Shown here one piece after another: positions 1 through 64,000 of a DNA stretch of 64,000 nucleotides (positions are counted from its first letter, which is position 1; the number at the start of each line of letters is the position of its first letter). The stretch spans positions 248,001 to 312,000 of IMG/VR virus record IMGVR_UViG_3300034072_000758; one strand, 5' to 3'. Made by a program: the position numbers and the translations under genes. The notes under the pieces were generated by a model that made no database searches, was not told where the DNA came from, and saw only the letters and a list, made by a program, of their open reading frames with translations.

Positions 1-103
1 AACCGATTAGACCGATAGCGAGAATGAGTAGTGCGGTGGTACGAAACATGATGTGGTCTCCTTTTAAATTGACTGTTCAGTAACAAAGCAAGTATCGTGC
101 CGT

Positions 104-481
104 ATGGAAACTTTTACGCTTGACCTTCTTATCAAACTTATAACGAATGCTCCGAAGAAGTATCGCCGTTCACAACACAATGCTTACACGGCGGAGTTTG
201 TTTGCGGGACAAAAATTTCCTTTGAGTACAAAGCAAGCTTAAAGTACATGGACTTTCGTTGCTACAAAGCGAGATCATTCAGTATACGTGGTTCCGTGAG
301 CGCCAACACTAACCCACCACATTCAAATTATTCACAGTCTTTGAGCTTGGTTGGCTACCGCACATTTCCACTTACCCTACATTTTAGACCCTCTTCGTAT
401 TACTGTCACCTGATCGTCAATGGCAATCAAGAGAAATCCGAAGAAGACTTAGTTAAGTTCCTGTTGGTCAACTGTGGGTAG
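104..481 (+). CDS. Hypothetical protein, C-terminal acidic-hydrophobic tail family
   Basis: ORF after a TTGACT..TATCGT promoter-like element; ends SEEDLVKFLLVNCG. Confidence 0.6.
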   Translation: METFTLDLLIKLITNAPKKYRRSQHNAYTAEFVCGTKISFEYKASLKYMDFRCYKARSFSIRGSVSANTNPPHSNYSQSLSLVGYRTFPLTLHFRPSSYYCHLIVNGNQEKSEEDLVKFLLVNCG

Positions 482-517
482 CTTTGTAGAACTTGGGGGC
501 GATGCTCATGACCCCGA

Positions 518-751
518 TCAGTCCAGAAAGTTGTCGTTGCCATCGCCGATCCAGTCTGGGAGAACCCATTCCAGATGATGCTTGTTGGCGAGTTCGTACA
601 TGTATTCCAGAGCCGTAGGAATGGTCTCGAAGCCACGACGCGAAGCGACTGAATAATCATTCAGTTCATACGACGAACTGTCATATATTTTACAGATCGA
701 AAGCTTGGTGTGGTCCCCACCCGGAAAAATGATGTGATACATGACGGACAT
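518..751 (-). CDS. Hypothetical protein
   Basis: Tightly packed minus-strand operon with 754..1053 and 1050..1370. Confidence 0.6.
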   Translation of the reverse strand: MSVMYHIIFPGGDHTKLSICKIYDSSSYELNDYSVASRRGFETIPTALEYMYELANKHHLEWVLPDWIGDGNDNFLD

Positions 752-753
752 GG

Positions 754-1053
754 TTAGGGTTCCTCCACTTCATATTGGCCACGAATGACCTCTCGACTGA
801 TTTCATTCCAATGGCCACCAAAAAGCCAAGTGCTTGGCTTGGTCAATGACCGTGGGACTTTCACCCATTCGCGCACAATTTTGGTGACGACGACTTGATC
901 GTCCGAGTGTCTATACAGGGTCCGAGCACAGCCGGGGCAATGCTCGAAACGACTGGCGATGAAGAATCCTGTCAGGAACGTAGACTTGTCTGCCGAATCA
1001 AAACAGTGGCGACATACCGAACAGCGAGCGGTGTAATAGACGTTTAGGCTCAT
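754..1053 (-). CDS. Hypothetical protein with two CxxC pairs (possible zinc ribbon)
   Basis: CSVC...CPGC; 4-nt overlap with upstream gene. Confidence 0.6.
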   Translation of the reverse strand: MSLNVYYTARCSVCRHCFDSADKSTFLTGFFIASRFEHCPGCARTLYRHSDDQVVVTKIVREWVKVPRSLTKPSTWLFGGHWNEISREVIRGQYEVEEP

Positions 1054-1370
1054 TGGTTCGGATACTTCGCTGCCAGAATTGCCAGTTGGGCGCGCTCATG
1101 CTTTTCCCGATCAGCAGCGATCTTTTCTTCACGAGCGATGCGTTGCGCCATCTGTTCGTCCGTTTCGGGGACGTAGTGATATATGGACAGCCCGTAACAC
1201 TCGTTAGGGTCATAGCTCCCAGCGATGTCTTCATAGGAGATCATGGCGTTCGGATAGTCGGACTGATACTTTTGGAGATACTTGATCGCATCACCGATGC
1301 TACCGTCAAGATCGCCGGTAATCGTGGTGATGACTTCCTTGACCTTGCCGCGCACACGATTAACAGTCAT
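1050..1370 (-). CDS. Hypothetical protein
   Basis: AGGAG RBS and TTGACA-N17-TATGTT promoter upstream. Confidence 0.7.
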   Translation of the reverse strand: MTVNRVRGKVKEVITTITGDLDGSIGDAIKYLQKYQSDYPNAMISYEDIAGSYDPNECYGLSIYHYVPETDEQMAQRIAREEKIAADREKHERAQLAILAAKYPNQ

Positions 1371-1442
1371 AATATATCTCCTAGAATATTGATATGCTCA
1401 CAACATAACATGAAGCGTGATATTGTCAAGTCATGCCAAGAA

Positions 1443-1468
1443 AAAAGCCCCGGTTATCCGGGGCTTTT
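1443..1468. terminator. Intrinsic terminator, possibly bidirectional
   Basis: AAAAGCCCCGG-TTAT-CCGGGGCTTTT perfect stem flanked by A and T tracts. Confidence 0.85.
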
Positions 1469-1471
1469 ATT

Positions 1472-2056
1472 TTAGAGTTCGTTTTCGTATTTCGAGAACA
1501 TCTTTTTCGAAATACCGTCGAAGACGACCGCGAGACGATGATACAGCATGTTGTAGAGACGAGTGAGTGGATCATTCAGAACCCACCACAGAGCCGACAC
1601 CGGCCAATAGGCCATCCAAAAAACAACACGACCCTTGTGTTCTTTGATGTTGGGTGGGAAGTCGCCTTCATTGTATTGATAACCAGCCAGACGCTTGAAA
1701 GTTTCCTTGTTGAAAGGCTTACCTTCTTCGGTATAAAGCTTGCGCAAAGCTTCGTACTTGTCACGTTGCTTGAGGCAGTAGAAGAACCACTTGACGATAC
1801 CCCAGAGGATGCCGACGCCGATATAACCGGCGACATAGTAGAGGATGGTCAGTGGATTGTGTGTCACCCATGTGAGCCACTGTTTGTCACCGAAAGCCGC
1901 GAACGCAGCGAAAGTGGCGACCAAAGTAAACAGGGCCATTCCGCTCTTTTCGTTCTCAACGAACGCAATAAGAAGAAGGAAAGGAATGACGGTCGCGGCC
2001 CAGAACCAGATGGACCCAAAAACGATCAGTTCGTAAAACATTGTGTTCTCCAACAC
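1472..2056 (-). CDS. Membrane protein
   Basis: Several hydrophobic segments; start probably the Met at about 2041 after GGAG. Confidence 0.7.
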   Translation of the reverse strand: MLENTMFYELIVFGSIWFWAATVIPFLLLIAFVENEKSGMALFTLVATFAAFAAFGDKQWLTWVTHNPLTILYYVAGYIGVGILWGIVKWFFYCLKQRDKYEALRKLYTEEGKPFNKETFKRLAGYQYNEGDFPPNIKEHKGRVVFWMAYWPVSALWWVLNDPLTRLYNMLYHRLAVVFDGISKKMFSKYENEL

Positions 2057-2118
2057 ATAAGATTATCTTAGTAATACATGTAAGACAATCGTAAGTCAAC
2101 TGTTAAAAGAACACCATT

Positions 2119-2349
2119 TCATCGGCGGAAAAGCCATGCGACATAAAAGACTGCCAGCGCAATCATAATGGCGATGTAGAACCCGCCTTGCGCAAGCTGG
2201 AATGTGCGGGGTTCGAGCTTGGAACCCGCGAAGAAGATGGTCATCACGCCGACAAACAGTACGGCTTCGATAGCGAAAAGAGCCAGTCCGGCCAGAATTT
2301 TCAGGATCATTGTTTTTACCTTAATCGAAGAAATTGAACCTTTTCCCAT
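2119..2349 (-). CDS. Small membrane protein (start likely about 2310)
   Basis: Two hydrophobic helices. Confidence 0.55.
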   Translation of the reverse strand: MGKGSISSIKVKTMILKILAGLALFAIEAVLFVGVMTIFFAGSKLEPRTFQLAQGGFYIAIMIALAVFYVAWLFRR

Positions 2350-2389
2350 GTCGTGATTTCATCTGCGTCGATGCGCTTTTCAGGAGGCA

Positions 2390-3013
2390 TTAGTAAATCT
2401 CCGACAAGTTCTTATTCGGGATGAACGTGACGATCACGCGATCCTCTGGGTTGTACACGAGGCCGATGGTTTCACTGGCGACATTCAGGGTCACCGTGAT
2501 ACAATCGTCATTGGTGTTGTGAAGCGTGTAGCGTCCCGCGTCCATTTGCTTCACGATCTCGTCCACATAGTCCGAGTTGAGGTCGATACCCCAGCGTTGC
2601 TTGGCACGTTCGACCGCATGTTTCGTGACGTGTTCATAGGCGGCGCTGGTCACCTTGGCTACCTGACGCTTACCGACATGGACCGTCACGCGGTACTTGC
2701 TACCCTCGTAGTAAACAGTGGCCGAATAGAACCACTTACCGTCATAGCGCTTCGGAACATCCGTCTCGAACAGAGACAGGAAATCCTTGGCAATCTTTTC
2801 TTGATGGGTTTTGAAACCGAGCTTGGATAGATCGGCGAACGCTTGGGTAGAAGCGATCTCGAAATCGTATAGAGGAAGTTCTTCGCTTTCATGCGTATAA
2901 CGATTTACACGCACACGATGTTCGCCACCCTTATGGTCCTTGTAGATGACGGTCGAGACGCCGTTTATACCATCGTAACGGAACACTTCGGCCACGCTAA
3001 AGAGAAGAGACAT
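2390..3013 (-). CDS. Hypothetical protein; C-terminal domain resembles RelE/DUF4258-like folds
   Basis: TKHAVERAKQRWGI...VYNPEDRVIVTFIP. Confidence 0.45.
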   Translation of the reverse strand: MSLLFSVAEVFRYDGINGVSTVIYKDHKGGEHRVRVNRYTHESEELPLYDFEIASTQAFADLSKLGFKTHQEKIAKDFLSLFETDVPKRYDGKWFYSATVYYEGSKYRVTVHVGKRQVAKVTSAAYEHVTKHAVERAKQRWGIDLNSDYVDEIVKQMDAGRYTLHNTNDDCITVTLNVASETIGLVYNPEDRVIVTFIPNKNLSEIY

Positions 3014-3210
3014 TATTGCTCCTTCCCATCCAGAACAGCCTTGATCTTTGCCGACAGTTCTTCGGCTTGGCGCGCAAGGTCTTCACCCTTTGCTTTGAGT
3101 TCAGCTTCCTTGGCTAATTCTTCTGGGGTAGGATCGACCCAGACTTGCTCCGGTTCCATCCAGCTATTGACGCCATCCGTGAAGCGTTTCATGACAGTCT
3201 TATATGGCAT
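3013..3210 (-). CDS. Hypothetical protein
   Basis: AGGAG RBS; coupled to downstream gene. Confidence 0.6.
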   Translation of the reverse strand: MPYKTVMKRFTDGVNSWMEPEQVWVDPTPEELAKEAELKAKGEDLARQAEELSAKIKAVLDGKEQ

Positions 3211-3319
3211 CAGATTCGATCTCCTATAAAATATTTGTCCATATTATCATACATTGTGTTTATGTCAATATACTCGGAAAATTATTGACAGTATAACATC
3301 ATTAAAATATATTCCGACC

Positions 3320-5035
3320 ATGAACATTAAGAACCATATTGCCGGATTATTGCGTCGTTCGATTGGCGAACAATTCGATAAGTACGATGAAGTAGTCATA
3401 TCGACTTCGGATAAAGAAGGCGTAGATTTCCAATACAATGGCGCATTCAAACTCGCCAAAGAAGTTGGGACATCGCCAGAAAAAATTGTCGAAATACTTT
3501 GTGCTAACTTCCCAACCGAAGTTGCTTCCACGTCTTTAGGTGGCAAAGGGTTCATGAATTTTTCGGTGAGCCAAGACTATCTTAACAAAACAATCTCGTG
3601 GCTTGCTAACGATAAACGTCTTGGGTTTCGAGAAGGTGTTCCGGGGTTCAGGATTATTATGGATTTTGGTGGACCCAATGTCGCCAAAGCCCTTCATGTC
3701 GGTCACCTTCGTTCGGCAATCATTGGTGACACACTGGCGCGGATATTCCGTTTCGCCGGATGTGAAGTCATCACCGATTGTCATCTAGGTGATTGGGGTT
3801 TTCAGATGGGCCTCTTGATTGTGGCCATTCAGGATTTATATCCCGATCTCCCCTATTTCGATTCAACCTTTGCTGGGGAATATCCACAAACGTCTCCGGT
3901 AACGCTCGCCGATCTGGAAGCGCTTTATCCCATCGCCTCGAAGAAGGCTGAAACCGACGAAGCATTCAGATCACGTGCGCAAGAAGCCACAACCATCCTC
4001 CAAACGCCATCCGACCGAAATGGGTATAAGGAACTGTGGAAACACATCGTTTCTGTTTCGGTCGCACAAATCAAAATCGACTTTGAACGTCTGGACGTAT
4101 CCTTCAATCTGTGGAACGGCGAGAGCCATGTCAATGACATGATCCCGGCGATGATCACCGAGCTTGAGCCTTTCACTAAGGAAGACGATGGCGCAATCAT
4201 CATGCCGCTGGATGATCTTCCACCTCTGATCGTCAAGTCCAAGGCTGGTGCGGCTCTTTATGGTACGACCGATCTGGCGACGATCAAGCAACGTAGCGAA
4301 GAGTATAAACCTTCGGTAATGTTCTATTGCGTGGACTATAGACAGGCTACGCATTTTGAACAGGTCTTCGCCGCTGCCTATAAGGCTGAGTTTACGTATG
4401 CCTCTCTTGAACACCTCAAGAATGGCACAGTCAACGGTCAGGATGGAAAACCGTTCAAGACCAGAACTGGCGGCACTGCGAAGCTGGTTGATCTGATCGA
4501 CATGGCACGGGATGCTGCGCGGGATGCTTTATCTCAATCGGAATCAGCAAAGAAGCTTTCAGAAGACAGTTTTGAAAAAGCGGTCGATGCCATTTCGCTG
4601 GCCGCATTGCGCTTTGGTGAATTGATCAACAAGCGTACCGAATCCTATGTGTTCGACACCGACCGTTTTGGCTTCGAAGGGAAGACCGGACCATATATCA
4701 TCTATCAGTGTGTTCGGATCAAGTCTGCCCTCAGCAAGACGACCGAGCAACCCGGTTATATCGACATCGGTGATGATGAACGTGAAATTGCGATCCTGAT
4801 TGACGGCTTCCAAGAAGCTATTCAACAGACGATGGTGAATCGTATGCCGCACTATCTGGCCACTCATGCCTATGAACTGGCAAGCGCATTCTCGCGGTAT
4901 TACGGGAAGGTTAGCATCCTTCATGAAGCGGATGACGACAAGAGACGTTCACGCTTGGCGCTGTTGTCTCTTGTCTACTCGACGCTCGAATTGGAGCTTG
5001 AGTTGCTGGGGATCAAAATCCCCGACGCGATGTGA
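3320..5035 (+). CDS. argS: Arginyl-tRNA synthetase
   Basis: DFGGPNVAKALHVGHLRSAIIGD (HIGH motif), HLGDWGFQMG, YGTTDLAT, KPFKTRTG, FEGKTGPYIIY, canonical C-terminus LLGIKIPDAM; start moved to ATG 3320. Confidence 0.95.
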   Translation: MNIKNHIAGLLRRSIGEQFDKYDEVVISTSDKEGVDFQYNGAFKLAKEVGTSPEKIVEILCANFPTEVASTSLGGKGFMNFSVSQDYLNKTISWLANDKRLGFREGVPGFRIIMDFGGPNVAKALHVGHLRSAIIGDTLARIFRFAGCEVITDCHLGDWGFQMGLLIVAIQDLYPDLPYFDSTFAGEYPQTSPVTLADLEALYPIASKKAETDEAFRSRAQEATTILQTPSDRNGYKELWKHIVSVSVAQIKIDFERLDVSFNLWNGESHVNDMIPAMITELEPFTKEDDGAIIMPLDDLPPLIVKSKAGAALYGTTDLATIKQRSEEYKPSVMFYCVDYRQATHFEQVFAAAYKAEFTYASLEHLKNGTVNGQDGKPFKTRTGGTAKLVDLIDMARDAARDALSQSESAKKLSEDSFEKAVDAISLAALRFGELINKRTESYVFDTDRFGFEGKTGPYIIYQCVRIKSALSKTTEQPGYIDIGDDEREIAILIDGFQEAIQQTMVNRMPHYLATHAYELASAFSRYYGKVSILHEADDDKRRSRLALLSLVYSTLELELELLGIKIPDAM

Positions 5036-5461
5036 TTATGTCGTTTGAACTACTTTGGCGTATTCTATAGTCAACGTTTGAGTACAAGGTTCAGTAAGTG
5101 AATATGATAATTCACTTCTTTCAATCGACACCACATTGCATTCAGATAGTTCCCAAGTTTCGAGCGGAAGGTGCTGTCCGCCATCAAGAACGCTGATAAC
5201 AATCTTGAAATCTTTACCCAGCAGTTTGATAGCGTTCTGCGCTTCCTGATTAACAAGCCAGCAAGGGGACGATTGGTTGCCGATCAAAGTCGTTTTCCGA
5301 GAAGATGGGCGAGATACCTTCGCCAAAGCTAATGACAGGTATTCAAGTTCTTCACCGGCACAAGTTGTGAAAACGACTTTGAACTTGTGCGAGACCATTG
5401 GTTGAATGATTCGACCGAGAGACGTTCCTAATGGAACGCCAAATGAAACTGTAGATGACAT
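5036..5461 (-). CDS. Tail-tube-like (gp19-type) paralog
   Basis: QPMVSHKFKVVF...SRP...VLDGG...LETWEL..C...LSYS..EP...LTIEY pattern; late promoter upstream. Confidence 0.55.
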   Translation of the reverse strand: MSSTVSFGVPLGTSLGRIIQPMVSHKFKVVFTTCAGEELEYLSLALAKVSRPSSRKTTLIGNQSSPCWLVNQEAQNAIKLLGKDFKIVISVLDGGQHLPLETWELSECNVVSIERSELSYSLTEPCTQTLTIEYAKVVQTT

Positions 5462-5468
5462 AATAAAA

Positions 5469-5494
5469 ACCCCTTAAAATATTATTTAAGGGGT
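5469..5494 (-). promoter_or_regulatory. Hairpin masking the RBS, with an embedded late promoter (TAAATA)
   Basis: ACCCCTTAAA-N6-TTTAAGGGGT 10-bp stem; the minus-strand 3' arm is the AAGGGG RBS. Confidence 0.65.
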
Positions 5495-5508
5495 AATTAA
5501 CACCGGCT

Positions 5509-5706
5509 TTAATCTTTGTCTTTGTCAGTCCAGATCACATAGGGTTGTTTGCCTTTTTCCTTGATCTTTTTGGCATTGTGAATACACCATTTATGGTCAG
5601 CGTATCGGGAATCGTCCGCCCGACGCCATTGTGACCAGAAGGTAGGCTTCACCTCGATTACGTAGCGGTCATCGACCCACCATTCATGAACAACGCGAAC
5701 TCGCAT
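5509..5706 (-). CDS. Hypothetical protein
   Basis: AAGGA RBS; similar in style to 9008..9259. Confidence 0.6.
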   Translation of the reverse strand: MRVRVVHEWWVDDRYVIEVKPTFWSQWRRADDSRYADHKWCIHNAKKIKEKGKQPYVIWTDKDKD

Positions 5707-5715
5707 GATGTTTCC

Positions 5716-6201
5716 TTAAATCTTATCCAGCATTGCTTGGTGGACGCCGAGCCAGTTGTGATGACGCTTGGCGACTTCATCTTTGTGAACGAACTCGCGC
5801 CCGGTACATTCGAAGCGAGCCTCGAACGGATGCGTCCGGTAGTCATCGATGGCGAAGAATAGTTGGTAACCGATAAGGGGATAGCCCTTCTCAACGCCCT
5901 TGGGGTTGTCGCGGTTGTCCACGCGGATCGCGCCCAGCAGATACATACCCAGAGCGTCGATACAGGCTTCCTCGAACACTTCCCGACGAATAGCCTCCGA
6001 GTGCGTCTCACCCGGCTCAACGTGACCCCCAATGATGTCCAGACCACGTGGATTGACGGTGAACATAACTTCGCCGCCATAGCCCAGCGGGAAGGCGTGG
6101 ACGGATGTTACAATCGGGTCTGTAATGCGCATGTATTCGACAACGGAAAGGGCGGTCAGATAGACCGCCGCATCACCGAACATGACCTTTTCTTCTGACA
6201 T
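5716..6201 (-). CDS. Nudix hydrolase
   Basis: Nudix box GGHVEPGETHSEAIRREVFEEA. Confidence 0.9.
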   Translation of the reverse strand: MSEEKVMFGDAAVYLTALSVVEYMRITDPIVTSVHAFPLGYGGEVMFTVNPRGLDIIGGHVEPGETHSEAIRREVFEEACIDALGMYLLGAIRVDNRDNPKGVEKGYPLIGYQLFFAIDDYRTHPFEARFECTGREFVHKDEVAKRHHNWLGVHQAMLDKI

Positions 6202-6833
6202 TAAACGTTCACCTCAATGCGTTCTTTGCCACGACGAACGAAGCCACCGTTCTTGATCAGTTCGTTGTGCGGAACCATAGTGTATTCGGCGATGGTTCGA
6301 AAATGCTGAATGTCGTATTGAACCACGATGCCTTCGAAGCGCTTGATCTCGCGGACGACAGCCGTTTGGAGCTTGATTTCACCGAATATTTCGAACTCGA
6401 AATCGACTGTTTCGCCGACCTTCAACGGAGCTTCGGTGACGCGGGCCAGATCAACGAGCTTGAAACCCATCATAGTGACTTCATGAGCTTCCTTATCATC
6501 GATCACGAAGATGTCGCCGAACATAGACGAGCGCAGACCATAGATTTTCCCGTTGCGGCCATCATGCCATAGAGGACGCTTCACTTCGACATTCGGGAAA
6601 TAGTCGCCATTACGCTCATAGCCTTCGGGATTTTCCGACCACTTGCTTTCGGGAACATCAAAATATGGCCCCATAGACCAAGAGCCTTTGACATTGTTGG
6701 TTTGACGCCACGATTTGTTCAAAGCATCATTCACATCGGTGCCATCTTCAAAAGTGATTTCGGCGACCAGTTCCATACCTTCCTTGAGGCCGGTCAGTTC
6801 ATTGAACTTTGTATGATAAACCGAAACTTTCAT
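6201..6833 (-). CDS. Hypothetical protein
   Basis: AGGAG RBS, TTGACA promoter upstream. Confidence 0.7.
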   Translation of the reverse strand: MKVSVYHTKFNELTGLKEGMELVAEITFEDGTDVNDALNKSWRQTNNVKGSWSMGPYFDVPESKWSENPEGYERNGDYFPNVEVKRPLWHDGRNGKIYGLRSSMFGDIFVIDDKEAHEVTMMGFKLVDLARVTEAPLKVGETVDFEFEIFGEIKLQTAVVREIKRFEGIVVQYDIQHFRTIAEYTMVPHNELIKNGGFVRRGKERIEVNV

Positions 6834-6898
6834 GTGATGTGCTCCTATATAATATTCGATATTATATTTCTATCACAGATATAAAAGTTGTCAAGCTA

Positions 6899-7123
6899 TC
6901 AACTTAAAAAGTCTTTAGGGAATAATGCTATTCTACATTGACCATCACTGGTTTTAATCATACGTTCTACATGTTGATTGGATAATGTTTCTTCGGTGTG
7001 GCCGTCTGAGCAAACATCAAATGTTTTGAAACAAGAATCGCATATGACGGTGCCTTCCTCGAAGGAGGACATTTCAAACCCGCAATGTAAACACTCGAAC
7101 TTGATCATACTTCTATTTAACAT
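6899..7123 (-). CDS. Small zinc-ribbon-like protein
   Basis: CLHC...CDSC. Confidence 0.45.
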   Translation of the reverse strand: MLNRSMIKFECLHCGFEMSSFEEGTVICDSCFKTFDVCSDGHTEETLSNQHVERMIKTSDGQCRIALFPKDFLS

Positions 7124-7142
7124 ATTTTGTAACTCGATGTGA

Positions 7143-7150
7143 AATAAATA
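7143..7150 (+). promoter_or_regulatory. T4-like late promoter, 5 nt before ATG
   Basis: AATAAATA-TCCAC-ATG. Confidence 0.7.
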
Positions 7151-7155
7151 TCCAC

Positions 7156-7539
7156 ATGAGCAACTGGTATAGAAATTTGATCAACCTTCTCGAAGGCGCG
7201 GAACCATTGGTGCTTTATCACGGGACACACGCCAAGTTTGATGGTGTTCCGACCATTCCAGAAAGCGGTGCTGGTCTATATGGGCGCGGGGTTTATTTCT
7301 CGACCGATAAACGTGTTGCGCAAGGCCACGGTCCCACCATTGTCACTTGTACAGTGTCAGGAAAACTCGCCACCAATGCTCAATTGGATGCGGCTAGAGA
7401 ACAAGCATCAGAAGAAGGCTTTGTTAGATCGGAGAAGATGCATCGTGCCAGAGACATCCTTATCGATGCCGGGTATGTGGGTGTTCAGGATAAAGACCTT
7501 GTGGTGGTCTATGTTCAGGATGCTATGACGAGAGTTTAA
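7156..7539 (+). CDS. Leader-bearing ADP-ribosyltransferase-like protein
   Basis: MSNWYRNLINLLE leader; LYHGT...YGRGVYFSTD. Confidence 0.65.
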   Translation: MSNWYRNLINLLEGAEPLVLYHGTHAKFDGVPTIPESGAGLYGRGVYFSTDKRVAQGHGPTIVTCTVSGKLATNAQLDAAREQASEEGFVRSEKMHRARDILIDAGYVGVQDKDLVVVYVQDAMTRV

Positions 7540-7819
7540 GCGCATCTATCTTCGTTTGAAGCGTGGCAATCTCGTTTAGATCAATATCCACCGCTTCGAC
7601 CGAATAATACTGTTTCGATTGTTGAAATTTCGAAGCGAGGTCCAATGCTTCTCCTGCTACCAGTATAGCATCAGCTACCAAAGCGTCTGCTGCGTTTTGG
7701 ACGAAGTATTTGGATAGGATATGCGTAGTCGCATCAACCTCAGCCAGCCGGGTCGTATGATACGCCGTTAGGACTTGCTCTACGAGCTTGCGTAAATTGA
7801 GATTATTTTGATATGACAT
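7523..7819 (-). CDS. Hypothetical late protein
   Basis: TTTAAATA and AAGGA RBS upstream; N-terminus ...LRKLVE. Confidence 0.55.
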   Translation of the reverse strand: MSYQNNLNLRKLVEQVLTAYHTTRLAEVDATTHILSKYFVQNAADALVADAILVAGEALDLASKFQQSKQYYSVEAVDIDLNEIATLQTKIDALKLSS

Positions 7820-7839
7820 ACTATCCTTATATCGCATAT

Positions 7840-8331
7840 TTAAAATGTGTCAAGCCAATAGGGGGCGCGACGATTTTTCCAAAAATGAATGTGTGCTTTT
7901 TCATGTCGATAGAAAAAACGATAGCTATCAACGAAATTATCACCTCTATATTTTTCAGGCATACAAAGCGTTACAGACGTAAATGGAATGTCCGGTAAGC
8001 TATCTATCCATAAAGGGTTTTGTTCTGAGAACTGATGCCATTTTAAGAATGATTTATGAAATTTTGTTTCTGGGTGATTATAGCGGTAGCGCCATTCGTG
8101 GTGTAACGCATGAAGTAAATCTTGTAACCAAAGAGCATTGTAGCGAGATTGTCCTACCCATAACCGCGAAGGGTGGTTCCAGTGTGTTGGCTTCATAGGC
8201 GTCTCATACCCAAGAACATTTGCTGTTGTACACAAAAGTTGCGCATACTCGGAAATCATTTTTACCACATGCTTATCGACATGGTATTCTGCGCAAATTA
8301 CGGGATCGAGGTCTAAGGCAAATATATTCAT
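7840..8331 (-). CDS. Pyrimidine-dimer DNA glycosylase (DenV-like) family protein
   Basis: MNIFALD.DP..CAEYHVDKHVVKMISEYAQLL...THWNHP. Confidence 0.75.
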   Translation of the reverse strand: MNIFALDLDPVICAEYHVDKHVVKMISEYAQLLCTTANVLGYETPMKPTHWNHPSRLWVGQSRYNALWLQDLLHALHHEWRYRYNHPETKFHKSFLKWHQFSEQNPLWIDSLPDIPFTSVTLCMPEKYRGDNFVDSYRFFYRHEKAHIHFWKNRRAPYWLDTF

Positions 8332-8498
8332 AAAAAAACATTTAGCCATAGTGTTGGTTTAGTTCAATTTAAAACCGGATTGACCCATCGATGTTTTTCC
8401 ATATATTTTTTTAGCATTAAAAAAGACGCTGCCTACCATTTACTACTTTGTTCAATATGTTTCAAACCGCCGATGGGCTACGCCTAAGTAAAAAATAC

Positions 8499-8963
8499 TT
8501 AGTCGGGGCGAAAAACTTTCTCTCCCCAATATTTCTTAGCAGCTTCACAGTATGCGGCATAGGCTTGTTCGGGAGTGTCAAAGTCACCAAGATGTCTATG
8601 CCGATCCCTGTAGAACAATCTAGCTTGATATTTACCGCGACGTTTGGTTACGCCTTTATATCCAGTAGATGAATTTTTTTGAAGGCCGCGTTTTGCTCGA
8701 CTTTCTTCATCCGTTAGCGGTTGAAGATTATCGTGGCGATCATCACCTTTTACGTTGTTTATGTGATCAATATTGGGCCGATCATCTGGGATAGCGCCAT
8801 ATACGAGCACGTACATGAGTCTATGCCGCATATATGGTTCACCATCGACCGTAACGCGATAATATCCTTCTCCTTTACCTTTTTCGCACCCGGCGTTTAA
8901 AAGGGTTTCTGGGGTGAAAATTTCTCGAAGACGTTCTTGTGTGGGTAACGGTTTTCTATACAT
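8499..8963 (-). mobile_element. Free-standing HNH-AP2 homing endonuclease
   Basis: HRLMY...IDHINNVKGDDRHDNL (HNH) plus NSSTGYKGV...YQARL...HLGDFDTPEQAYAAY (AP2). Confidence 0.85.
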
Positions 8964-9007
8964 ACCGCTATGGTATCGTAACCTCACAAGTATAGTCAAA
9001 ATAAATT

Positions 9008-9259
9008 TTAATCGTTGACCACACCCGTCCAGACGACCTTGCTAGGTGTCGTTTGAATTTTCAGCCACCTCAGCGCTTCGTGTTCAGTATCGAACATGGC
9101 TGTCCCTTTGATCGGCAAGATGTAATACTTCCAGCATTTGTAGCGATTGATGAACCCTTTGAAAGGGTTGATAGAAAATTCACAATGTTCTGCTTCCCAC
9201 TGAGGGAAATAGTACATCGTGCCATTGCGCGGTTCACGAACGATGCGAACGTTGGTCAT
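9008..9259 (-). CDS. Hypothetical protein
   Basis: Coupled to upstream ORF. Confidence 0.6.
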   Translation of the reverse strand: MTNVRIVREPRNGTMYYFPQWEAEHCEFSINPFKGFINRYKCWKYYILPIKGTAMFDTEHEALRWLKIQTTPSKVVWTGVVND

Positions 9260-9900
9260 TAGCGTTTATCCATTATAAGCTTAGACACGAGAAGAGAAAA
9301 CTCGACAGTGAAGCAATTGTCACGGATTTGATTGTCCGTGTCAACACAAGCATAGCTGATCGGCCCACGAAACTTGTTCAGTGCCTCCACACTATCAAGA
9401 CTTTCGGCGTAGGTAGAGATCGTCGCCCAGAGTTCATCCCGACGATGATAGACCGCTTGCTGCGCATCAGCGAAGGCAACCAGATCGGCCATCATTTTCT
9501 TTGTCAACTTGAGTGGCGTTGTTTCGGGAGTATGTGTGGTGTAGTTATACGGCGTATTGGACTCCGGGTCTTTGTAGAAGTCGCAGAGAACCGTAGCCCA
9601 TTCAACGCCGAAGCATCGGCGATACTTGATGTCGGCTTGGGTGATCATGTGGACCTGATGCATGGCATCCCGGCCCTTACGCAACGTGAGGTCCATAGCG
9701 TAGACCTTCTTACCGATCCGATTCCAGAGCTTTACCTGAATATCATAAACACGATCCAATTCATCGGCCAGATCAGTACACTGGTTGAGAAATGCTTCGG
9801 TAAGGATATGAGCATGTTCAGTCGGAACATACGCCATATAGCGCGAGAGATTTTGGGCGCGCTTTGTTTTCTTCTTGCTCGTGGTAGGATCAGCGCTCAT
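9259..9900 (-). CDS. Hypothetical protein
   Basis: GGAG RBS before MSADP. Confidence 0.65.
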   Translation of the reverse strand: MSADPTTSKKKTKRAQNLSRYMAYVPTEHAHILTEAFLNQCTDLADELDRVYDIQVKLWNRIGKKVYAMDLTLRKGRDAMHQVHMITQADIKYRRCFGVEWATVLCDFYKDPESNTPYNYTTHTPETTPLKLTKKMMADLVAFADAQQAVYHRRDELWATISTYAESLDSVEALNKFRGPISYACVDTDNQIRDNCFTVEFSLLVSKLIMDKR

Positions 9901-10031
9901 GATATTTTGTCTCCACAATATGATATACTTTCACCTATAGCATATATCGACAGCAAGTCAACATATAAACAATAATTGACCCACTTCACCGAACGATGAT
10001 ATACATATTTACCAAATAAAAGGACTACTCA

Positions 10032-10586
10032 ATGGACGATTACGCCAAAGAAGCTCAAGAAAAAAGCGTATTCAAGTTATATCAACCCGTTCGTGTAAGA
10101 CGATCTGGTGGATTGTCGCTCGTTAATGGAATGCACGAGATACCGCGTCCCGAAGATGATCCCAATTTGTATTTCGATTCCAGAGTTGTTGGGTGGGACA
10201 TGTTCGGGCGGATCGAAGTCGCCACGATTATCACAGATAACGTCCACTGTACTGAATGGTGTTGGTCCGAAGATAAGCTTCAAGCCCAACCAGCCGGTAA
10301 ATGGGACTGGTATCAGGATCGTATGGCCGGTCTGGCGGCTGGCAAAGATGGATATTGGGATAAAAATCGTTTCTGGCAGGAAGTGGGTTCCGAAATCTAC
10401 TTTATGTGGGAACTCACCACTAAATTTTGCGGGGATGATAATTATACTCTTGGCGAAACGGTCAAAGCGGTCTTAGTCGGCCCGCATATCAATCATGGTG
10501 ACTGGATAGTTTCTTATGAAAAGAAACCCAAGGACATGTGGATTACACGAGTTCTGAATGAACGGCAGATGTGGCCGCGCGAATAG
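10032..10586 (+). CDS. Hypothetical protein
   Basis: AAGGA RBS, TTGACC promoter-like element. Confidence 0.65.
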   Translation: MDDYAKEAQEKSVFKLYQPVRVRRSGGLSLVNGMHEIPRPEDDPNLYFDSRVVGWDMFGRIEVATIITDNVHCTEWCWSEDKLQAQPAGKWDWYQDRMAGLAAGKDGYWDKNRFWQEVGSEIYFMWELTTKFCGDDNYTLGETVKAVLVGPHINHGDWIVSYEKKPKDMWITRVLNERQMWPRE

Positions 10587-10660
10587 CTTATATTTCAGAA
10601 GCAACTTTCCGAGACGATGCCCTCATCAGGGCCACTGTTTAACAGAATAGAAGTCGGTGA

Positions 10661-10924
10661 TCATCGGTCGATGGTGATTACAGCGGGAATGATTTCGAAA
10701 TATTCTTTGTATTGTTCGTCCGTGAAATTACCAGCGGATACATCGGCTGATTTTTTCAAGAACGCACTCGCCTTCCCAATTGTCGGGAAAAGCTTTGATT
10801 TTTCTAATTCTTTTTGGAATCCTTTGTTGGCCAGATAATCTCCTGCGTCCCAACACCCATAATAGAAATATTCACTTGGGTGGTTTTTGATCGCCCGAAC
10901 GATATATTGCGTAAATGTCAGCAC
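10661..10924 (-). CDS. Hypothetical protein
   Basis: GAGG RBS, GTG start. Confidence 0.55.
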   Translation of the reverse strand: MLTFTQYIVRAIKNHPSEYFYYGCWDAGDYLANKGFQKELEKSKLFPTIGKASAFLKKSADVSAGNFTDEQYKEYFEIIPAVITIDR

Positions 10925-10979
10925 AGGAACCTCACTAAGGATAGCTATCCTAAAACATATGGGAGGATCGTTGTCAATC

Positions 10980-10987
10980 TATAAATA
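10980..10987 (+). promoter_or_regulatory. T4-like late promoter, 5 nt before ATG
   Basis: TATAAATA-TACGT-ATG. Confidence 0.8.
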
Positions 10988-10992
10988 TACGT

Positions 10993-11802
10993 ATGAGCAA
11001 TTGGTATCGAAATCTTGTAAATCTGATAGAAAGCGCTATAGACGAAGATGTATCTGACGGTTATTACCCGGCAACCGAACGTAACATAAAGCTTGCTAAA
11101 GCCTTTGTATTCGACAAATGGAAAGAGCGAGCCTATGAGCGCATGGGTGGTTTGGATAGCTATTCTCCGCCTACTGATTTAAGCAATTCCTGTAAATTCA
11201 CATCACAGTTTGTCAAGAATATTTTTGGCGGAACCATACAGGGAAACTTCGATCACCAGTATGTCGTCAAGGATGGTGCTATCATCGATTTGAATATCGA
11301 TGCTAAGGATGTCAAGACATTGGGCGATAAAGCTCATGTCCATGATCCTAAGTTCTTTGGAAAGCGTGACCACAAAGCTTCCATGAAAAGCTGCGAACCA
11401 AGAGTAGCCGCATGGACCCAAGAGTTTCTGTCCAAGTACGGTTCGAAGCTCGATAAAAAGCCTATTTACGAACAAGTTATAGAGCCTATTACGGTCTATC
11501 ATGTTACGCCAAAACGTAATTTGAAATCGATCAAATCCAACGGCTTAACTCCACAAATCGGAGATAATAGCACCCGTCTTGGAGAGACCGAAGAAGCCAT
11601 TCATGTATTTTATAATTTGGACGATCTTGAGGATGCGCTTTCGAATTGGGATTTGTTTGACGAAGATGAAGAACTTGTTTGCTTGAAGATAACAGTACCA
11701 AAAAACGAAGTAAAAGACGATCCGGCGTATCCTAATTCTGTAGGATTGATAAAAACGGTTGTTCCGCCACAGAATATAAAGAAGATGAATATAGAGCTAT
11801 GA
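10993..11802 (+). CDS. Leader-bearing protein: papain/transglutaminase-like domain plus ART-like domain
   Basis: MSNWYRNLVNLIE; NSCKF...DHQYV...IIDL; VYHVTPKRNLKSIKSNGLTP. Confidence 0.6.
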   Translation: MSNWYRNLVNLIESAIDEDVSDGYYPATERNIKLAKAFVFDKWKERAYERMGGLDSYSPPTDLSNSCKFTSQFVKNIFGGTIQGNFDHQYVVKDGAIIDLNIDAKDVKTLGDKAHVHDPKFFGKRDHKASMKSCEPRVAAWTQEFLSKYGSKLDKKPIYEQVIEPITVYHVTPKRNLKSIKSNGLTPQIGDNSTRLGETEEAIHVFYNLDDLEDALSNWDLFDEDEELVCLKITVPKNEVKDDPAYPNSVGLIKTVVPPQNIKKMNIEL

Positions 11803-12914
11803 GTAATTGGTACAGAGAAATTGTAAATCTACTGGAAGGTATCGGAGATATTCGACCGCACATTGAAACGATTGAGAAACAATATGGGGTATCCATAAAA
11901 TACACTATAGACAACAACGTATTTCGTTTAGAAAACATAGATCGAACAACTGGCACCAAAGGCAATGGAAGTCTCGCTTTATCCAAGTTGATCGAACTTA
12001 CTAATGAATATGGATTTAATATTACGCTAACGGTGGATAAAGGTCATCCAAATCTTGTCAAATTTTATCTGGATCATGGGTTTGTCCCTGCCGATCATCC
12101 AACCGACATAAAAGCGTGGTTCAATAAACATCAAAGAGACTGGTATTATGCTGACGAATATGAGCCAGAAGATGAAGATGATGAGCGACCAGAATTACCT
12201 TGGGTGAATATGATACATTACGCCGGTCAAGGAATAAGGTCTCCAAACACCATAATATCAGAAGATTTTAACATAGATGACTATACGTCTCTTGGGTTGG
12301 ATGCGACCAAAGCCGAACCATTCATGAAGGCCGGGTTTTCTCCCAAGGCCGCTAGAATGTATCTTGAAGTCAATGCTACGGTTGATGACGCGATGAGAGA
12401 TCGAGAGTTCGGCGAAAGACGTAGAGCCAAAGAAGAAGCCGAACAAAAAATGCTCGCCAACATCGAAAAAGTTGCGAAGAAGAATACGCCTATCACTTAT
12501 AACGAGGCTTGTGCGATCATCGCAGCCGATGATGATTTGTTCGATTTGGTACGCGGTTGGACTTGGAATGCTGACTATGCTGAGTACGACCAACCGGAAG
12601 ACGCTGCCCGCTTTCTTGCGGTGTTGAAGCGTATGAAGCCGGTTAAGAAGCATCTGTTTCGTGGCCAGATGCCATTTGGTGACCATGATAGCCATACGCG
12701 CGGCTTTCACTCATGGTCGGCCAATCGTCAGACTGCTGAAATTTTCGCCGAACGTAATGGTGTAGTTCTGGAAATTAATCGTCCGATCCAAGGAGTCGCA
12801 TTGAGCGATGTCCTTGATCTGCGCATGAAGCTCAGACCGGGTGAAAGCCATTATGGCGGACCACAAGCTGAATGGTTTGTTGTGGACCAGCCTGAGCAAT
12901 TTAAAAAATATTGA
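11799..12914 (+). CDS. Leader-bearing protein: GNAT-like domain plus R-S-E type ART-like domain
   Basis: MSNWYREIVNLLE; KGNGSLAL...LVKFYLDHGF; LFRG...HSWS...QAEWFV. Confidence 0.6.
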   Translation: MSNWYREIVNLLEGIGDIRPHIETIEKQYGVSIKYTIDNNVFRLENIDRTTGTKGNGSLALSKLIELTNEYGFNITLTVDKGHPNLVKFYLDHGFVPADHPTDIKAWFNKHQRDWYYADEYEPEDEDDERPELPWVNMIHYAGQGIRSPNTIISEDFNIDDYTSLGLDATKAEPFMKAGFSPKAARMYLEVNATVDDAMRDREFGERRRAKEEAEQKMLANIEKVAKKNTPITYNEACAIIAADDDLFDLVRGWTWNADYAEYDQPEDAARFLAVLKRMKPVKKHLFRGQMPFGDHDSHTRGFHSWSANRQTAEIFAERNGVVLEINRPIQGVALSDVLDLRMKLRPGESHYGGPQAEWFVVDQPEQFKKY

Positions 12915-13058
12915 CAGGCTTCAACATGATTTGTCTCCATCGCGGCCTTATGCCATAATGGCATCTTTGAAGAAATTGAAAACCTTTTTGGCTTTGTTTT
13001 TATCGGGTGACCAGCACGTTAGCAACCTCACGTAGCCCAAACGGACTGGATAAAAAAA

Positions 13059-13847
13059 TTACCAATCACCCTCATATGAAGGGTCGATGTAAAGCGGATC
13101 GATCATCACAATCTGTCCATTAGAACGCATCATTAGGTTATGTGGGGTAACATCTGCGTGTGGCTCCCAATTCGAAATGAATTTGGAGAGCTTGGCCAAA
13201 TCAGGATCACCGGCAATCGCGTCCTTATCCCTCCACGGTGCCGAATCAATCTGTTCCATCTTCTCACAAAATTCAACAGCCTTGTCAGTAGGGCAAGGAA
13301 CTAAGGTCTCAAGCCTAACCGCTTTAAAGATGCTATTAATTCGCAATGGGTTCCCTTTTATCTTCGGGACATACTTGTTACCCTTGTTGGATAACATGAA
13401 ATGAACAAACTCATCGTAACCCTGATCGTTGCGATACACTTTCAGAACATATGAATATGCCGGATGACTGAACACCGCTCCGTTGATACCCGATCCAATA
13501 AGGTCGAAGCCATAGTTCTTCATTGTCTTAACGAGGCTACGTTTCCATGCCGGGTTTTTTCTAGCCGCTTGTTGATGCACGTTTTTATCAATTTTAGGGT
13601 CATTAAACGATGATTTGAAATTTCGGTAATCATCGAGCGGACCTTCTTCAAGTTTAGAAATGCGTGGCTTGAAAAGCTTCTGGTCACCCTTATTGGTCTT
13701 CAATACTGGCTGGTTGTGTTCATCCTTATCGAACCCTTTGACAACAGCCTTGCGGTTCTTGAATTTACCCACGAGAACTTCATCGCCGACTTCGATGTCT
13801 GGTAATTCAAGTGTCTCTTTACTTTCAAGGATTTCACGATAGCGCAT
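13059..13847 (-). CDS. Leader-bearing protein kinase-like protein
   Basis: MRYREILE; IGSGINGAVF...VLKVY...ADVTPHNLMM...MIDP. Confidence 0.7.
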   Translation of the reverse strand: MRYREILESKETLELPDIEVGDEVLVGKFKNRKAVVKGFDKDEHNQPVLKTNKGDQKLFKPRISKLEEGPLDDYRNFKSSFNDPKIDKNVHQQAARKNPAWKRSLVKTMKNYGFDLIGSGINGAVFSHPAYSYVLKVYRNDQGYDEFVHFMLSNKGNKYVPKIKGNPLRINSIFKAVRLETLVPCPTDKAVEFCEKMEQIDSAPWRDKDAIAGDPDLAKLSKFISNWEPHADVTPHNLMMRSNGQIVMIDPLYIDPSYEGDW

Positions 13848-13856
13848 GTGTATATT

Positions 13857-14234
13857 TTACCAGTTCTTACAGGACCAGTAATTAGCCTTCCACTTTGGGC
13901 CGGGATCGGTATCGCAATGATGTCTTGCTCTATATGATTTTCTGTGTTCGGGATAACGCTTCTTGATCGTCATATCGGGGTCACCGAAATTGACTTTTAC
14001 AACATTATCCTTGTCGTTCTTCACATAGACAGAAAACTTCTTAGGGCCATCTGGGGTTCTGAATGGTTTGTTCAGTGTAACTTCGCGCCCTTGGTATTCA
14101 GCTTCGGTCAGAGTTTCAGACATTTCTACCCAGCCGTATTTTTCAAAGAAATCGTCACCGTGAAGGGTTTCTTCGCAATTTTCACGGTCGTGAGACTCGA
14201 TAAGATTGATTATATTTCGATACCAGTGTGTCAT
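13857..14234 (-). CDS. Leader-bearing phage protein of unknown function
   Basis: GTTAAATA-TAATC-ATG; MTHWYRNIINLIE; KVNFGDP...YRARHHCD...YWSCKNW. Confidence 0.7.
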   Translation of the reverse strand: MTHWYRNIINLIESHDRENCEETLHGDDFFEKYGWVEMSETLTEAEYQGREVTLNKPFRTPDGPKKFSVYVKNDKDNVVKVNFGDPDMTIKKRYPEHRKSYRARHHCDTDPGPKWKANYWSCKNW

Positions 14235-14251
14235 GATTATATTTAACAACT

Positions 14252-14878
14252 TTAATAAGCTTCATCTTTGAATGTGTAATCAAGAAGATTTATATGAGCA
14301 TTTGGTTTCAGACGAACTTCTTGTTCTTCTTCGTATGCCGGATCAGCGTTCATACCCAATGTGGCGACCCAATCGACTTCGTTTTCATCAACCTCGCCTT
14401 TCAGAACTACAATAACCGGATCAGAGATATGCTCGCGGCCCTGCCAGTAAGCTTCTGCCGAATGTTCTTCCCATGTCCAATATATACCTAAGTGACGAGA
14501 GTTCGGCTTCCACCCGCGAGGGACGGCCATCGCGCGATAGAGAATAATCTTGCCATTTTTTATACGCGAGGCGAGTTCATATTCAACCTCCGCATATCGT
14601 CCACGAACGTATTCAGAAAACCAGTTTTTAAATTCCTCAGTGGTATGGTCTACTTCACTACCATTATTTTTTGTAAAGTCCTTGAAAAAATCATCTTCTA
14701 TATCTTCCGAATCGTCTTCGATACCCATGTCTTCGCGGTATTCATCTTCGACCCGTTCACCCGTACCACTACTCCAATCAATATGATCGTAAGTAAATTC
14801 TACGACAGCATCATGAATATCAGTTGGAATCGAAGCACGTTCCATAAGATTAACAAGATTTCTATACCAGTGTGTCAT
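14252..14878 (-). CDS. Leader-bearing ART-like protein
   Basis: MTHWYRNLVNLME; LYRAM...GIYWT...EEEQEVRL. Confidence 0.6.
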   Translation of the reverse strand: MTHWYRNLVNLMERASIPTDIHDAVVEFTYDHIDWSSGTGERVEDEYREDMGIEDDSEDIEDDFFKDFTKNNGSEVDHTTEEFKNWFSEYVRGRYAEVEYELASRIKNGKIILYRAMAVPRGWKPNSRHLGIYWTWEEHSAEAYWQGREHISDPVIVVLKGEVDENEVDWVATLGMNADPAYEEEQEVRLKPNAHINLLDYTFKDEAY

Positions 14879-14883
14879 GAGTA

Positions 14884-14895
14884 TATTTATAAATA
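14884..14895. promoter_or_regulatory. Bidirectional overlapping late promoters
   Basis: Palindrome TATTTATAAATA gives TATAAATA on both strands, each 5 nt from an ATG (14878 minus, 14901 plus). Confidence 0.8.
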
Positions 14896-14900
14896 TTCAC

Positions 14901-15272
14901 ATGCGCGAATACATGACTATCCTAAACGAAATCTACCAAGAGCCGAAAGACTCTTCGTTCACACATGAGGGGGCGCAATATGATCTGAATGCCATCCTCA
15001 AAGCAACGAAGGATAATGAGACCGTTGATGTTGAGATCGCCGATTTGATCTGGGTATTCAAGTACGATCCGATGACCGAGGAAGATGCCGACCGAATATT
15101 CGGTTCCGACTTGGAAGCACCAATCCTGATCACCGTCGAAACCGAGGATGACCAAGAAAAAGTTGTTGTCTTGGATGGAGAGCACCGCCTAGCAAAAGCT
15201 GTGCTCTCAGGTCGAGCCACGTTACCAGCCGTCAAAGTTGATAGAGAATTTCTTTCGAAATTCAAAATTTAA
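14901..15272 (+). CDS. Leader-bearing ParB/Srx-like protein
   Basis: MREYMTILNE; PILI...VLDGEHRLAKA. Confidence 0.7.
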   Translation: MREYMTILNEIYQEPKDSSFTHEGAQYDLNAILKATKDNETVDVEIADLIWVFKYDPMTEEDADRIFGSDLEAPILITVETEDDQEKVVVLDGEHRLAKAVLSGRATLPAVKVDREFLSKFKI

Positions 15273-15275
15273 AAG

Positions 15276-15560
15276 TTATACGCGCTTGTGATTACGTTTA
15301 TCGACTGTGATAAACAAGTACCAAGTTTCGCCATTATCACCCTCGAACACTTTACATGTTTCCAGTTGATAATTTCCTACTTTGCTCTCGCTACCAGTCT
15401 GAATGAAATACTTGTTCCGGCGTGACTTATGAAGCTTGCGCGCATGGTTGCCAGCTTTCAACCGAACAAAGATACGACCATTCTCGGAGAATACCTTGTC
15501 CAGATATTCTTTAACCAGTGGGTGATCTGTCGGGTAATCGCCATATGCTATATCGACCAA
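15276..15560 (-). CDS. Hypothetical protein
   Basis: AGGAGG RBS, TTG start. Confidence 0.6.
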   Translation of the reverse strand: MVDIAYGDYPTDHPLVKEYLDKVFSENGRIFVRLKAGNHARKLHKSRRNKYFIQTGSESKVGNYQLETCKVFEGDNGETWYLFITVDKRNHKRV

Positions 15561-15664
15561 TGCTGCCTCCTAAGTTAACTCGAACGGGTTACCGTAAGTG
15601 TTAGGGTAATATTTTCAAACAGTATCAGGTGCTCGTGTTTTGTCAATGTAATAATAAATATCAT

Positions 15665-16573
15665 ATGCGTTTATATGAAATAATGGCAAATTGGCAAATA
15701 GAAGAACAATACGCTTATGGTGATTGTGATATACTTGCTATAGGTTTACATATAAAATTGAAGTTACCACTCAGAGCCGTGGTCGATGGTGACAAGTATT
15801 CGCATGTTTGGGTATCCCCATCACCCAATACCGCACTTGATATATGGGGAGAGCGCCCAGAAAAAGAAATATATCAAGCTTGGATCGCAGAAGATGATCA
15901 AGGTGGCGAAATTAAAACCGTCTCCCTCGAATGGCTGATGGCACATTTACCAGCCAAACAAAAAGAAAATCTAAATCAGCGAGTGAAAAAATCGTTAGAA
16001 GATTTTAAAATAGTTCACCCGAACAGTAGGTTGATTGAATCTTTCGGAAAAGTATTTAACTTTGATCCACAATTAGGCGACAAAACCCTGTTCGATCTGG
16101 ATGTTAAGGCTCGAAATGGCAGCTTAACACAAGACGACTTGAAATCTTTCAGAGCATTATTGAACCGCGATAAAAACGCATTTGTTCGTATGTATCATGG
16201 CACATCAAGCTCACATGACGTTCTGGGAAAAGGATTACTACCAACCTCACCAAATCGCTCTAAAAGCCTCCAAAGTGCCGCAGGATATGTTTATGTAGCA
16301 TATGATCCGAGGATGGCGTTAGCGTTCGCACGACACGCTTACCCATCTGATAATGAATTTACCGTTTATGCCGTGGATGTGACGATAGCTCGTTTATTAC
16401 CAGACCACGATCAATTACGAAACAAACGACATTTCGCCGGTATAGAAGTGGGAGACAGTCTTGTCGATTCATTAATCTTTGGTGGTGGAGCAAGAGTTAA
16501 GGGAAAGATCAGTCCGATGCAAATTCATATCTACGGTAAATTTGATAAGAGCGGTAAAGAGATTGATTTTTGA
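15665..16573 (+). CDS. Leader-bearing protein: papain-like domain plus ART-like domain
   Basis: AATAAATA-TCAT-ATG; MRLYE; YGDCDILAIGL...HVWV...ALDIWG; RLIE linker; MYHGT...GLLP...YVYVA. Confidence 0.6.
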   Translation: MRLYEIMANWQIEEQYAYGDCDILAIGLHIKLKLPLRAVVDGDKYSHVWVSPSPNTALDIWGERPEKEIYQAWIAEDDQGGEIKTVSLEWLMAHLPAKQKENLNQRVKKSLEDFKIVHPNSRLIESFGKVFNFDPQLGDKTLFDLDVKARNGSLTQDDLKSFRALLNRDKNAFVRMYHGTSSSHDVLGKGLLPTSPNRSKSLQSAAGYVYVAYDPRMALAFARHAYPSDNEFTVYAVDVTIARLLPDHDQLRNKRHFAGIEVGDSLVDSLIFGGGARVKGKISPMQIHIYGKFDKSGKEIDF

Positions 16574-16605
16574 TGCGGCACGAAGATCGATAACTTGATC
16601 TTGAA

Positions 16606-16959
16606 TTAGGATAGCAATGCCAGCATGGTCATGAAATGGTCGCGGAAGGCGCGGCCATTTTTATTGAACGTGATCGAACGCACCGATTTAATCTTAGAGT
16701 TCTTGATAAAAATATTGAGACGCCACCCGTTACCAACGATGCGGTATCGAGTGTAATAGTCTTGCATTCCAATATCCAAGACGCTCCAATGGGCTACGAT
16801 AAATTTGAACTCGTAGCCTTGAAACGATGCTGGGGCCGTAAACCAATCTACAACAAATGGAATGAATGATTTACACGTCTTGAATTTGGTATCACCCAAA
16901 TGATTGAGATCAAACAGATAGTTGTAGATTGCATCTTTCTGATCTTCGGTGAATGTCAT
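16606..16959 (-). CDS. Hypothetical protein, C-terminal tail family
   Basis: Ends FRDHFMTMLALLS. Confidence 0.6.
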   Translation of the reverse strand: MTFTEDQKDAIYNYLFDLNHLGDTKFKTCKSFIPFVVDWFTAPASFQGYEFKFIVAHWSVLDIGMQDYYTRYRIVGNGWRLNIFIKNSKIKSVRSITFNKNGRAFRDHFMTMLALLS

Positions 16960-17168
16960 TGAGGAACACAAACCGCATCGAGCGTCGTTTCGGTGATCGT
17001 GGTGTTACAGTAATCATCTGTGCTTGGATTCGTGCGACGGTCGCGGTAACGCCCTTGCTCCATGACCGCTTCTTGTTCGGCTCGCTCCTGTGACGTGAAG
17101 ACACCCACAAGCCATTGTGACATGACATCGTAATCGTGGTTGTCGGCGTATACCACCCAGACCTTCAT
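16956..17168 (-). CDS. Hypothetical protein
   Basis: MKVWVVY...GVFTSQERA, a common small phage protein pattern. Confidence 0.6.
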   Translation of the reverse strand: MKVWVVYADNHDYDVMSQWLVGVFTSQERAEQEAVMEQGRYRDRRTNPSTDDYCNTTITETTLDAVCVPQ

Positions 17169-17431
17169 GCTTGTAACACCCATTCCGAGATCATAAACAG
17201 ATTGTCATAGCCCTCGACGGATATGCCATACACCCAATGAACCTTTCGTCCGGCGCGCGCGTCGATCATCATAATCTCCCCGGTCGCAACGTCTTCCTCC
17301 GAAAACTTGAAATCATTAATGAAGTTCGCCGGAAAAGAAACCTTCTGATCCAGAGTAAATTTCGGCGGGTAATCCGGCAGAATCTTTTCTGGGATTGCCA
17401 TTCGTGAGGAATAAATCGGGTAGCTGGTCAC
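17165..17431 (-). CDS. Hypothetical protein
   Basis: Overlapping start/stop with neighbours. Confidence 0.55.
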   Translation of the reverse strand: MTSYPIYSSRMAIPEKILPDYPPKFTLDQKVSFPANFINDFKFSEEDVATGEIMMIDARAGRKVHWVYGISVEGYDNLFMISEWVLQA

Positions 17432-17913
17432 AGAGATAATCTTTCAAGTCCGGCGAGATAAATGATGGTTAAGGCTTGCTCGACCTCAGCATCAGGTACT
17501 TTATTGTACGCCCAATGTTTATCAATCTCAGGTTTTATGTTATAGGGGGATATGCCTTGAGACGCAAACGTTAAGACCGAGTTATCGGGTGTGGCTTCTT
17601 TATAGTGTATAACACGATACCAGAAGCGCAAATTTGTCAAATGCCGATCAGATTGATGGAGAGCGATTTCTTCGCTTAGCCAAAAATCGGCATTGGAGTC
17701 ATAACAAATGCTTGGATCGATCTTGAGCACATAATCTTGGAACTTCAACGGACGAAAGCGATTTCCGCCGATTGTCTTTTTGGATTCATCATTGGACTTG
17801 TTGATGACGCCAATCCAGAACTCATGATCAGTAAAAACGGTCATAATACCACCAAGGCTGCGATCAGAATGACCAAAAATAAAGTTAATAGTTTCTTGTT
17901 CGACATACACCAA
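17428..17913 (-). CDS. Hypothetical protein
   Basis: First gene of minus-strand operon; tail EVEQALTIIYL. Confidence 0.55.
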   Translation of the reverse strand: MVYVEQETINFIFGHSDRSLGGIMTVFTDHEFWIGVINKSNDESKKTIGGNRFRPLKFQDYVLKIDPSICYDSNADFWLSEEIALHQSDRHLTNLRFWYRVIHYKEATPDNSVLTFASQGISPYNIKPEIDKHWAYNKVPDAEVEQALTIIYLAGLERLSL

Positions 17914-17960
17914 GACTATTAAAATTGACTTAACGTGTCAACCTCAATTATGATTAACGT

Positions 17961-18443
17961 ATGCCATTTTCAGATGAAGAAATACATGATATTCAGCAAT
18001 GGGATACGATTGGTTATATGATAACCGATGAATGGGAAAAGTTTGCGTCGAGTAAAACGTTTACAAGAGACGTTCAGTTAAGAATAGTCAATTCGGCACC
18101 AGAAAATATAGTCCGACTCCACAATCCACACGAAGATGTAATTCAATATTGTAATGCTTTGTTCGTGAGTAGAATTGATAGGCTAAGACCCTATTCATTT
18201 GATGATTTTGCGATCTTCGCGTATTTTCATACTTTCTCAGCCGAAAGGATATTTGATTTCTTATATGAGAGTACGATAACGCATATCACCGAATTTGTTA
18301 TGGAGCGTCTTGATCGAATGATAATGTTCGTTCATAATTATTTCGAAGGGAACCGTATTCCAGAATACGTATCCGTCATCAACACAATCTCGCGCTTCAT
18401 CAATAACGACGAAGACCGCATCAAGTTCAGGCTCATGGTATGA
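17961..18443 (+). CDS. Hypothetical protein, paralog 1 of tandem trio
   Basis: VQLRIV...IVRLHNPHEDVI; ends DEDRIKFRLMV. Confidence 0.65.
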   Translation: MPFSDEEIHDIQQWDTIGYMITDEWEKFASSKTFTRDVQLRIVNSAPENIVRLHNPHEDVIQYCNALFVSRIDRLRPYSFDDFAIFAYFHTFSAERIFDFLYESTITHITEFVMERLDRMIMFVHNYFEGNRIPEYVSVINTISRFINNDEDRIKFRLMV

Positions 18444-18982
18444 TTACCGAAACCGACATTCAATTCATCAGTCTGTTTGACCAAGTTTCTAATACAAGGT
18501 ATTCCGATTCGGGTACACTTGAGTTCTATCAGATGATCCGTGAAACAGAACTGAGCGAAGTATGTCAGGTTGTATTCGTATCTCGATACATCCCGCATAT
18601 CGTTTTCCTATACAATCCCTGTCCAGCGGTCATAGATTTATTCAATCGATACATACAAAGAGATTTCCCATCTTGGCTATCTGAACTGGTTAATATGGAA
18701 TCGTCATATGATCACTACAATCTGGTTGCTAATCTGATCGACACATTTTCGAATGATGCGTTCAAGCTATTGACCGATCAAACTAAAGAACTAATCACAA
18801 GCACCATTCGAGGCAACTTTCAACAGAACGCCTACGACATTGGACACGCGGTCCAGAGGAATTATGGCGGGCGAGTCTTTGGGGGACCGGAGGTTACGAC
18901 AGAAGAAATGACAAAGAACATATTGTCCTTGCTTACTGATGAAGAAGCCGTCAAATTCGTTTTGTATGGCAGCACCCGATGA
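18440..18982 (+). CDS. Hypothetical protein, paralog 2 of tandem trio
   Basis: CQVVFV...IVFLYNPCPAVI; ends DEEAVKFVLYGSTR. Confidence 0.65.
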   Translation: MITETDIQFISLFDQVSNTRYSDSGTLEFYQMIRETELSEVCQVVFVSRYIPHIVFLYNPCPAVIDLFNRYIQRDFPSWLSELVNMESSYDHYNLVANLIDTFSNDAFKLLTDQTKELITSTIRGNFQQNAYDIGHAVQRNYGGRVFGGPEVTTEEMTKNILSLLTDEEAVKFVLYGSTR

Positions 18983-19917
18983 CAGAGCTAGAATGTATCC
19001 GATTACTCATTGAAGATCAGACATTTCTCGAACGTTATAATGGCAACGCGGGTAACCGGTGTGACGGTGGTATGAAAAGCCGTATGCCGCTCTATATGGA
19101 GCACAATCCGTCCTTCCAACAGCCATTGGTCCAGCTATACATTATCTCGAAGAACTATGGTTATCGCTATTGTATTAAAACAGATGATCCGATTTTCAAT
19201 GAGGTGGTAAACCAGCGGGTTTGCTCCATCCTTGATAGGATTGATGCGAAAATGCGCGCGAATTTGGATCGATCTGTGGTTTATTCCATGTTCGATGCTA
19301 CTAGCGTCATATTCCGCTACCTATACCCGGATGTGTTGAAACGGCTGTTTAATGTTTATAAACTTCTCGATGATCAGCCCGATAACATCGGGGCAAAGCA
19401 ATTGTACGCAGAGCATATTCGTGTGGCAGAACAAGCACTGATTGATTTTGAGAACGGTAACCTTCAAGGCGTCCCAGATTTAGCATCTGAAAACGACAAG
19501 CTTGTAGTCAAACAATTCGCGTTGATGACCAACACTTACTTCAACACAGAAAATTTTGATCTTGATGATTTCGATCCACGCGCACAAAATATGTTCATTT
19601 TTTACCTGCCCTTTGTGGCTGGAAAAGTGAAGAACATTAAACAGCTTCACCGGGATTATCTGAACATATATGCCCTCACGCAAGCCTCTGTGATAGGCAC
19701 AGCGGAAGAACTCATTTATTGGCAAATTGATAATTTCGCAGGTAACTTTACACACATCTTGACTGATGAAACTAAGAAAGCCATCGAGAAGATTTATGAC
19801 ACGCCGTCATTTTTCAAATTGTGGTGTGAATGCGACTTCTCACATTACAATGTCGATGGCTTTATTAGTGCGTTTTACTCGGACGAGTTCAAAATGAAAA
19901 TGAAGCTTACTGCTTAG
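18979..19917 (+). CDS. Hypothetical protein, paralog 3 (apparently internally duplicated)
   Basis: VQLYII and AQNMFI units; ends DEFKMKMKLTA. Confidence 0.65.
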   Translation: MTELECIRLLIEDQTFLERYNGNAGNRCDGGMKSRMPLYMEHNPSFQQPLVQLYIISKNYGYRYCIKTDDPIFNEVVNQRVCSILDRIDAKMRANLDRSVVYSMFDATSVIFRYLYPDVLKRLFNVYKLLDDQPDNIGAKQLYAEHIRVAEQALIDFENGNLQGVPDLASENDKLVVKQFALMTNTYFNTENFDLDDFDPRAQNMFIFYLPFVAGKVKNIKQLHRDYLNIYALTQASVIGTAEELIYWQIDNFAGNFTHILTDETKKAIEKIYDTPSFFKLWCECDFSHYNVDGFISAFYSDEFKMKMKLTA

Positions 19918-20185
19918 AATTGTCAACTACTAATCGAAGACCGGCCTTGGTGAAGGTAAAATCGCTCCATCCTTCGACATCAGTTGCGACCACCTTGAAA
20001 TGGTAGCCGTGGAGCTTGGCCATATCGATGTACAGTTCGGTGTTTTTCGTATGGAGGCAAGCCACCAGTTCGGCGGGTTGTTCTTCCTTCATACGTCGAT
20101 AGATTTCCCCAGCCTCAAAGCCGAGGGCGAAGCTTTCGCTTTGATCGGGAAAACGAAGGACAAGGCCATAGGTTGTGTCGGTCAT
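19907..20185 (-). CDS. Hypothetical protein
   Basis: Coupled to CYTH gene. Confidence 0.6.
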   Translation of the reverse strand: MTDTTYGLVLRFPDQSESFALGFEAGEIYRRMKEEQPAELVACLHTKNTELYIDMAKLHGYHFKVVATDVEGWSDFTFTKAGLRLVVDNSKQ

Positions 20186-20667
20186 TCTGGTGTCTCATTT
20201 AGCGAGAGATAGGCGTTAGAATATCGGTAGTCGTTTGTGACATCTTTACCCAGCCAAGCGGGGAAATTGTTGAGCACCACATCGGCGCTGTTGACCTCGA
20301 TCTCAGCCACGACAAGTCCGCGATGCTTTCCGTCGAAAATATCGACTTCGATTGTATGTTCTCCATGCGGGACGTAAACGCGGGTTTTCAATATCACTCG
20401 GTCGCCACAAAGAGCCAGAAGCTCTTTCGCATCGGTAACCGGAATGTCGTATTCATATTCCGACTTAACCAGTCCGCTGCCACCCTTGACGGTGATGTTG
20501 GCTTTGGTGTCTTTGCTTGGTTCAGTCGAGAGACGAACGCGAATAGCAATTTCTTCGTTGTCTTTTGTGAGGTAGCCTTGTTGGATAACACAGTATCCAC
20601 TAGGCTTATATACGGAACGAAAATCCGGGTCCGTCACGAGAAATTTGTATTCGATTTCTTTGGCCAT
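20182..20667 (-). CDS. CYTH-domain (triphosphate tunnel) protein
   Basis: EIEYKFLV...QGYL...RVR...EYEY...KTR...EVD.F...AEIE...WLGKDVT.D.RYSN. Confidence 0.9.
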   Translation of the reverse strand: MAKEIEYKFLVTDPDFRSVYKPSGYCVIQQGYLTKDNEEIAIRVRLSTEPSKDTKANITVKGGSGLVKSEYEYDIPVTDAKELLALCGDRVILKTRVYVPHGEHTIEVDIFDGKHRGLVVAEIEVNSADVVLNNFPAWLGKDVTNDYRYSNAYLSLNETPE

Positions 20668-20771
20668 CGTGTCCTCACAATCAGATTATTCATACCATAA
20701 ATCGACAGCTTATCAACTTTTTTATTGATCATTGATCTCAAAGCAAATATTATGCGGGTAGGAGAAATATT

Positions 20772-21215
20772 ATGTTAAAGATGTCTTATCTTCCAGCGCC
20801 AACAGCGCCAGTAGATGCCGACCTAGCAAGGCTCGGTTTCCTTTGGTATGGAGATTTGCTTTGTATTCGTGAGAAGTACATCGCGTATGTTGCCCCCACA
20901 ACTGTTGAGGATGAAGAAACGAAGGAAAAACACATCCTCTGGTTCGCTCAGTCTGAGCACAATGGTCGCATTACCAAGCGTAATACTTTCATTCCACGCG
21001 AATCCGCTGTGGATCAGGCCGAAGGCTGGGCGCGGCGCGAGCATAGCATCATGATTGGTCTTCTCGAAGAGATCAGGGCGTTGGAACGATTGGTCAAAGA
21101 AACGGAAGCGCAAGTCGCTCAACGTGACGAGACCATCAGCAAAATTCGCAGCGATGCGAGTTGGGAGGCGGAGTATAACCGCACCATGAACCCACCGGCT
21201 AGAGAAAGCTGGTAA
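20772..21215 (+). CDS. Hypothetical coiled-coil protein
   Basis: AGGAG RBS; C-terminal coiled coil. Confidence 0.65.
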   Translation: MLKMSYLPAPTAPVDADLARLGFLWYGDLLCIREKYIAYVAPTTVEDEETKEKHILWFAQSEHNGRITKRNTFIPRESAVDQAEGWARREHSIMIGLLEEIRALERLVKETEAQVAQRDETISKIRSDASWEAEYNRTMNPPARESW

Positions 21216-21500
21216 ATGAAAGTTTCTGGCCAAACGGTTGATAAGAAACCTACGATGGAGGATGTCTTTGTGCTCGTTGGCACCAAAGGAGTCCCCCTCG
21301 AATTTATCTTGGAGCAATTCAAGAAGAACGAATGGATCATGGATTGGCCAGCCTACGTTGATGATGCCATGAAGGACGGTGCGAAGCTCCGTACCGTCCG
21401 TGGCCGTATTCTGGCGGCTGTGGGTGAAGTCTATGGTCCCAAGTACGTCGATGGCTTTAAAGAGCGTTTCGACTCTTTTTATAATTTTGGTGATAAATGA
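21216..21500 (+). CDS. Small protein resembling a helical subdomain of alanyl-tRNA synthetase
   Basis: DVFVLVGTKGVPLEFI...MDW compared with AlaRS AFKLYDTYGFPLDLT...VD. Confidence 0.45.
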   Translation: MKVSGQTVDKKPTMEDVFVLVGTKGVPLEFILEQFKKNEWIMDWPAYVDDAMKDGAKLRTVRGRILAAVGEVYGPKYVDGFKERFDSFYNFGDK

Positions 21501-21781
21501 TGTCGCAAAAAGAACCAAAAATCGTTGTGATACCGGCATCGGATAAAGCACAAAAAGCATACCAGAAGCTCAAGGGCCTGTGGGAAGCAGCCATGCTAAC
21601 TGTACCGGGATTTGCCCGCCGTGGTTTGGATTGTCAGCACATAAATGAAATCCCAGAATATTCGATAGACGCTGACCAAGTGCTGCGCGCTCAAGCTGCC
21701 AAGCACGAGGTAAACGGGTGTACACATCGTATGGCTATAAAGGATGGGGTTCTTCAACATGTCATCGCCATCCCGAAATAA
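21497..21781 (+). CDS. Hypothetical protein
   Basis: ATGA overlap. Confidence 0.6.
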   Translation: MMSQKEPKIVVIPASDKAQKAYQKLKGLWEAAMLTVPGFARRGLDCQHINEIPEYSIDADQVLRAQAAKHEVNGCTHRMAIKDGVLQHVIAIPK

Positions 21782-22139
21782 CATCACGGTCAATCGCACC
21801 CTGAGCGTAAGGTTTACCAGCAAACTGGTGAATCTGGTAAAGAAGTACATTGCTGCGAATGTAGATCGCCCATTATTGCTTCTTTCGACGGGGAAACAAA
21901 GTGTTATCTATTCGGTTGGTGATGATGGCAAAACATCTATAAAAGTTTATAGAAGTTCATTCGCTTCCGCTCAATCTAGTATAGTATATGAAGGGGGCTT
22001 TTTTCGCTGGCATTTAGGCCATGTCGAAGTGGCTAATCATTTTCGATTAGCTTTTATCGGCGGTCGTCTCCGTTACCTCTCTGACATCAACATGGGCGAA
22101 GACGAAATCCTGATGAAAGTTGTGTTATTTTTGTCATGA
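21759..22139 (+). CDS. Hypothetical protein, C-terminal tail family
   Basis: Ends GEDEILMKVVLFLS. Confidence 0.6.
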   Translation: MSSPSRNNITVNRTLSVRFTSKLVNLVKKYIAANVDRPLLLLSTGKQSVIYSVGDDGKTSIKVYRSSFASAQSSIVYEGGFFRWHLGHVEVANHFRLAFIGGRLRYLSDINMGEDEILMKVVLFLS

Positions 22140-22471
22140 GTGGTCAAGCATCAACCGAAGCAATGACACGCTTTTTGAACGCCTATTTAAAGGCGTTTGA
22201 GGATCGTCGTGAGTGGAACAATGAGAGCGGCTTTTACGATCTGGGTAAAACCCAAATCGTAGTCAGGCGCAGTAAGCATTTGGAGAAACATAATGATTAT
22301 GTGAAAGTAGGGCGCATGATCGACACCAAAACGTATACCAAATACATATTGTATATAAATGTAATATGGTCACAACATATTATGGTTCATTTCTTCCACG
22401 ATGGAAGCCATGTGGTCACTAGCCAAGATGAACCCGATGACGCTTTAGTTTCTCTTTTATTATTGATATAA
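22136..22471 (+). CDS. Hypothetical protein, C-terminal tail family
   Basis: Ends PDDALVSLLLLI. Confidence 0.6.
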   Translation: MSGQASTEAMTRFLNAYLKAFEDRREWNNESGFYDLGKTQIVVRRSKHLEKHNDYVKVGRMIDTKTYTKYILYINVIWSQHIMVHFFHDGSHVVTSQDEPDDALVSLLLLI

Positions 22472-22791
22472 TGACGCCAGAAGTTCAGACATTTAGTAAA
22501 CAAGCCGTGAAGAGTATATTGTCAGTTTTGACGATAGACGCTATTACCAGCCAGATTTCGCAAAAATATTGTTCGGTTTTTCAGGTAGGTAAAACTTTTG
22601 TCCGCATATCGAGAACTGTCCAATTCGTATCGCCGGACATTGTATTGTATGGACCAACCCCGTATTATTACATCATGTATATAATGTACGAAAAAGATTT
22701 TATACACTTTGAACGTGACGGAACGTATGCTATATTTTGTGAGTACGATCATGATGAATTTCTCATGACAACTCTATTGGCTATGGCGTGA
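22471..22791 (+). CDS. Hypothetical protein, C-terminal tail family
   Basis: Ends HDEFLMTTLLAMA. Confidence 0.6.
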   Translation: MTPEVQTFSKQAVKSILSVLTIDAITSQISQKYCSVFQVGKTFVRISRTVQFVSPDIVLYGPTPYYYIMYIMYEKDFIHFERDGTYAIFCEYDHDEFLMTTLLAMA

Positions 22792-23472
22792 ATGGGATAC
22801 TGTTCAAAATTCTACGGATCAATCAAAATCACTCCTGCGGTCGAACTGACCCCGGAGTTTTTGGCGCGATATAATACTCTGGACATTACTGAGCGTTGGC
22901 AGAAATGTCAAAGTCAAAACGGGATGTTGTCTGGTAACTATTGGAAGATTTCGGATGACGGTCAACGTCTCGTATGGATGACTGGTTATGAAAAATTCTA
23001 CTTATCAAACCTGTGGCTCGAAGAAGTCATGGATTTTCTTACCGGACTCGGCCACAAGATGAATGGTCGTTTTCGTGTGAGTGGCGAGGAACGTCCCGAT
23101 TTTTGGGGCATGATGGTTGTGGATGGTGTCGTCTTCACCATTGGTCAAGAACATCTTTATTTTGAAGAGGCTGAACGGTCTTTAGTACGTTTTGCGTCGG
23201 CGACGGTGGGGATGGGTCAACCATATAGGCGGACAGATCGCGTCCCATCGGCAGTTGATGAAAAGCTCGTTCAGTATATCGTTCGAGGCAAAGTCAACGA
23301 TCCATTTCCTATAGAAATTCTCGAAACAGAATACCACGAGATCACTAATCCACCACTCGCCAGATTGGTCGCCAAGATCGCCGAACGCGAAGGCAAAGAC
23401 GATGTTGCCGTGGGATTGATCACCAAATTCGGTCGCAACAGTCATAGGCATTATTCCATTTATGCTCCGTAG
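22792..23472 (+). CDS. Hypothetical phage protein
   Basis: MGY.SKF.GSI.ITP...EKFY...WL...GEE..DFW pattern. Confidence 0.65.
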   Translation: MGYCSKFYGSIKITPAVELTPEFLARYNTLDITERWQKCQSQNGMLSGNYWKISDDGQRLVWMTGYEKFYLSNLWLEEVMDFLTGLGHKMNGRFRVSGEERPDFWGMMVVDGVVFTIGQEHLYFEEAERSLVRFASATVGMGQPYRRTDRVPSAVDEKLVQYIVRGKVNDPFPIEILETEYHEITNPPLARLVAKIAEREGKDDVAVGLITKFGRNSHRHYSIYAP

Positions 23473-23785
23473 ATCACAACTCCCCACCGCTGTTCCCCCA
23501 GATCAAATGTTCAAGATCGTAAAAATGATCTGGGACAAGCGCGCTCCTCTGGCTATCCATGCTGGTAAAATGAAGGTGGCTGGGTTGGAGGTTTTCGTTT
23601 GGGAAGAAAAGCCTACGAACGATGACGAAAAAGCCTCTGTGTTCCAAGTCAAGTCAATCACTTGGGATGACCTTCATATCGACTTGGAATATACATCGAA
23701 TAAGGTGTATGGCTATCTTGCTGCCCGTTATCCGGGGAGCCTTGACGACGCATTGATCACACTCAACCTGAAACTGGCCGCATGA
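23462..23785 (+). CDS. Hypothetical protein, C-terminal tail family
   Basis: Ends LDDALITLNLKLAA. Confidence 0.6.
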   Translation: MLRRSQLPTAVPPDQMFKIVKMIWDKRAPLAIHAGKMKVAGLEVFVWEEKPTNDDEKASVFQVKSITWDDLHIDLEYTSNKVYGYLAARYPGSLDDALITLNLKLAA

Positions 23786-24159
23786 CGACCCGAAAATATA
23801 TATCCTACAAGTCTCAGCAAGAAATCGTTCAATACGCCCGAAAGCTGTTAAGAAATAAAACGACAAAGGATGCTAGTTACACCGGAGTTGCTGGCCAGAT
23901 TGTATACGATTATGGAAAAGCAATCTTGACAATAGGCTATTCCTTTGACGGTAGCACTCATGGTACTATTGGTGATGTCAGTAGCTTGCTATTAATGAAG
24001 TCTGCTACCGATGACATAGCGCATTGGTTTCTGGTTTGTATTGAAATAGAAGAAGAGTTTAATTTAGTTTCTTATCGTAGCAAGATGCTATACTACTCTG
24101 AACACCAAGACTTAAGTGAAGACGAAATATTGGTCAAGGTTGGTCTTTATTTAAATTGA
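23782..24159 (+). CDS. Hypothetical protein, C-terminal tail family
   Basis: Ends SEDEILVKVGLYLN. Confidence 0.6.
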   Translation: MTTRKYISYKSQQEIVQYARKLLRNKTTKDASYTGVAGQIVYDYGKAILTIGYSFDGSTHGTIGDVSSLLLMKSATDDIAHWFLVCIEIEEEFNLVSYRSKMLYYSEHQDLSEDEILVKVGLYLN

Positions 24160-24192
24160 TGAATACTTATTCAATACTGTATAATATACGGT

Positions 24193-25170
24193 ATGAAGAA
24201 TATTCTCGTGACTGGCGGAGCCGGATATATTGGCTCCCATACTTGTAAAGCATTATCGAAAGCTGGCTATAAGCCAATCGTCATAGACAACCTCTCTACC
24301 GGCTTTGAGAAGGCCGTACAGTGGGGTCCGCTGATTGTCGCGGACATCCAAGACAAAGAGGTTGTCTCAACGATCCTGACCGATCACAACATCGACAGCG
24401 TAATTCATTTCGCGGCGTCCAGTCAGGTGGCGGAGTCCATCGATAACCCGGACAAATATTTTACGAACAATGTTGAGAACGCCTGTCTCTTCTTGAAGAC
24501 CTGTATCGATAATGGTGTGAAGAATTTCATCTTCTCTTCGACCGCCGCTGTCTATGGTAATCCTCTGACCGACATCATCACCGAAGATCATCAGACCAAG
24601 CCTATCAATCCGTATGGCGATAGCAAGCTGGCCTTCGAGACGATCCTGCGCGAGGAAGCACCCAAGTACGCTGGGGGAGATTTCAATTCAATTGTGCTGA
24701 GATACTTCAATGCGTGTGGGGCGGATGTGGATGGGGAGATTGGCGAAGACCATGACCCGGAGACGCACCTTATCCCGCTGATCTGTAAAGCTTGGCTTAA
24801 GGGCGATCACATCCGTATCTTCGGGACCGATTACAAGACCGTAGACGGCACAGCGGTGCGAGACTATGTGGACGTGGCCGATCTTGCTGACGCCCATGTA
24901 CGGGCCTTGGAGAGCCTTCTAGGGGGTGGTTCGTCTCAGGTGTTCAATGTAGGCACCGGAGCGGGCTACAGTGTCCTACAGGTCTGTCAGATGGCATCGG
25001 GGATGATGGAGGGGTTGCGGGGTGAGAACTTGGATCGCAGACCGGGTGATCCGCGTATTCTGGTAGCGTCGAACCAAAAGATAAAAGACGCCCTCGGTTG
25101 GGAACCGAAGACGCCTTTGGAAGAGAGTATCAGGCGGACGCTTGCTTGGGAGAGGAAGAAACTCGATTAA
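24193..25170 (+). CDS. galE: UDP-glucose 4-epimerase
   Basis: VTGGAGYIGSH, HFAA, FSSTAAVYG, PYGDSK, LRYFNACGA, RDYVDV.DLA.AH, RRPGDP. Confidence 0.95.
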   Translation: MKNILVTGGAGYIGSHTCKALSKAGYKPIVIDNLSTGFEKAVQWGPLIVADIQDKEVVSTILTDHNIDSVIHFAASSQVAESIDNPDKYFTNNVENACLFLKTCIDNGVKNFIFSSTAAVYGNPLTDIITEDHQTKPINPYGDSKLAFETILREEAPKYAGGDFNSIVLRYFNACGADVDGEIGEDHDPETHLIPLICKAWLKGDHIRIFGTDYKTVDGTAVRDYVDVADLADAHVRALESLLGGGSSQVFNVGTGAGYSVLQVCQMASGMMEGLRGENLDRRPGDPRILVASNQKIKDALGWEPKTPLEESIRRTLAWERKKLD

Positions 25171-26506
25171 TTCTTATTATCTCACTCTGTTCTCTATACC
25201 ACTTATTAAATGAGCCACTTGTTCGTGATCTCATACTATGATGCCTATTATATTCGTAACTCCCCACTACAAAATTTCCCAACTTATATTCTTCTAAAAG
25301 TTCTTCCGCACTTTTAGTTGAGTTGCGCTGATTATAAATTTCATCTGTTGCTTTTCGATAAGCTTCATTTTTTGCGCGCAACCTAATATGTCGATTGTGC
25401 TCATAAGTATTTGTAACAAAAGGGCCTTTGCGAAATAATTCAATCATGGCTTCGGGCGTGATTGTTTTATTTCTTGCTTTGGAAATTTGATCAGTTTCTC
25501 TTTTATAAGCTGAATTTTTTTTACGCAATGTGTAATGGCGCTCACTCAATTTTGACCCATTTTCAAACGTGCTCACTTTAAATAGTTCCAGCATTTCCTC
25601 AGCGCTTTTAGATTTAGGGCGTGTGGCAAGAATGGCTTCGGTTTCCGCCCTGTACCACTCGTTTTTTCTACGCTGGTAGTGATGGCGGATTAATTGAGAT
25701 TTGTTAAGAAGTCCTTCTTTAAACAATTTCAGCAATTCATTTAGTTCTTCTTGAGTTGTAGCTGACCTAAATTTCCATTTAGGGTTAATACGTATAAGTT
25801 CATCGATGAACGCCGGATCGGATTTATGTAGTCGAACCACCCCAGCCCCCAGCTTACCGCTCTTTGGGCGATCTCTTCCTTGTTTTGCCAAAGACAATAA
25901 TGATGTTTTCAGTTTCTCTATATTTCTGGTTTCAAACCATTCTGGACGCAAGTTATGTATTTCGGCAGATAGCGCAGCATCATACGTTTTTGATTTTGGA
26001 TTCCAACAATATCTCATAAAAGCCATGTTTATTTTCGGATCATCCTTTCTGTTGGAGCCATCCTTCGCAAATTGTAATATCATTTGTTTAGTTCTATCTA
26101 CAGACCGTAGCCACTCTGGGTGAAGGCTAAGAACCAAAGGTCTTAAGCTAATAGGCCCACTTTGGTTTAAATAAACATATGAGCTATATCCGCTATGAAG
26201 TGGATGCCCTTGTTTAGGAGGTATTTTCTCTTCTCTGATATACTTTTCTACACGATCTCTGAGTGTAAGTAACCAATCGGGATGATGCTTCTTCACTAGA
26301 TCAATAATGTATTGTCGATGATTTTTATTTGAGGGAGAAGCATATGCCACATATGCTGGATATAAGTCATGACCTTTCTCTGGTTTTTTGCTATCAGCAT
26401 TAATAATATATTCCACCAACTGTTCCACGCGATTGCGCTTATTCTCTAACCAAGAGGGGGCTTTAGTCCTTATTTCTTTTAGTAATCTCAACTGTTGATT
26501 TAACAT
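25130..26506 (-). CDS. Basic protein with two kinds of tandem helical repeats
   Basis: Repeats ending HPDWL/HPEWL/RPEWF/NPKWK, then four units of LLELFK...RH..LR.KN..Y...T..I. Confidence 0.7.
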   Translation of the reverse strand: MLNQQLRLLKEIRTKAPSWLENKRNRVEQLVEYIINADSKKPEKGHDLYPAYVAYASPSNKNHRQYIIDLVKKHHPDWLLTLRDRVEKYIREEKIPPKQGHPLHSGYSSYVYLNQSGPISLRPLVLSLHPEWLRSVDRTKQMILQFAKDGSNRKDDPKINMAFMRYCWNPKSKTYDAALSAEIHNLRPEWFETRNIEKLKTSLLSLAKQGRDRPKSGKLGAGVVRLHKSDPAFIDELIRINPKWKFRSATTQEELNELLKLFKEGLLNKSQLIRHHYQRRKNEWYRAETEAILATRPKSKSAEEMLELFKVSTFENGSKLSERHYTLRKKNSAYKRETDQISKARNKTITPEAMIELFRKGPFVTNTYEHNRHIRLRAKNEAYRKATDEIYNQRNSTKSAEELLEEYKLGNFVVGSYEYNRHHSMRSRTSGSFNKWYREQSEIIRINRVSSSPKQASA

Positions 26507-27120
26507 TACTTAACGCCTTGTTGAATTATTTTCATACCGTCTGGTCTAATATCACCATCTGGTGATACTATGCGATATAATGTGTTTCGAGTTATTTTCA
26601 TTTTCTTACAAAAATCTTCAATAGACATATCTCTATTAGAAGATTTCAGAAAATCAACTGCTTCGTACAATTCATTTGTTGTCCAAACAAATTTACGACC
26701 TCCGGGGTTACCGATCTCTATGCCGGAAAACGTTTTATATGCTTTATACAATCTATCCAACTCACTCTTCAAGTACAAAATCGCATATATTGAAATTTTA
26801 TATTTTGAACTTATTTGTTTATCAGGACAGCCATCCAATATATCTCTACAGATTGCGTCGGTTTTTTTATCAAACAGCCCAGCAAATAATTTTTCTTTCA
26901 TGTATTTCGGCTTCTTCTCAAGCATACACTCATACGCCTGTTTGTTTGTGATGCGTTTATAGGTATCACACTCGTTTCTATATTTCTGATGTGTATCCAA
27001 ATCGGAACCAGTGAAACGCTCACCACTCAAGGTTCTTTCTAAAAAAAGTTCTTTTTTATCTTTTAGTAGGTTAGGAGCATGCATTCTGAGCATAGAAAGT
27101 AACTGTTTCTCGGTCGCCAT
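26506..27120 (-). CDS. Protein with C-terminal serine-resolvase-type HTH
   Basis: GGRKF...FCKKMKITRNTLYRIVSPDGDIRPDG. Confidence 0.65.
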   Translation of the reverse strand: MATEKQLLSMLRMHAPNLLKDKKELFLERTLSGERFTGSDLDTHQKYRNECDTYKRITNKQAYECMLEKKPKYMKEKLFAGLFDKKTDAICRDILDGCPDKQISSKYKISIYAILYLKSELDRLYKAYKTFSGIEIGNPGGRKFVWTTNELYEAVDFLKSSNRDMSIEDFCKKMKITRNTLYRIVSPDGDIRPDGMKIIQQGVK

Positions 27121-27123
27121 TAT

Positions 27124-27852
27124 TTAATACCTCGATATATTGAAAAGAATGAAATACATCGGGGAAGAAGTAGTAGTCGCCCGATATAATTTGCTATCTA
27201 TTACATTCAAAATCTTCATATCCGTTATTTCCTCTAATAGCAATGAATAAATGGCAGAGGTAACAACTTCTAAAGTATTAAGTTTTAACACACGCTCGTC
27301 TACATCATGTGTGAAAACTTCTTTCGAGATATTGTCCGTTTGGCTATACATTTCTTCTTCGGAAAGATAAGCGTTATCGGACAAGAAGCGATAGAACCAA
27401 TCGGCAGTACCTCTTGGTGTTCTTTGGAATGTTACTCCAAGAATTAAATTTTTCTGGGAAGCATATTTAACAAAATCACAAATATCGGACATTATACTTT
27501 CTGATGGCGCTCCCATATAATCTAAAAAGGCAGCGTCGTGTTTTATCTTATCCGTTTCTGGATTATTGATATATTGGTGATTTATGTACTTATTCACCGA
27601 GCAATTGTACATGTGAATAAATGGATGCGCCGTCATAATACTATGATATATAGTCGTATCTATTTCACAGCCAACCAAGCGAATATTAGGCCATTTTGAT
27701 CGAAGTAATTTGGCATCATGAGCTTCCGCACTAGGAAGCAAGAATGTGTATTTCGGCTCTATTAAATGATTACTAAGAGCCGTAATAAAAGATTCTCTAC
27801 ATTCTTGCTTATGGCCTTCTGATGTATCGAACGGCATGTTCATCCGATCCAC
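27124..27852 (-). CDS. Class I SAM-dependent methyltransferase-like protein
   Basis: FLLPS...LVGCEID...DAAFLDYMG...LGVTF Rossmann-type pattern. Confidence 0.5.
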   Translation of the reverse strand: MDRMNMPFDTSEGHKQECRESFITALSNHLIEPKYTFLLPSAEAHDAKLLRSKWPNIRLVGCEIDTTIYHSIMTAHPFIHMYNCSVNKYINHQYINNPETDKIKHDAAFLDYMGAPSESIMSDICDFVKYASQKNLILGVTFQRTPRGTADWFYRFLSDNAYLSEEEMYSQTDNISKEVFTHDVDERVLKLNTLEVVTSAIYSLLLEEITDMKILNVIDSKLYRATTTSSPMYFILFNISRY

Positions 27853-29441
27853 TCCATGTTTTCATCATACTTTTCATTCAGGGCGCGCATCTGTTTTAAC
27901 AGGGGGCGGAACTCCACCGGACAGCTTTTAGCAGTCCCATCAAAAGAATCGCTATGTAAGAAATCCATGAATTTTTGGATAGTTAATGTTTCGGTATATT
28001 GTTTTGGATCACCGAATACGCGAAGGAAGGGAACGGCATTTGTGATCTTGCTTTTACGTGCCTCTCGAACAAAAAACAACGAGTTCTTTCTAAGTGTCAC
28101 TTGCGTGGAAACAATGCCAAGTTTTTCACAAATTTTCGAAAGAGCTTCATCATTCAGAGTTACTTGTTCGCATTGATTCTCATTAATTTCTATATTAGTA
28201 TCTGTGTCAGAAATACCATCGGCTTGAGTTCTAACAGCAGCGGTAAAAACCGAAGAACGATCATCGTCAGACAATTCTTCGTGCATATGAACAAAATTTT
28301 GAATGTCGCGTGAATAGAAATATTGACTGATGGGCTTGTTATCACATACTCGCGCAATTCGTCCGATACGTTGAATCAGACGAGAAATAGATTGCGTTGT
28401 AAAACGACTCAAAGTTCGACAATCGAACGCTAGTTCTAAGTCCGGTAAGTCGAAACCTTCTTGTAGCATACCAACTACGAAAATAGCATCCAGCGTTTTG
28501 TTCTTGAAATCGGCAATCCGATTTAAGGCGTGTGAAGTCTTACCGTGCGCGGCTCCCCCAAATTTTTTAATTCCGTACCGTTGAGCATACTTATTGAACT
28601 CGCGCGCAGCAAACTCGGCATCAGCGATCTGAGGGCAAAAGAAAATAGCTTGCTTGTTAGTATGACTAAATAGCTTAAAATACAGAGCGATCATTTCCAT
28701 ATGTCGAGCTTTGACAATGGCGTTCCGAGACTCGACTAAATTTACGCCAATCCCGTCTCTTTTACAAATCTTTGCCAGTTCCTCTAAGCTGTCGGCCTCG
28801 CGCGTTTCGATTTCTTGAAAATTTTGCCCCGTGGTATTTTGAAACTCTTCAATTTTCAAACGAAGTCCAGTCTCAACTTCGAGCATCATAACATCATTGA
28901 TAATACCATCATGGTAAGCATCGGTGAGGCTATAAGTGTAGGTGTGTCCTTCCTTCTGGCCAAGAAGTTTTTCCTCAGCAGCTTGAATCGTCGCTGACAC
29001 GTTGATGATTTCCATCGGGCGATAAAAATTCAAAATAGCCGGAATGCTGACGCTATCCTCGTGCGCGGCCCCTAAATGGCATTCGTCAAACATCAATCGA
29101 TTTAATACGTAGGATGGGTTATGTTTAATTTCAGAGTACAAAGTTTGCCATGTGGTGATACGCACTTTGCGACCAGTTGGGGACACGTAAATGTCAGGGT
29201 CTATCGGATCAACGGTGTATCCAAATTCCACAAACTTATCTTGGTGTTGCTCAACGATTTGGTTCATACCAACAATGATTATGTTGATGCCATCGCCAAT
29301 TGCTTGCTCAGAAGCATGATGTAAAAAAAAGGTCTTACCCGAACCTGTGGGCGCACTTACGTACACATGAGGTTTTTGTTCGATACGTAAAATACGATCA
29401 ACTGCCTCAAGTGCTTCTTTTTGCCACTTTCTCAATTCCAT
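27840..29441 (-). CDS. Superfamily 2 DExH helicase/ATPase
   Basis: LRKWQ, APTGSGKT, FDECH, SAT, MLQEGFDLP, QRIGRIAR. Confidence 0.9.
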   Translation of the reverse strand: MELRKWQKEALEAVDRILRIEQKPHVYVSAPTGSGKTFFLHHASEQAIGDGINIIIVGMNQIVEQHQDKFVEFGYTVDPIDPDIYVSPTGRKVRITTWQTLYSEIKHNPSYVLNRLMFDECHLGAAHEDSVSIPAILNFYRPMEIINVSATIQAAEEKLLGQKEGHTYTYSLTDAYHDGIINDVMMLEVETGLRLKIEEFQNTTGQNFQEIETREADSLEELAKICKRDGIGVNLVESRNAIVKARHMEMIALYFKLFSHTNKQAIFFCPQIADAEFAAREFNKYAQRYGIKKFGGAAHGKTSHALNRIADFKNKTLDAIFVVGMLQEGFDLPDLELAFDCRTLSRFTTQSISRLIQRIGRIARVCDNKPISQYFYSRDIQNFVHMHEELSDDDRSSVFTAAVRTQADGISDTDTNIEINENQCEQVTLNDEALSKICEKLGIVSTQVTLRKNSLFFVREARKSKITNAVPFLRVFGDPKQYTETLTIQKFMDFLHSDSFDGTAKSCPVEFRPLLKQMRALNEKYDENMEWIG

Positions 29442-29625
29442 GAGTCAATACTCCACATCAAATTATATATGCCTGAACATTAGAAAGATTTATTTTGATA
29501 GTCAATAAAAAAATGAATTAAGACAAATACATATAATCTAATTATAACAAAATCGCATATTCTGGTTTCAAGAAGAATCAATAAGAGACAGCGTTTTTTG
29601 AAGAATAATATGCTAAAATGGAATA

Positions 29626-29808
29626 TTACTTTTTCTTACTAAACAATCCAGCGATCCCGCCAATCAACCCAACCACGGCCAGAACGATCAGTGTAGCAAG
29701 TCCGAGGAAGCCAACGACCACCAACCCAATCGAGAAAATGATCATGTTCTCGATACGGTAGCCGTCGAAGTTGTTCTCAGCCTTGTCCAAAAAATAATCA
29801 ACCAGCAT
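29626..29808 (-). CDS. Small membrane protein
   Basis: Hydrophobic C-terminal half, KKK end. Confidence 0.45.
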   Translation of the reverse strand: MLVDYFLDKAENNFDGYRIENMIIFSIGLVVVGFLGLATLIVLAVVGLIGGIAGLFSKKK

Positions 29809-29809
29809 C

Positions 29810-30352
29810 CTATGTCCTCACCTTTAAAGGTATGTATCTAGCTTCTTCGTTGGTTAGGCCGAAATAATACTTCAACAACGACTGTATTGCCGACTTTTCT
29901 TTAGAGCCAACCACGTAGAAAATATGGAAAAGAGATCGCAAAATTACAACATATACACTTTCTCCACTTTGAGGAAGGCGCGGATCACTTAGTACCTTAT
30001 TATAAAGCTTGTGTAACGAAGTTGCTTGAAGCAAAACCGTTGTGAATTGATTATCATCCGGCATGCATTTTTGTCTGAATAAAAGTACCTTACCAAGATG
30101 TATCATGAGTTCATCTGCGGTTATGTTCTCAAAATCCATGACAGTCAGGTTGTTAAACTGGATACTATCTTCCAGATTCACAATGGAATATGTTCCGATC
30201 AGATTTAGTAATACCCATGCCAGCTTAATCAAAGACTCTGGATCGGTCGTCATTTGATGATTGGGATCGAAGTACCCATAAACTATGGACTGATAGATGA
30301 CCAACCCATCATTGGTATCGAACGTTATGTTACTATGTGGTGACATGGACAC
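29810..30352 (-). CDS. Hypothetical protein
   Basis: Operonic ORF. Confidence 0.55.
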   Translation of the reverse strand: MSMSPHSNITFDTNDGLVIYQSIVYGYFDPNHQMTTDPESLIKLAWVLLNLIGTYSIVNLEDSIQFNNLTVMDFENITADELMIHLGKVLLFRQKCMPDDNQFTTVLLQATSLHKLYNKVLSDPRLPQSGESVYVVILRSLFHIFYVVGSKEKSAIQSLLKYYFGLTNEEARYIPLKVRT

Positions 30353-30567
30353 TTCGAGTTATAGCAAACATAACCCATCGGGACGGTCCAGTCGAGATTA
30401 CAGACCGGGCAGTTGGAAGGAGGTGGAATATACGGGTCACCCGTAGTCCGATGCGGTAACGGGGTGGGAGGATTACCCGTGGGTTCCTCATATTCCTGTG
30501 ATAGAAGCTCGTCTAATTTCTTCTGGTTCATGGAAAGATGATACATTAACCATGAAGCAAAAAGCAA
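30325..30567 (-). CDS. Small Cys-rich protein (start likely MNQKK)
   Basis: CPVC...GYVC...CPC. Confidence 0.55.
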   Translation of the reverse strand: MLFASWLMYHLSMNQKKLDELLSQEYEEPTGNPPTPLPHRTTGDPYIPPPSNCPVCNLDWTVPMGYVCYNSKCPCHHIVT

Positions 30568-30578
30568 TAAATAAATTC

Positions 30579-31724
30579 ATGCGTTTACTTGAGTTAAAAC
30601 ATTCCGAACAAACTGTTGTACTGTATAGAGGCGACAATAAGCGTATCGATGTGTTTGATATTGAACAAACCGATATTAAGGCTCTGTTCGGAAAAGGTAT
30701 CTATTTGACTGATAGCAAAGTAGTCGCAAAGGATTACGCAAAGAAAGGCATTAATGTATTCTTCGAGGGTGATTACCCTTCTAAGAGTAAGAAAAGTCTA
30801 CTTAACAAATACTTGTTCAAAGTCATGATGGAAGAACTTAACCTTAAAGAAAAGGTCTACATGGCGACAAACAAAAAATATGAGCCGGAATTTCCGCGAT
30901 CTGGTCCTGAGCGGGTTCAAGCCATTGCTATGCTTAAGCTGGCAGTGAAGCACGTTGTTGCCGAGACGTTAGCTAAGGCCGTCACACTTTGGAATCAGCG
31001 TCGAAAGAATGTCAAGTTCCACACTGATACAACCGGGGCAGTCGTCATGATCGACAAGTCTGTTAAGGGGAGCGTATCTGAGTTCCACATTCCGACCGAT
31101 TATATGGCGCGTGTATTGGATGGCGAAGCACCCCTCCCAGACAAAGCTTTGAAGGTCGTTCGAGACACATTCGATGCCTTCCGTAGAAGCAAAGGTGGAT
31201 CAATCGAAGATGCTTTAGATTTTAGAAGTGTTGCGCACAAAGATAGCTTGGTCACTAAACATCTGAACTTCGATCAGTTCATAAAATACTATAAATCGCA
31301 TGGTTCCGAATATGCTTGGAGTGATGATGATGTGCGTGGTGGTGATAATCAGAACCCATCATTTGACTTCATCTTCAATGGTCAACACGCCGGGGAAATT
31401 TTAAAGATCAAAGAATTTCAGGATCATTTGATCGCGGGTCTCATGACTATTGGATATGTCGGTTTCAAATATGATGGTGGTATCCGCGCTGGGGGTGCTC
31501 TGGCTCGTGGCGGTGGTGGTTTGCGTCACACAGCGTATTCATTCTGGAACGCAGAATATATCAACGCACATCGCGTCAATGATGAAGAACCAGAAGACGC
31601 AAGAAACTATAATCCAAAGGTTACCGTTGACGATTATGAATTTGCGATTAACAGTGCTGTGGGCGAATCTGTCGAGATCGCCGAGACGTTCGATACGTCG
31701 CTTGATGTAAAATACAGAGGGTAA
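30579..31724 (+). CDS. Leader-bearing ART-like (polyvalent-protein type) protein
   Basis: AATAAATA-AATTC-ATG; MRLLE; LYRG...F...LFGKGIYLTDS..VA..YA; GYVGFKY. Confidence 0.65.
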   Translation: MRLLELKHSEQTVVLYRGDNKRIDVFDIEQTDIKALFGKGIYLTDSKVVAKDYAKKGINVFFEGDYPSKSKKSLLNKYLFKVMMEELNLKEKVYMATNKKYEPEFPRSGPERVQAIAMLKLAVKHVVAETLAKAVTLWNQRRKNVKFHTDTTGAVVMIDKSVKGSVSEFHIPTDYMARVLDGEAPLPDKALKVVRDTFDAFRRSKGGSIEDALDFRSVAHKDSLVTKHLNFDQFIKYYKSHGSEYAWSDDDVRGGDNQNPSFDFIFNGQHAGEILKIKEFQDHLIAGLMTIGYVGFKYDGGIRAGGALARGGGGLRHTAYSFWNAEYINAHRVNDEEPEDARNYNPKVTVDDYEFAINSAVGESVEIAETFDTSLDVKYRG

Positions 31725-32061
31725 GAATGGTGGATATGTTACCAAGATCGACATTGAGGGTCATCCATTTTTTGTCACGTTCTCTCCAAATGATAGCAAC
31801 GAATACCACGTCAGCTTTTATGATAAGAACTTCAACTTAGGAACAACCAATTCTGGCGAAGTTTCGGCCATGAAAGTTTTGAGTTCTATCGTAGATGTAA
31901 CCAAAAAGTTCGTGGATACTTATTCGCCCAACGCCTTGATCTTCGGCACGAGCGATGTAAAGAAGAACGCTTTATATGGCAAGATCGCTAAAAAGATTGG
32001 GGTACAATTACAAGCTCAATCCGGCCCTCACGGCGATTATTATAAGATTGAGCTTAACTGA
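31711..32061 (+). pseudogene. Frameshifted C-terminal domain of the 30579 gene (open +1 frame)
   Basis: The +1 frame is open from 31711 to 32061 and reads as a continuation of the domain starting at IAETFD. Confidence 0.5.
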
Positions 32062-32072
32062 CCAGCGCGCAA

Positions 32073-32477
32073 CTAACAATATTCGGGGCGCTCTGGCTGA
32101 ACTCCAAAGCAAACCATGAGACAGAGATCGTCTTGGAATTTTTCAACGTCCCCAGAGAAATACCAGCGAGCGCCGCCACCATGAATGATATTCCCGGTTT
32201 GCCAGTCGCGGTTCGAGATCGCTTCGTAGAACATCCCCGCACCTTGGGTCTCGATCCGCCATTCTTCGCAGAACATTGCGGATAAGCTGTCGCCGAAATA
32301 CAGGACGGTGAATGGCTTGCCTATAAATTCGATCACACACTCGCGGTAATTTTTCGCACAAATGATCAGGTTGCGCGGTTGAGGGATAATCTTTTCGGAC
32401 AACTTCTCACCGGTCTCCACAACATAGATAGCGTCAAGATCGATGTTGACAGGCTTATTTTTTTCAAACTTTAACAT
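32073..32477 (-). CDS. Hypothetical protein, C-terminal tail family
   Basis: FQDDLCLMVCFG near the C-terminus. Confidence 0.55.
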   Translation of the reverse strand: MLKFEKNKPVNIDLDAIYVVETGEKLSEKIIPQPRNLIICAKNYRECVIEFIGKPFTVLYFGDSLSAMFCEEWRIETQGAGMFYEAISNRDWQTGNIIHGGGARWYFSGDVEKFQDDLCLMVCFGVQPERPEYC

Positions 32478-33108
32478 GGTCTATCAACTCGTCACAGGCT
32501 TTGTTCAAGACCTCTTCGCGGGTGCCAGCGAAGGTATTCTCATGGCTCATTGGAGCATAGTAATCTCTGACCAGAATATTTTGTCTGGTCCCTATATCAT
32601 TGGCGACAACTATATCGGCCCCGGACTCACTGATTTGGCGGCGAGCCTTGGCTATTTGTGTGGTAGCGTCGTCATTGGAGGTCGTCTTGAAGCCGATCAC
32701 AAAGATGTCGGGCCGACGAAGCTTGATGTTGCTGATGATCTTCTTCGATGGTGTCAGGACCATAGTGTGTGGACCATCGCGGGATTGTAGGCGGGGCGCG
32801 GTCTTCCCGCTGGGGACTTCATCGATCTCGCCCGTAAAGTCACAGAGAGCCACGTTGAAAATCAGGGCCGATACGCCGGGATCGGTCAGGAGAGTGTTGA
32901 CGTAGATTTCCACATCCAGATTAGTGATCAATCCTGAATGATGATCCGCCATCTTGGTGAGAACCAGTTCCGGGTTACAGTGTTCCCGAAAATAGCTCAT
33001 GTAGTCGTACATATAGCGCGCTGTTCCACCGAACGCGCGTGTACACAAAGAAAGGTGGGCGCGAACGTCATTGAACGTTCCGCCACCCATGATTACGACT
33101 TTACTCAC
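32464..33108 (-). CDS. CoaB-like (DFP C-terminal, phosphopantothenate-cysteine ligase) protein
   Basis: VVIMGGGT...NVALCDF...VIGFK...DIVVAND; GTG start at 33108. Confidence 0.7.
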   Translation of the reverse strand: MSKVVIMGGGTFNDVRAHLSLCTRAFGGTARYMYDYMSYFREHCNPELVLTKMADHHSGLITNLDVEIYVNTLLTDPGVSALIFNVALCDFTGEIDEVPSGKTAPRLQSRDGPHTMVLTPSKKIISNIKLRRPDIFVIGFKTTSNDDATTQIAKARRQISESGADIVVANDIGTRQNILVRDYYAPMSHENTFAGTREEVLNKACDELIDHVKV

Positions 33109-33706
33109 CGATGATCCTTTGGAAAACTTCGTAGAGTTCTTCGGGCAGGGAGGTCCGGCGAGCGAAGAACGTTTTATTGAGCATGTAGCTACAACGCTTC
33201 GGATGATAGCGAGGTGTAGCCACCTTCGTTTCACCATGTCTGTTGACATAGGTTTCGATTTCGAGAAGTGAATTGTTCGTGATCAGGTCTTCAACGTCGA
33301 TCAGGTCTTGGTGTGTATCAAGGCGCAAAGGGGCGCTATACTTTTCAGTCTTGAAGATTTCACAAGCGGTCTTGATCGTCTCACCAAAGACAATATCCGT
33401 ATCGAGGATGCGAACGTTTGAGCCACGATAATTGATGTTGCCACACTTATGGCGTCGGCTTACCGAACCATCAGAGCGGAACACCCGCGATAGTTGGAAG
33501 TAAGGGATTTGGAGCTTGCTCGCTATGTGGCGGTCAATAGAGATCAATACTTCACCAAGTTGAACATCAAAGTCCTTGAGACTGATGTTGGTGTGATCGA
33601 TCAGGACCACGTTCATATTCGTGTGTTGCTCAATAGCTTGCTTGAGCTTTTCTTGGAGAGCAACACCTTCTGCGGTGAAAGCCCTCAAGAGGATTTCGGT
33701 TTTCAT
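33101..33706 (-). CDS. Hypothetical protein
   Basis: GGAGG RBS. Confidence 0.65.
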   Translation of the reverse strand: MKTEILLRAFTAEGVALQEKLKQAIEQHTNMNVVLIDHTNISLKDFDVQLGEVLISIDRHIASKLQIPYFQLSRVFRSDGSVSRRHKCGNINYRGSNVRILDTDIVFGETIKTACEIFKTEKYSAPLRLDTHQDLIDVEDLITNNSLLEIETYVNRHGETKVATPRYHPKRCSYMLNKTFFARRTSLPEELYEVFQRIIGE

Positions 33707-33769
33707 GCGTCATGACCTCCATGCGCTATATATCAGATATTTATAACACCGGTTGATCAATTTGGCAAG

Positions 33770-34207
33770 TTATTTTAATAACAAAGCCGTCATCAAAATA
33801 TCTCCGATACGTTTCTCGGAAATGAACCGATTATCTTCTGGCCATCTACGATCATAATCCCAGCGGTCAAAGAGATAAGCATGTGAATCTACAGCCTTCG
33901 TAGTATCGAATACATAATTTGCCACGTTGTCATATCGCGGAAGGCCATCATACAGATGAATTTCCTTTTGTTGTTCTGGGGTAATCGTACCCTCGAACAT
34001 GTATTCAACTTGAAAGTGTGGCCAAACGTTAAACTTGATCGTCAGATATACTTTGCCTTTGGGACCGAAACCCAAGTGCTCACGCTTGATGTCAATCCCG
34101 TAGGAACCACCTTCAAAATCAAATTTGATTCGTCTTGCCCCACTACCTAAAAAGATAGGTTCGGCCAGCGTGGCGAACGGTGCGACGTTATCAAATATTT
34201 TGTACAT
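33770..34207 (-). CDS. Hypothetical protein, C-terminal tail family
   Basis: Ends IGDILMTALLLK. Confidence 0.6.
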   Translation of the reverse strand: MYKIFDNVAPFATLAEPIFLGSGARRIKFDFEGGSYGIDIKREHLGFGPKGKVYLTIKFNVWPHFQVEYMFEGTITPEQQKEIHLYDGLPRYDNVANYVFDTTKAVDSHAYLFDRWDYDRRWPEDNRFISEKRIGDILMTALLLK

Positions 34208-34968
34208 TAGACCTTCAAATTCCTCGCGGCTTTTTCTTTCAGCATTTCCGCAATGAGCTTGGACATGTTGTCGTGCTCCGCAAGAAACCCTTCGACCATA
34301 TCGAAGAGGCGCTGGCCGCGTTCGCCATATGCCGACTTGTACTGATACAGATGCGAGCGCAACACCCGCATAAACTCTACTGTTCCATCCATGAAGTCGG
34401 GGTGAACGTTAGACGGCATCTTGAACAGCGTCCAGTTCTCGAATGTTTGCCAGATGCGGCTCAACAGTGCGGACGCGAGTTCCTTGGTGCTACCGTTATA
34501 GGTGGCGCGGTCAGTATAAAGATCAATGTTGTCGTAACGCAGCGCAAATTCCAGCGCTTCACGTTGGTCGAACGCCTTCTCGATAAACTCTTCGCGTGTC
34601 AGGGGCTTGTACGGGTCTTCGCGGACCATCACGCCGTTTGCGTCATAACCCCAAGTGTCCATAAACATGCCGATCATGGCAGACAGACGATTCGGATACA
34701 GTGTCGGATACGCCAGCAGCATATCCTTGATGTGATTCTCGAACAGATTACCGGGAAGAGGTTCTTGTTCCGGCATTGTGTCGGTTTCTTTAAGCGTGAA
34801 CGCCGAAATATAGAAGTCGCGGATCGCGCCTTCGTCATCGGTGATACGGACGGTTTCGCGGTCGAGCTTATTGCCGAACATGTCCTCGAAACCACGGCTA
34901 TGGACTTCATACGCACGACCGTGAGTCATAGCTCCCATTGTGCTACCGGTATATGTGGCAATAAGCAT
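34207..34968 (-). CDS. Hypothetical protein
   Basis: AGGAG RBS, TTGACA promoter. Confidence 0.7.
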   Translation of the reverse strand: MLIATYTGSTMGAMTHGRAYEVHSRGFEDMFGNKLDRETVRITDDEGAIRDFYISAFTLKETDTMPEQEPLPGNLFENHIKDMLLAYPTLYPNRLSAMIGMFMDTWGYDANGVMVREDPYKPLTREEFIEKAFDQREALEFALRYDNIDLYTDRATYNGSTKELASALLSRIWQTFENWTLFKMPSNVHPDFMDGTVEFMRVLRSHLYQYKSAYGERGQRLFDMVEGFLAEHDNMSKLIAEMLKEKAARNLKV

Positions 34969-35019
34969 GTGGTGGTCTCCTATATTGTATATCTCACAAT
35001 ATCACAGAAGACTAGATTG

Positions 35020-35283
35020 TCAAGTCTTCGGCTTCTTCTTATTTTTCTTATAGTCTTTGAAGAATTTGTCTATAGCTGGTTTGTGTTTGGTTTCGTGTAG
35101 ATAACCGTAACCACCGCGCCCACTATATCCACCCGTTCCCCTGATCGGGAAAACTTGGTTAGTAAGCGTCCAATCCAAAAAGGCGACGACCAAATCATGA
35201 TCGTCTTTTATACGGACATATACGGCATCGATTATTTTTACAGACATAATCCTATTATTAGGATTACGCCTCTTCGATGTCAA
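35020..35283 (-). CDS. Hypothetical protein (start likely MSVKI)
   Basis: Operonic ORF. Confidence 0.5.
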   Translation of the reverse strand: MTSKRRNPNNRIMSVKIIDAVYVRIKDDHDLVVAFLDWTLTNQVFPIRGTGGYSGRGGYGYLHETKHKPAIDKFFKDYKKNKKKPKT

Positions 35284-35482
35284 TATTTACTTTGACGACC
35301 GACTGACCATGATCGATTTCGTTGAAGATACCGTCGATTTCGGCATCCGTTTCCTTGGACAGATTTTGGGCGGTCAGACGAGAGAAGTTTTCGATAAAAC
35401 GAATCTTGGCGACACGCGCAGAGCCAGCCACGGTGTAGAGAAAGATACCGCCCGACTTCTTTTTGATAGCATATGCTTTCAT
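35264..35482 (-). CDS. Hypothetical protein
   Basis: GGGAG RBS. Confidence 0.55.
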   Translation of the reverse strand: MKAYAIKKKSGGIFLYTVAGSARVAKIRFIENFSRLTAQNLSKETDAEIDGIFNEIDHGQSVVKVNIDIEEA

Positions 35483-35554
35483 ATTTTATACTCCCGATAT
35501 AAATGATATAGTTTCACCTTACCACATGTTTTCTGGTTGTCAATAAATACACCT

Positions 35555-36202
35555 ATGCGTTATCACGAAATACTTAGAGAAAGCCGAGAAGCATCTTTGT
35601 ATCATGGCTATAAGAAGCCGGAACATGCTCGCATGGCTCTTGAGGCTAACGAAATGTTGGGGACAACTACTCAGCGCTGGTGGCCTAACGGGGTTGAACT
35701 CGTCCCCGAAGATGACCCTAAGTACCGCGAATCATACTGGATGAAGGGTATCTCGTTGACCCGCGATCTTAGCTACGCAGCGCATTGGGGAGACATTATT
35801 TTTGAACTCGATCAGCGCGCATTGTCTTACAATTATAAGATCATACCATTCAACTGGATGCGAGGTCGAGCACAGAAATATTCAGTCAATGATACGCAAA
35901 GCGACGTAGCTCACTTTAGAAAGGGTGAGCGCGAAGAGTTTCTGATCCTTGAAAAGGGACCAAATAATTACATGTTTCCGAAAGACCCTGAGTTCGATGA
36001 TTACCCGGAGTATGAACCGCGTTTAGACCTCAAGGCTTTTAAGACCCCAGCTAACAAAAAGCTGGCTCCATTGTCTCGCTACTTAAAAGCAATTTATGTC
36101 GAGCCGTATTTCATGAACAAATATCCCGAAACATATGACTATCAGTATTTTATTGATCATCCTAAATTCGGTGGATTTAAGTCTTTCCCGCGCAGAAAAT
36201 AA
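35555..36202 (+). CDS. Leader-bearing ART-like protein
   Basis: AATAAATA-CACCT-ATG; MRYHEILRE; LYHG...GISLTRD...EREE. Confidence 0.6.
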   Translation: MRYHEILRESREASLYHGYKKPEHARMALEANEMLGTTTQRWWPNGVELVPEDDPKYRESYWMKGISLTRDLSYAAHWGDIIFELDQRALSYNYKIIPFNWMRGRAQKYSVNDTQSDVAHFRKGEREEFLILEKGPNNYMFPKDPEFDDYPEYEPRLDLKAFKTPANKKLAPLSRYLKAIYVEPYFMNKYPETYDYQYFIDHPKFGGFKSFPRRK

Positions 36203-36235
36203 TATGCTATGGTCACTCGAAAATAGGAGTGTGTC

Positions 36236-36457
36236 ATGAAGTCTTGGAAAGACAGCAACAAAGAGTTTACGGATTACCTGAACGTTTATAACAAGGCTTC
36301 CGCCGAACTCAGCAGAAAGCAAAAGCGTTTCCTCGAAAACGTATTCGATGCCGGGGCGCTGGCTGATCTTCAAAACGAACAGCGCAAGTTCGACGCGGTG
36401 AACGAGGTCTATCTTCGTATGACCGAAGAACGCAAGCAGATGATGCTACATGGTTAG
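36236..36457 (+). CDS. Hypothetical helical protein
   Basis: AGGAG RBS. Confidence 0.6.
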   Translation: MKSWKDSNKEFTDYLNVYNKASAELSRKQKRFLENVFDAGALADLQNEQRKFDAVNEVYLRMTEERKQMMLHG

Positions 36458-36898
36458 GAAGTAAGTGAAGAGGTCTTCTTCATAGTCCTCTTCCAATACT
36501 CCATCAAAACGCTTGACTTCAAAATCATACAAATTGTTGCTATGGATACTTGCCAATATATCGGTTTGTTGGTTCGAAGAAAAGTTTTGTATCGAACATT
36601 TCAAGGTCAGCATTTCTTCGACTTTGGTTCCATCATATCGATAGTTGGGTTCGATTGATGATGAAGGTTTCGGTATGATGTTTGCCTTATACCCAAACAG
36701 AAACTTATCCGGGGCATAGAACCAGAACTGATAATGGCGTTTATGGTGAAAGTAGGTCACTGACATGCGGAAAGGTCGTGGGTGACCATGAACCACACGC
36801 CGCGCCGAATATGCGGTGAAGGTCGAATTTCGAGCGGCATGGAACGTATTCCGCTCCAATAGATGCCGCCAGATGTCATCATTCTTAAAAACGCTCAT
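36446..36898 (-). CDS. Hypothetical protein, C-terminal tail family
   Basis: Ends YEEDLFTYFLTM. Confidence 0.6.
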   Translation of the reverse strand: MSVFKNDDIWRHLLERNTFHAARNSTFTAYSARRVVHGHPRPFRMSVTYFHHKRHYQFWFYAPDKFLFGYKANIIPKPSSSIEPNYRYDGTKVEEMLTLKCSIQNFSSNQQTDILASIHSNNLYDFEVKRFDGVLEEDYEEDLFTYFLTM

Positions 36899-37383
36899 GA
36901 GAGCAAAGATAGCATAAACACATGATCTATCAAAGACTCTTCGGTCTTATCGACACATAATTTTGAATACATCGATTCAATTTCGAGACCATTATAATCT
37001 ACTTGTCTTGGAACTATACGGTTCTCGTCACTGACGACTCGCAAATGAAATGTTACCTTCGGCCCCGGCGTCTTGCTCATTCGGAATTTTATTACGAACC
37101 GCCCAAGTTGATGTACATGAGCGATGGCCACGATCCGGTGACCTTCATAAAACATTCTGACCTTGGCGCGGATACATTGTTCTATGTGTAGTTCCCCGGC
37201 AATTTCCGAGATAGTTGTCACACTATAGCGAGTGCCTAAGAGTGATCTACAGTAAGTAACCTTCCCGCGCATATCGATAAAATCGCTAAATCGATTGAAA
37301 AATCGAAGCCAAAGCTCCGCATCTTTCAGGGGAGAACCGTCAAGAACTTCGACGCTATTTAGCGGTATAGTCCACTTAGCCAT
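36895..37383 (-). CDS. Hypothetical protein, C-terminal tail family
   Basis: Start MAKWT; ends EESLIDHVFMLSLLS. Confidence 0.55.
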   Translation of the reverse strand: MAKWTIPLNSVEVLDGSPLKDAELWLRFFNRFSDFIDMRGKVTYCRSLLGTRYSVTTISEIAGELHIEQCIRAKVRMFYEGHRIVAIAHVHQLGRFVIKFRMSKTPGPKVTFHLRVVSDENRIVPRQVDYNGLEIESMYSKLCVDKTEESLIDHVFMLSLLS

Positions 37384-38086
37384 TATGCGCTTTGCGGATC
37401 GCGGTCGAAGACATAGGGTTGTCGCCACCCACGAAATTAATATGCCGCGAGCACCAAGGAAGATAGCTATACAGCTTATACATTTCCGAGTTCTCACGAC
37501 CGACGATGGTACATGCGCCAGAATCACGAAAAGCGAGAGCATAGTTAGCTCGGTCGCCACCAGACACAAAAATAGTTTTATATGAGGGGCGATTTTTCCG
37601 AAGTTCAGCGTAAAGACGAGTAAAATTGCGCGAACAACCGTTCGGCATAGCGTCTTCAAATACCGGAAATACGTTGAGAGAATGCCCGCGCCACTTAGCC
37701 TCTTTGATAAGGCGCAGGGCGTCAACAACCTTCTCTTCGGGATACTCACCCTTAGAATTACGGTATTCGCTGTGATCGACGTGAATGACTATGGCGACTG
37801 TACCACCAGCCACAAACGATTCAAAGCGCCCATCAACGACAGCGTTTTCGATTTCAGCTTGCGCATCCAACGCACCCATAATGACGCTCAGGTGACCTTC
37901 GTGGAAGGGATGGAATGCCCCTGAGAACTGGAAGACCCAATAGTAATCGTCGGAGGGAAGAACGTTGTGATCAGCGTAGCGTACCGAATCATCCCACGGC
38001 TTCGTTTCTTCGAAGTATCCGGCGCGGTCGCAGTATTCCATCCCATAGCGCTTGTAGAGTGTTTTGTACCAAGGATCGTTGATCAT
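37376..38086 (-). CDS. HxGH-type nucleotidyltransferase (NadD/cytidylyltransferase-like)
   Basis: FSGAFHPFHEGH, GGD, MSSTAIR. Confidence 0.8.
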   Translation of the reverse strand: MINDPWYKTLYKRYGMEYCDRAGYFEETKPWDDSVRYADHNVLPSDDYYWVFQFSGAFHPFHEGHLSVIMGALDAQAEIENAVVDGRFESFVAGGTVAIVIHVDHSEYRNSKGEYPEEKVVDALRLIKEAKWRGHSLNVFPVFEDAMPNGCSRNFTRLYAELRKNRPSYKTIFVSGGDRANYALAFRDSGACTIVGRENSEMYKLYSYLPWCSRHINFVGGDNPMSSTAIRKAHNG

Positions 38087-38097
38087 GTTACCCTTCC

Positions 38098-38427
38098 CTA
38101 TGGTGTGTGACGGAAACCCGCTGATGGAAAACATTTCCTCTTTATTTCAGCGGTGATTTTATTCACACGCTTCATCTTCCGAGGATGGGTGTCAATATTG
38201 ACGTAGTACCACTTTTTCATATCAGGAAGTTCGAAAAGATCACGGAGGAAACCGTCACCGTTTATATAGCGGTCGTATTGCCCCTTGGTCATTTCAGCGC
38301 CGAAGAAATCGTATTCATCTTCGGCGTTGAAAGCTATCGCCACGATCTTGGTCCCACGCTTGGTATCGAATGCTACCAATTGCGGCCCATCGTAGTAATA
38401 TAGTATTTCGACTTCCTGATTATTCAT
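38098..38427 (-). CDS. Hypothetical protein
   Basis: LYYYDGPQL start, operonic. Confidence 0.6.
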   Translation of the reverse strand: MNNQEVEILYYYDGPQLVAFDTKRGTKIVAIAFNAEDEYDFFGAEMTKGQYDRYINGDGFLRDLFELPDMKKWYYVNIDTHPRKMKRVNKITAEIKRKCFPSAGFRHTP

Positions 38428-38810
38428 GAAATCAGTGTATACTTCACTTCGGTATTAGAGTCAAAGAAGCCGTCGCTTAAAACGAAAATTTTCTTTGTCT
38501 TGAGTACGGTAAAGCGCGTTAGAGCTTTCTCGATGTCAGACCCACCGCAGAACTTTGTAGGTGCGCGAATGTCGGAAAATTTTGTTGTCACGATTTCCTT
38601 GATTATGTCGTTATCGAAGTAAACAACGTGATAGATGTTATTCAGACCGAAGCAGCCTTTTCGCAACGTTTTGAACGCCGGGTCGAACTCGAAATTGAAT
38701 TGGCTTCCCGACACGTCAATGGCGATGCCATAGCAACGAGTTGTGTACAGCCACGAGATCGCCACAGAGGCCAGTGCGGCGATGACTATGATTAGGCTAG
38801 AAGCCATAAG
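38424..38810 (-). CDS. Membrane-anchored vWA-like domain protein
   Basis: TM helix then AIDVSGS...YFD...GGSD...LSDG (MIDAS). Confidence 0.65.
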   Translation of the reverse strand, partial: LMASSLIIVIAALASVAISWLYTTRCYGIAIDVSGSQFNFEFDPAFKTLRKGCFGLNNIYHVVYFDNDIIKEIVTTKFSDIRAPTKFCGGSDIEKALTRFTVLKTKKIFVLSDGFFDSNTEVKYTLIS

Positions 38811-39618
38811 CCACGTCTCCCCGAATGATGTAGCGATGGCCATTGCCGACGAACTCTTGGACCTGATGGCAGAGCCAGTGCGGGAAGATCAGGAGACGAC
38901 CGGCCTTCGGCTGGATGCTGTGAATGATTTCGTCGGCGGTCGCTTGGCGCGTCCAATCATCACGCTTCCAGTCAGCCGGGGCCAGATGCTCTTGTCCGTC
39001 CTTGACGAATTGGAAATGACCGCCTTCGCCATCGAGATCGTTCAGATACAGAACCCACGAATAGAGGGTGATATATTTTTCCGATTCGTTGATAAATGGC
39101 GCGTCATAGTGCGGAACGTGCTTGCCACCCGACGAATATTTCATGAAGCGCATCCACGGCGTTGAGCCAAGAAGTTCATACTTCTGTTCCGGGGAGAATG
39201 GCAGCATGAAATCGAGCGGTTCATCTGAGCGTCCCCACGAAGCCGACATAGAGCCATCGCGTTCCAGCGTCAGATAGCGATAGTCCGCGAGACAGCCATC
39301 GAGAATGGTGGACATATAGGCGTCGAACCCATCCGCCCATGCCATTGCGCGCCATGAGCCGATATTGGCCGAAGGATCGCCGTAGCCATCAACGCCGACC
39401 GGGTACTTGGACGGTTGGGCTTCGAAGTCGGAGATCAGAGCTTGGCACTGTTCCGGCGACAGAACATCGTCACAGCACAGGGCCTTGTAGTCGATGTATT
39501 TTGTCTTGATGACGTGATCTGTCACTTCAACAGACTTGTTGTTTGCGTCATAGAAGTTGACGCAATTCCATGTCGGCTTTGCGGCCAGCGGACCAGTGTA
39601 TTTCTTGAGGTTCCACAT
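38797..39618 (-). CDS. 2OG-Fe(II) dioxygenase (prolyl-hydroxylase-like)
   Basis: RFMKY..GG.H.PHYD, LYLND, GRLLIFPH..CH, RYIIRGDV. Confidence 0.85.
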   Translation of the reverse strand: MWNLKKYTGPLAAKPTWNCVNFYDANNKSVEVTDHVIKTKYIDYKALCCDDVLSPEQCQALISDFEAQPSKYPVGVDGYGDPSANIGSWRAMAWADGFDAYMSTILDGCLADYRYLTLERDGSMSASWGRSDEPLDFMLPFSPEQKYELLGSTPWMRFMKYSSGGKHVPHYDAPFINESEKYITLYSWVLYLNDLDGEGGHFQFVKDGQEHLAPADWKRDDWTRQATADEIIHSIQPKAGRLLIFPHWLCHQVQEFVGNGHRYIIRGDVAYGF

Positions 39619-39620
39619 GG

Positions 39621-40058
39621 TTAGGCGTCCAGCTTCGACCAGAATTGAGCGCGCGAAGTCACGCCTTCTTCGCTGTTGCCGAAAAATTCGGGAAACAGTT
39701 GAGCCATCTGTCCGACAGCGCGTTCGTGTGCTGAAATCGTTTGACCCAAGCAAAGATTGGTAAGAACACCGCTGATAGTCCGATTGACGAAATCGGCCAC
39801 AGTTTGTTCACCGCCGACCACGGCACGGCGAAGACGTTCCAGAAGATCGCGCAGAGCGACACAGGTGTTATAGCTATCCACCGCCGATTGTGAGATATGA
39901 AGCATATCATCGGTGAAGGTCAGATTGATCACGCCGCCCATTTGCTTTTCAGTGGCTCGCGCATATTGAATGCGCTGGTCGATCTTCATCAGAAGTTCTT
40001 CTTTTAGAGAAAATTCGGACATAGATATATGCTCCATATTTTGTTGATATGGTGCCAA
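39621..40058 (-). CDS. Hypothetical protein (start likely MSEFS)
   Basis: GGAG RBS. Confidence 0.6.
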   Translation of the reverse strand: MAPYQQNMEHISMSEFSLKEELLMKIDQRIQYARATEKQMGGVINLTFTDDMLHISQSAVDSYNTCVALRDLLERLRRAVVGGEQTVADFVNRTISGVLTNLCLGQTISAHERAVGQMAQLFPEFFGNSEEGVTSRAQFWSKLDA

Positions 40059-40090
40059 TATATCCCAAACAAAGATATTGTCAAGCTATC

Positions 40091-40528
40091 TCAGTCGAAA
40101 TAAAGTTGAAAAAGTAATTCGTCATCATGGCTGAAAGAAATCCGAAGTGGATTTATGTCACCAATGATATGCTGAAATATTGGGAAGCGCTCAGATATAT
40201 CAGCAATGATCTTGTCAGTCTTCGTTTGGTGATAAACCGATAGACGATTTCCATACCAAATACGATATAAGTTATCACCGCATCGCCACATAACAATTCG
40301 ATCAGATTCTCGAATTGTTACGCCGTTAATTTCTAACACACATGTAATTGGAAGCGTGTTGTTGGTAATTAAGTGTATTGTCTGATCAGCGAAAATGGCA
40401 GTCTTATAGTCAAGCGTCATCCCACCCGATGATATGATTGGCGGTCCCGGCGGAGAAGATTTTATTCCACCTCCGCCTCCACCGTGGCCAAAACCAATAA
40501 AATCACTAACGCTCAATTTTAAACCCAA
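40091..40528 (-). CDS. Hypothetical protein, C-terminal tail family
   Basis: Gly/Pro-rich N-terminus; ends HDDELLFQLYFD. Confidence 0.5.
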   Translation of the reverse strand: MGLKLSVSDFIGFGHGGGGGGIKSSPPGPPIISSGGMTLDYKTAIFADQTIHLITNNTLPITCVLEINGVTIRESDRIVMWRCGDNLYRIWYGNRLSVYHQTKTDKIIADISERFPIFQHIIGDINPLRISFSHDDELLFQLYFD

Positions 40529-40561
40529 TCTGGTTGCTCGCTGCCATAGCCTTCGGCATAC

Positions 40562-41659
40562 TTAAACGGGAAATGATAACTTGTTTTCGTCGTACTCTTC
40601 GTCTCCATCACCCCATTCGGCGTGACGTTCTTTCTGTGACTTCCTCGATTCAACAACAACGCGCTTGACCAATTCGCCATACATATGGCCGCAGTCATTG
40701 CCGTAATCTTGACCTGTGTAGACCATCGGTGAAAGTCGAATACCGATTGTCTCTAAACCACTGATAAAATTGGCGTATTTCAGATAATAATAAAATGATA
40801 CCTGAGACTCTTGGAGACCTTGGATACGAGAGAGCGAGAGAAGGAGTTCGCCCAATTGGCGGCGCGAGAAGACTGGATTATGAAAACTGCCGTAATCACC
40901 GAAGAAAAATTTCAGCTTGTCGCTATTATCAAAGAAACGGCGTTCCGCCTTCAATTCGGCAATCTCTTGCGTTATCTCAGTCGCAGACAATTCCGGGTCG
41001 TTGGCGATCTCAGCAATTTCAGCTTCGAGTTTTTCGAATGCCTTTACATATTCGGACCAATAAAGCTCTTTCAGCCGGGGATTCTTACCATTCCAATCCG
41101 GGGTATTCTCGTAGATGTCGGCCAGAGCGTCATATGCTGTCTCGCTTACTACAAAGCGCGTGAGCAAGGCTGGTTGATTGTGGTGATTGATGAACATACG
41201 ATTGTCGTGGAAGTGTTCTTCTAACTCTTCCCATATGGAGTGAAGAACATCCCATGTGGGCGCAATTTCGGATGAAGGCACAAAACCCCGATCTTTAATC
41301 AATGCCTGAACATCAACCGCTTTCTGATGAACGGGATTGTTGCCCGCAACTACTTTAAGCGCGTAATAGTCCAATCCCGCCAAAAAATACATCATGGCTG
41401 TCATATTGTGAGCGTCTTCGGTCAGGACGAACGTGCCATAGTCGTTATACTTACCACGGAGGGGTAACCCGAACTCGTTCCAGAATGCGTTGTAATAGCA
41501 CGTAGAGTCGAAAGGCGCGCGAACCTTCACTTCATCCTTGCCGATAATGACGGTCGTTAAGCTATAATCGTTGTTTTGAAAAATGGGGATGATTACACAA
41601 GGCTGTTGCTCTTGGATCGATTGGTGTGTGACCGCGCATTGTGTAAGGAACGAACCCAT
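40562..41659 (-). CDS. Hypothetical phage protein
   Basis: MGSF...C.VT...PLRGKYNDYG. Confidence 0.7.
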   Translation of the reverse strand: MGSFLTQCAVTHQSIQEQQPCVIIPIFQNNDYSLTTVIIGKDEVKVRAPFDSTCYYNAFWNEFGLPLRGKYNDYGTFVLTEDAHNMTAMMYFLAGLDYYALKVVAGNNPVHQKAVDVQALIKDRGFVPSSEIAPTWDVLHSIWEELEEHFHDNRMFINHHNQPALLTRFVVSETAYDALADIYENTPDWNGKNPRLKELYWSEYVKAFEKLEAEIAEIANDPELSATEITQEIAELKAERRFFDNSDKLKFFFGDYGSFHNPVFSRRQLGELLLSLSRIQGLQESQVSFYYYLKYANFISGLETIGIRLSPMVYTGQDYGNDCGHMYGELVKRVVVESRKSQKERHAEWGDGDEEYDENKLSFPV

Positions 41660-41732
41660 TTGTAACCCCAGCTTGTTAAGAAATTGTTAACCGAATTGCG
41701 TTCGGTTGTCAAATCTCATTTCAAACATAAAA

Positions 41733-42113
41733 TCATTTGTAAGTCAACAATAGGTAAGAAAGAAAATCCCAAGCGGATTCGTCATCTGCCTCCGTATTAT
41801 AAATGTATGTTAATTTATCCATTCGTAGAAAAACAGAATTTCCACCCAACACTGTATATTGTGGATTGAAACCAGAGACATCCCACCCAATTACTATATA
41901 GGCGAACTGTTTCCCGTTTATGATGATGTGTAGCGAAAGGCTATCCGCGCGCTGGAACTGGTATACAAGTATGGGATGTCCGTGATAATTGACATCCCAT
42001 ACATTTTGTTTGACCTCGACAAGGTTTTCCTTACTCAAGCGCCATAGGTCTTGAACAAAAAATACCCAAGCCTCTTGGAGATTATAATTTTTGCTGACTT
42101 GTAACATATACAC
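41733..42113 (-). CDS. Hypothetical protein, C-terminal tail family
   Basis: Ends DDESAWDFLSYLLLTYK. Confidence 0.55.
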   Translation of the reverse strand: MYMLQVSKNYNLQEAWVFFVQDLWRLSKENLVEVKQNVWDVNYHGHPILVYQFQRADSLSLHIIINGKQFAYIVIGWDVSGFNPQYTVLGGNSVFLRMDKLTYIYNTEADDESAWDFLSYLLLTYK

Positions 42114-42966
42114 GGCACCCCATGATGATGCTATCGTAGTAACGTTGGCGGAAATCTTCGAGTTTTTTGTTCAGATGGAATCCACCGAACGGAAGCTCGT
42201 ATTTGAAACGGTTACGAAAGATGTTGTCCATGAACAGTTGCGGGTCGCCCAGCTTGCCGATAGTTTCACCGATTTTCATAATTTCGGGGATCGTCGGCTC
42301 ATATGCCAACCGAGCGATAAGTTCGATCTGATCATAATTGGCACCGATCATGGTATAATCGTTCACTTCCCCGGAAAACAGGAGGTCACCAGATGGAACG
42401 GCTTCTATGATCGATTGTGGCACACCGAGTTCCCGTGCCATTTGATAAACTTCGGACTTGTGAAGATGGCTGATCAGATAGAGGTCTTGAGCGGCGTCCG
42501 ACGCTTTGCCCCAGAAACCGAGGTAGGCGGCTTCATCGAAATTGGCCGTACCGACCACGACCGGTTTAAGGCCGTAGCAACGATATTCGGCAGCGACACC
42601 ATAGAAGATGGCGTTACGGATGATCGGAAGGGCGGCTTCGTTCATCGCACCTTCGGTCATGTCACAGTTCAGACGACCATCGGAAAGAACCGTGCCGAAG
42701 GGGAACTGGAAATTGACCGTCTTGGGCGTGGCGTTGCGGAAGATTTCGCAGAACTCGCGCGTATTGTTCCCGGCCTTGCTGGAATAGGTTTGGTTTGGAG
42801 CATTGGCGCAGACGAGAATGACGCGGATGCCAGCTTCGGACAGGATAGCCGCTGTGACGGCGCTGTCGATACCGCCTGAAAAGCCGACGATGGCCGTGTT
42901 CAGATCGCGGTCTTTGAACCATTGCTTTGTGAGACCTATGATATTTTCGCGCACTAGAATGCTCAT
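42082..42966 (-). CDS. nadE: NH3-dependent NAD+ synthetase
   Basis: VGFSGGIDSAV, VVGTAN..E...GFWGK..D, LHKSEVY..A..LGVP.SII...PSGDL. Confidence 0.9.
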   Translation of the reverse strand: MSILVRENIIGLTKQWFKDRDLNTAIVGFSGGIDSAVTAAILSEAGIRVILVCANAPNQTYSSKAGNNTREFCEIFRNATPKTVNFQFPFGTVLSDGRLNCDMTEGAMNEAALPIIRNAIFYGVAAEYRCYGLKPVVVGTANFDEAAYLGFWGKASDAAQDLYLISHLHKSEVYQMARELGVPQSIIEAVPSGDLLFSGEVNDYTMIGANYDQIELIARLAYEPTIPEIMKIGETIGKLGDPQLFMDNIFRNRFKYELPFGGFHLNKKLEDFRQRYYDSIIMGCRVYVTSQQKL

Positions 42967-43081
42967 AGAAAATGCTCCTATATTATTTCGATCTTTCTTT
43001 CATAGCATAGATTTCAAAAATGTAAAGTCATCTTGATTTACTTAATGATGTTTTGTATAATAGGTTAATGGAGAATTAAAT

Positions 43082-43540
43082 ATGTTTGATCTGAATGGTA
43101 TATTGCCTGAGAGCTATCCCAATATATTGATAAAACTTACCGATCTTATGGATATTCCTGTATTAGTTGACGCTATTGAAAATATAGATAATGATTCAAA
43201 AACTATTCCAATGATGCTTCATTTGAGAGTGGGTGGGGCCTATGATCGCATGATTGCTTATTATTTCGACGCGATCAGAAATCTTCAAAAAACGGACAAA
43301 GAAATAGCATCTATGTTCGCTATCTCTTTAAAAGACGTATATTCTATGCGAGCGGGTATTTTTGAAGCGTGTCTGAAACGAGCGATACCCATGCTCTACC
43401 ATGACTATTTCCAACACAATAGGAGTGGTTGCGAATGGAGCTTCGAAACTTCCTACAGAAGGAAACTTATCGATACAAACTTGCGCAACCCTCACGCATT
43501 GTATATAAATAGCTTCATTCGTTTCCACAGGTACGCCTAA
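43082..43540 (+). CDS. Hypothetical protein with a possible HTH
   Basis: TDKEIASMFAISLKDVY; TTGATT..TATAAT promoter and GGAG RBS. Confidence 0.55.
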   Translation: MFDLNGILPESYPNILIKLTDLMDIPVLVDAIENIDNDSKTIPMMLHLRVGGAYDRMIAYYFDAIRNLQKTDKEIASMFAISLKDVYSMRAGIFEACLKRAIPMLYHDYFQHNRSGCEWSFETSYRRKLIDTNLRNPHALYINSFIRFHRYA

Positions 43541-43548
43541 ATATTCCC

Positions 43549-43839
43549 ATGAGAGACATCCTAAACAAACTGAGCGGCTTAACCGAAAGTGAATCCTTGA
43601 CGCACGAGGATAAGAAATACGTATGCTATACGGAAGATAGCAACGGCAATCAGCTATCTCAATTTTATGGCGATGCTATCAACGATCTTCTCAAAGAAGC
43701 CCTTCGTTCGGATGACTCTGTTCATGTTGTGACTATATTCCGCAATGAGAATAACGAACACGTTGCTACTTATACTCGCACGGACGCGCCAACTCTTCGT
43801 GGTGATGGCTGGGAACTGATTAAACAAAATATTGGTTGA
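43549..43839 (+). CDS. Leader-bearing small late protein
   Basis: CCTAAATA-TTCCC-ATG; MRDILNKLSGLTE. Confidence 0.65.
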   Translation: MRDILNKLSGLTESESLTHEDKKYVCYTEDSNGNQLSQFYGDAINDLLKEALRSDDSVHVVTIFRNENNEHVATYTRTDAPTLRGDGWELIKQNIG

Positions 43840-43886
43840 TTTCGTAGACTAAGCTTTCTATAGTCTTCCCACTATAGGAGTTCAGA

Positions 43887-44615
43887 ATGTCAGATACCGA
43901 GGTTAGCCCATCGCATTGGATGCTTGAGCCAGATGCTCGCATTTTCAAGCACATAGGCTATGATCTCAATCCTTCCAAAATGCGAATGATGATGGAGTTT
44001 GCCGAGAACTTCAACCAATCAAAATTCAATGATGGTAAGCATGTATCTGGGCGCGATCTGATCTTTAATTTTTTCAGCATACCCGATAAAAGCGTTCGTG
44101 CCGAGATTGGTGATGAATTGCTCAACTTTATCATTGGGCCGTGTGCCGAACGCTATAAGGTCAACAATGACCTGAAACTGTTCACCGATCTTGTCAAATT
44201 TCCTCTTCTATACACACTCGTGGAAGTCTTGTCTCTTGGGCTTCTTCCAACAAGTGCTCGTAAAGACTTCTATCCAAAATTCCTCGATCTGGGAGATACG
44301 TTCTCCCCGGAGATTCCCAATATCGAAATGGGGCCGTTGGGGCTTGTCGTCAATCCCGATCCGCTATGGGAAGCGCGAACACAGGTCTTCGGGCTTCTCG
44401 CCGAGGTATGCGCACCGATCTTTGATGAAGCTGGGTCCGGGGAGATTGCTGAGATCGCCCGCAAGATCATCGCTGATAACCCGGCGCAAGCGGACAAGGC
44501 CAGAGAGGATCAAAAGCTGGTGGGATGGTTCATGGGCCAAGTCATGAAACAGCTTAAGACCAAGACCGATCCTAACGCTGTTCGAGCGGTCGTAATCGAA
44601 GAGTTGTCCAAATGA
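43887..44615 (+). CDS. Protein with C-terminal GatB/YqeY tRNA-binding domain
   Basis: IIADNP......KLVGWFMGQVMK......DP..V. Confidence 0.75.
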   Translation: MSDTEVSPSHWMLEPDARIFKHIGYDLNPSKMRMMMEFAENFNQSKFNDGKHVSGRDLIFNFFSIPDKSVRAEIGDELLNFIIGPCAERYKVNNDLKLFTDLVKFPLLYTLVEVLSLGLLPTSARKDFYPKFLDLGDTFSPEIPNIEMGPLGLVVNPDPLWEARTQVFGLLAEVCAPIFDEAGSGEIAEIARKIIADNPAQADKAREDQKLVGWFMGQVMKQLKTKTDPNAVRAVVIEELSK

Positions 44616-44986
44616 AGATAGGCGATGTGGAAGCCGATACGGCGTTCTGGGTAAGATTTTGGAACGTTACTCCGACAGAGGGATACCTAAAACACTGGAA
44701 TGGTAGAACGATCCGCCTGATAAAAGCGCGTCACCAGATGCGAGACAGCATAGGGATGTATTCTTTCTATTATCGTCTCGATCTCCATATTTACGGGATG
44801 ATGCGTTGCTATGTATCTTGGAATACAAGGCGCGTGTTGCCCGGTGTTGATCATCCGTCAATTGAGTTTTATGGCCCGACGCCCATTGAGAAAAATTTCA
44901 AGAAATCTTGGATAAAATTCTACAAGGACTGTAATGTCAACGAAGTTCAAGACATCATGGTTATGGCTATGATGGGTATACTTTAA
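44612..44986 (+). CDS. Hypothetical protein, C-terminal tail family
   Basis: Ends EVQDIMVMAMMGIL. Confidence 0.6.
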   Translation: MKIGDVEADTAFWVRFWNVTPTEGYLKHWNGRTIRLIKARHQMRDSIGMYSFYYRLDLHIYGMMRCYVSWNTRRVLPGVDHPSIEFYGPTPIEKNFKKSWIKFYKDCNVNEVQDIMVMAMMGIL

Positions 44987-45032
44987 CCCTTGCTTAATTC
45001 CAAAACGCTTGATTTAACAGAGGGTCTTGTGG

Positions 45033-45065
45033 TATAAATACTGTACGGCCCTTAAGGCCGTTTTT
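45033..45065 (+). promoter_or_regulatory. Late promoter TATAAATA followed by a short hairpin and T tract, upstream of the RF1-like gene
   Basis: TATAAATA 45033-45040; ACGGCC-CTTAA-GGCCGT-TTTT. Confidence 0.55.
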
Positions 45066-45078
45066 ATGGAGTATCACG

Positions 45079-45762
45079 ATGAAGTATAATATCGAGATTC
45101 GCTCCGCCGAAGGTGGGAGCGATAGTCAGCTTTTCGTAGCTGATCTGGCCAATGCTTATGCCAAACTCTTCAACTCGAAGGGTTGAAAGCACCGTGTCGT
45201 AAAAGAGAGACCGAGCGACACAGGTTTCTTCGAAATCACCATAGAGGTCAATGGTGAAAATCTCAAACAATTAAAGAATGAAGCTGGTGGACACCGTATC
45301 CAACGTGTTCCACCAACGGAAAAACGTGGCCGGGTACATACCAGTACCGTAACGGTCGCGGTGATCGATGCTGACCAGACGCAGGATACTGCCGACGAAC
45401 AGTTCGAATACCGTTGGTTCTCAGGCACCGGGGCTGGTGGTCAACACCGTAACAAGCACCAGAACTGCCTAGAGCTTACACACGTCGCCACAGGCATCAA
45501 ACAGAGCGCCCACGGGCGTTGTCGAGAAAGCAACAAGCGTGAGGCTCTGGACGCCATCAGGGCGAAGCTACAGAGCCATTATGCGGGTCAGTTTGGTGTC
45601 AAGAAGAATACGGATCGTTCCAGTCAGATCGGATCGGGAATGCGCGGGGACAAGCGCCGCACATATCGTTTCCAAGATGATTCGGTGGTCGATCATGAAA
45701 CCAATAAAGCCACGTCCTGCCGGTCTCTAATGAAGGGGAAGTTTGACGAGCTTTGGTCCTAA
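45079..45762 (+). CDS. RF1-like peptide chain release factor lacking domain 1, with in-frame TGA at codon 36
   Basis: GGAG RBS; MKYNIEIRSAEGGSDSQLF...YAKLFNSKG*KHR...EAGGHRIQRVPPTEKRGRVHTSTVTVAV...GAGGQHRNK...KRRTY; TGA at 45184-45186. Confidence 0.85.
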
Positions 45763-46076
45763 GCGACACCCGGAGCGGGGTTCTTATCCCGCTCCATATT
45801 CGTTCGGATGCGCCCACGTAGAATGTTTTTGGCGTGAGTGAAATATATGGTTTCGTTCTCAGTAAAGAAGTCGAAAGAGACAATCTCTTTTATGAGAGAA
45901 TGGTACGCCCATTTCCGCACCAAATCGTCTTCGATCTTAGATATACCGACGATCATGTTACTGTAGTGGTTCACGAAGCTGGCGATTTTTCGCACCCGTA
46001 CATCATCGGGCGCTTTTACCAGCATGTCGGCCAGATTGATCGCGGCTTGAGAATTTCCGAAAGTCGTGGGGTTCAT
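45759..46076 (-). CDS. Hypothetical protein
   Basis: Operonic ORF. Confidence 0.55.
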   Translation of the reverse strand: MNPTTFGNSQAAINLADMLVKAPDDVRVRKIASFVNHYSNMIVGISKIEDDLVRKWAYHSLIKEIVSFDFFTENETIYFTHAKNILRGRIRTNMERDKNPAPGVA

Positions 46077-46675
46077 ACGTGTAACATTACCTTCATTAGG
46101 TCTTCTTCTAGTTTGGTCATGTCACCACAAACAATCAAGGGTGTGTTGACAATAATACCATGCGGGGGTGATTTGCCCCAGCGCCCGATGCTTCCGTTTT
46201 CGGTCTCAACATATAGAACTTTGATCGGGATTTTAGAACGATTTGATGTTTGATAATGACTATAACCGGAATCGCGGAAATGCCTATCCCATTCATTCTC
46301 GCGTTGTCTTTGCTTATATTCTTCGTCCACATAATGAGTACGAAAAGACGGTCCCTTAAAGCTAGGGCGTGTTTCTATCACCGCATTTCCTTCGCGGTCA
46401 TATGTATGTTTAATTGCGAAATCTGGGTAATCTTTGATATGGTCTTCGATCCGGCGCAGAAAAGTTTCAAATGTGGTGAAATCGAAAGAGATTTTCTTCG
46501 CATCGATCCACTGACCAAAACTTATGTACGAGTCCTCGTCAGATAAGGATTTGTGTCTATTATATTTGGCTTCTTCGGCCTCAAACCAGACGCTCGAACG
46601 TTCTTCTTCACGATCAATGCTGGCCGTGAACCAGATAGTCAATAAGACAGCAACAACCCCTAGTGCGATCCACAT
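46073..46675 (-). CDS. Membrane-anchored protein, C-terminal tail family
   Basis: N-terminal TM; ends LEEDLMKVMLHV. Confidence 0.65.
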   Translation of the reverse strand: MWIALGVVAVLLTIWFTASIDREEERSSVWFEAEEAKYNRHKSLSDEDSYISFGQWIDAKKISFDFTTFETFLRRIEDHIKDYPDFAIKHTYDREGNAVIETRPSFKGPSFRTHYVDEEYKQRQRENEWDRHFRDSGYSHYQTSNRSKIPIKVLYVETENGSIGRWGKSPPHGIIVNTPLIVCGDMTKLEEDLMKVMLHV

Positions 46676-47125
46676 TTACTTCAAAGCCGCTATTTCTCTG
46701 TAAACCAGTTCGATAGAACGAATATTTTCAAGAATTTCGTTCGTTGGCTTAAGCGCATGGGCGATACGGGCGGCTGTCTGAAAGATCATTTCTTCATTAG
46801 CCAGATCACCAGTACCATTCTCCTTACGAAGCAATTCACGAATTTCAGCCCAATCCGCGTCATAGCGGGATTGAATGGCATTCTTGGATGCTTCGTAAGT
46901 CGCCACTTCGGCGCGATAATTTAACAATTCCGTCTTGGCGTTTTCGAGTTCTTCGTCCGTGAAATTGGCGAGGCTCTTTGCCAGCAGTGGCGACGGGATA
47001 GGGGCAATCGGATTTGCCATGCGGGGGAAGAAATGGCCCGCATTCAGCTTGGCCCTCAGTGTCGTAGGTTCGGTGCGATCTTTGTGGTCGATCTCTACTT
47101 CGAAATTGAGGTAATCAGGATTCAT
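46676..47125 (-). CDS. Hypothetical protein
   Basis: AGGGG RBS. Confidence 0.65.
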   Translation of the reverse strand: MNPDYLNFEVEIDHKDRTEPTTLRAKLNAGHFFPRMANPIAPIPSPLLAKSLANFTDEELENAKTELLNYRAEVATYEASKNAIQSRYDADWAEIRELLRKENGTGDLANEEMIFQTAARIAHALKPTNEILENIRSIELVYREIAALK

Positions 47126-47146
47126 TACTCGCCCCTAAAATGACTT

Positions 47147-47194
47147 GTCCCGACTACATGGCTTTGGGGGGGGGGTGGACCATGTAGCCGGGAC
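47147..47194. repeat. 15-bp imperfect inverted repeat with a G10/C10 loop
   Basis: GTCCCGACTACATGG ... CCATGTAGCCGGGAC. Confidence 0.75.
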
Positions 47195-47303
47195 TTGCTC
47201 AACCAGAAAGGCGCTTACCCTCTGGGAGAAGCCTACTATGATAGATGGATGACTCCGTGTCAACACTTATTTTCAAACTTTTTGTGTTTGAATAAATATG
47301 TGT

Positions 47304-47837
47304 ATGATCGATTTAGAAAAGATACAGGAATCCCAACACCTTTTGGATGTTCTTCTACAGATGGAAGACGTTCTCGACTCGTTGGATTTGTACGTTTTTG
47401 AGAACTGGTATAATGGCGAGATCATTGATGGTCCGAACATCAAGAGATACTGGCTCGATTTCACGTTAAAATACGCATGGGACAAGCAACCAGACGATAA
47501 AGCTGCTTATCGTCTTATGAAACATGGTATTCGTGTATCCTTTGATAAGATGAGATATTCTAAGGGTAAGGAAGAACCGGAGATCGTTGAAGATGAAGAC
47601 GATGAAGAAAAGGTATTTCTTGCTGTAAAGATCAGTATACCTCGTATGCTTTGCGTACAAATTGCCGACGAAGAACTTGACTTCTACGATGAAGAAATTG
47701 ATGCGGAGGACGTTTCTGACGCTAAGGACTCTGACATCGAGAGTGAAGACGAATATTATGGAGACCAAGAAGGCGACGATGATATGAACGCCGACGCAGA
47801 AGGAGAGGCCCCAGATGACCAAGAAAAACCTCAGTGA
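47304..47837 (+). CDS. Acidic late protein of unknown function
   Basis: AATAAATA-TGTGT-ATG; LDSLDLYVFENW..GEII.GP...RYW. Confidence 0.75.
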   Translation: MIDLEKIQESQHLLDVLLQMEDVLDSLDLYVFENWYNGEIIDGPNIKRYWLDFTLKYAWDKQPDDKAAYRLMKHGIRVSFDKMRYSKGKEEPEIVEDEDDEEKVFLAVKISIPRMLCVQIADEELDFYDEEIDAEDVSDAKDSDIESEDEYYGDQEGDDDMNADAEGEAPDDQEKPQ

Positions 47838-49383
47838 GGGCCTAAGACGTGGTGATCTGGAAGACCAAGTTCTTCCTATGATCTCCTTCGATGAATATGA
47901 AAGCAACTTCGGCGACACCGCCCTGACTATCGCTTTTTATATTCATGGTAAGGACGCCGCGACCGACTTCAACAAATTTCTCCAAAAGTCTCACGTAAAC
48001 TTCCTCACGACCGATATTTCGCCATCGCAGGATAAGGACGGTTACTACGCTGTATTTGTCGAGTTCAAGATCGATGACAAGCTTATCGCCAACTTCTTTG
48101 ACATCATCGAAGAGGTAAATAACCTCACCCTGATCGAAGAATGGCAAATCCACTTGAATAACCGCGAACTCATGGCTCTCTCAAAAAAAGCCTTGGAGTT
48201 CTATATCCACGCCAAGTACGAGCGCGTGATCATGAAGGAAGATGTTCAAGAAGATACCAGCGTCGAACAAAAGGCCAAGGCATTCATTGTTAAAAATTTA
48301 GAACACCTCAGCAAGTATTATTCCCTACGTGATTTCAAGAGTGAAGACGCCGCGCGCGAGTTCTATTTTAACTCCTTGGAAAAGGACGATAAATCACCTT
48401 GGGTTCAAGCCATGCCAAGTAGTTTCCACGGTACTGAACTGAATAAGGCAATTAGTCTACTTGTGCCAATCTACAAGGCTGGTAAGAATTTCCGTATCGG
48501 CAAAGCTCCAAAGAAAGTTGCTAGAGACCCTTGGGCCGAAATTGATGTCACCACACCAAGCCTCGCGCCATTACAGTCTGTAGGCATTCTGAACCCATTC
48601 GACGGCTATAAAGTGAAGGGTGTGAAGATGCTCTCGATCAACGATATTAATATGACAGAAGACCATAGTTATACTACTGGTGGAGTCAAAAAAGTCGAAT
48701 GGTTGGCCGAGAAGATTAAAGAGAATGGGAAATTTACGGCCATTATCGTGAACCAAGATTATTCTATTTTGGACGGGCATCACCGTTTTAGAGCCATTCG
48801 TGATTATCTGCGTTACAAGACCATTCCCGCGCTGGTAATCGAAATCAATGACGGAACCAACGAAAGCTATCTGATCGAAGGCTCTGGGGAAGAAGTGACT
48901 TTTGAAAATGTTCACATTGATTTTCATCACGATCAACATGATTATGAATTACGTGCCATCATTCTGGGTAAAGTTGTTGGCTATATACGCTATGTCGTTT
49001 ATCAGGACGAAGTTCACCTCAGCATGATCAAGGTCCACGAGGATTACCGTCGCAAGGGAATAGCTACACAACTGGTGAAGCATCTACAAAAGATGTTCCC
49101 CAATACTGAAATACAAAAGGGTTCAATGACCGATGATGGTTCAAAGCTGTTTGGTGTCTTGCCAACTCATACTGTCGTTGATCCTAATTATGCGCCCAAG
49201 TTCAAGCGCCACGAAGAAGTCAAGAATATGTTAAAGAAATATTCCGATGACTTTGAGGCAATGTCGGATAAGTCAACCTTTATGGATACTCACTCGGATT
49301 GGAATGATCTCCACGACGAAAACGACAAGTTAGATCAAGAGCTTTACGGTAAAAAACCAACAAAAACAATATTTAAGGTGTAA
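47815..49383 (+). CDS. Multidomain late protein: N-terminal domain, ParB-like and GNAT
   Basis: MTKKNLSE; ILDGHHRFRA (ParB); IKVHEDYRRKGIATQL (GNAT). Confidence 0.75.
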   Translation: MTKKNLSEGLRRGDLEDQVLPMISFDEYESNFGDTALTIAFYIHGKDAATDFNKFLQKSHVNFLTTDISPSQDKDGYYAVFVEFKIDDKLIANFFDIIEEVNNLTLIEEWQIHLNNRELMALSKKALEFYIHAKYERVIMKEDVQEDTSVEQKAKAFIVKNLEHLSKYYSLRDFKSEDAAREFYFNSLEKDDKSPWVQAMPSSFHGTELNKAISLLVPIYKAGKNFRIGKAPKKVARDPWAEIDVTTPSLAPLQSVGILNPFDGYKVKGVKMLSINDINMTEDHSYTTGGVKKVEWLAEKIKENGKFTAIIVNQDYSILDGHHRFRAIRDYLRYKTIPALVIEINDGTNESYLIEGSGEEVTFENVHIDFHHDQHDYELRAIILGKVVGYIRYVVYQDEVHLSMIKVHEDYRRKGIATQLVKHLQKMFPNTEIQKGSMTDDGSKLFGVLPTHTVVDPNYAPKFKRHEEVKNMLKKYSDDFEAMSDKSTFMDTHSDWNDLHDENDKLDQELYGKKPTKTIFKV

Positions 49384-49386
49384 GAT

Positions 49387-49935
49387 ATGCGTTTATTTGA
49401 AATGTGCGGAGCATTCCATCAACCAGTTATCGATGAACTTAATCAAGTTCTGAGCGATACATTTGCGCTATATTTCAAGACGCATACTTATCACTGGAAT
49501 GTGGAAGGTATGTTCTTCCACTCTCTTCACGATCTTTTCGGTAAACAATATACCGAAATGTGGGAATCAATTGACGAGATTGCTGAACAAATTCGCCAAC
49601 TAGGTGCCAAGCCAGCTACCGCGATGAAAGACATGATGCCTACCGTTATCACGAACGGTCGTCCAGACATGAGCGCCAAGGATATGATCATCGATTTGCG
49701 AAATGGCCATAGCTTGATCATTGATCGTTTAAGAGAAGCTATACGCATTGCTCAAAACAACGGTGACGAAGGCACAGCCGATCTCTTCATTCAACGCATC
49801 AAGGCCCATCAAAAGCATATGTGGATGCTGGCTTCCAGTGCCAAGGAGATTATTGATTCCCCGGCTCCGGTAGAAGATGCCGTTCGATCCGACATCAGCG
49901 TTGCTTCCGTGCTTATTTCGGTTTCACGAGATTAA
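49387..49935 (+). CDS. dps: Dps/ferritin-like protein with MRLFE leader
   Basis: LYFKTHTYHWNVEG..F.SLH.LF..QY...DEIAE.IR.LG...D.GTADL...HQKHMWML. Confidence 0.9.
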   Translation: MRLFEMCGAFHQPVIDELNQVLSDTFALYFKTHTYHWNVEGMFFHSLHDLFGKQYTEMWESIDEIAEQIRQLGAKPATAMKDMMPTVITNGRPDMSAKDMIIDLRNGHSLIIDRLREAIRIAQNNGDEGTADLFIQRIKAHQKHMWMLASSAKEIIDSPAPVEDAVRSDISVASVLISVSRD

Positions 49936-50239
49936 GAGAACGTTTATTCACAATTCGCACTGTGGTGTAGATTGGGATAGTAAATATCCCAACAATAATT
50001 CCAATCGCAAGGACCGCTGGGGCGAGCATTCCGAACAAGAACGCACCGAGAGTGGTTACCAGAGAGCATAAAATAGAATCTCCAATAGGAGTTTTTTTAA
50101 GACATTTCTTTTGATCTACGTAAAACAAGTAGAAGAAAATATTGAATGCTATAAACACGAGAATAAGGACCAAGGGCATATTACCGAAGAATAGACCCAA
50201 CCATTTAATCATGATAGCGAAGGGGTTCTCCATATACAT
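49913..50239 (-). CDS. Membrane protein
   Basis: Hydrophobic helices. Confidence 0.6.
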   Translation of the reverse strand: MYMENPFAIMIKWLGLFFGNMPLVLILVFIAFNIFFYLFYVDQKKCLKKTPIGDSILCSLVTTLGAFLFGMLAPAVLAIGIIVGIFTIPIYTTVRIVNKRSLNLVKPK

Positions 50240-50745
50240 TAAATAGCCTCACCAGCAATCAACTTATCATAGAGCTTTTGTTCGAGTACGAATACCTCTA
50301 CTTGGGTCTTACACCCGACTTCACAATCCTTGATGATCTCGGAAATGACTTTCCAATCGCCGCCACCCAGACCCGCGCCGATTAATGGGATGCGAACTAC
50401 CAATTCGGCAGCATTGGCAAACTGGCAGACATCGCTCATAGCTTTAGCAACAGCAACGTAATTGACCTGACGACGATTCGTGCCCGTATTTTGTTGGGTA
50501 ATACAGTTGGCAATTAGGACTTCATTTTCAGGGTTGCCATCATTGTGATGGTAGTACACCACCTCGCCAAGTTTCAAGCCGTTCTTTTGGTGCCAGCGGG
50601 AATATTCCGAAAAACATGCGGGAAATTGATCCTTGATCGCCTTAGCGATCCCCGAACCCATCACACCTAGAGCATTACACCCGTGCGCGATCAAACCGCC
50701 TCTGATGTTTTCGGGAGCAAGAAGATTGCCGTGGTAATAGAGCAT
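50239..50745 (-). CDS. Macrodomain (ADP-ribose processing) protein
   Basis: GNLL...IAHGCNALGVMGSGIAKAIK...PLIGAGLGGGDW. Confidence 0.9.
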   Translation of the reverse strand: MLYYHGNLLAPENIRGGLIAHGCNALGVMGSGIAKAIKDQFPACFSEYSRWHQKNGLKLGEVVYYHHNDGNPENEVLIANCITQQNTGTNRRQVNYVAVAKAMSDVCQFANAAELVVRIPLIGAGLGGGDWKVISEIIKDCEVGCKTQVEVFVLEQKLYDKLIAGEAI

Positions 50746-50793
50746 GATACAAATCCTATAACTCGGATTAACTTTGTCTTAGGATTTGTATCA
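50745..50793 (-). promoter_or_regulatory. 14-bp hairpin covering the RBS and start of the macrodomain gene
   Basis: TGATACAAATCCTA ... TAGGATTTGTATCA perfect inverted repeat. Confidence 0.65.
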
Positions 50794-50797
50794 GATT

Positions 50798-51523
50798 TTA
50801 TCGGACATCCGCAATATCTAATTTGCGCTCGACTGACCAATTTTCTGGCATGAACTTAGGTGACATAACTTCTAGGAAATGCTTGCGCCAAAGAATGACG
50901 AACTCGTGGAGCTTTTCTGGGGTGTCAAGCTTTTCAACCACACGCTTGGCCCAATCGAAATACTTGATCTCCATCGTATCTTTGTAGCTCGCAAATTGTT
51001 GAAGGCGCTCTCTACGCTCCGGGGGAATTAGATGACCATAACGCTCCAAAGTCAAATGCGCTTTAATCGCAGATCGACTTTGGTTGGCTTCGTTTTGAAG
51101 CTCATTAAATGGACGACCGAGATAGCGTTCACACAGTTCTTCTCGATAGCGATCTCCCACACGCTCGTAAGTCTCATGACATTCGCCACAGACAAATAGA
51201 ACATCGTGGAACGAATGCGCCTTGTTCTCGACCGGAAAGTATCGACGGAAAGCCGAAGGGACAACATGATGCCGAGTCAGAAGGTCTTTACTCCCACAAC
51301 ACACACATTGATTTTGGAAATTTTGGAGGTAATAGTCGTCATCATGCTTCCCCTTACCGTTCGGAACAAACAGTAAGCGATAGGACTGTTGATCGTCATC
51401 CATCCATTCAGCAAGACCACGATTGATATACCACAAAGCTTTATCCTTGGTGGTACTACACATCAATGTCCCGTCCATATGGAACATTTTGTATGAGTCG
51501 TAGAAACGCTTAGTGCCTTGCAT
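50798..51523 (-). CDS. HNH/zinc protein resembling the EXD2 C-terminal domain
   Basis: KALWYI.RGL...YY....NQCVCCG...TRHHVVP..FRRYFP...K.H.FHDVL..C..CH. Confidence 0.7.
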   Translation of the reverse strand: MQGTKRFYDSYKMFHMDGTLMCSTTKDKALWYINRGLAEWMDDDQQSYRLLFVPNGKGKHDDDYYLQNFQNQCVCCGSKDLLTRHHVVPSAFRRYFPVENKAHSFHDVLFVCGECHETYERVGDRYREELCERYLGRPFNELQNEANQSRSAIKAHLTLERYGHLIPPERRERLQQFASYKDTMEIKYFDWAKRVVEKLDTPEKLHEFVILWRKHFLEVMSPKFMPENWSVERKLDIADVR

Positions 51524-51561
51524 GACATATCCCTTTCCCTTTTAATATAGAGGGTAGCCGC

Positions 51562-52029
51562 TCAGGCGTCAACCTTTGTGAAATAGAAATCCAACATATT
51601 GAATTGAAATGCGTTGGCTTGCGGTATTGTCATATTTGGTGATTGTAATAAAATAATATTTGTTACTTTATAAATGATAGTTCTTACTCGATCATCCTCA
51701 CTCATTGTGGGGTTAGAATAAACACCCGCCTGTTGCTCTGCTAAAAAATTCCAAGCATCTATAATATGTTTCATACAAGAGAACGAATAGTATCTGAGTA
51801 AGTTTGGTTCAGATTCTAAATTGTTATGCCAGACGAAAAACGATCCTTTTTGATAAAAATCGACATCACCCGTGGGTATAGACTTATATCCGCTGGTAAT
51901 AGAAGTCAAAGCTTTTGTATGAATATTATCGGGATAGCTGTCGTACACCAGACCCAGAATATCGAGATACAGAAGGAGAAACCTTTGTAAATTGATCTCG
52001 TATTTTCGGTCCATTATGGCAACTAACAT
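51562..52029 (-). CDS. Hypothetical protein
   Basis: Operonic ORF. Confidence 0.55.
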   Translation of the reverse strand: MLVAIMDRKYEINLQRFLLLYLDILGLVYDSYPDNIHTKALTSITSGYKSIPTGDVDFYQKGSFFVWHNNLESEPNLLRYYSFSCMKHIIDAWNFLAEQQAGVYSNPTMSEDDRVRTIIYKVTNIILLQSPNMTIPQANAFQFNMLDFYFTKVDA

Positions 52030-52676
52030 TCAACTCCCGACAACGAAGGCTTCATGGCCTTCACCAGATTTACTCTAGTATTTAATTGCGAAATCATTCC
52101 ACGCACCATATTTCGGGTATATTTTTCGTCGGTATTGCTTTCGTCTTCAACCCACCAGAGATCGCGCGTATAAGACATGCGGTAAATCTCTTCTTTCTCG
52201 AATGACAGAAGAGGCTTATAGCGCACCATGTTGCGATGATAAGAAAAGGTTTTCATGTTCAGCGAATCATGTGGTTTTCCACGCATGAGAGACATGAATA
52301 CCTGTTCCACGTTGTCATTAAGATTATGAGCGGTGATAACCAGATTGGAACTCCCGCTAATCACACTCTCGACATACTTCCAGCGCTGATCATGCGCTTG
52401 GGCCTCAGTATTTGTTTTGGAGATATTACGCCCATGTCCGTGGTGAAATGTGATTCCGTGTTGTTCACAGAGCGTTTTAATACCCTGAGCTTCAACGTCA
52501 TCCGTATCTCGGATATGGTGTTGAAAATGAATTACTTCAAATGAAAATCCATTTCTTACCATCAAATCGAAGAGGAACATCGAGTCCACGCCGCCCGACA
52601 CCATCAGGTAAGTATGATCATACTTCTTGACGGTTTCCAACATATGTTGGATGACTTTGCGGATAGATGCTTGCAT
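52023..52676 (-). CDS. tilS: tRNA(Ile)-lysidine synthetase, catalytic domain only
   Basis: VSGGVDSM, HFQHHIR, TAHNLND..E, KPLL, WVEDESN....YTRN.VR. Confidence 0.85.
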   Translation of the reverse strand: MQASIRKVIQHMLETVKKYDHTYLMVSGGVDSMFLFDLMVRNGFSFEVIHFQHHIRDTDDVEAQGIKTLCEQHGITFHHGHGRNISKTNTEAQAHDQRWKYVESVISGSSNLVITAHNLNDNVEQVFMSLMRGKPHDSLNMKTFSYHRNMVRYKPLLSFEKEEIYRMSYTRDLWWVEDESNTDEKYTRNMVRGMISQLNTRVNLVKAMKPSLSGVEC

Positions 52677-53161
52677 TATTCCTCCTTAAGCGCTTCCTGA
52701 AAAGCTCTCGCTCGTAAGCGATACATATTATACAAGTATTCGGAAACGGTCAACAAAGTATCTTGTTGATCATGTTTGCCGATATAGTGTGTAAATAAGC
52801 TGAACTCCGACTCCAACAAAGCTTCGCGGAAGGCCGGGTTTTGTTCATAGCATTCGTTGTAGGCGCGCTCCATTAGGTCTTTGTACTGCTTGGAGTTTCG
52901 CTTGATGGGGTCTTCCAACCAATAGACCGTTTGATCCTCTTTCCAGACGTTTCCGCGCTCTTGTCCGACCTTGAAGGCTTCGAACGACTTCTCCATCGTG
53001 GCGATCTCGAATTGTTCCTCCAACGTCTTGAACTTCAAGCACTGAATAAACGTTTCCATCGACGTACATGGCATGTCATCCATAACGAAGGGATAGTTGT
53101 AAAGATTGGACAGTCTCTTACCGAGACCTTGCTGTTTAATGCCTAATTCTATAGATTTCAT
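52676..53161 (-). CDS. NADAR-like (T4 gp30.3-type) protein
   Basis: LSNLY.YPF.MD...C.S.E.FIQCLKF...QN..FR.ALL. Confidence 0.7.
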   Translation of the reverse strand: MKSIELGIKQQGLGKRLSNLYNYPFVMDDMPCTSMETFIQCLKFKTLEEQFEIATMEKSFEAFKVGQERGNVWKEDQTVYWLEDPIKRNSKQYKDLMERAYNECYEQNPAFREALLESEFSLFTHYIGKHDQQDTLLTVSEYLYNMYRLRARAFQEALKEE

Positions 53162-53240
53162 GACTCACCTCATTTTCTTTTCAAAGATAATAGCACATTT
53201 GAGACTTGAAGGCGAAATAGAAATCAATTAGGCTAGAAGT

Positions 53241-53555
53241 ATGATCAGCTATCACTATACCCATGCGCGGAACGCCGAAGCCATCTATGATGCGCTCTTG
53301 AAGAAGATCGAGTGGATTCCCCAACAGAATTTTGAAATGGAGCTTTTTGGGTATCCGAGCAAACTCAAAACATCACTCTGTAAAGAAATCATGATGATGT
53401 ATATCAGCCATGTCGAAACCGAAGACTTGGAAATTGTCTTCGGCGTCAAGTGGGCGGGGCTGGATAAAGTGAAATGTTACGCCATTTACATGTCGGCCAG
53501 ATCGGAGAAAGCCGCCGAAGACTGGCTAATGGACATCATGCTTTATTTAAATTGA
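53241..53555 (+). CDS. Hypothetical protein, C-terminal tail family
   Basis: Ends AEDWLMDIMLYLN. Confidence 0.6.
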   Translation: MISYHYTHARNAEAIYDALLKKIEWIPQQNFEMELFGYPSKLKTSLCKEIMMMYISHVETEDLEIVFGVKWAGLDKVKCYAIYMSARSEKAAEDWLMDIMLYLN

Positions 53556-53823
53556 CCGATTGCTCGATCCGAAGCATGAACATCATCAGGTCATCGTCAT
53601 CGAAGGTCACAACCAGTCCCTTGATAGAAGATGATGGGAAGTTCGTTTTTAACATTTCATCGAACGCCGGGTTCGATTTGAAGAGAGTGAAATTTTCACC
53701 GTTCCGTATAAGAACGTTGTCATACGCAAAATCGTAAGTGCTCGCGGTGTATGGTTTGGAGGACTTGACTTCCTCCATAACCATAATTTTCACACCGTCG
53801 ATTTCCATATAGGATTTTTTCAT
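53536..53823 (-). CDS. Hypothetical protein, C-terminal tail family
   Basis: FDDDDLMMFMLRI near the C-terminus. Confidence 0.6.
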   Translation of the reverse strand: MKKSYMEIDGVKIMVMEEVKSSKPYTASTYDFAYDNVLIRNGENFTLFKSNPAFDEMLKTNFPSSSIKGLVVTFDDDDLMMFMLRIEQSVNLNKA

Positions 53824-54431
53824 AGTTCAACCGAAGGGTCCGATAGGACTTTCAGGACGCGAGTGGCACCTTCTCCGCTATGGCGATAGTTGGGAGCCAT
53901 GAACTCATAGCCTTCGACCACGAGTACACCATCGGGCAAAACATCACCCACTACGACTTTCTCGTAGCTTGTCAGACCGAACGCAATGAAGCCCATAGCC
54001 ACATAGTCACCACGCTTCGCCTCGGCCAGATCGGTAACTTTCTTGCCTCTGCGCTTTTTAGGTGGAGTTTTGGGGACATCAGCGGCGAGGATATATTCGC
54101 CATCGTAGCGGGTAAGTTCAGACATAACACCGTCAACGAAACGATAGCCCCAGCCGGTCCCGGCGTTGTCGCCGTCGCTGCTGCTGAACCAGATTTCGCC
54201 GTTGACCTTGTTGTCCAAAAGGATTTTCAGAACCTCCTTATTCCAGACATAATCCATCCATTCCTTATGGCGTCTCAGGAAGACGAGCTTGTCACCTTCG
54301 TAAGAAATGCCTATACCGTTGATGGGTTTGCTGAAACGGGGATCGACCCAATGCTCAAGAGCGTTGATGCCAGCTTTGACCCCATCATTGATAATGAGGT
54401 CGTTTTTTACGAGATTGATATACCACCCCAT
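53820..54431 (-). CDS. Hypothetical protein
   Basis: Start MGWYI directly after upstream stop. Confidence 0.65.
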   Translation of the reverse strand: MGWYINLVKNDLIINDGVKAGINALEHWVDPRFSKPINGIGISYEGDKLVFLRRHKEWMDYVWNKEVLKILLDNKVNGEIWFSSSDGDNAGTGWGYRFVDGVMSELTRYDGEYILAADVPKTPPKKRRGKKVTDLAEAKRGDYVAMGFIAFGLTSYEKVVVGDVLPDGVLVVEGYEFMAPNYRHSGEGATRVLKVLSDPSVEL

Positions 54432-54432
54432 T

Positions 54433-54702
54433 TTACACCGGATCATAAGTTGCGAGGAAGATGCCTTCCTTACAAGGATAAAACTCACCCTTCACGCCTT
54501 TGATGATGTAATCTGACGGAATGGCAGTCATCGAGCCTTCCAAAGTTTCGATGATGATAATTGTTTGGGAGTGATCCGTTGGATTAAGATCACCCTCTAA
54601 CACGGCAGACTCGCCGATAAAGTCCAAAACTTCTTGGACATTATCAAGTCTGAACTGTAAAGCGTCGATCTGGACGGGTTTCTTGGTGTACTGTCTTACC
54701 AT
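54433..54702 (-). CDS. Small phage protein of the KKPV...GDYIIKGVKGEFYPCK type
   Basis: YTKKPVQIDALQF...TLEG...DYIIKGVKGEFYPCK..IF..TY. Confidence 0.8.
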   Translation of the reverse strand: MVRQYTKKPVQIDALQFRLDNVQEVLDFIGESAVLEGDLNPTDHSQTIIIIETLEGSMTAIPSDYIIKGVKGEFYPCKEGIFLATYDPV

Positions 54703-54958
54703 TGAGTTTTTCCGTTTTTATGTAGAATAGGTCATCCGAGGTAACCCAAGGTAATCTGGTCTTTGCCTTGGTCATATGCCATCCACGGCAATTTTCGCAC
54801 TGATAAACACCCATTACGCGAGGTGCGTTCTCTTGAGTATTGATAACATGCTGCGCCGAAATTCTTGCCGTAAACTCGTCAGAATAGCGACGTTTGTTTC
54901 GACAATGCTTATCCCATGCGTCTTGAGTTCGACCATGAGATTTATTCGGGGCAGTCAT
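54644..54958 (-). CDS. Small zinc-binding protein
   Basis: C..KRRY...Y.C..C.GWHMT. Confidence 0.65.
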   Translation of the reverse strand: MTAPNKSHGRTQDAWDKHCRNKRRYSDEFTARISAQHVINTQENAPRVMGVYQCENCRGWHMTKAKTRLPWVTSDDLFYIKTEKLNGKTVHQETRPDRRFTVQT

Positions 54959-54971
54959 GTTATGTCCTTTC

Positions 54972-57026
54972 TTATGATAGACCTTCTTCGTAAGTGGTAA
55001 AGTCGTTCTCTTTGCGGACCATTAGGACATTGTTGATACGCGCTGTCAAGTCGTCTTTGTGGCTGATCAAGAAAATAGATTTACCGCCTTCTCTTGACAT
55101 TGTTTTCAAAATAGCCAGCGCCGCTTCGACACCACTTGTATCCGTACCTTGATCCAAGATTTCGTCCACAAACATCAAGTTGACTTTTTCATTCATAGCT
55201 TCCCAAACATCGCGGAACGCCCAAGATGTAGCCATGATTACACGATTCATTTCACCTCTGGACAATTGCTCAAAGTCGTAATCACGACCTACTTGAGAAA
55301 TCTCGACAGTGAGATCGGACATGAAACGCACTTGGTGTGGAAGGCCCAGCTTTTCCAAGTAGTGAGACATACGATAGTTGAGGTGGTGAATGTTCTGATC
55401 GATGATCTTCTTACGGATAAAGCTGTCCTTGTTGGTTAATAACTTCAACAGGAACTCTTGATGCTTCAAGAGCAATTCCGCATCATTCAAGCCCTCATAA
55501 TCGATCTCTTGAAGCGTAGCGGTCAAGGTCTCGATCTGGTAGGTATTCGGATTGTCTTTCGCGCTTTCGGTCTCGTAATCCTTAACTAGATTATCTACAG
55601 TCTGTTTAGTCTGGTAGATTTCATCCTTGGACGAGAAAATGAGTTGTGGCTTATCACCCAGACCAGCAAGTCGATCATTCAAGATTTGAATACCCGCATT
55701 CAGATCAGCAAGTTCGGTTATTTTTTCGATCAGCGATTGCTCGACCATAACTCGATTAGCTTCTTGCTCAGAAGCCTTCGTGGCAGCTTCTTCCGTGATT
55801 TGCTTGATTTCCGCTTGGATGTTGACGATTTCGTTTTCAAAAGCAGTTTTCTTACCTTCTAGCGAAACAAGGTCTTTTTCTAAAGCGACCAGACTTGCGG
55901 ACATATTCTCGATAACGGATGCTAAGTGATCCGTACCTTCAAGGTTCTGGCCGCAACAAACGCATACCTGATCATCCGCATTTTCGATGTCGGCAGCAAC
56001 CTTGGCGAACTCAACAGCTTTGTTTTCCATTGCCGTTTCGGTAGCGGCGATGTCACGCTTCTTACGAGCAATTTCATTCTCAAGACGGGTGATCTGCGGA
56101 TCGGAACCCCCAGAGGTCACGGTTTTGATCTGAGAGTTCAGGAGAGCAATTTCACGCTGGGTGACTTGGATCGACTTTTGCAGGTTGACCTTTTCCTGTT
56201 CAATAGTCGCGGCGGCAGAAACCCATGCCTGATAATCGTCGTATTTCTTAAGTTCGCCATCAAAATCGATTTCCGAGAAGGCAGCAATATCCTGTTCAAG
56301 TTGTGTCAGGCGGGAGGCATGTGTGCGGTCCCATTGATCGCGGCTTATTTCGAGAGCCTTGATAGATGTGCTAATATGAGCATTCGATTCTGTCTTGGCG
56401 CGAATGACAGCCTGTATATTTTTGATGTCGTCCTTTGTAGCCGTGATTTCTGTTTTCAATGACGCGGCGCGGGTTGAAATTTGAGAAATGGCGATCAGTT
56501 CTTCAATCACTTCACGTTGTTCAGCGGCCTTCATTTGAAGAAATGGCGTGGTATGAGTATTCAACGCAATCAGATGACGGAAGAGATTATAACTCATACC
56601 AACGGCGCGCTCAATCTCTTCTTGAGTATGACGGTTTTCACCTAAAGCGTTGTCTTCTTCGGTATCGTAGTCTTGTTTCTGATCGTTGATAAAGAAACGC
56701 AGAACATTCGGCTTGCGGCCTCGCTCAATACGGTACACGACATCACCCTTTTCAAACTCAAGAGTGACAATCATGTTTTTCGTATTGATATTGTTGATCA
56801 GGTTGTCTTTCTTGATGTTCGAGATCGGCGAGCCGTACAGAGCATAAGAAATTGCCTGAATGATAACCGACTTACCCACGCCGTTGCGCGAGATACCCGA
56901 ACCATTGGAAGTGTCCTTGTTTTCTCCCAGAACAAGCGTAAGACCTTTTTTGTCCAAGGTAATCGCCGTGGTGACGTTACCGACAGACAAGAAGTTTTTC
57001 ATGGAAATGTTGAGAATATTAAGCAT
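54972..57026 (-). CDS. Recombination nuclease ATPase subunit (T4 gp46/SbcC/Rad50-like)
   Basis: KNFLSVGN, NGVGKS, coiled coil with CVCCGQ hook, LSRGE, VDEILD, LISH. Confidence 0.95.
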   Translation of the reverse strand: MLNILNISMKNFLSVGNVTTAITLDKKGLTLVLGENKDTSNGSGISRNGVGKSVIIQAISYALYGSPISNIKKDNLINNINTKNMIVTLEFEKGDVVYRIERGRKPNVLRFFINDQKQDYDTEEDNALGENRHTQEEIERAVGMSYNLFRHLIALNTHTTPFLQMKAAEQREVIEELIAISQISTRAASLKTEITATKDDIKNIQAVIRAKTESNAHISTSIKALEISRDQWDRTHASRLTQLEQDIAAFSEIDFDGELKKYDDYQAWVSAAATIEQEKVNLQKSIQVTQREIALLNSQIKTVTSGGSDPQITRLENEIARKKRDIAATETAMENKAVEFAKVAADIENADDQVCVCCGQNLEGTDHLASVIENMSASLVALEKDLVSLEGKKTAFENEIVNIQAEIKQITEEAATKASEQEANRVMVEQSLIEKITELADLNAGIQILNDRLAGLGDKPQLIFSSKDEIYQTKQTVDNLVKDYETESAKDNPNTYQIETLTATLQEIDYEGLNDAELLLKHQEFLLKLLTNKDSFIRKKIIDQNIHHLNYRMSHYLEKLGLPHQVRFMSDLTVEISQVGRDYDFEQLSRGEMNRVIMATSWAFRDVWEAMNEKVNLMFVDEILDQGTDTSGVEAALAILKTMSREGGKSIFLISHKDDLTARINNVLMVRKENDFTTYEEGLS

Positions 57027-57031
57027 GGGTC

Positions 57032-58048
57032 TTACATATTTTTCAGAGTGTTGTAGATAGCAATAAGCTTCTGGCTTTGAATGTCTTTGCTAGTGATACT
57101 ATTCAGACCTTCAATTACGATCTGATCAATCGACTGATAATCGACGTTTTCTTCAAACTCAGCGGCTTCAACCGATACCGCTTGCGGAACCAATTCCAGC
57201 TTACGAAGCCCATAGTTTTTGATGAACTCTTCCTTGATGACCTGAGACTCTTCATATGTAATGTCAAAGTCTATGGCGACCCGTGCCGACATCTTTTGCT
57301 TGAGCATTTCATTAGGCTTATTGATCATGTCGCTAAGACGCATGGTTCGGAACAACGGTTGTTCATCCCAAGCCTTAAAGATGGGGTCTTTACCCCATTC
57401 CAACATCATAATCCCACGGTCCTGATCCCAAGCATCCGAATAGTTGAATGGAAAAGTATTACCAATATAGACCACGTTCTTCTTTTGCTGGCGGATGTGG
57501 AAGTGTCCAGAGAATACATATTCTTGGTTCACAAACGAACTATGAGTAACCGAGTGACCAGTCTCAGGCATGACGACTTTCGCGTTCATCATAAAGCCAC
57601 CCATTTCCAAATGACCAAATGCATAGCGTGTCTTGATATTCGGAAGCTTCTTGTGTTCGTCCCCGACCAGCCAAGGCAACAAAAGAACATCGTCCATGAC
57701 TGTGGGTTCGGTAATTACCTTGATGTTGGGAAGAAGCTTGGCGAACTCGACCGACGACAGGTCGCGCTTATCACGATAGAACAGATCGTGGTTGCCGGGA
57801 AGCCAGATTACATTGAAGGCTTCGTTGAGCTTTTCCATACCACGAAGGCCGTAGTGGAGCGTCGAAACGGCAACAGAGTGGCGATTATCAAAGTAATCAC
57901 CACAGAAGATCATGGTTTCAGCGCCCCACGTTTTCCCCTGTTCAATAGCCCAATCGATAAACTCTAAGTTATCAAGATTAGCTTGGGGCGAATTACCCGT
58001 TCTACCAAAGTGAATATCAGTAAAAGAAATGGCTTTCTTAAAGAGCAT
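57032..58048 (-). CDS. Recombination nuclease subunit (T4 gp47/SbcD/Mre11-like)
   Basis: TDIHFG, GDYFDNR, GNHD, GHLE, SGHFH. Confidence 0.95.
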   Translation of the reverse strand: MLFKKAISFTDIHFGRTGNSPQANLDNLEFIDWAIEQGKTWGAETMIFCGDYFDNRHSVAVSTLHYGLRGMEKLNEAFNVIWLPGNHDLFYRDKRDLSSVEFAKLLPNIKVITEPTVMDDVLLLPWLVGDEHKKLPNIKTRYAFGHLEMGGFMMNAKVVMPETGHSVTHSSFVNQEYVFSGHFHIRQQKKNVVYIGNTFPFNYSDAWDQDRGIMMLEWGKDPIFKAWDEQPLFRTMRLSDMINKPNEMLKQKMSARVAIDFDITYEESQVIKEEFIKNYGLRKLELVPQAVSVEAAEFEENVDYQSIDQIVIEGLNSITSKDIQSQKLIAIYNTLKNM

Positions 58049-58212
58049 CGTATTACCTTCTTTCCTATAAAAGGTATATCATGGTTAACAATGCTGTTAC
58101 AATTTAAATGAGTCAAATCAAACAATAAAAAAGGTAAGCCGAATCGCTTGACAAACAAAGTTTTTGATATATTGTCTATCTATCAATATATAAAATATTC
58201 GGAGATACAAAT

Positions 58213-58926
58213 ATGCTGAACTCTATGGTTTTTGAAGGTGATATGAATGTCGCTGGTTCGTTTTGCGATGCTGACCTTCGAGCTATTCGTAATCCGAAAT
58301 GGCAAGCGAAAGTAGAACGCTATCTTTCGCGCCTTCCCTTTAAGTTTGATTTGATCATCCGTAATCAAACACCAGAAGATCATTTCAAAATTCTAACAAA
58401 AGTCATTCTGGGTGGTCATACACACCAACCAGAATCCAATATTTTGTCCGAAGATGATCTCAAACGAAATAAGGACGACACAATCACCATTATTCTTGGT
58501 GGTAATCGAGAACTTGGAACATCCGCTAATAAAATAAATGGCGAAGCTTTTACTCCGTGGATTTTAGTTCATAGGATGGCTCATGCTATGGATTTTGCTA
58601 TGGCCATAAAGGATGGCGCTGGTTGGAAGATGGGGACGGCTGAATACAAAGCATGGCATACTGCCTATAGCAACCTCACCAATCATCTTCCGGTTACATA
58701 CGAAAACTATGGTATTAAAACTGCTATACCGGGAACTAAAGTTAATGATTTCCATATCGAAGTCATGACTAAGTATATGATCAACAATAAACTACGTCCG
58801 CACGAGGACGGTTTTGTTGGACCTCTGAGACAACATTATCTTAGGCCATCGGATCATATTCTTCATTTTGAGCAATGTGCTCATGCTTTCATCGAATCTT
58901 GTGTCGGGAAGGTCTTTTATTTCTGA
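58213..58926 (+). CDS. Hypothetical protein with an HxxxH motif
   Basis: TPWILVHRMAHA; GGAG RBS. Confidence 0.6.
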   Translation: MLNSMVFEGDMNVAGSFCDADLRAIRNPKWQAKVERYLSRLPFKFDLIIRNQTPEDHFKILTKVILGGHTHQPESNILSEDDLKRNKDDTITIILGGNRELGTSANKINGEAFTPWILVHRMAHAMDFAMAIKDGAGWKMGTAEYKAWHTAYSNLTNHLPVTYENYGIKTAIPGTKVNDFHIEVMTKYMINNKLRPHEDGFVGPLRQHYLRPSDHILHFEQCAHAFIESCVGKVFYF

Positions 58927-58990
58927 TAGCTTGACAAGCCCATGTTTTATGTTAAACTGTAAGTATATCAAATATACAGGAGTACAAAAT

Positions 58991-59146
58991 ATGGGCTTAT
59001 TTCTTTGGACTATCGTTTTGCTCTCTGCGCTGGTACTCATTTGGGTATTCCTCGGCGCTGTGTATATTTTCATGGGAACCGCTGCTGGCCTGTTCATAGT
59101 CTGGCTCGGTCGTCTCTTCGGCTTTTGGGGTAGCCCCGTACTATGA
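58991..59146 (+). CDS. Small membrane protein
   Basis: AGGAG RBS before MGLFLW. Confidence 0.55.
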   Translation: MGLFLWTIVLLSALVLIWVFLGAVYIFMGTAAGLFIVWLGRLFGFWGSPVL

Positions 59147-59547
59147 GTGACATCGGCATTAAATTCATCCAAGACTATCATGAGGGAAAGTACGGTTACG
59201 CGGTGCGTGACGAAATGAAAGCTCTCATGTTCTATCGCGCTACCTTTCTGGAAACAGAAGATCAGCGGCGTAGTATGCTGTGGGCTTTCGAGAACAGCAT
59301 CGGTGGCGACGGTCGTTGTGCTTGGGTTGGTCCAGATGGTGACATCATATATGTTCAACACGGCCATCATCTAGCCGTCGCGGAACATATATTCATGACT
59401 TCCGAAGGGGAGTTTGAAAAAATCTGGGCGAAAATTACTCGATCTACCAAGTCGCCAGAAGACGCACTCAAGTACGTCGAAAACCCCACACGCCGCCAAA
59501 AGCGCTTTGTGGAAGAAACCTTTTACAATCATCGTAAGGAGTCCTAA
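59143..59547 (+). CDS. Hypothetical protein
   Basis: AWVGPDG....HGHH pattern. Confidence 0.65.
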   Translation: MSDIGIKFIQDYHEGKYGYAVRDEMKALMFYRATFLETEDQRRSMLWAFENSIGGDGRCAWVGPDGDIIYVQHGHHLAVAEHIFMTSEGEFEKIWAKITRSTKSPEDALKYVENPTRRQKRFVEETFYNHRKES

Positions 59548-59817
59548 ATGTCTATTCTCGCAATTCTCATGGCAATCATTCTACTGGTCGTCATGTACGC
59601 TGTTCTCCAATTCATCTTCTTTTTTGTCGGCGGCTTCGTCGGCGGTATCTGGACAATCCTGTCCAAAAGCATGAAGGGTCTCGCTATCAAGGGCGTCATT
59701 ACTGCGTGTGTGATGTTCGGTGGACCCTTCGTCACCACGCTCCTGCTGTACCCGCCGATCTTCGAGTTCTTATTTCACCGAAACTTCTGGGCGCTCTTGA
59801 GCACACCGGTCATCTAA
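59548..59817 (+). CDS. Small membrane protein
   Basis: AAGGAG RBS; hydrophobic. Confidence 0.65.
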   Translation: MSILAILMAIILLVVMYAVLQFIFFFVGGFVGGIWTILSKSMKGLAIKGVITACVMFGGPFVTTLLLYPPIFEFLFHRNFWALLSTPVI

Positions 59818-59822
59818 AAAAG

Positions 59823-59850
59823 AAAAAGCCTCCCAACCGGGAGGCTTTTT
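59823..59850. terminator. Bidirectional intrinsic terminator
   Basis: AAAAAGCCTCCC-AACC-GGGAGGCTTTTT between convergent genes. Confidence 0.9.
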
Positions 59851-60638
59851 TAATCGTTTGTTCCGACTGCTGCGGCCTTGGCTGCTGCGGCGGCTTCTTG
59901 TTGTTTCTTCATTTCCATTTCGTGTTCGATCTGGCGAGTATGAGACGGGCTGCTACCATACATCATGAGCAAATCGTCACGCAAGTGCTGGTGTTGTTTC
60001 TCAATGTTCAGGATACGAGTGAAGCACATCTTCATACAAGTGGTCAGATAACTGAACGGGTTAGATGATTTGCTTTCGTCAAATTGAAGACCAACCTGAG
60101 ACATCTGAACTAACGCTTGCCCTTTCATTTCCTCGGCGTAGGTGTAGCCTCGCCAGTTCGACTTCTCAGCATAACGAGTGACCATGATTAGCATCATACG
60201 GGCCAGACGACGATTGATCGTCCCGTGCGTGATACAGAAGTGGCCATTATCGAAGCCACCCACCCAATGTGATCTCAGAACTTCTTTGGGGCCTTCGGGT
60301 GTCATAATGTAATGCTTGAAAGGTGGGAAAGGAGTCTTCTTCCAAGGGGTCGAGTTCTTCTTTTGTTTGTCGGTCGCGTCTTTGAGCGGAATATGCTCGG
60401 CAGTCATGACACGCAAGACGATGTTCTCAGGTGTCAATTTCTTCTCTTGTTTCTTCTTGGTAAGACTTTCGGCGATAATTTGTTCAATCAATTCGTCATT
60501 AAACTTATTGACATCATCAACGATATAATCATATTGAATATACTTTTCATCAAGATAAGAACAATATGAAGCTTTACTTAAATTAATCTCACGTAGAAGG
60601 TCTTTGTTTCGAACAAATTCTACTGGTTTCTTAATCAT
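59850..60638 (-). CDS. Late-transcription sigma factor (T4 gp55-like)
   Basis: VRNKDLL.EI, NWRGYTYAEEM...A......QFDESKSSNPFSYLT...F.RIL..EK; lies near gp47/gp46 as in T4-like genomes. Confidence 0.85.
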   Translation of the reverse strand: MIKKPVEFVRNKDLLREINLSKASYCSYLDEKYIQYDYIVDDVNKFNDELIEQIIAESLTKKKQEKKLTPENIVLRVMTAEHIPLKDATDKQKKNSTPWKKTPFPPFKHYIMTPEGPKEVLRSHWVGGFDNGHFCITHGTINRRLARMMLIMVTRYAEKSNWRGYTYAEEMKGQALVQMSQVGLQFDESKSSNPFSYLTTCMKMCFTRILNIEKQHQHLRDDLLMMYGSSPSHTRQIEHEMEMKKQQEAAAAAKAAAVGTND

Positions 60639-60661
60639 TACAATTCCTCGGCAAGAATCTA

Positions 60662-60707
60662 TAGTATAGTTAATTAACTATACTAAATCAATATTTTTAT
60701 TGATTTA
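60662..60707. promoter_or_regulatory. Divergent promoter region with a 24-bp perfect palindrome
   Basis: TAGTATAGTTAATTAACTATACTA; minus strand TTGATT-N17-TATACT. Confidence 0.7.
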
Positions 60708-60751
60708 AAATGGAAGTGTGTTATTTATTAATCATACGTTGAGGAGGATTC

Positions 60752-61294
60752 ATGCGCGAGCCATTGATCAGCATTATTTTAGCCACCGATCTGAAATTGG
60801 GTATCGGTAAGGACGGTAAGTTGCCGTGGCATATTCCAGAGGACATGAAATGGTTCAGGACCATGACGAAAGACAAAATCGTCATCATGGGTTGGAAGAC
60901 TTGGGAAAGCCTCGCATTTCAGCCTCTTAAGGGACGGTTGAATGTTATCGTCACCTCTCGCAAAGAAACACCACAAGAAGAGTGGCTGACCGCTATCACA
61001 ATCTTTGTGAAGTCGATTGCCGATGCTCTAGCCGTAACCAAAATGAACGGTCATCCAGAAGCGGTCTTCATTGGTGGCGCTGTGTTGTGGGAGAGCTTAT
61101 TCGCAGACTATGTGGTAGACCGTATGTATATCACCGAAGTTCAAGGCGAATATGATTGTGATACGTTCTTCGACTACGTTGGTCGGGGAACCAAGCTCAC
61201 CAAATTCCAGTATGTCGCCAAGACAGATCGTTGTACATTTGCGATTGTGACGGACCCGGATAAGTTCGACAGGTTTCCGTCTATTCAGTATTAA
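60752..61294 (+). CDS. folA: Dihydrofolate reductase
   Basis: GIGKDGKLPWHIPEDMKWF, IMGWKTWESL, PLKGRLN, FIGG, CDTFF. Confidence 0.95.
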   Translation: MREPLISIILATDLKLGIGKDGKLPWHIPEDMKWFRTMTKDKIVIMGWKTWESLAFQPLKGRLNVIVTSRKETPQEEWLTAITIFVKSIADALAVTKMNGHPEAVFIGGAVLWESLFADYVVDRMYITEVQGEYDCDTFFDYVGRGTKLTKFQYVAKTDRCTFAIVTDPDKFDRFPSIQY

Positions 61295-61322
61295 AAAAGC
61301 CGCCCCGAAGGGCGGCTTTTTT
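61293..61322. terminator. Bidirectional intrinsic terminator
   Basis: AAAAAAGCCGCCC-CGAA-GGGCGGCTTTTTT. Confidence 0.9.
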
Positions 61323-61945
61323 TAAATTATCTTGACGTTTGGTACGCCAGCATATTCCTCGGCGAGAACCTGATCGATGTCGCGGACGATACCCTTGACC
61401 AGATCGCGCTTGATGGTGACGTTAAAGCCGCGCTTGACGAAGCCTTCGACCGCCCAATGGACGCAGAAGTCAGCCGCCACGCCGACGATTTCGATGTCGG
61501 TAACACCGCTTTGTTTCAGACGGTCGAACATGGTTTCTGCCAGTTCAATACCATTATTCGCCAGCGTAAGGTCTGGGTCGGTCGGGTCTTCATTGAAATC
61601 CGACACCATGAATTGCTTCCACCACATACCGAAGACATCTTTTTCCAGACGATACATCGGAAGATCGGTATTCAGCGCAGTCGGATTGTCGATGACCAGT
61701 TGCCAGCCCCAAGTCGGCTTGACGCAGTGAATGCCGAATTGTTTGGCTTCTTCCGAGTCGGCATATTCTTCGGGATCATGTGTGTCGAAAGTCCAGAGGA
61801 CGCCTTGCGTTGTCTCTGGACGCAGGGCCTTAATATAGTTGGCCAGAGGCGCGATCAGCGAATCAGCACCAGCCACGGCCAGTGCGCCGGTTTGCGCGAT
61901 GAAGTCATTTTGTGCGTCGATGACTACGACGAATTTCTTACCCAT
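61322..61945 (-). CDS. pncA: Nicotinamidase
   Basis: VIDAQNDF..GALAV, DTH, HCV..T.G, K, VGVAADFCV. Confidence 0.9.
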   Translation of the reverse strand: MGKKFVVVIDAQNDFIAQTGALAVAGADSLIAPLANYIKALRPETTQGVLWTFDTHDPEEYADSEEAKQFGIHCVKPTWGWQLVIDNPTALNTDLPMYRLEKDVFGMWWKQFMVSDFNEDPTDPDLTLANNGIELAETMFDRLKQSGVTDIEIVGVAADFCVHWAVEGFVKRGFNVTIKRDLVKGIVRDIDQVLAEEYAGVPNVKII

Positions 61946-61956
61946 TGTCTTTCCCC

Positions 61957-63201
61957 TCATACTTTCACAGGAATGTTTGTTTGGCCTTCGGTTCCGAAGA
62001 CACGGCGATAGCGGTCAATTTCCGAAGGCTGACCGATGGCCTTTAAATAGTTGTCCGACAGCTTCACCGCGCTGCGGCCATTGACCGTCTTGAGTTTACA
62101 AACGATACTCATGGCCTTCTTGCCAGCGGCACGGAAGTCGTTGGTGAAGTTGGTTCCCCAGCCGAAACCGAGGTTGACACGTTCCGCGAAATAGTCACGA
62201 AGTTCAACCATATCCGTTCCGTTCAAAACGTAGGTGTCGTTGTTGTCCGAAACGTCCACGTCCAGCCCATCGGCGAAAATGACAGTCTTTTCCTGCGGAT
62301 TGCGGTCATTTTCCAACCACCACTTAATTAATTCTTCGCCAGCCACATAGGCGTCCTTGGAGTCTGGACGAATTGATGGCCAATCCAGAAGATATTCTGG
62401 CGCATCCTTGAGGAACTGGCTGGTTCCGTAAGTATCGGGAAGAATGGTACGGCGATCCGGGTACATTTCGCCCCAGAGTTCAGTAACCTTGTAAGGCGAA
62501 TGTTTGAGGTCTTCGTCCGTTTCGGCTAATGCGGCTTGCGCCATCGGAAGCTCATGGGCGTTGGTGCCAACGGCTTTCAGGTTATATTTCATGGCAAAAT
62601 AAACGTTCGATGTGCCGACGATGACGCCGTAATCCACCGCCATGCGGATCGCGCGGTCTTGCCAAGCGAACGAATGGCGGCGGCGGGTGCCCATATCAGC
62701 AAAGACCACCTTGTTTTCTTGAAGGCGTTGAAGCTTCTGATGAAGAATGAACGCCGCGACTTCTTGATCATCATCTTCCTTCGATGGATCGGGATCGACC
62801 GAGGCCATTTCATTGATGATAGCAAGAACGTAGATTTCCCAAAGGGTCGTCTGTTCGATAGGACCGGTGAACGTAATTTCGTACTGGCCTTCTTCGGTCT
62901 TCGACGGGACAATGGCGAAGCTGACCTTATCAAAGTTGAAGGTCTTGAGCCATTTCAGAAAGTCCTTGTCGAAGTTGCCCTGCGAACCAATGTAGGCGAT
63001 TTCAGCCGGTGTGAACCGGAGATCGTAGAGTGAATTGATTTCGAGGCTCAAATGCTCTATATCGACCAGATCAGCCAGCTTGATTCCTTTGGAACGATTA
63101 GTAACCGCCCAAGTCGAAACCGTGCCACGAAGATGCTTCCAGTGATATTGGAGCATGGTGAACTTGTACAAATCATTGTCTGCGAGTGTCGTGATAATCA
63201 T
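61957..63201 (-). CDS. pncB: Nicotinate phosphoribosyltransferase
   Basis: DNDLYKFTMLQ, DMGTRRRHSF.WQ, GTSNV, GTNAHE, LPDTYG, RPDS, FGWGTNFTND, VKLSDN..KA.G. Confidence 0.92.
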   Translation of the reverse strand: MIITTLADNDLYKFTMLQYHWKHLRGTVSTWAVTNRSKGIKLADLVDIEHLSLEINSLYDLRFTPAEIAYIGSQGNFDKDFLKWLKTFNFDKVSFAIVPSKTEEGQYEITFTGPIEQTTLWEIYVLAIINEMASVDPDPSKEDDDQEVAAFILHQKLQRLQENKVVFADMGTRRRHSFAWQDRAIRMAVDYGVIVGTSNVYFAMKYNLKAVGTNAHELPMAQAALAETDEDLKHSPYKVTELWGEMYPDRRTILPDTYGTSQFLKDAPEYLLDWPSIRPDSKDAYVAGEELIKWWLENDRNPQEKTVIFADGLDVDVSDNNDTYVLNGTDMVELRDYFAERVNLGFGWGTNFTNDFRAAGKKAMSIVCKLKTVNGRSAVKLSDNYLKAIGQPSEIDRYRRVFGTEGQTNIPVKV

Positions 63202-63205
63202 GGCC

Positions 63206-64000
63206 TTAGTCCCTCGCCAGATGCTTGTTTTTTTGGATCATCAGATAATGATCCTCGAACATGATGCGGGGATCGACTTCATCCAGAGGAACCCACTTTG
63301 CTTTTTTGGCGTCGTCAGCCGCCTTGATTTTCGGGAGACCGAACGCCTTAATAAGACGCTTGTTGAACGAAGCGTTACTTTCGCCGCGTTCGGGCTTGGG
63401 AGCCGTAGGAACGAGGTGATAGATCGTCGCTTGTGTGATGGTGCGCAGACGGGTAGAGCGATAAGGATTGTCTTCCAGAGACACGCCCTTGATCGCGCCA
63501 CGAAGAACAGCGGTCGGCACGTCGATCTTGGTTTCTTCGATCAGTTCACGCATAGAACCGTCAATGAACGTTTCATTGCGGTTCAAGTGGCCACCCGGAA
63601 GCGCCCACAAATTTTTGCCGGGAAACGATTTACGTTGAACCAGAAGGATATGGCCGGACTGAATGACGATGTTATCCACAGTCACGAAGTTTGGCGGATA
63701 CGGAGACGAATCCCATTGTGCCAGATAGTTCTTCATGAACACGAACTCTTCGTGTTGTTCCTTGTACGCAGCCGTGGACAAAAAGTCCGCCATGTACTGC
63801 GCCGCGCCATCACCGATATGCTCCGCATCGATAAAGCCCGTTTCCAGATACTTGTCGCGCAAGGGCGTGGCGCTCAGACCAATGTTGTTGAGTGGAGAGG
63901 TCCAGCATTCCGCATTGATGCTTTCCCATTGCGGGAACAGTTTCAGATAGAAACTGGTATTGTCCTTCGAGTGGCCGATCAAGGTCACACGCTCGGCGCT
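63206..64000 (-). CDS. Bifunctional NMN/NaMN adenylyltransferase-Nudix hydrolase (NadM-Nudix), 5' end outside window
   Basis: LIGHSKD.TSFYL.LFPQW, SAT..R, PYPPNFVTVD, WALPGG....ET......RELIEET, AADDA..A.W, MFEDH. Confidence 0.88.
   Translation of the reverse strand, partial: SAERVTLIGHSKDNTSFYLKLFPQWESINAECWTSPLNNIGLSATPLRDKYLETGFIDAEHIGDGAAQYMADFLSTAAYKEQHEEFVFMKNYLAQWDSSPYPPNFVTVDNIVIQSGHILLVQRKSFPGKNLWALPGGHLNRNETFIDGSMRELIEETKIDVPTAVLRGAIKGVSLEDNPYRSTRLRTITQATIYHLVPTAPKPERGESNASFNKRLIKAFGLPKIKAADDAKKAKWVPLDEVDPRIMFEDHYLMIQKNKHLARD

What the first reader, a model, noticed from the sequence alone, without database searches (positions are those of the whole stretch)
42082..64000. Complete deamidating NAD+ salvage route on a phage
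Seen: an operon of NadM-Nudix, PncB and PncA (61322-64000) plus a separate NadE (42082). Established chemistry: nicotinamide to nicotinate (PncA), to NaMN (PncB), to NaAD (adenylyltransferase), to NAD+ (NadE), with the Nudix domain recycling ADP-ribose. The described phage NAD reconstitution pathways (NARP1, NARP2) use amidated routes without PncA, PncB or NadE. Inference: this is a distinct route that counters NAD-depleting defences (Thoeris, SIR2, TIR types) and/or fuels the phage's many ARTs.
Basis: partly seen in the sequence, partly recalled or inferred. Interest (0 to 1): 0.68.

Follow-up and report, generated by a model that had tools for sequence, protein, structure and literature searches.

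The report
Phage nicotinamide-to-NAD salvage via nicotinate
A 517-kb soil or subsurface phage carries the enzymes to rebuild NAD+ from nicotinamide through nicotinate, a gene set that recurs in many giant phages and has been noted in surveys but never tested as a counter to NAD-destroying bacterial defences.

Summary
They form a tight minus-strand operon, nadM-Nudix > pncB > pncA (64318 to 61322), which starts 318 bases beyond the window end. A separate NadE-family gene lies at 42082-42966.

The genome is a complete 516.8-kb phage. It has no NAMPT, PnuC, NadD or PRPP synthetase.

Two corrections:
- **The last step.** It is a canonical two-domain, glutamine-dependent enzyme. In related phages its ortholog sits directly after pncA, so it is the likelier final enzyme. 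The window's short NadE belongs to a separate jumbo-phage clade that normally travels with NAMPT, NadM and a prolyl-hydroxylase-like oxygenase.
- **Novelty.** The route is not unique. Of 25 viral PncB loci with enough flank, 20 carry PncA, PncB, an NMNAT and NadE together. So do the cultured phages Phosso and Atu_ph07. A 2024 survey already reported Preiss-Handler gene sets in jumbo phages.

The route is not NARP1, NARP2 or NARP3, and none of 17 large PncB phage records has NAMPT. A counter-defence role is plausible but untested. Two questions stay open: whether NadM accepts NaMN, and whether the short NadE makes NMN instead.

The parts
63206..64000 (-). nadM-Nudix: a bifunctional NMN/NaMN adenylyltransferase plus ADP-ribose pyrophosphatase, and the first gene of the operon. 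Only the C-terminal 264 codons are in the window. The start codon is at window-equivalent 64318 (L002:4318).
   Evidence: NF003786 scores 372.1 bits against a cut-off of 397. PDB 2QJO (Synechocystis NadM-Nudix) 4.7e-58; 2QJT (Francisella NadM) 1.3e-53. The motif GRFQPFHKGH (HxGH), an ISxT-like LSATPLR, and the Nudix box GHLNRNETFIDGSMRELIEETKI can be read in the translation. It is the only NMNAT-type gene in the genome; the second CTP_transf_like hit is PPAT-like.
61957..63201 (-). pncB: ATP-dependent nicotinate phosphoribosyltransferase (nicotinate + PRPP to NaMN).
   Evidence: PF17767 NAPRTase_N 5e-26 and PF04095 2.4e-36. NF003704 372.5 bits (cut-off 379); TIGR01514 253.8 bits (cut-off 269.55). 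PDB 1YBE (A. tumefaciens NAPRTase) 8e-85. The GTNAHELPM motif is conserved across 11 homologs. It is the only PF04095 hit in the genome, so there is no NAMPT.
61322..61960 (-). pncA: nicotinamidase (nicotinamide to nicotinate + NH3). Its start codon overlaps the pncB stop (ATGA).
   Evidence: PF00857 52.3 bits (cut-off 27). The best PDB sequence hits are nicotinamidases: 1ILW/1IM5, 3PL1, 2H0R, 2WT9. In an alignment of 13 viral homologs, D59, H61, H78, C79 and C166 are invariant and D15 nearly so. This matches the nicotinamidase metal site (DxH...H) and the catalytic Asp and Cys. It is 47-49% identical to the genes in the same position in L049, L008 and Phosso.
61293..61323 (.). Bidirectional hairpin terminator shared by pncA (minus strand) and the convergent DHFR gene (60752-61294, plus strand).
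   Evidence: Read directly from the sequence: AAAAAA GCCGCCC CGAA GGGCGGC TTTTTTT, overlapping both stop codons. The consensus scan as a whole was not above its shuffles.
42082..42966 (-). Short single-domain NadE-family amidating synthetase. It is either an NAD synthetase or an NMN synthetase; the substrate is unresolved. It is a second paralog and probably not the operon's cognate enzyme.
   Evidence: TIGR00552 scores 84.7 bits (cut-off 63.65), but the protein falls far below the full-length equivalog cut-offs. The P-loop SGGIDS and the motifs GTxNxxE...GxxxKxxD and PSGDL are invariant in its clade. The model has pLDDT 88, and the best PDB fold hits listed are all NAD or NMN synthetases, first 3FIU. 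The clade comprises about 70 metagenomic clusters at 40-67% identity, on contigs up to 373 kb.
38797..39753 (-). Prolyl-4-hydroxylase-like 2OG-Fe(II) oxygenase. It is the conserved companion of the short NadE in other jumbo phages. Its role is unknown, and it is listed only as linked, not as a pathway enzyme.
   Evidence: PF13640 3.4e-11. It scores 190-280 bits to the oxygenase that follows the short NadE in L017-19 and L070-74, while no other neighbour is shared. Fold hits are P4H, PHD2 and EF-Tu prolyl hydroxylases.

Best explanation
The phage encodes a self-contained deamidating NAD+ salvage route. Its only outside need is PRPP.

Steps, assigned from enzyme family membership:
1. PncA converts nicotinamide to nicotinate.
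2. PncB condenses nicotinate with PRPP, using ATP, to give NaMN.
3. The adenylyltransferase half of NadM-Nudix makes NaAD.
4. An NAD synthetase amidates NaAD to NAD+. The likeliest enzyme is the two-domain glutamine-dependent NadE at G000:456063-457820, outside the window. The short NadE at 42082 is a possible second enzyme.

The Nudix half of NadM splits ADP-ribose into AMP and ribose-5-phosphate. The host's PRPP synthetase can turn ribose-5-phosphate back into PRPP. Both products of NAD cleavage are thus re-used.

nadM-pncB-pncA is one transcription unit. This is the gene logic described for Acinetobacter (a bifunctional NadM with a two-domain NadE), carried on a phage. In these phages it stands in place of NAMPT.

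Inferred role: to keep or rebuild the NAD+ pool during infection. That would include infection under NADase-type defences, and coping with the phage's own ADP-ribosyltransferases, which release nicotinamide.

Shown here: gene identities, motifs, operon structure, the conserved four-gene module and its exclusivity with NAMPT. Inferred: all substrate preferences and the biological role.
For: - Family and motif evidence for each enzyme.
- The long NadE passes the NCBIfam equivalog NF010588, 507.9 bits against 479.
- Operon anatomy: a TTGACA-17-TATAAA promoter-like site and a GGAGG ribosome-binding site upstream of nadM, a 4-nt gap, an ATGA overlap, and a hairpin terminator after pncA.
- Recurrence: of 37 non-redundant viral PncB loci, 22 have PncA, PncB, an NMNAT and NadE within 10 kb. 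Of the 25 with at least 6 kb on both sides, 20 do.
- Seven loci show the same order as here with the two-domain NadE directly downstream of pncA. Those NadE proteins score 481-533 bits to our long NadE.
- A 56%-identical PncB sits on a fragment with the same order: TK, NMNAT, Nudix, PncB, isochorismatase.
- All 17 large PncB-carrying viral records have exactly one PF04095 hit (no NAMPT) and at least one NadE.
- Precedent for NadM working with a two-domain NadE, and for bifunctional NMN/NaMN NadM enzymes: PMC3376133.
- NAD reconstitution is a proven phage counter-defence: NARP1 and NARP2 and NARP3.
Against: - No biochemical or expression data exist. The only runs holding this DNA are DNA metagenomes.
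- NadM enzymes are best known for using NMN. [quoted passage not shown]
- PncA, PncB and NadM-Nudix all fall below NCBIfam's strict equivalog cut-offs. PncB and NadM miss narrowly; PncA misses widely.
- The long NadE is 145 kb from the operon in this genome.
- No phage PRPP synthetase was found, so the route depends on host PRPP.
- The four-step route costs more ATP than NAMPT plus NadM.
- The same module occurs in phages with no detectable ART-PolyVal genes (G003, G012), so supplying ARTs cannot be its general purpose.
- The host is unknown, and so is whether it has NADase defences.
Confidence: 0.6

Rival explanations
1. Francisella-type order of steps. NaMN from PncB is amidated to NMN by the short NadE acting as an NMN synthetase. 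NadM then adenylates NMN, its usual substrate, to NAD+. NaAD is never made.
For: - The top PDB fold match of the short NadE model is 3FIU, the Francisella NMN synthetase (E 1.1e-12, TM 0.79 by target), just ahead of H. pylori NadE.
- In Francisella, replacement of NadD by NadM goes with a NadE homolog adapted to NaMN (PMC3376133).
- This genome has NadM and no NadD.
Against: - The margin over ordinary NAD synthetases is small, both by sequence (1XNG 6.8e-13 against 3FIU 1.9e-12) and by fold.
- In all 8 loci of its clade, the short NadE lies just upstream of a second, dedicated HIGH-type nucleotidyltransferase. That fits a NaMN adenylyltransferase plus NAD synthetase pair.
- Related PncB operons use the two-domain NadE and lack the short one.
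- Archaeal NadE paired with NadM proved to be a plain NAD synthetase.
Confidence: 0.2
2. The module is a general metabolic booster, not a defence-specific countermeasure. It sustains NAD+ during the long infection cycle of a very large phage. It also removes nicotinamide, a product inhibitor of the phage's own ADP-ribosyltransferases. This overlaps with the best explanation and differs only on what selects for the module.
For: - The genome holds 7 ART-PolyVal matches (5 over the cut-off), a Macro domain, a NADAR domain and 5 Nudix genes.
- The relative G009 has 8 ART matches.
- The 2024 survey reads jumbo-phage NAD genes mainly as supply for NAD-consuming phage enzymes.
- NARP2, which also draws on PRPP, overproduces NAD+ even without a defence system.
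Against: - G003 and G012 carry the module but no ART-PolyVal hit.
- This genome has no NAD-dependent ligase and no SIR2.
- The Nudix and PncA steps act on exactly the two products of NADase effectors.
Confidence: 0.35
3. The 212-aa isochorismatase-family protein is not a nicotinamidase. The phage would then run only a Preiss-Handler route from external nicotinate and could not re-use nicotinamide.
For: The Pfam score is modest (52 bits). The NCBIfam nicotinamidase equivalog scores 46 bits against a cut-off of 174. The isochorismatase superfamily contains many other hydrolases.
Against: - The best PDB sequence hits are nicotinamidases.
- The nicotinamidase-specific metal ligands (D59, H61, H78) and the catalytic Cys166 are invariant, and catalytic Asp15 nearly so, across 13 viral homologs.
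- The gene is translationally coupled to pncB.
- A PncA-family gene accompanies PncB in 35 of 46 viral loci.
Confidence: 0.07
4. The genes are bacterial DNA joined to a phage contig by misassembly, or belong to a provirus flank.
For: Bacterial PncB sequences interleave with viral ones in a quick tree. Two of the related records are classed as proviruses.
Against: - The record has direct terminal repeats and is rated 100% complete.
- The operon lies between phage genes: a T4-like portal about 6 kb away, thymidine kinase and DHFR.
- GC content is even across the window.
- The cultured phages Atu_ph07 and Phosso carry the same set.
Confidence: 0.02

Closest known systems
Preiss-Handler gene clusters of 'NAD-jumbo phages' (Microbiome 2024, PMC11662467; for example Kuafu_71 with pncB-nadD-nadE)
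   Same: These are jumbo phages that encode every enzyme of a deamidated NAD+ route, with the genes clustered. The authors proposed, without testing, that the genes supply phage NAD-consuming enzymes and counter NAD+ depletion. They also mention phage pncA genes.
   Different: The cluster described there uses NadD and starts from nicotinate. Here the adenylyltransferase is NadM-Nudix, there is no NadD, and a nicotinamidase is translationally coupled to pncB, so the route starts from nicotinamide. Those phages came from gut metagenomes with predicted Bacteroidota hosts; this one came from subsurface or soil samples. That paper's supplementary tables were not available to me.
Clusters in the cultured jumbo phages Sinorhizobium phage Phosso and Agrobacterium phage Atu_ph07
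   Same: The same four functions are present. Phosso has NadE, PncB, a Nudix protein, a NadM-type NMNAT and PncA (annotated only as 'hydrolase') within 6 kb. Atu_ph07 has a Nudix-NMNAT-PncA operon, PncB about 3 kb away, and a 561-aa-frame NadE about 90 kb away. PncB identity to ours is 42% and 39%.
   Different: In those phages the NMNAT and the Nudix protein are separate genes and the gene order differs. Phosso uses a canonical single-domain ammonia-dependent NadE (NF001979, 381 bits). In Atu_ph07 the PncA and NMNAT genes are annotated as hypothetical, and the phage also has NadR and PnuC.
NARP2 (NAMPT plus NadM-Nudix-type Nmnat, Vibrio phage KVP40), a proven anti-defence NAD+ reconstitution pathway
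   Same: It shares the NadM-Nudix enzyme, starts from nicotinamide and PRPP, and ends in NAD+.
   Different: NARP2 needs NAMPT and passes through NMN in two steps. This genome has no NAMPT. It replaces that single enzyme with PncA, PncB and an NAD synthetase, passing through nicotinate, NaMN and NaAD.
Acinetobacter NAD network, as summarised in PMC3376133
   Same: A bifunctional NMN/NaMN NadM works together with a conventional two-domain, glutamine-dependent NAD synthetase.
   Different: That is a chromosomal, dispersed, housekeeping system. Here the genes are phage-borne and three of them form one operon. I could not read the primary papers.
Francisella tularensis route (NaMN to NMN by an NMN synthetase, then NadM)
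   Same: NadM is present without NadD, alongside a short single-domain NadE homolog. 3FIU is the top fold match of the short NadE.
   Different: Francisella has no conventional NAD synthetase, whereas this phage has one. The substrate of the short NadE is unknown.

Membership tests
Nicotinamidase (PncA, isochorismatase superfamily) | Catalytic Asp-Lys-Cys triad | tested here: met
   D15 is nearly invariant and C166 invariant in 13 viral homologs. A Lys (K106, in LEKDVF) sits at the expected place in the query and its closer relatives; the distant sequences align poorly in that stretch.
Nicotinamidase (PncA, isochorismatase superfamily) | Metal-binding site DxH...H, which sets nicotinamidases apart from other isochorismatase-like hydrolases (from my knowledge of the PncA structures) | tested here: met
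   D59, H61 and H78 (in the HC motif) are invariant. They align with the DWH...HCV motif of P. horikoshii PncA.
Nicotinamidase (PncA, isochorismatase superfamily) | Score above the curated family cut-off | tested here: inconclusive
   Pfam PF00857 scores 52.3 bits, above its 27-bit cut-off. The NCBIfam equivalog NF008623 scores 46.4 bits, below its 174-bit cut-off.
Nicotinate phosphoribosyltransferase (PncB) | NAPRTase_N plus NAPRTase domains (not NAMPT_N), and the conserved GTNAHELPM His motif | tested here: met
   PF17767 and PF04095 both match. The motif is conserved in 11 homologs. The best solved relative is A. tumefaciens NAPRTase 1YBE, 8e-85.
Nicotinate phosphoribosyltransferase (PncB) | Score above the NCBIfam equivalog cut-off | tested here: not met
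   NF003704 scores 372.5 bits against 379. TIGR01514 scores 253.8 bits against 269.55. Both miss narrowly.
Nicotinate phosphoribosyltransferase (PncB) | Preference for nicotinate over nicotinamide | not testable with these tools
   Supported only by context: PncA and NadE accompany PncB in most viral loci, and NAMPT never does.
NadM-Nudix bifunctional NMNAT / ADP-ribose pyrophosphatase | HxGH and ISxT nucleotidyltransferase motifs, a C-terminal Nudix box, and full-length similarity to solved members | tested here: met
   FHKGH, LSATPLR and the Nudix box GX5EX7REUXEE are present. 2QJO matches at 4.7e-58 and 2QJT at 1.3e-53 over both domains. NF003786 scores 372.1 bits against 397, just under the cut-off.
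NadM-Nudix bifunctional NMNAT / ADP-ribose pyrophosphatase | Adenylyltransferase activity on NaMN, which the deamidated order of steps requires | not testable with these tools
   Some NadM enzymes are bifunctional and others prefer NMN (PMC3376133).
NAD+ synthetase (NadE), two-domain glutamine-dependent form | CN_hydrolase glutaminase domain plus PP-loop synthetase domain, above the equivalog cut-off | tested here: met
   The gene at G000:456063-457820 (outside the window) matches PF00795 and PF02540. NF010588 scores 507.9 bits against 479.
NAD+ synthetase (NadE), single-domain form (window gene at 42082) | PP-loop SGGxDS, NadE core motifs and NadE fold | tested here: met
   SGGIDS is present and invariant in the clade. 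TIGR00552 scores 84.7 bits against 63.65. The best fold hits listed are all NAD or NMN synthetases.
NAD+ synthetase (NadE), single-domain form (window gene at 42082) | Substrate is NaAD rather than NaMN | not testable with these tools
   Full-length equivalog models are not reached (83.4 bits against 255). The top fold hit is an NMN synthetase, by a small margin.
NARP2 | NAMPT (NadV) together with Nmnat | tested here: not met
   The genome has a single PF04095 hit, and it is PncB with a NAPRTase_N domain.
NARP1 | Adps (a PRPP-synthetase-like enzyme) plus Namat (an NAMPT-like enzyme) | tested here: not met
   There is no PF13793 hit and no second PF04095 hit.
NARP3 | PnuC transporter plus NadR | tested here: not met
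   There is no PF04973 hit. The only other HIGH-type nucleotidyltransferase is PPAT-like.

The most novel reading that the evidence does not exclude
The PncA-PncB-NadM/Nudix-NadE module is a genuine fourth phage NAD+ reconstitution pathway. It would defeat NADase defences such as Thoeris, SIR2 types and DSR. Large phages would choose it instead of NAMPT because it irreversibly removes nicotinamide, which would otherwise inhibit their own ADP-ribosyltransferases. In this reading the short NadE clade is a phage-specific enzyme, possibly an NMN synthetase, that pulls host deamidated nucleotides into the phage's NadM.
Probability: 0.3. Interest if true: 0.7.

Novelty: new member of a known kind. 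Interest (0 to 1): 0.45.

Why it matters
Rebuilding NAD+ is a proven way for phages to escape a broad class of bacterial defences. All three characterised pathways (NARP1-3) use amidated chemistry.

This work shows a conserved four-gene deamidating module in many very large phages, in two recurring arrangements. It never coexists with NAMPT in the 17 large records checked. It also breaks the published rule that phage NadM always works with NadV.

Two cultured phage-host pairs carry the module: Atu_ph07 with Agrobacterium, and Phosso with Sinorhizobium. The idea can therefore be tested directly.

The work also shows that this genome has two different NAD synthetase paralogs. One of them belongs to an undescribed jumbo-phage clade linked to a prolyl-hydroxylase-like oxygenase.

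Tried and rejected
- Megablast of the operon against GenBank phages found nothing.
- A single-protein scan of viral contigs found only one locus. An alignment was needed to reach 46.
- The primary papers on Francisella NMN synthetase, NadM-Nudix structures and Acinetobacter NAD metabolism are not held. Neither are the supplements of the NAD-jumbo-phage paper. What I say about those systems rests on PMC3376133 and my own knowledge.
- The consensus promoter and terminator scan was not above its shuffles. The promoter-like site and the terminator I report were read directly from the sequence.
- I considered that the second CTP_transf_like gene (G000:212597-213604) could be a NadD. I rejected this because it is PPAT-like.
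- I considered that the 219-aa gene after pncB in Atu_ph07 could be PncA. I rejected this because it matched only itself; the real PncA homolog lies about 4 kb upstream.
- ART families PF03496 and PF01129 gave no hit. For PF01129 no control genome matched either, so that blank says little.
- The careful PncB tree did not finish, so only a quick, midpoint-rooted tree was used. I draw only one point from it: viral and bacterial PncB sequences interleave.
- I tried to resolve NaAD against NaMN specificity of the short NadE by fold search. The result was not decisive.
- The fold of the linked oxygenase points to protein prolyl hydroxylases and gave no link to NAD chemistry.
- Not used: the large representative-protein search, read laying and complex prediction. 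No claim here rests on an absence of relatives, on read evidence or on protein binding.
- No other genetic code was needed.

Full report
**What is there**

The window is bases 248001-312000 of a 516,805-bp virus record with direct terminal repeats, rated complete. GC content is about 45% and even across the window.

- The ORF at 42082-42966 (294 aa) matches Pfam NAD_synthase (6.7e-22) and TIGR00552 (84.7 bits, cut-off 63.65).
- The ORF at 61322-61960 (212 aa) is an isochorismatase-family protein.
- The ORF at 61957-63201 (414 aa) has NAPRTase_N and NAPRTase domains (NF003704, 2.5e-111).
- The ORF that runs off the window end is a NadM-Nudix protein.

I fetched the DNA beyond the window (L002). 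The nadM gene begins at window-equivalent position 64318 with MNYDYDLAVFIGRFQPFHKGH. The full protein matches the solved Synechocystis and Francisella NadM-Nudix enzymes across both domains (4.7e-58 and 1.3e-53).

**Operon anatomy**

All features below were read from the sequence.
- A TTGACA-17-TATAAA promoter-like site and a GGAGG ribosome-binding site precede nadM. Both lie just beyond the window.
- nadM and pncB are 4 nt apart.
- The pncB stop and the pncA start overlap (ATGA).
- pncA ends in a hairpin, GCCGCCC-CGAA-GGGCGGC, flanked by A and T runs (61293-61323). The convergent DHFR gene shares this hairpin.

The general consensus scan was not above chance. These are therefore direct readings, not statistical findings.

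Neighbouring genes are phage-like: thymidine kinase, a Ros/MucR regulator, a T4-like portal, and SbcC/SbcD-like genes.

**Are the enzymes what they seem?**

- PncB: the best solved relative is the A. tumefaciens NAPRTase 1YBE (8e-85). The GTNAHELPM motif is conserved.
- PncA: this is the weakest assignment by score. However, its best PDB sequence hits are nicotinamidases. In an alignment of 13 viral homologs, the metal ligands D59, H61 and H78 and the catalytic C166 are invariant, and D15 nearly so.
- PncA, PncB and NadM all score below NCBIfam's strict equivalog cut-offs. PncB and NadM miss narrowly. I read this as divergence, not as a different function.

**What else the genome holds**

Whole-genome family scans found:
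- exactly one PF04095 gene, which is PncB, so there is no NAMPT;
- no PRPP synthetase N-domain;
- no PnuC;
- only one further HIGH-type nucleotidyltransferase, which is PPAT-like rather than NadD.

The important surprise is a second NAD synthetase. It is a 585-aa protein at G000:456063-457820 with a CN_hydrolase glutaminase domain and a synthetase domain. It passes the NCBIfam equivalog for NAD+ synthase, 507.9 bits against 479.

**Comparative evidence**

PncB homologs occur in the cultured jumbo phages Phosso (42% identity) and Atu_ph07 (39%), and in huge uncultured phages.
- Phosso has NadE, PncB, a Nudix protein, a NadM-type NMNAT and a 'hydrolase' within 6 kb. The 'hydrolase' is 48% identical to our PncA.
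- Atu_ph07 has a Nudix-NMNAT-PncA operon annotated mostly as hypothetical, with PncB nearby and a NadE in a 561-aa frame elsewhere.

A profile scan of IMG/VR returned 46 viral PncB loci, 37 of them non-redundant. I annotated their flanks with phmmer and a PncA profile.
- 35 of the 46 have a PncA-family gene within 10 kb.
- 22 of the 37 have all four functions.
- Of the 25 with at least 6 kb on both sides, 20 have all four.

Two arrangements recur.
- One is NadM-Nudix > PncB > PncA > two-domain NadE, seen in L022, L024, L033, L040, L041, L046 and L054. The first three genes are in the order seen here. The NadE that follows pncA scores 481-533 bits to our distant long NadE.
- The other is NadE > PncB ... 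stand-alone NMNAT > PncA. Most loci have a single-domain NadE; three (L027, L042, L044) have a two-domain one.

A fragment with a 56%-identical PncB shows TK, NMNAT, Nudix, PncB and isochorismatase in the same order as here.

In 17 large PncB-carrying records (137-578 kb), PF04095 hits exactly once each, and every record has at least one NAD synthetase. In these phages the deamidating set therefore stands in place of NAMPT.

A quick PncB tree shows viral and bacterial sequences interleaved, with ours on a long branch together with the 56% relative. I draw no further conclusion from it.

**The short NadE at 42082**

Its close relatives are about 70 clusters at 40-67% identity. All are metagenomic, and many lie on contigs of 130-373 kb. 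Beyond them, scores drop sharply to ordinary bacterial NadE.

In all eight loci of this clade, the gene is followed by a 2OG-Fe(II) oxygenase and then by a divergent nucleotidyltransferase of about 210 aa. In five loci this triad lies just downstream of NADAR, NadM-Nudix and NAMPT, which is a NARP2-like set.

In two complete genomes of that kind, NAMPT is the only PF04095 gene. The short NadE is the only strong NAD synthase match; G018 has one further marginal hit of 24 bits.

In our window the oxygenase ortholog is at 38797-39753, on the same strand, about 2.3 kb downstream of the short NadE. No other neighbour is shared with those loci. The third gene of the triad has no ortholog here.

The short NadE keeps the PP-loop and the NadE core motifs. 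Its model is confident (pLDDT 88). The best fold hits listed are all NAD or NMN synthetases; the Francisella NMN synthetase 3FIU is first, by a small margin. The oxygenase model resembles protein prolyl hydroxylases.

I conclude three things:
- The short NadE is an active NadE-family amidating synthetase.
- It came from a different module than the operon.
- It may serve as a second last-step enzyme or as an NMN synthetase. Its substrate cannot be settled by computation.

**Mechanism**

The best-supported route is:
1. nicotinamide to nicotinate (PncA);
2. nicotinate to NaMN (PncB, with PRPP and ATP);
3. NaMN to NaAD (NadM);
4. NaAD to NAD+ (the two-domain NadE).

The Nudix domain turns ADP-ribose into AMP and ribose-5-phosphate, and host PRPP synthetase closes the loop.

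The pairing of a bifunctional NadM with a two-domain NadE has a bacterial precedent in Acinetobacter. The alternative order, through NMN, has a precedent in Francisella (PMC3376133). Either order gives NAD+ from phage-encoded enzymes alone.

**Biological role**

NAD+ reconstitution is a demonstrated counter-defence for NARP1 and NARP2 and for NARP3.

This genome also has many NAD-consuming and ADP-ribose-handling genes: 7 ART-PolyVal matches (5 over the cut-off, 2 weak ones inside the window), a Macro domain at 50239-50745, a NADAR domain, and 5 Nudix genes.

However, the same module occurs in G003 and G012, which have no detectable ART-PolyVal gene. Supplying ARTs therefore cannot be the general reason for it. 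Counter-defence and general NAD supply remain untested and are not exclusive.

The DNA comes from subsurface and soil metagenomes, and no RNA run holds it.

**Novelty**

A 2024 study of gut jumbo phages reported that 174 of 668 encode complete salvage or Preiss-Handler routes. It cites a pncB-nadD-nadE cluster and mentions phage pncA.

An earlier survey of complete phage genomes listed only NadV, NadM and NadR. It stated that every phage with NadM also has NadV. This genome and its relatives are exceptions to that statement.

I found no paper that tests a deamidating route as an anti-defence pathway, and none that uses the name NARP4 for a phage pathway.

I therefore file this as a new member of a kind already described computationally. 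The added points are the conserved four-gene module, its exclusivity with NAMPT, the second NadE, and the short-NadE/oxygenase clade.

**Limits**

Everything about substrates and role is inference. Several primary papers and the survey's supplements were not available.

Noticed in passing
window 38797-39753 (-) with 42082-42966 (-); L017-L019 and L070-L074: A conserved triad occurs in jumbo phages: short NadE, then a prolyl-4-hydroxylase-like 2OG-Fe(II) oxygenase, then a divergent HIGH-type nucleotidyltransferase of about 210 aa. It often lies just downstream of NADAR, NadM-Nudix and NAMPT. In this genome only the first two genes remain, 2.3 kb apart. I found no description of this triad in the papers I read.
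   Followed up: partly
G000:C1:456063-457820 (+), outside the window (L016:8063-9820): A two-domain glutamine-dependent NAD+ synthetase (585 aa) that passes the NCBIfam equivalog cut-off. It is flanked by a 1773-aa protein and an SPFH/Band 7 protein.
   Followed up: yes
window 30498-31724 (+) and 7156-7539 (+); also G000 57124, 91074, 106292, 220359, 222240: The genome has seven ART-PolyVal (PF18760) matches. Five are over the cut-off. The two inside the window are weak, and the 408-aa one also matches DUF3990.
   Followed up: partly
window 50239-50745 (-): A Macro-domain protein (PF01661, 34.5 bits) lies between the short NadE and the operon. A NADAR-domain gene lies at G000:182509-183105 (-).
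   Followed up: no
window 5716-6201 (-) and G000 102021, 343763, 350777: The genome has four further stand-alone Nudix genes besides NadM-Nudix.
   Followed up: no
window 47815-49383 (+): A 522-aa protein combines a ParB N-terminal domain with a GNAT acetyltransferase domain.
   Followed up: no
window 54972-57026 (-) and 57032-58048 (-): An SbcC-like (AAA_23/SMC_N) and an SbcD-like (Metallophos) gene pair, resembling the T4 gp46/gp47 recombination nuclease.
   Followed up: no
window 43887-44615 (+): A 242-aa protein with a C-terminal GatB/YqeY domain, divergent from the short NadE gene.
   Followed up: no
L002:5121-5666 (-), 6196-6900 (+), 10420-12186 (+) (window-equivalent 65121-72186): Thymidine kinase lies upstream of nadM, as in the 56% relative L008. 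Nearby are a Ros/MucR-family regulator and a T4-like portal gene. The Ros/MucR family is, to my knowledge, typical of Alphaproteobacteria, which is a weak hint about the host.
   Followed up: no
G000:C1:212597-213604 (-): A 335-aa protein whose C-terminal 140 residues are phosphopantetheine adenylyltransferase-like, joined to an unassigned 190-aa N-terminal region.
   Followed up: partly
L007/L050 (IMGVR_UViG_3300024239_000011, 543 kb): Another megaphage has an NAD island: two-domain NadE, a LAGLIDADG endonuclease, PncB, a NADAR-nucleotidyltransferase fusion (463 aa), an ADP-ribosylglycohydrolase, a PPAT-like gene and a sigma factor.
   Followed up: partly
L003 (Atu_ph07, MF403008.1) 1350-2589 (-): Two Atu_ph07 genes annotated as hypothetical (AUZ95018, AUZ95019) are homologs of Phosso's PncA-like hydrolase and its NMNAT. 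They lie next to the annotated ADP-ribose pyrophosphatase.
   Followed up: partly

Follow-up and report, generated by a model that had tools for sequence, protein, structure and literature searches.

How can a release factor gene be expressed if its reading frame is interrupted by a stop codon that only another release factor recognizes? This question is raised by a gene in a 64,000-nt stretch of a huge phage genome (positions 248001–312000 of the 516,805-bp IMG/VR contig IMGVR_UViG_3300034072_000758), hereafter called the window. The initial annotation of the window noted that the listed open reading frame begins at 45361, but that the frame extends upstream to an ATG with a GGAG ribosome-binding site and is broken only by one TGA in an otherwise intact-looking release factor 1 (RF1) core. 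We inspected the sequence and its translations and found this observation to be correct in all coordinates. A search of GenBank phages found no near-identical DNA. The locus contains the following elements:

45009–45038, plus strand: promoter-like TTGATT, 18 nt, TATAAA, with TG before the second hexamer; weak and inferred from sequence only, as a stricter promoter scan reported only an overlapping 9-of-12 match at 45014–45042.
45045–45061, plus strand: G+C-rich hairpin followed by TTTTA that runs into the ribosome-binding site, a terminator-like site that is either the terminator of the upstream gene or a 5′ stem-loop of this transcript.
45068–45071, plus strand: GGAG ribosome-binding site, 7 nt before the ATG.
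45079–45183, plus strand: ORF1, 35 sense codons from the ATG (MKYNIEIRSAEGG...NSKG; in full MKYNIEIRSAEGGSDSQLFVADLANAYAKLFNSKG), encoding the first strand and helix alpha-5 of RF1 domain 2; the start position is conserved in relatives.
45184–45186, plus strand: in-frame TGA (codon 36) in the context GGT TGA A(AG), the inferred recoding site, at the position of the conserved RF1 Trp.
45187–45762, plus strand: ORF2, 191 in-frame codons plus TAA (45760–45762), encoding the rest of domain 2, domain 3 (GGQ) and domain 4.
45310–45318, plus strand: PPT tripeptide (RF1-type PxT) within HRIQRVPPTEKRGRVHTS, nearly invariant in the family.
45436–45444, plus strand: GGQ catalytic motif, invariant in our alignment A2.
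45772–45795, plus strand: hairpin of 10 pairs (7 G-C), 10 nt after the stop codon, terminator-like with a weak T tail.

We first asked whether both pieces belong to one gene. The Pfam PCRF profile matches the two pieces collinearly, with profile positions 104–134 before the stop and 137–194 after it, followed by the RF-1 domain (E 1e-15), which shows one collinear release factor gene broken by a single codon. NCBIfam profiles rank RF1 (148 bits for NF001859, cutoff 400; 143 bits for TIGR00019, cutoff 423) above RF2 (78 bits) and PrfH (44.9 bits for TIGR03072, cutoff 166.65), all below the curated cutoffs. The protein starts 5 residues before EIR.AEGG, where domain 2 of RF1 begins, and the match to RF1 begins at residue 87–112 of solved RF1 chains; the N-terminal domain 1 (about 105 residues) is therefore absent. 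A 124-residue ORF upstream was considered as a detached domain 1 but has no PCRF match. The RF1 reading head (HRIQRVPPTEKRGRVHTS, with PxT as PPT and the Gln, Val and Thr that read the third base) and GGQ are kept and are conserved in the family. The first and third residues of PxT are reported to restrict reading to UAA and UAG; for the present factor this codon specificity is predicted from sequence alone. A model of a full-length relative (protein P0023, not the window protein itself) has a pLDDT of 88.5 and superposes on ribosome-bound RF1 domains 2–4 with TM 0.92–0.93 and an rmsd of about 2 Å, whereas PrfH is a far weaker structural match.

The initial annotation suggested that a factor lacking domain 1 could act in ribosome rescue. 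A stop-codon-independent rescue role is not supported, as the stop-codon reading elements of RF1 are all kept. PrfH (RF-H), the RtcB-linked release factor homologue, resembles the window protein in lacking domain 1, in keeping GGQ and in length. However, it is only a distant match by sequence (PDB 9mor, E 3e-9, against 4e-39 for RF1 and 5e-18 for RF2), the family keeps the PxT reading head, and no RtcB was found among ten neighbouring ORFs. Rescue factors of the ArfB/ICT1 type, which carry a GGQ domain with a basic C-terminal tail and no codon-recognition domain, were ruled out since the PCRF codon-recognition domain is present on both sides of the stop.

Next, we investigated whether the TGA is conserved. 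The initial annotation had named a single TGG-to-TGA nonsense mutation or a sequencing error as the alternative, to be favoured if relatives all had TGG at this codon; the outcome was the opposite. A scan of IMG/VR returned 75 loci (family loci are designated L and proteins P, each with a number) at 42–56% protein identity. Reading the frame upstream of each match showed an in-frame stop at the same place in nearly all of them, always TGA, about 35 codons after a conserved Met-Lys start and never TAA, TAG or TGG. An independent scan of JGI metagenome contigs gave the same picture. Among 115 distinct family members from IMG/VR, JGI metagenomes and other assemblies, spanning 35–62% G+C, 111 have TGA at the homologous codon and none has TAA or TAG there. 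Over all loci, the distinct sequences comprise these 111, four with one TGA displaced 2–10 codons downstream (L018, L071, L211 and L222), one with two stops, TGA and TAG (L231), five that need a +1 frameshift and two that are uninterrupted (L076 and L224). L081 has two TGAs, and L226, a sequence cut at the contig end, also shows W followed by TGA. On a tree of the 115 distinct members (40 substitutions per site in total) the TGA changed to TGG four times, whereas third positions of conserved four-fold-degenerate codons changed 46 times on average (range 16–55); the conservation of the TGA is far beyond chance. In three of these four lineages (L018, L071 and L211) a new TGA lies 2–4 codons downstream. 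Pairwise dN/dS is 0.068 for the 35 codons before the stop and 0.132 after it, demonstrating purifying selection on both sides, and we conclude that both pieces are constrained and infer that both are translated. A pseudogene, a recent nonsense mutation and a sequencing error, although a single transition would give this sequence, are excluded by this conservation.

The same data bear on the possibility that two separate products are made without readthrough, namely the 35-residue peptide and a protein started downstream, for example at GTG 45361, acting alone or assembling. ORF lists start the gene there and gene callers usually report the piece after the stop. However, there is no in-frame start codon between the TGA and 45361, the stretch between them is under purifying selection and holds the PPT motif, and helix alpha-5 in ORF1 is an integral part of domain 2 in the model of the relative. 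We consider this reading very unlikely.

Which residue belongs at codon 36? The initial annotation stated that RF1 homologs commonly have Trp here, and this is right: in 69 cellular RF1 sequences from many phyla the aligned column is Trp in 64, usually preceded by Gly, and a full-length family member aligns its W36 with the Trp of Thermotoga RF1. A TGG-to-TGA origin, with near-cognate tRNA-Trp restoring the ancestral residue, is the simplest account. Some database proteins of about 225 residues carry W at this position and looked like counter-examples. Of three checked, two (P0019 and P0094, loci L077 and L078) have TGA in the DNA and were translated with code 4, which the gene callers chose on short contigs, and one (P0070, locus L076) has a genuine TGG. 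Most other entries are truncated to the piece after the stop. In either case the TGA is hidden, so that the feature is invisible in protein databases.

In order to examine whether UGA is an ordinary sense codon here (code 4 or 25), we compared coding coverage under different codes. In the window, ORFs of at least 80 codons cover 88.6% (0.886) under the standard code and TGA ends 32 of 92 of them; treating TGA as sense gains no more coverage than treating TAG or TAA as sense. The same holds for the flanks of 46 relatives, where TGA ends 274 of 746 ORFs, and for 40-kb regions of two GenBank huge phages. Several family genes themselves end in TGA. Selenocysteine insertion was likewise not supported: RNAalifold found no conserved pairing (0 pairs) from 30 nt before to 80 nt after the stop in 28 diverse members, and the local hairpins of the window (z −2.2) are not shared. 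Although the position is Trp in RF1 and some gene callers translated it as such, both readings are contradicted by these results and are very improbable.

A suppressor tRNA, which the initial annotation offered as one means of decoding, is not supported as the general means. The gene often lies inside tRNA arrays of up to 36 genes, and often within about 1–3 kb of a phage tmRNA gene (L005, L012, L014, L015, L045, L052, L073 and L081) and near amber suppressor tRNA(CUA) genes (L005, L012, L014, L073 and L081); L005 also has a tRNA(UUA). However, among 554 tRNA genes flanking 141 family loci, even where 32–36 tRNAs lie beside the gene, there is a single weak and doubtful UCA call (L182, minus strand, two acceptor-stem mismatches). 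The window contains no tRNA, tmRNA or Rfam family anywhere in its 64 kb, although in most relatives the gene lies inside tRNA arrays; in this phage the gene has a different neighbourhood. As this search covered only 64 kb of the 517-kb genome, a tRNA(UCA) or TGA-recoded late genes in the other 453 kb are not excluded. A dedicated decoder encoded there, either a tRNA(UCA) or a special tRNA-Trp, could switch on UGA decoding so that the factor appears only after that switch, possibly as part of a partial code change of late genes. TGA-recoded phages with RF1 and suppressor tRNAs exist (bioRxiv 10.1101/2021.08.26.457843), and three of 13 distinct phage tRNA-Trp(CCA) genes near family members (L010:4371–4446, L162:828–902 and L199:470–544) have a mismatch at 27:43, giving a 4-bp anticodon stem, a feature reported to raise UGA readthrough in E. 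coli (PMC13092985). A Hirsh-type A24 was seen by eye in some phage tRNA-Trp, but as a U11:A24 pair is common in tRNAs we did not use it as evidence. Given the scarcity of UCA anticodons and the normal use of TGA as a terminator in the window and in all flanks, we regard this timing mechanism as unlikely.

The sequence context of the stop is a leaky one. The preceding codon is Gly (GGN) in 58 of 61 sequences, and the base after TGA is A in 83, C in 20, G in 8 and T in none of 111, whereas T follows in 25% of 368 genuine TGA terminators of neighbouring genes in the same loci. A U at +4 is reported to reduce readthrough (PMC5289835). However, because the sequences are related and the next codon is constrained, this is supportive but not decisive.

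We found that sister groups recode the same region in other ways. In L082 (5950–6580), L150 (5860–6540), L229 and L233 the first ORF ends in CTT TGA and the gene continues in the +1 frame; L232 has CTT TAG. L229, L232 and L233 also carry GGAGG or GGGAG 3 nt upstream of CTT, which is the prfB frameshift cassette, rebuilt in domain 2 of a factor that lacks domain 1. L082 lies between an ADP-ribosylglycohydrolase gene and a DUF4132 gene in a Bradymonadia MAG and may be cellular. AT-rich huge phages of 635–642 kb (L240–L244; GenBank LR745206, LR756504 and LR756502) carry one or two TGAs at codons 44–54 of the same gene instead of codon 36, while the 40 kb around it is standard code with hardly any other in-frame TGA. 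In the tree, cellular RF1 forms one clade and the frameshift forms branch near it. The large group with TGA at the Trp codon contains the displaced-stop lineages L018, L071 and L211 and the uninterrupted L076 as nested, derived lineages, whereas L222 groups with the frameshift forms and L224 with cellular RF1. The shared property across the clade is an early UGA-dependent recoding step. In a search of 185,579 species genomes the short form turned up only on a few MAG contigs (L080–L082 and L150) and every other hit was ordinary prfA; the family is essentially phage-borne.

Taken together, the most likely reading, to which we assign a probability of about 0.55, is programmed UGA readthrough. 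In this view translation starts at ATG 45079 and meets UGA at codon 36, where most ribosomes would terminate through host RF2 and release a 35-residue peptide. A fraction would decode UGA, most likely with near-cognate tRNA-Trp(CCA), which would restore the ancestral Trp and give the 226-residue factor. RF2 is the only factor that reads UGA. The amount of factor would then be set by the competition between RF2 and tRNA-Trp at this codon, and would rise when RF2 activity per ribosome falls or tRNA-Trp rises. The factor is predicted to terminate at UAA and UAG, which together end 60 of 92 window ORFs, about two thirds, and would thereby top up termination capacity in the infected cell. Our analysis establishes the anatomy of the gene, the family-wide conservation of the UGA, selection on both sides of it and the standard code elsewhere, whereas the readthrough product itself, the insertion of Trp, responsiveness to RF2 as the selected property and the role in infection are inferred.

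The interpretation given in the initial annotation is thus partly supported: the gene is an RF1-type factor without domain 1, the TGA replaces the conserved Trp codon, full-length product needs UGA to be decoded and the feature is selected, whereas the proposal that the gate senses host termination capacity remains an inference. Dependence on RF2 follows from how UGA is decoded, and three facts suggest that this dependence is the selected property: the stop is kept, it is re-created when lost, and elsewhere in the clade it is replaced by the RF2-sensing prfB cassette. However, since the factor is predicted not to read UGA there would be no direct self-feedback as in prfB, and why RF2 shortage should call for more RF1-type activity is an argument and not a result. 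Furthermore, L076 and L224 do without any stop. The main rival, less likely but not excluded, is a constitutive attenuator: the leaky UGA would only keep a potentially harmful factor at a few percent of the translation rate, with its response to RF2 an unselected by-product. UGA is the leakiest bacterial stop, with about 6% readthrough in B. subtilis (quoted in PMC7918605), and its exclusive use fits such a device equally well; unregulated overexpression is toxic for RF2 and mildly so for RF1 (PMC12421855), and the stop can move by a few codons without loss. On the other hand, a weak ribosome-binding site or promoter would achieve the same at no cost, and the sister group evolved the complete prfB-type cassette, which in prfB is an efficient sensor and not merely a brake.

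Recoding-based control of release factors is a textbook case known only for RF2, plus one giant-virus eRF1. In prfB, an early in-frame UGA likewise makes full-length synthesis fall as RF2 activity rises. However, in the window the downstream frame is the same frame (GGT TGA A), so that readthrough and not a +1 shift is needed; the site lies in domain 2 at codon 36 and not in domain 1 at codon 26, and control would be exerted by another factor. The giant-virus gene needs readthrough and frameshifting (cited in PMC5009743) and is also a virus-encoded class-I factor that depends on stop-codon recoding, but it is a eukaryote-type eRF1 in amoeba viruses whereas the present gene is a bacterial-type RF1 without domain 1 in phages. 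In phage Qbeta the UGA of the coat gene is read at a few percent by normal tRNA-Trp, with no conserved RNA structure needed, to give the A1 protein. There a complete protein is extended by a C-terminal domain, while here the stop lies early, only readthrough would give any functional product and Trp is the residue the fold requires. TGA-recoded Jade phages encode an RF1 proposed to support termination at UAA and UAG (bioRxiv 10.1101/2021.08.26.457843); those genes are written in the standard code without an internal stop and sit in phages whose late genes are TGA-recoded, whereas here the genome region uses the standard code and the RF1-like gene alone carries the TGA.

Our literature searches found no description of this family or of its stop. 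A 2016 review states that no RF2 gene has an early in-frame UGA with the same frame continuing and that the RF1 counterpart is unknown (PMC5009743), a 2025 survey of 12,753 genomes found no programmed recoding in prfA (PMC12421855), and a review of release factor evolution does not mention phages. The arrangement is the rule in this large, phage-specific RF1 family, which offers a natural system to measure how UGA decoding reports RF2 activity and suggests that large phages manage translation termination as well as tRNA supply and ribosome rescue. A further, more speculative possibility, which we hold slightly less likely than not, is that large phages carry a private RF1 whose synthesis is wired to host RF2 activity, forming a cross-factor feedback that keeps termination capacity up as the infected cell runs down. 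Evolution would then have reached this wiring in at least three ways at the same spot in the gene: UGA in place of the Trp codon, a UGA displaced a few codons downstream and a de novo prfB-like +1 frameshift cassette. This would be the first recoding-controlled RF1-type gene and the first natural example of the in-frame-UGA scheme once proposed for release factor genes.

Within the window, the gene is bracketed by the two G+C-rich hairpins listed above; the upstream one, with its T-run, overlaps the ribosome-binding site, which may couple transcript structure to initiation. Two genes upstream, at 43887–44615 on the plus strand, lies a gene for a 242-residue protein with a C-terminal GatB/YqeY domain, another translation-related domain. 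Downstream, at 47815–49383 on the plus strand, a 522-residue protein combines a ParB N-terminal domain with a GNAT acetyltransferase domain.
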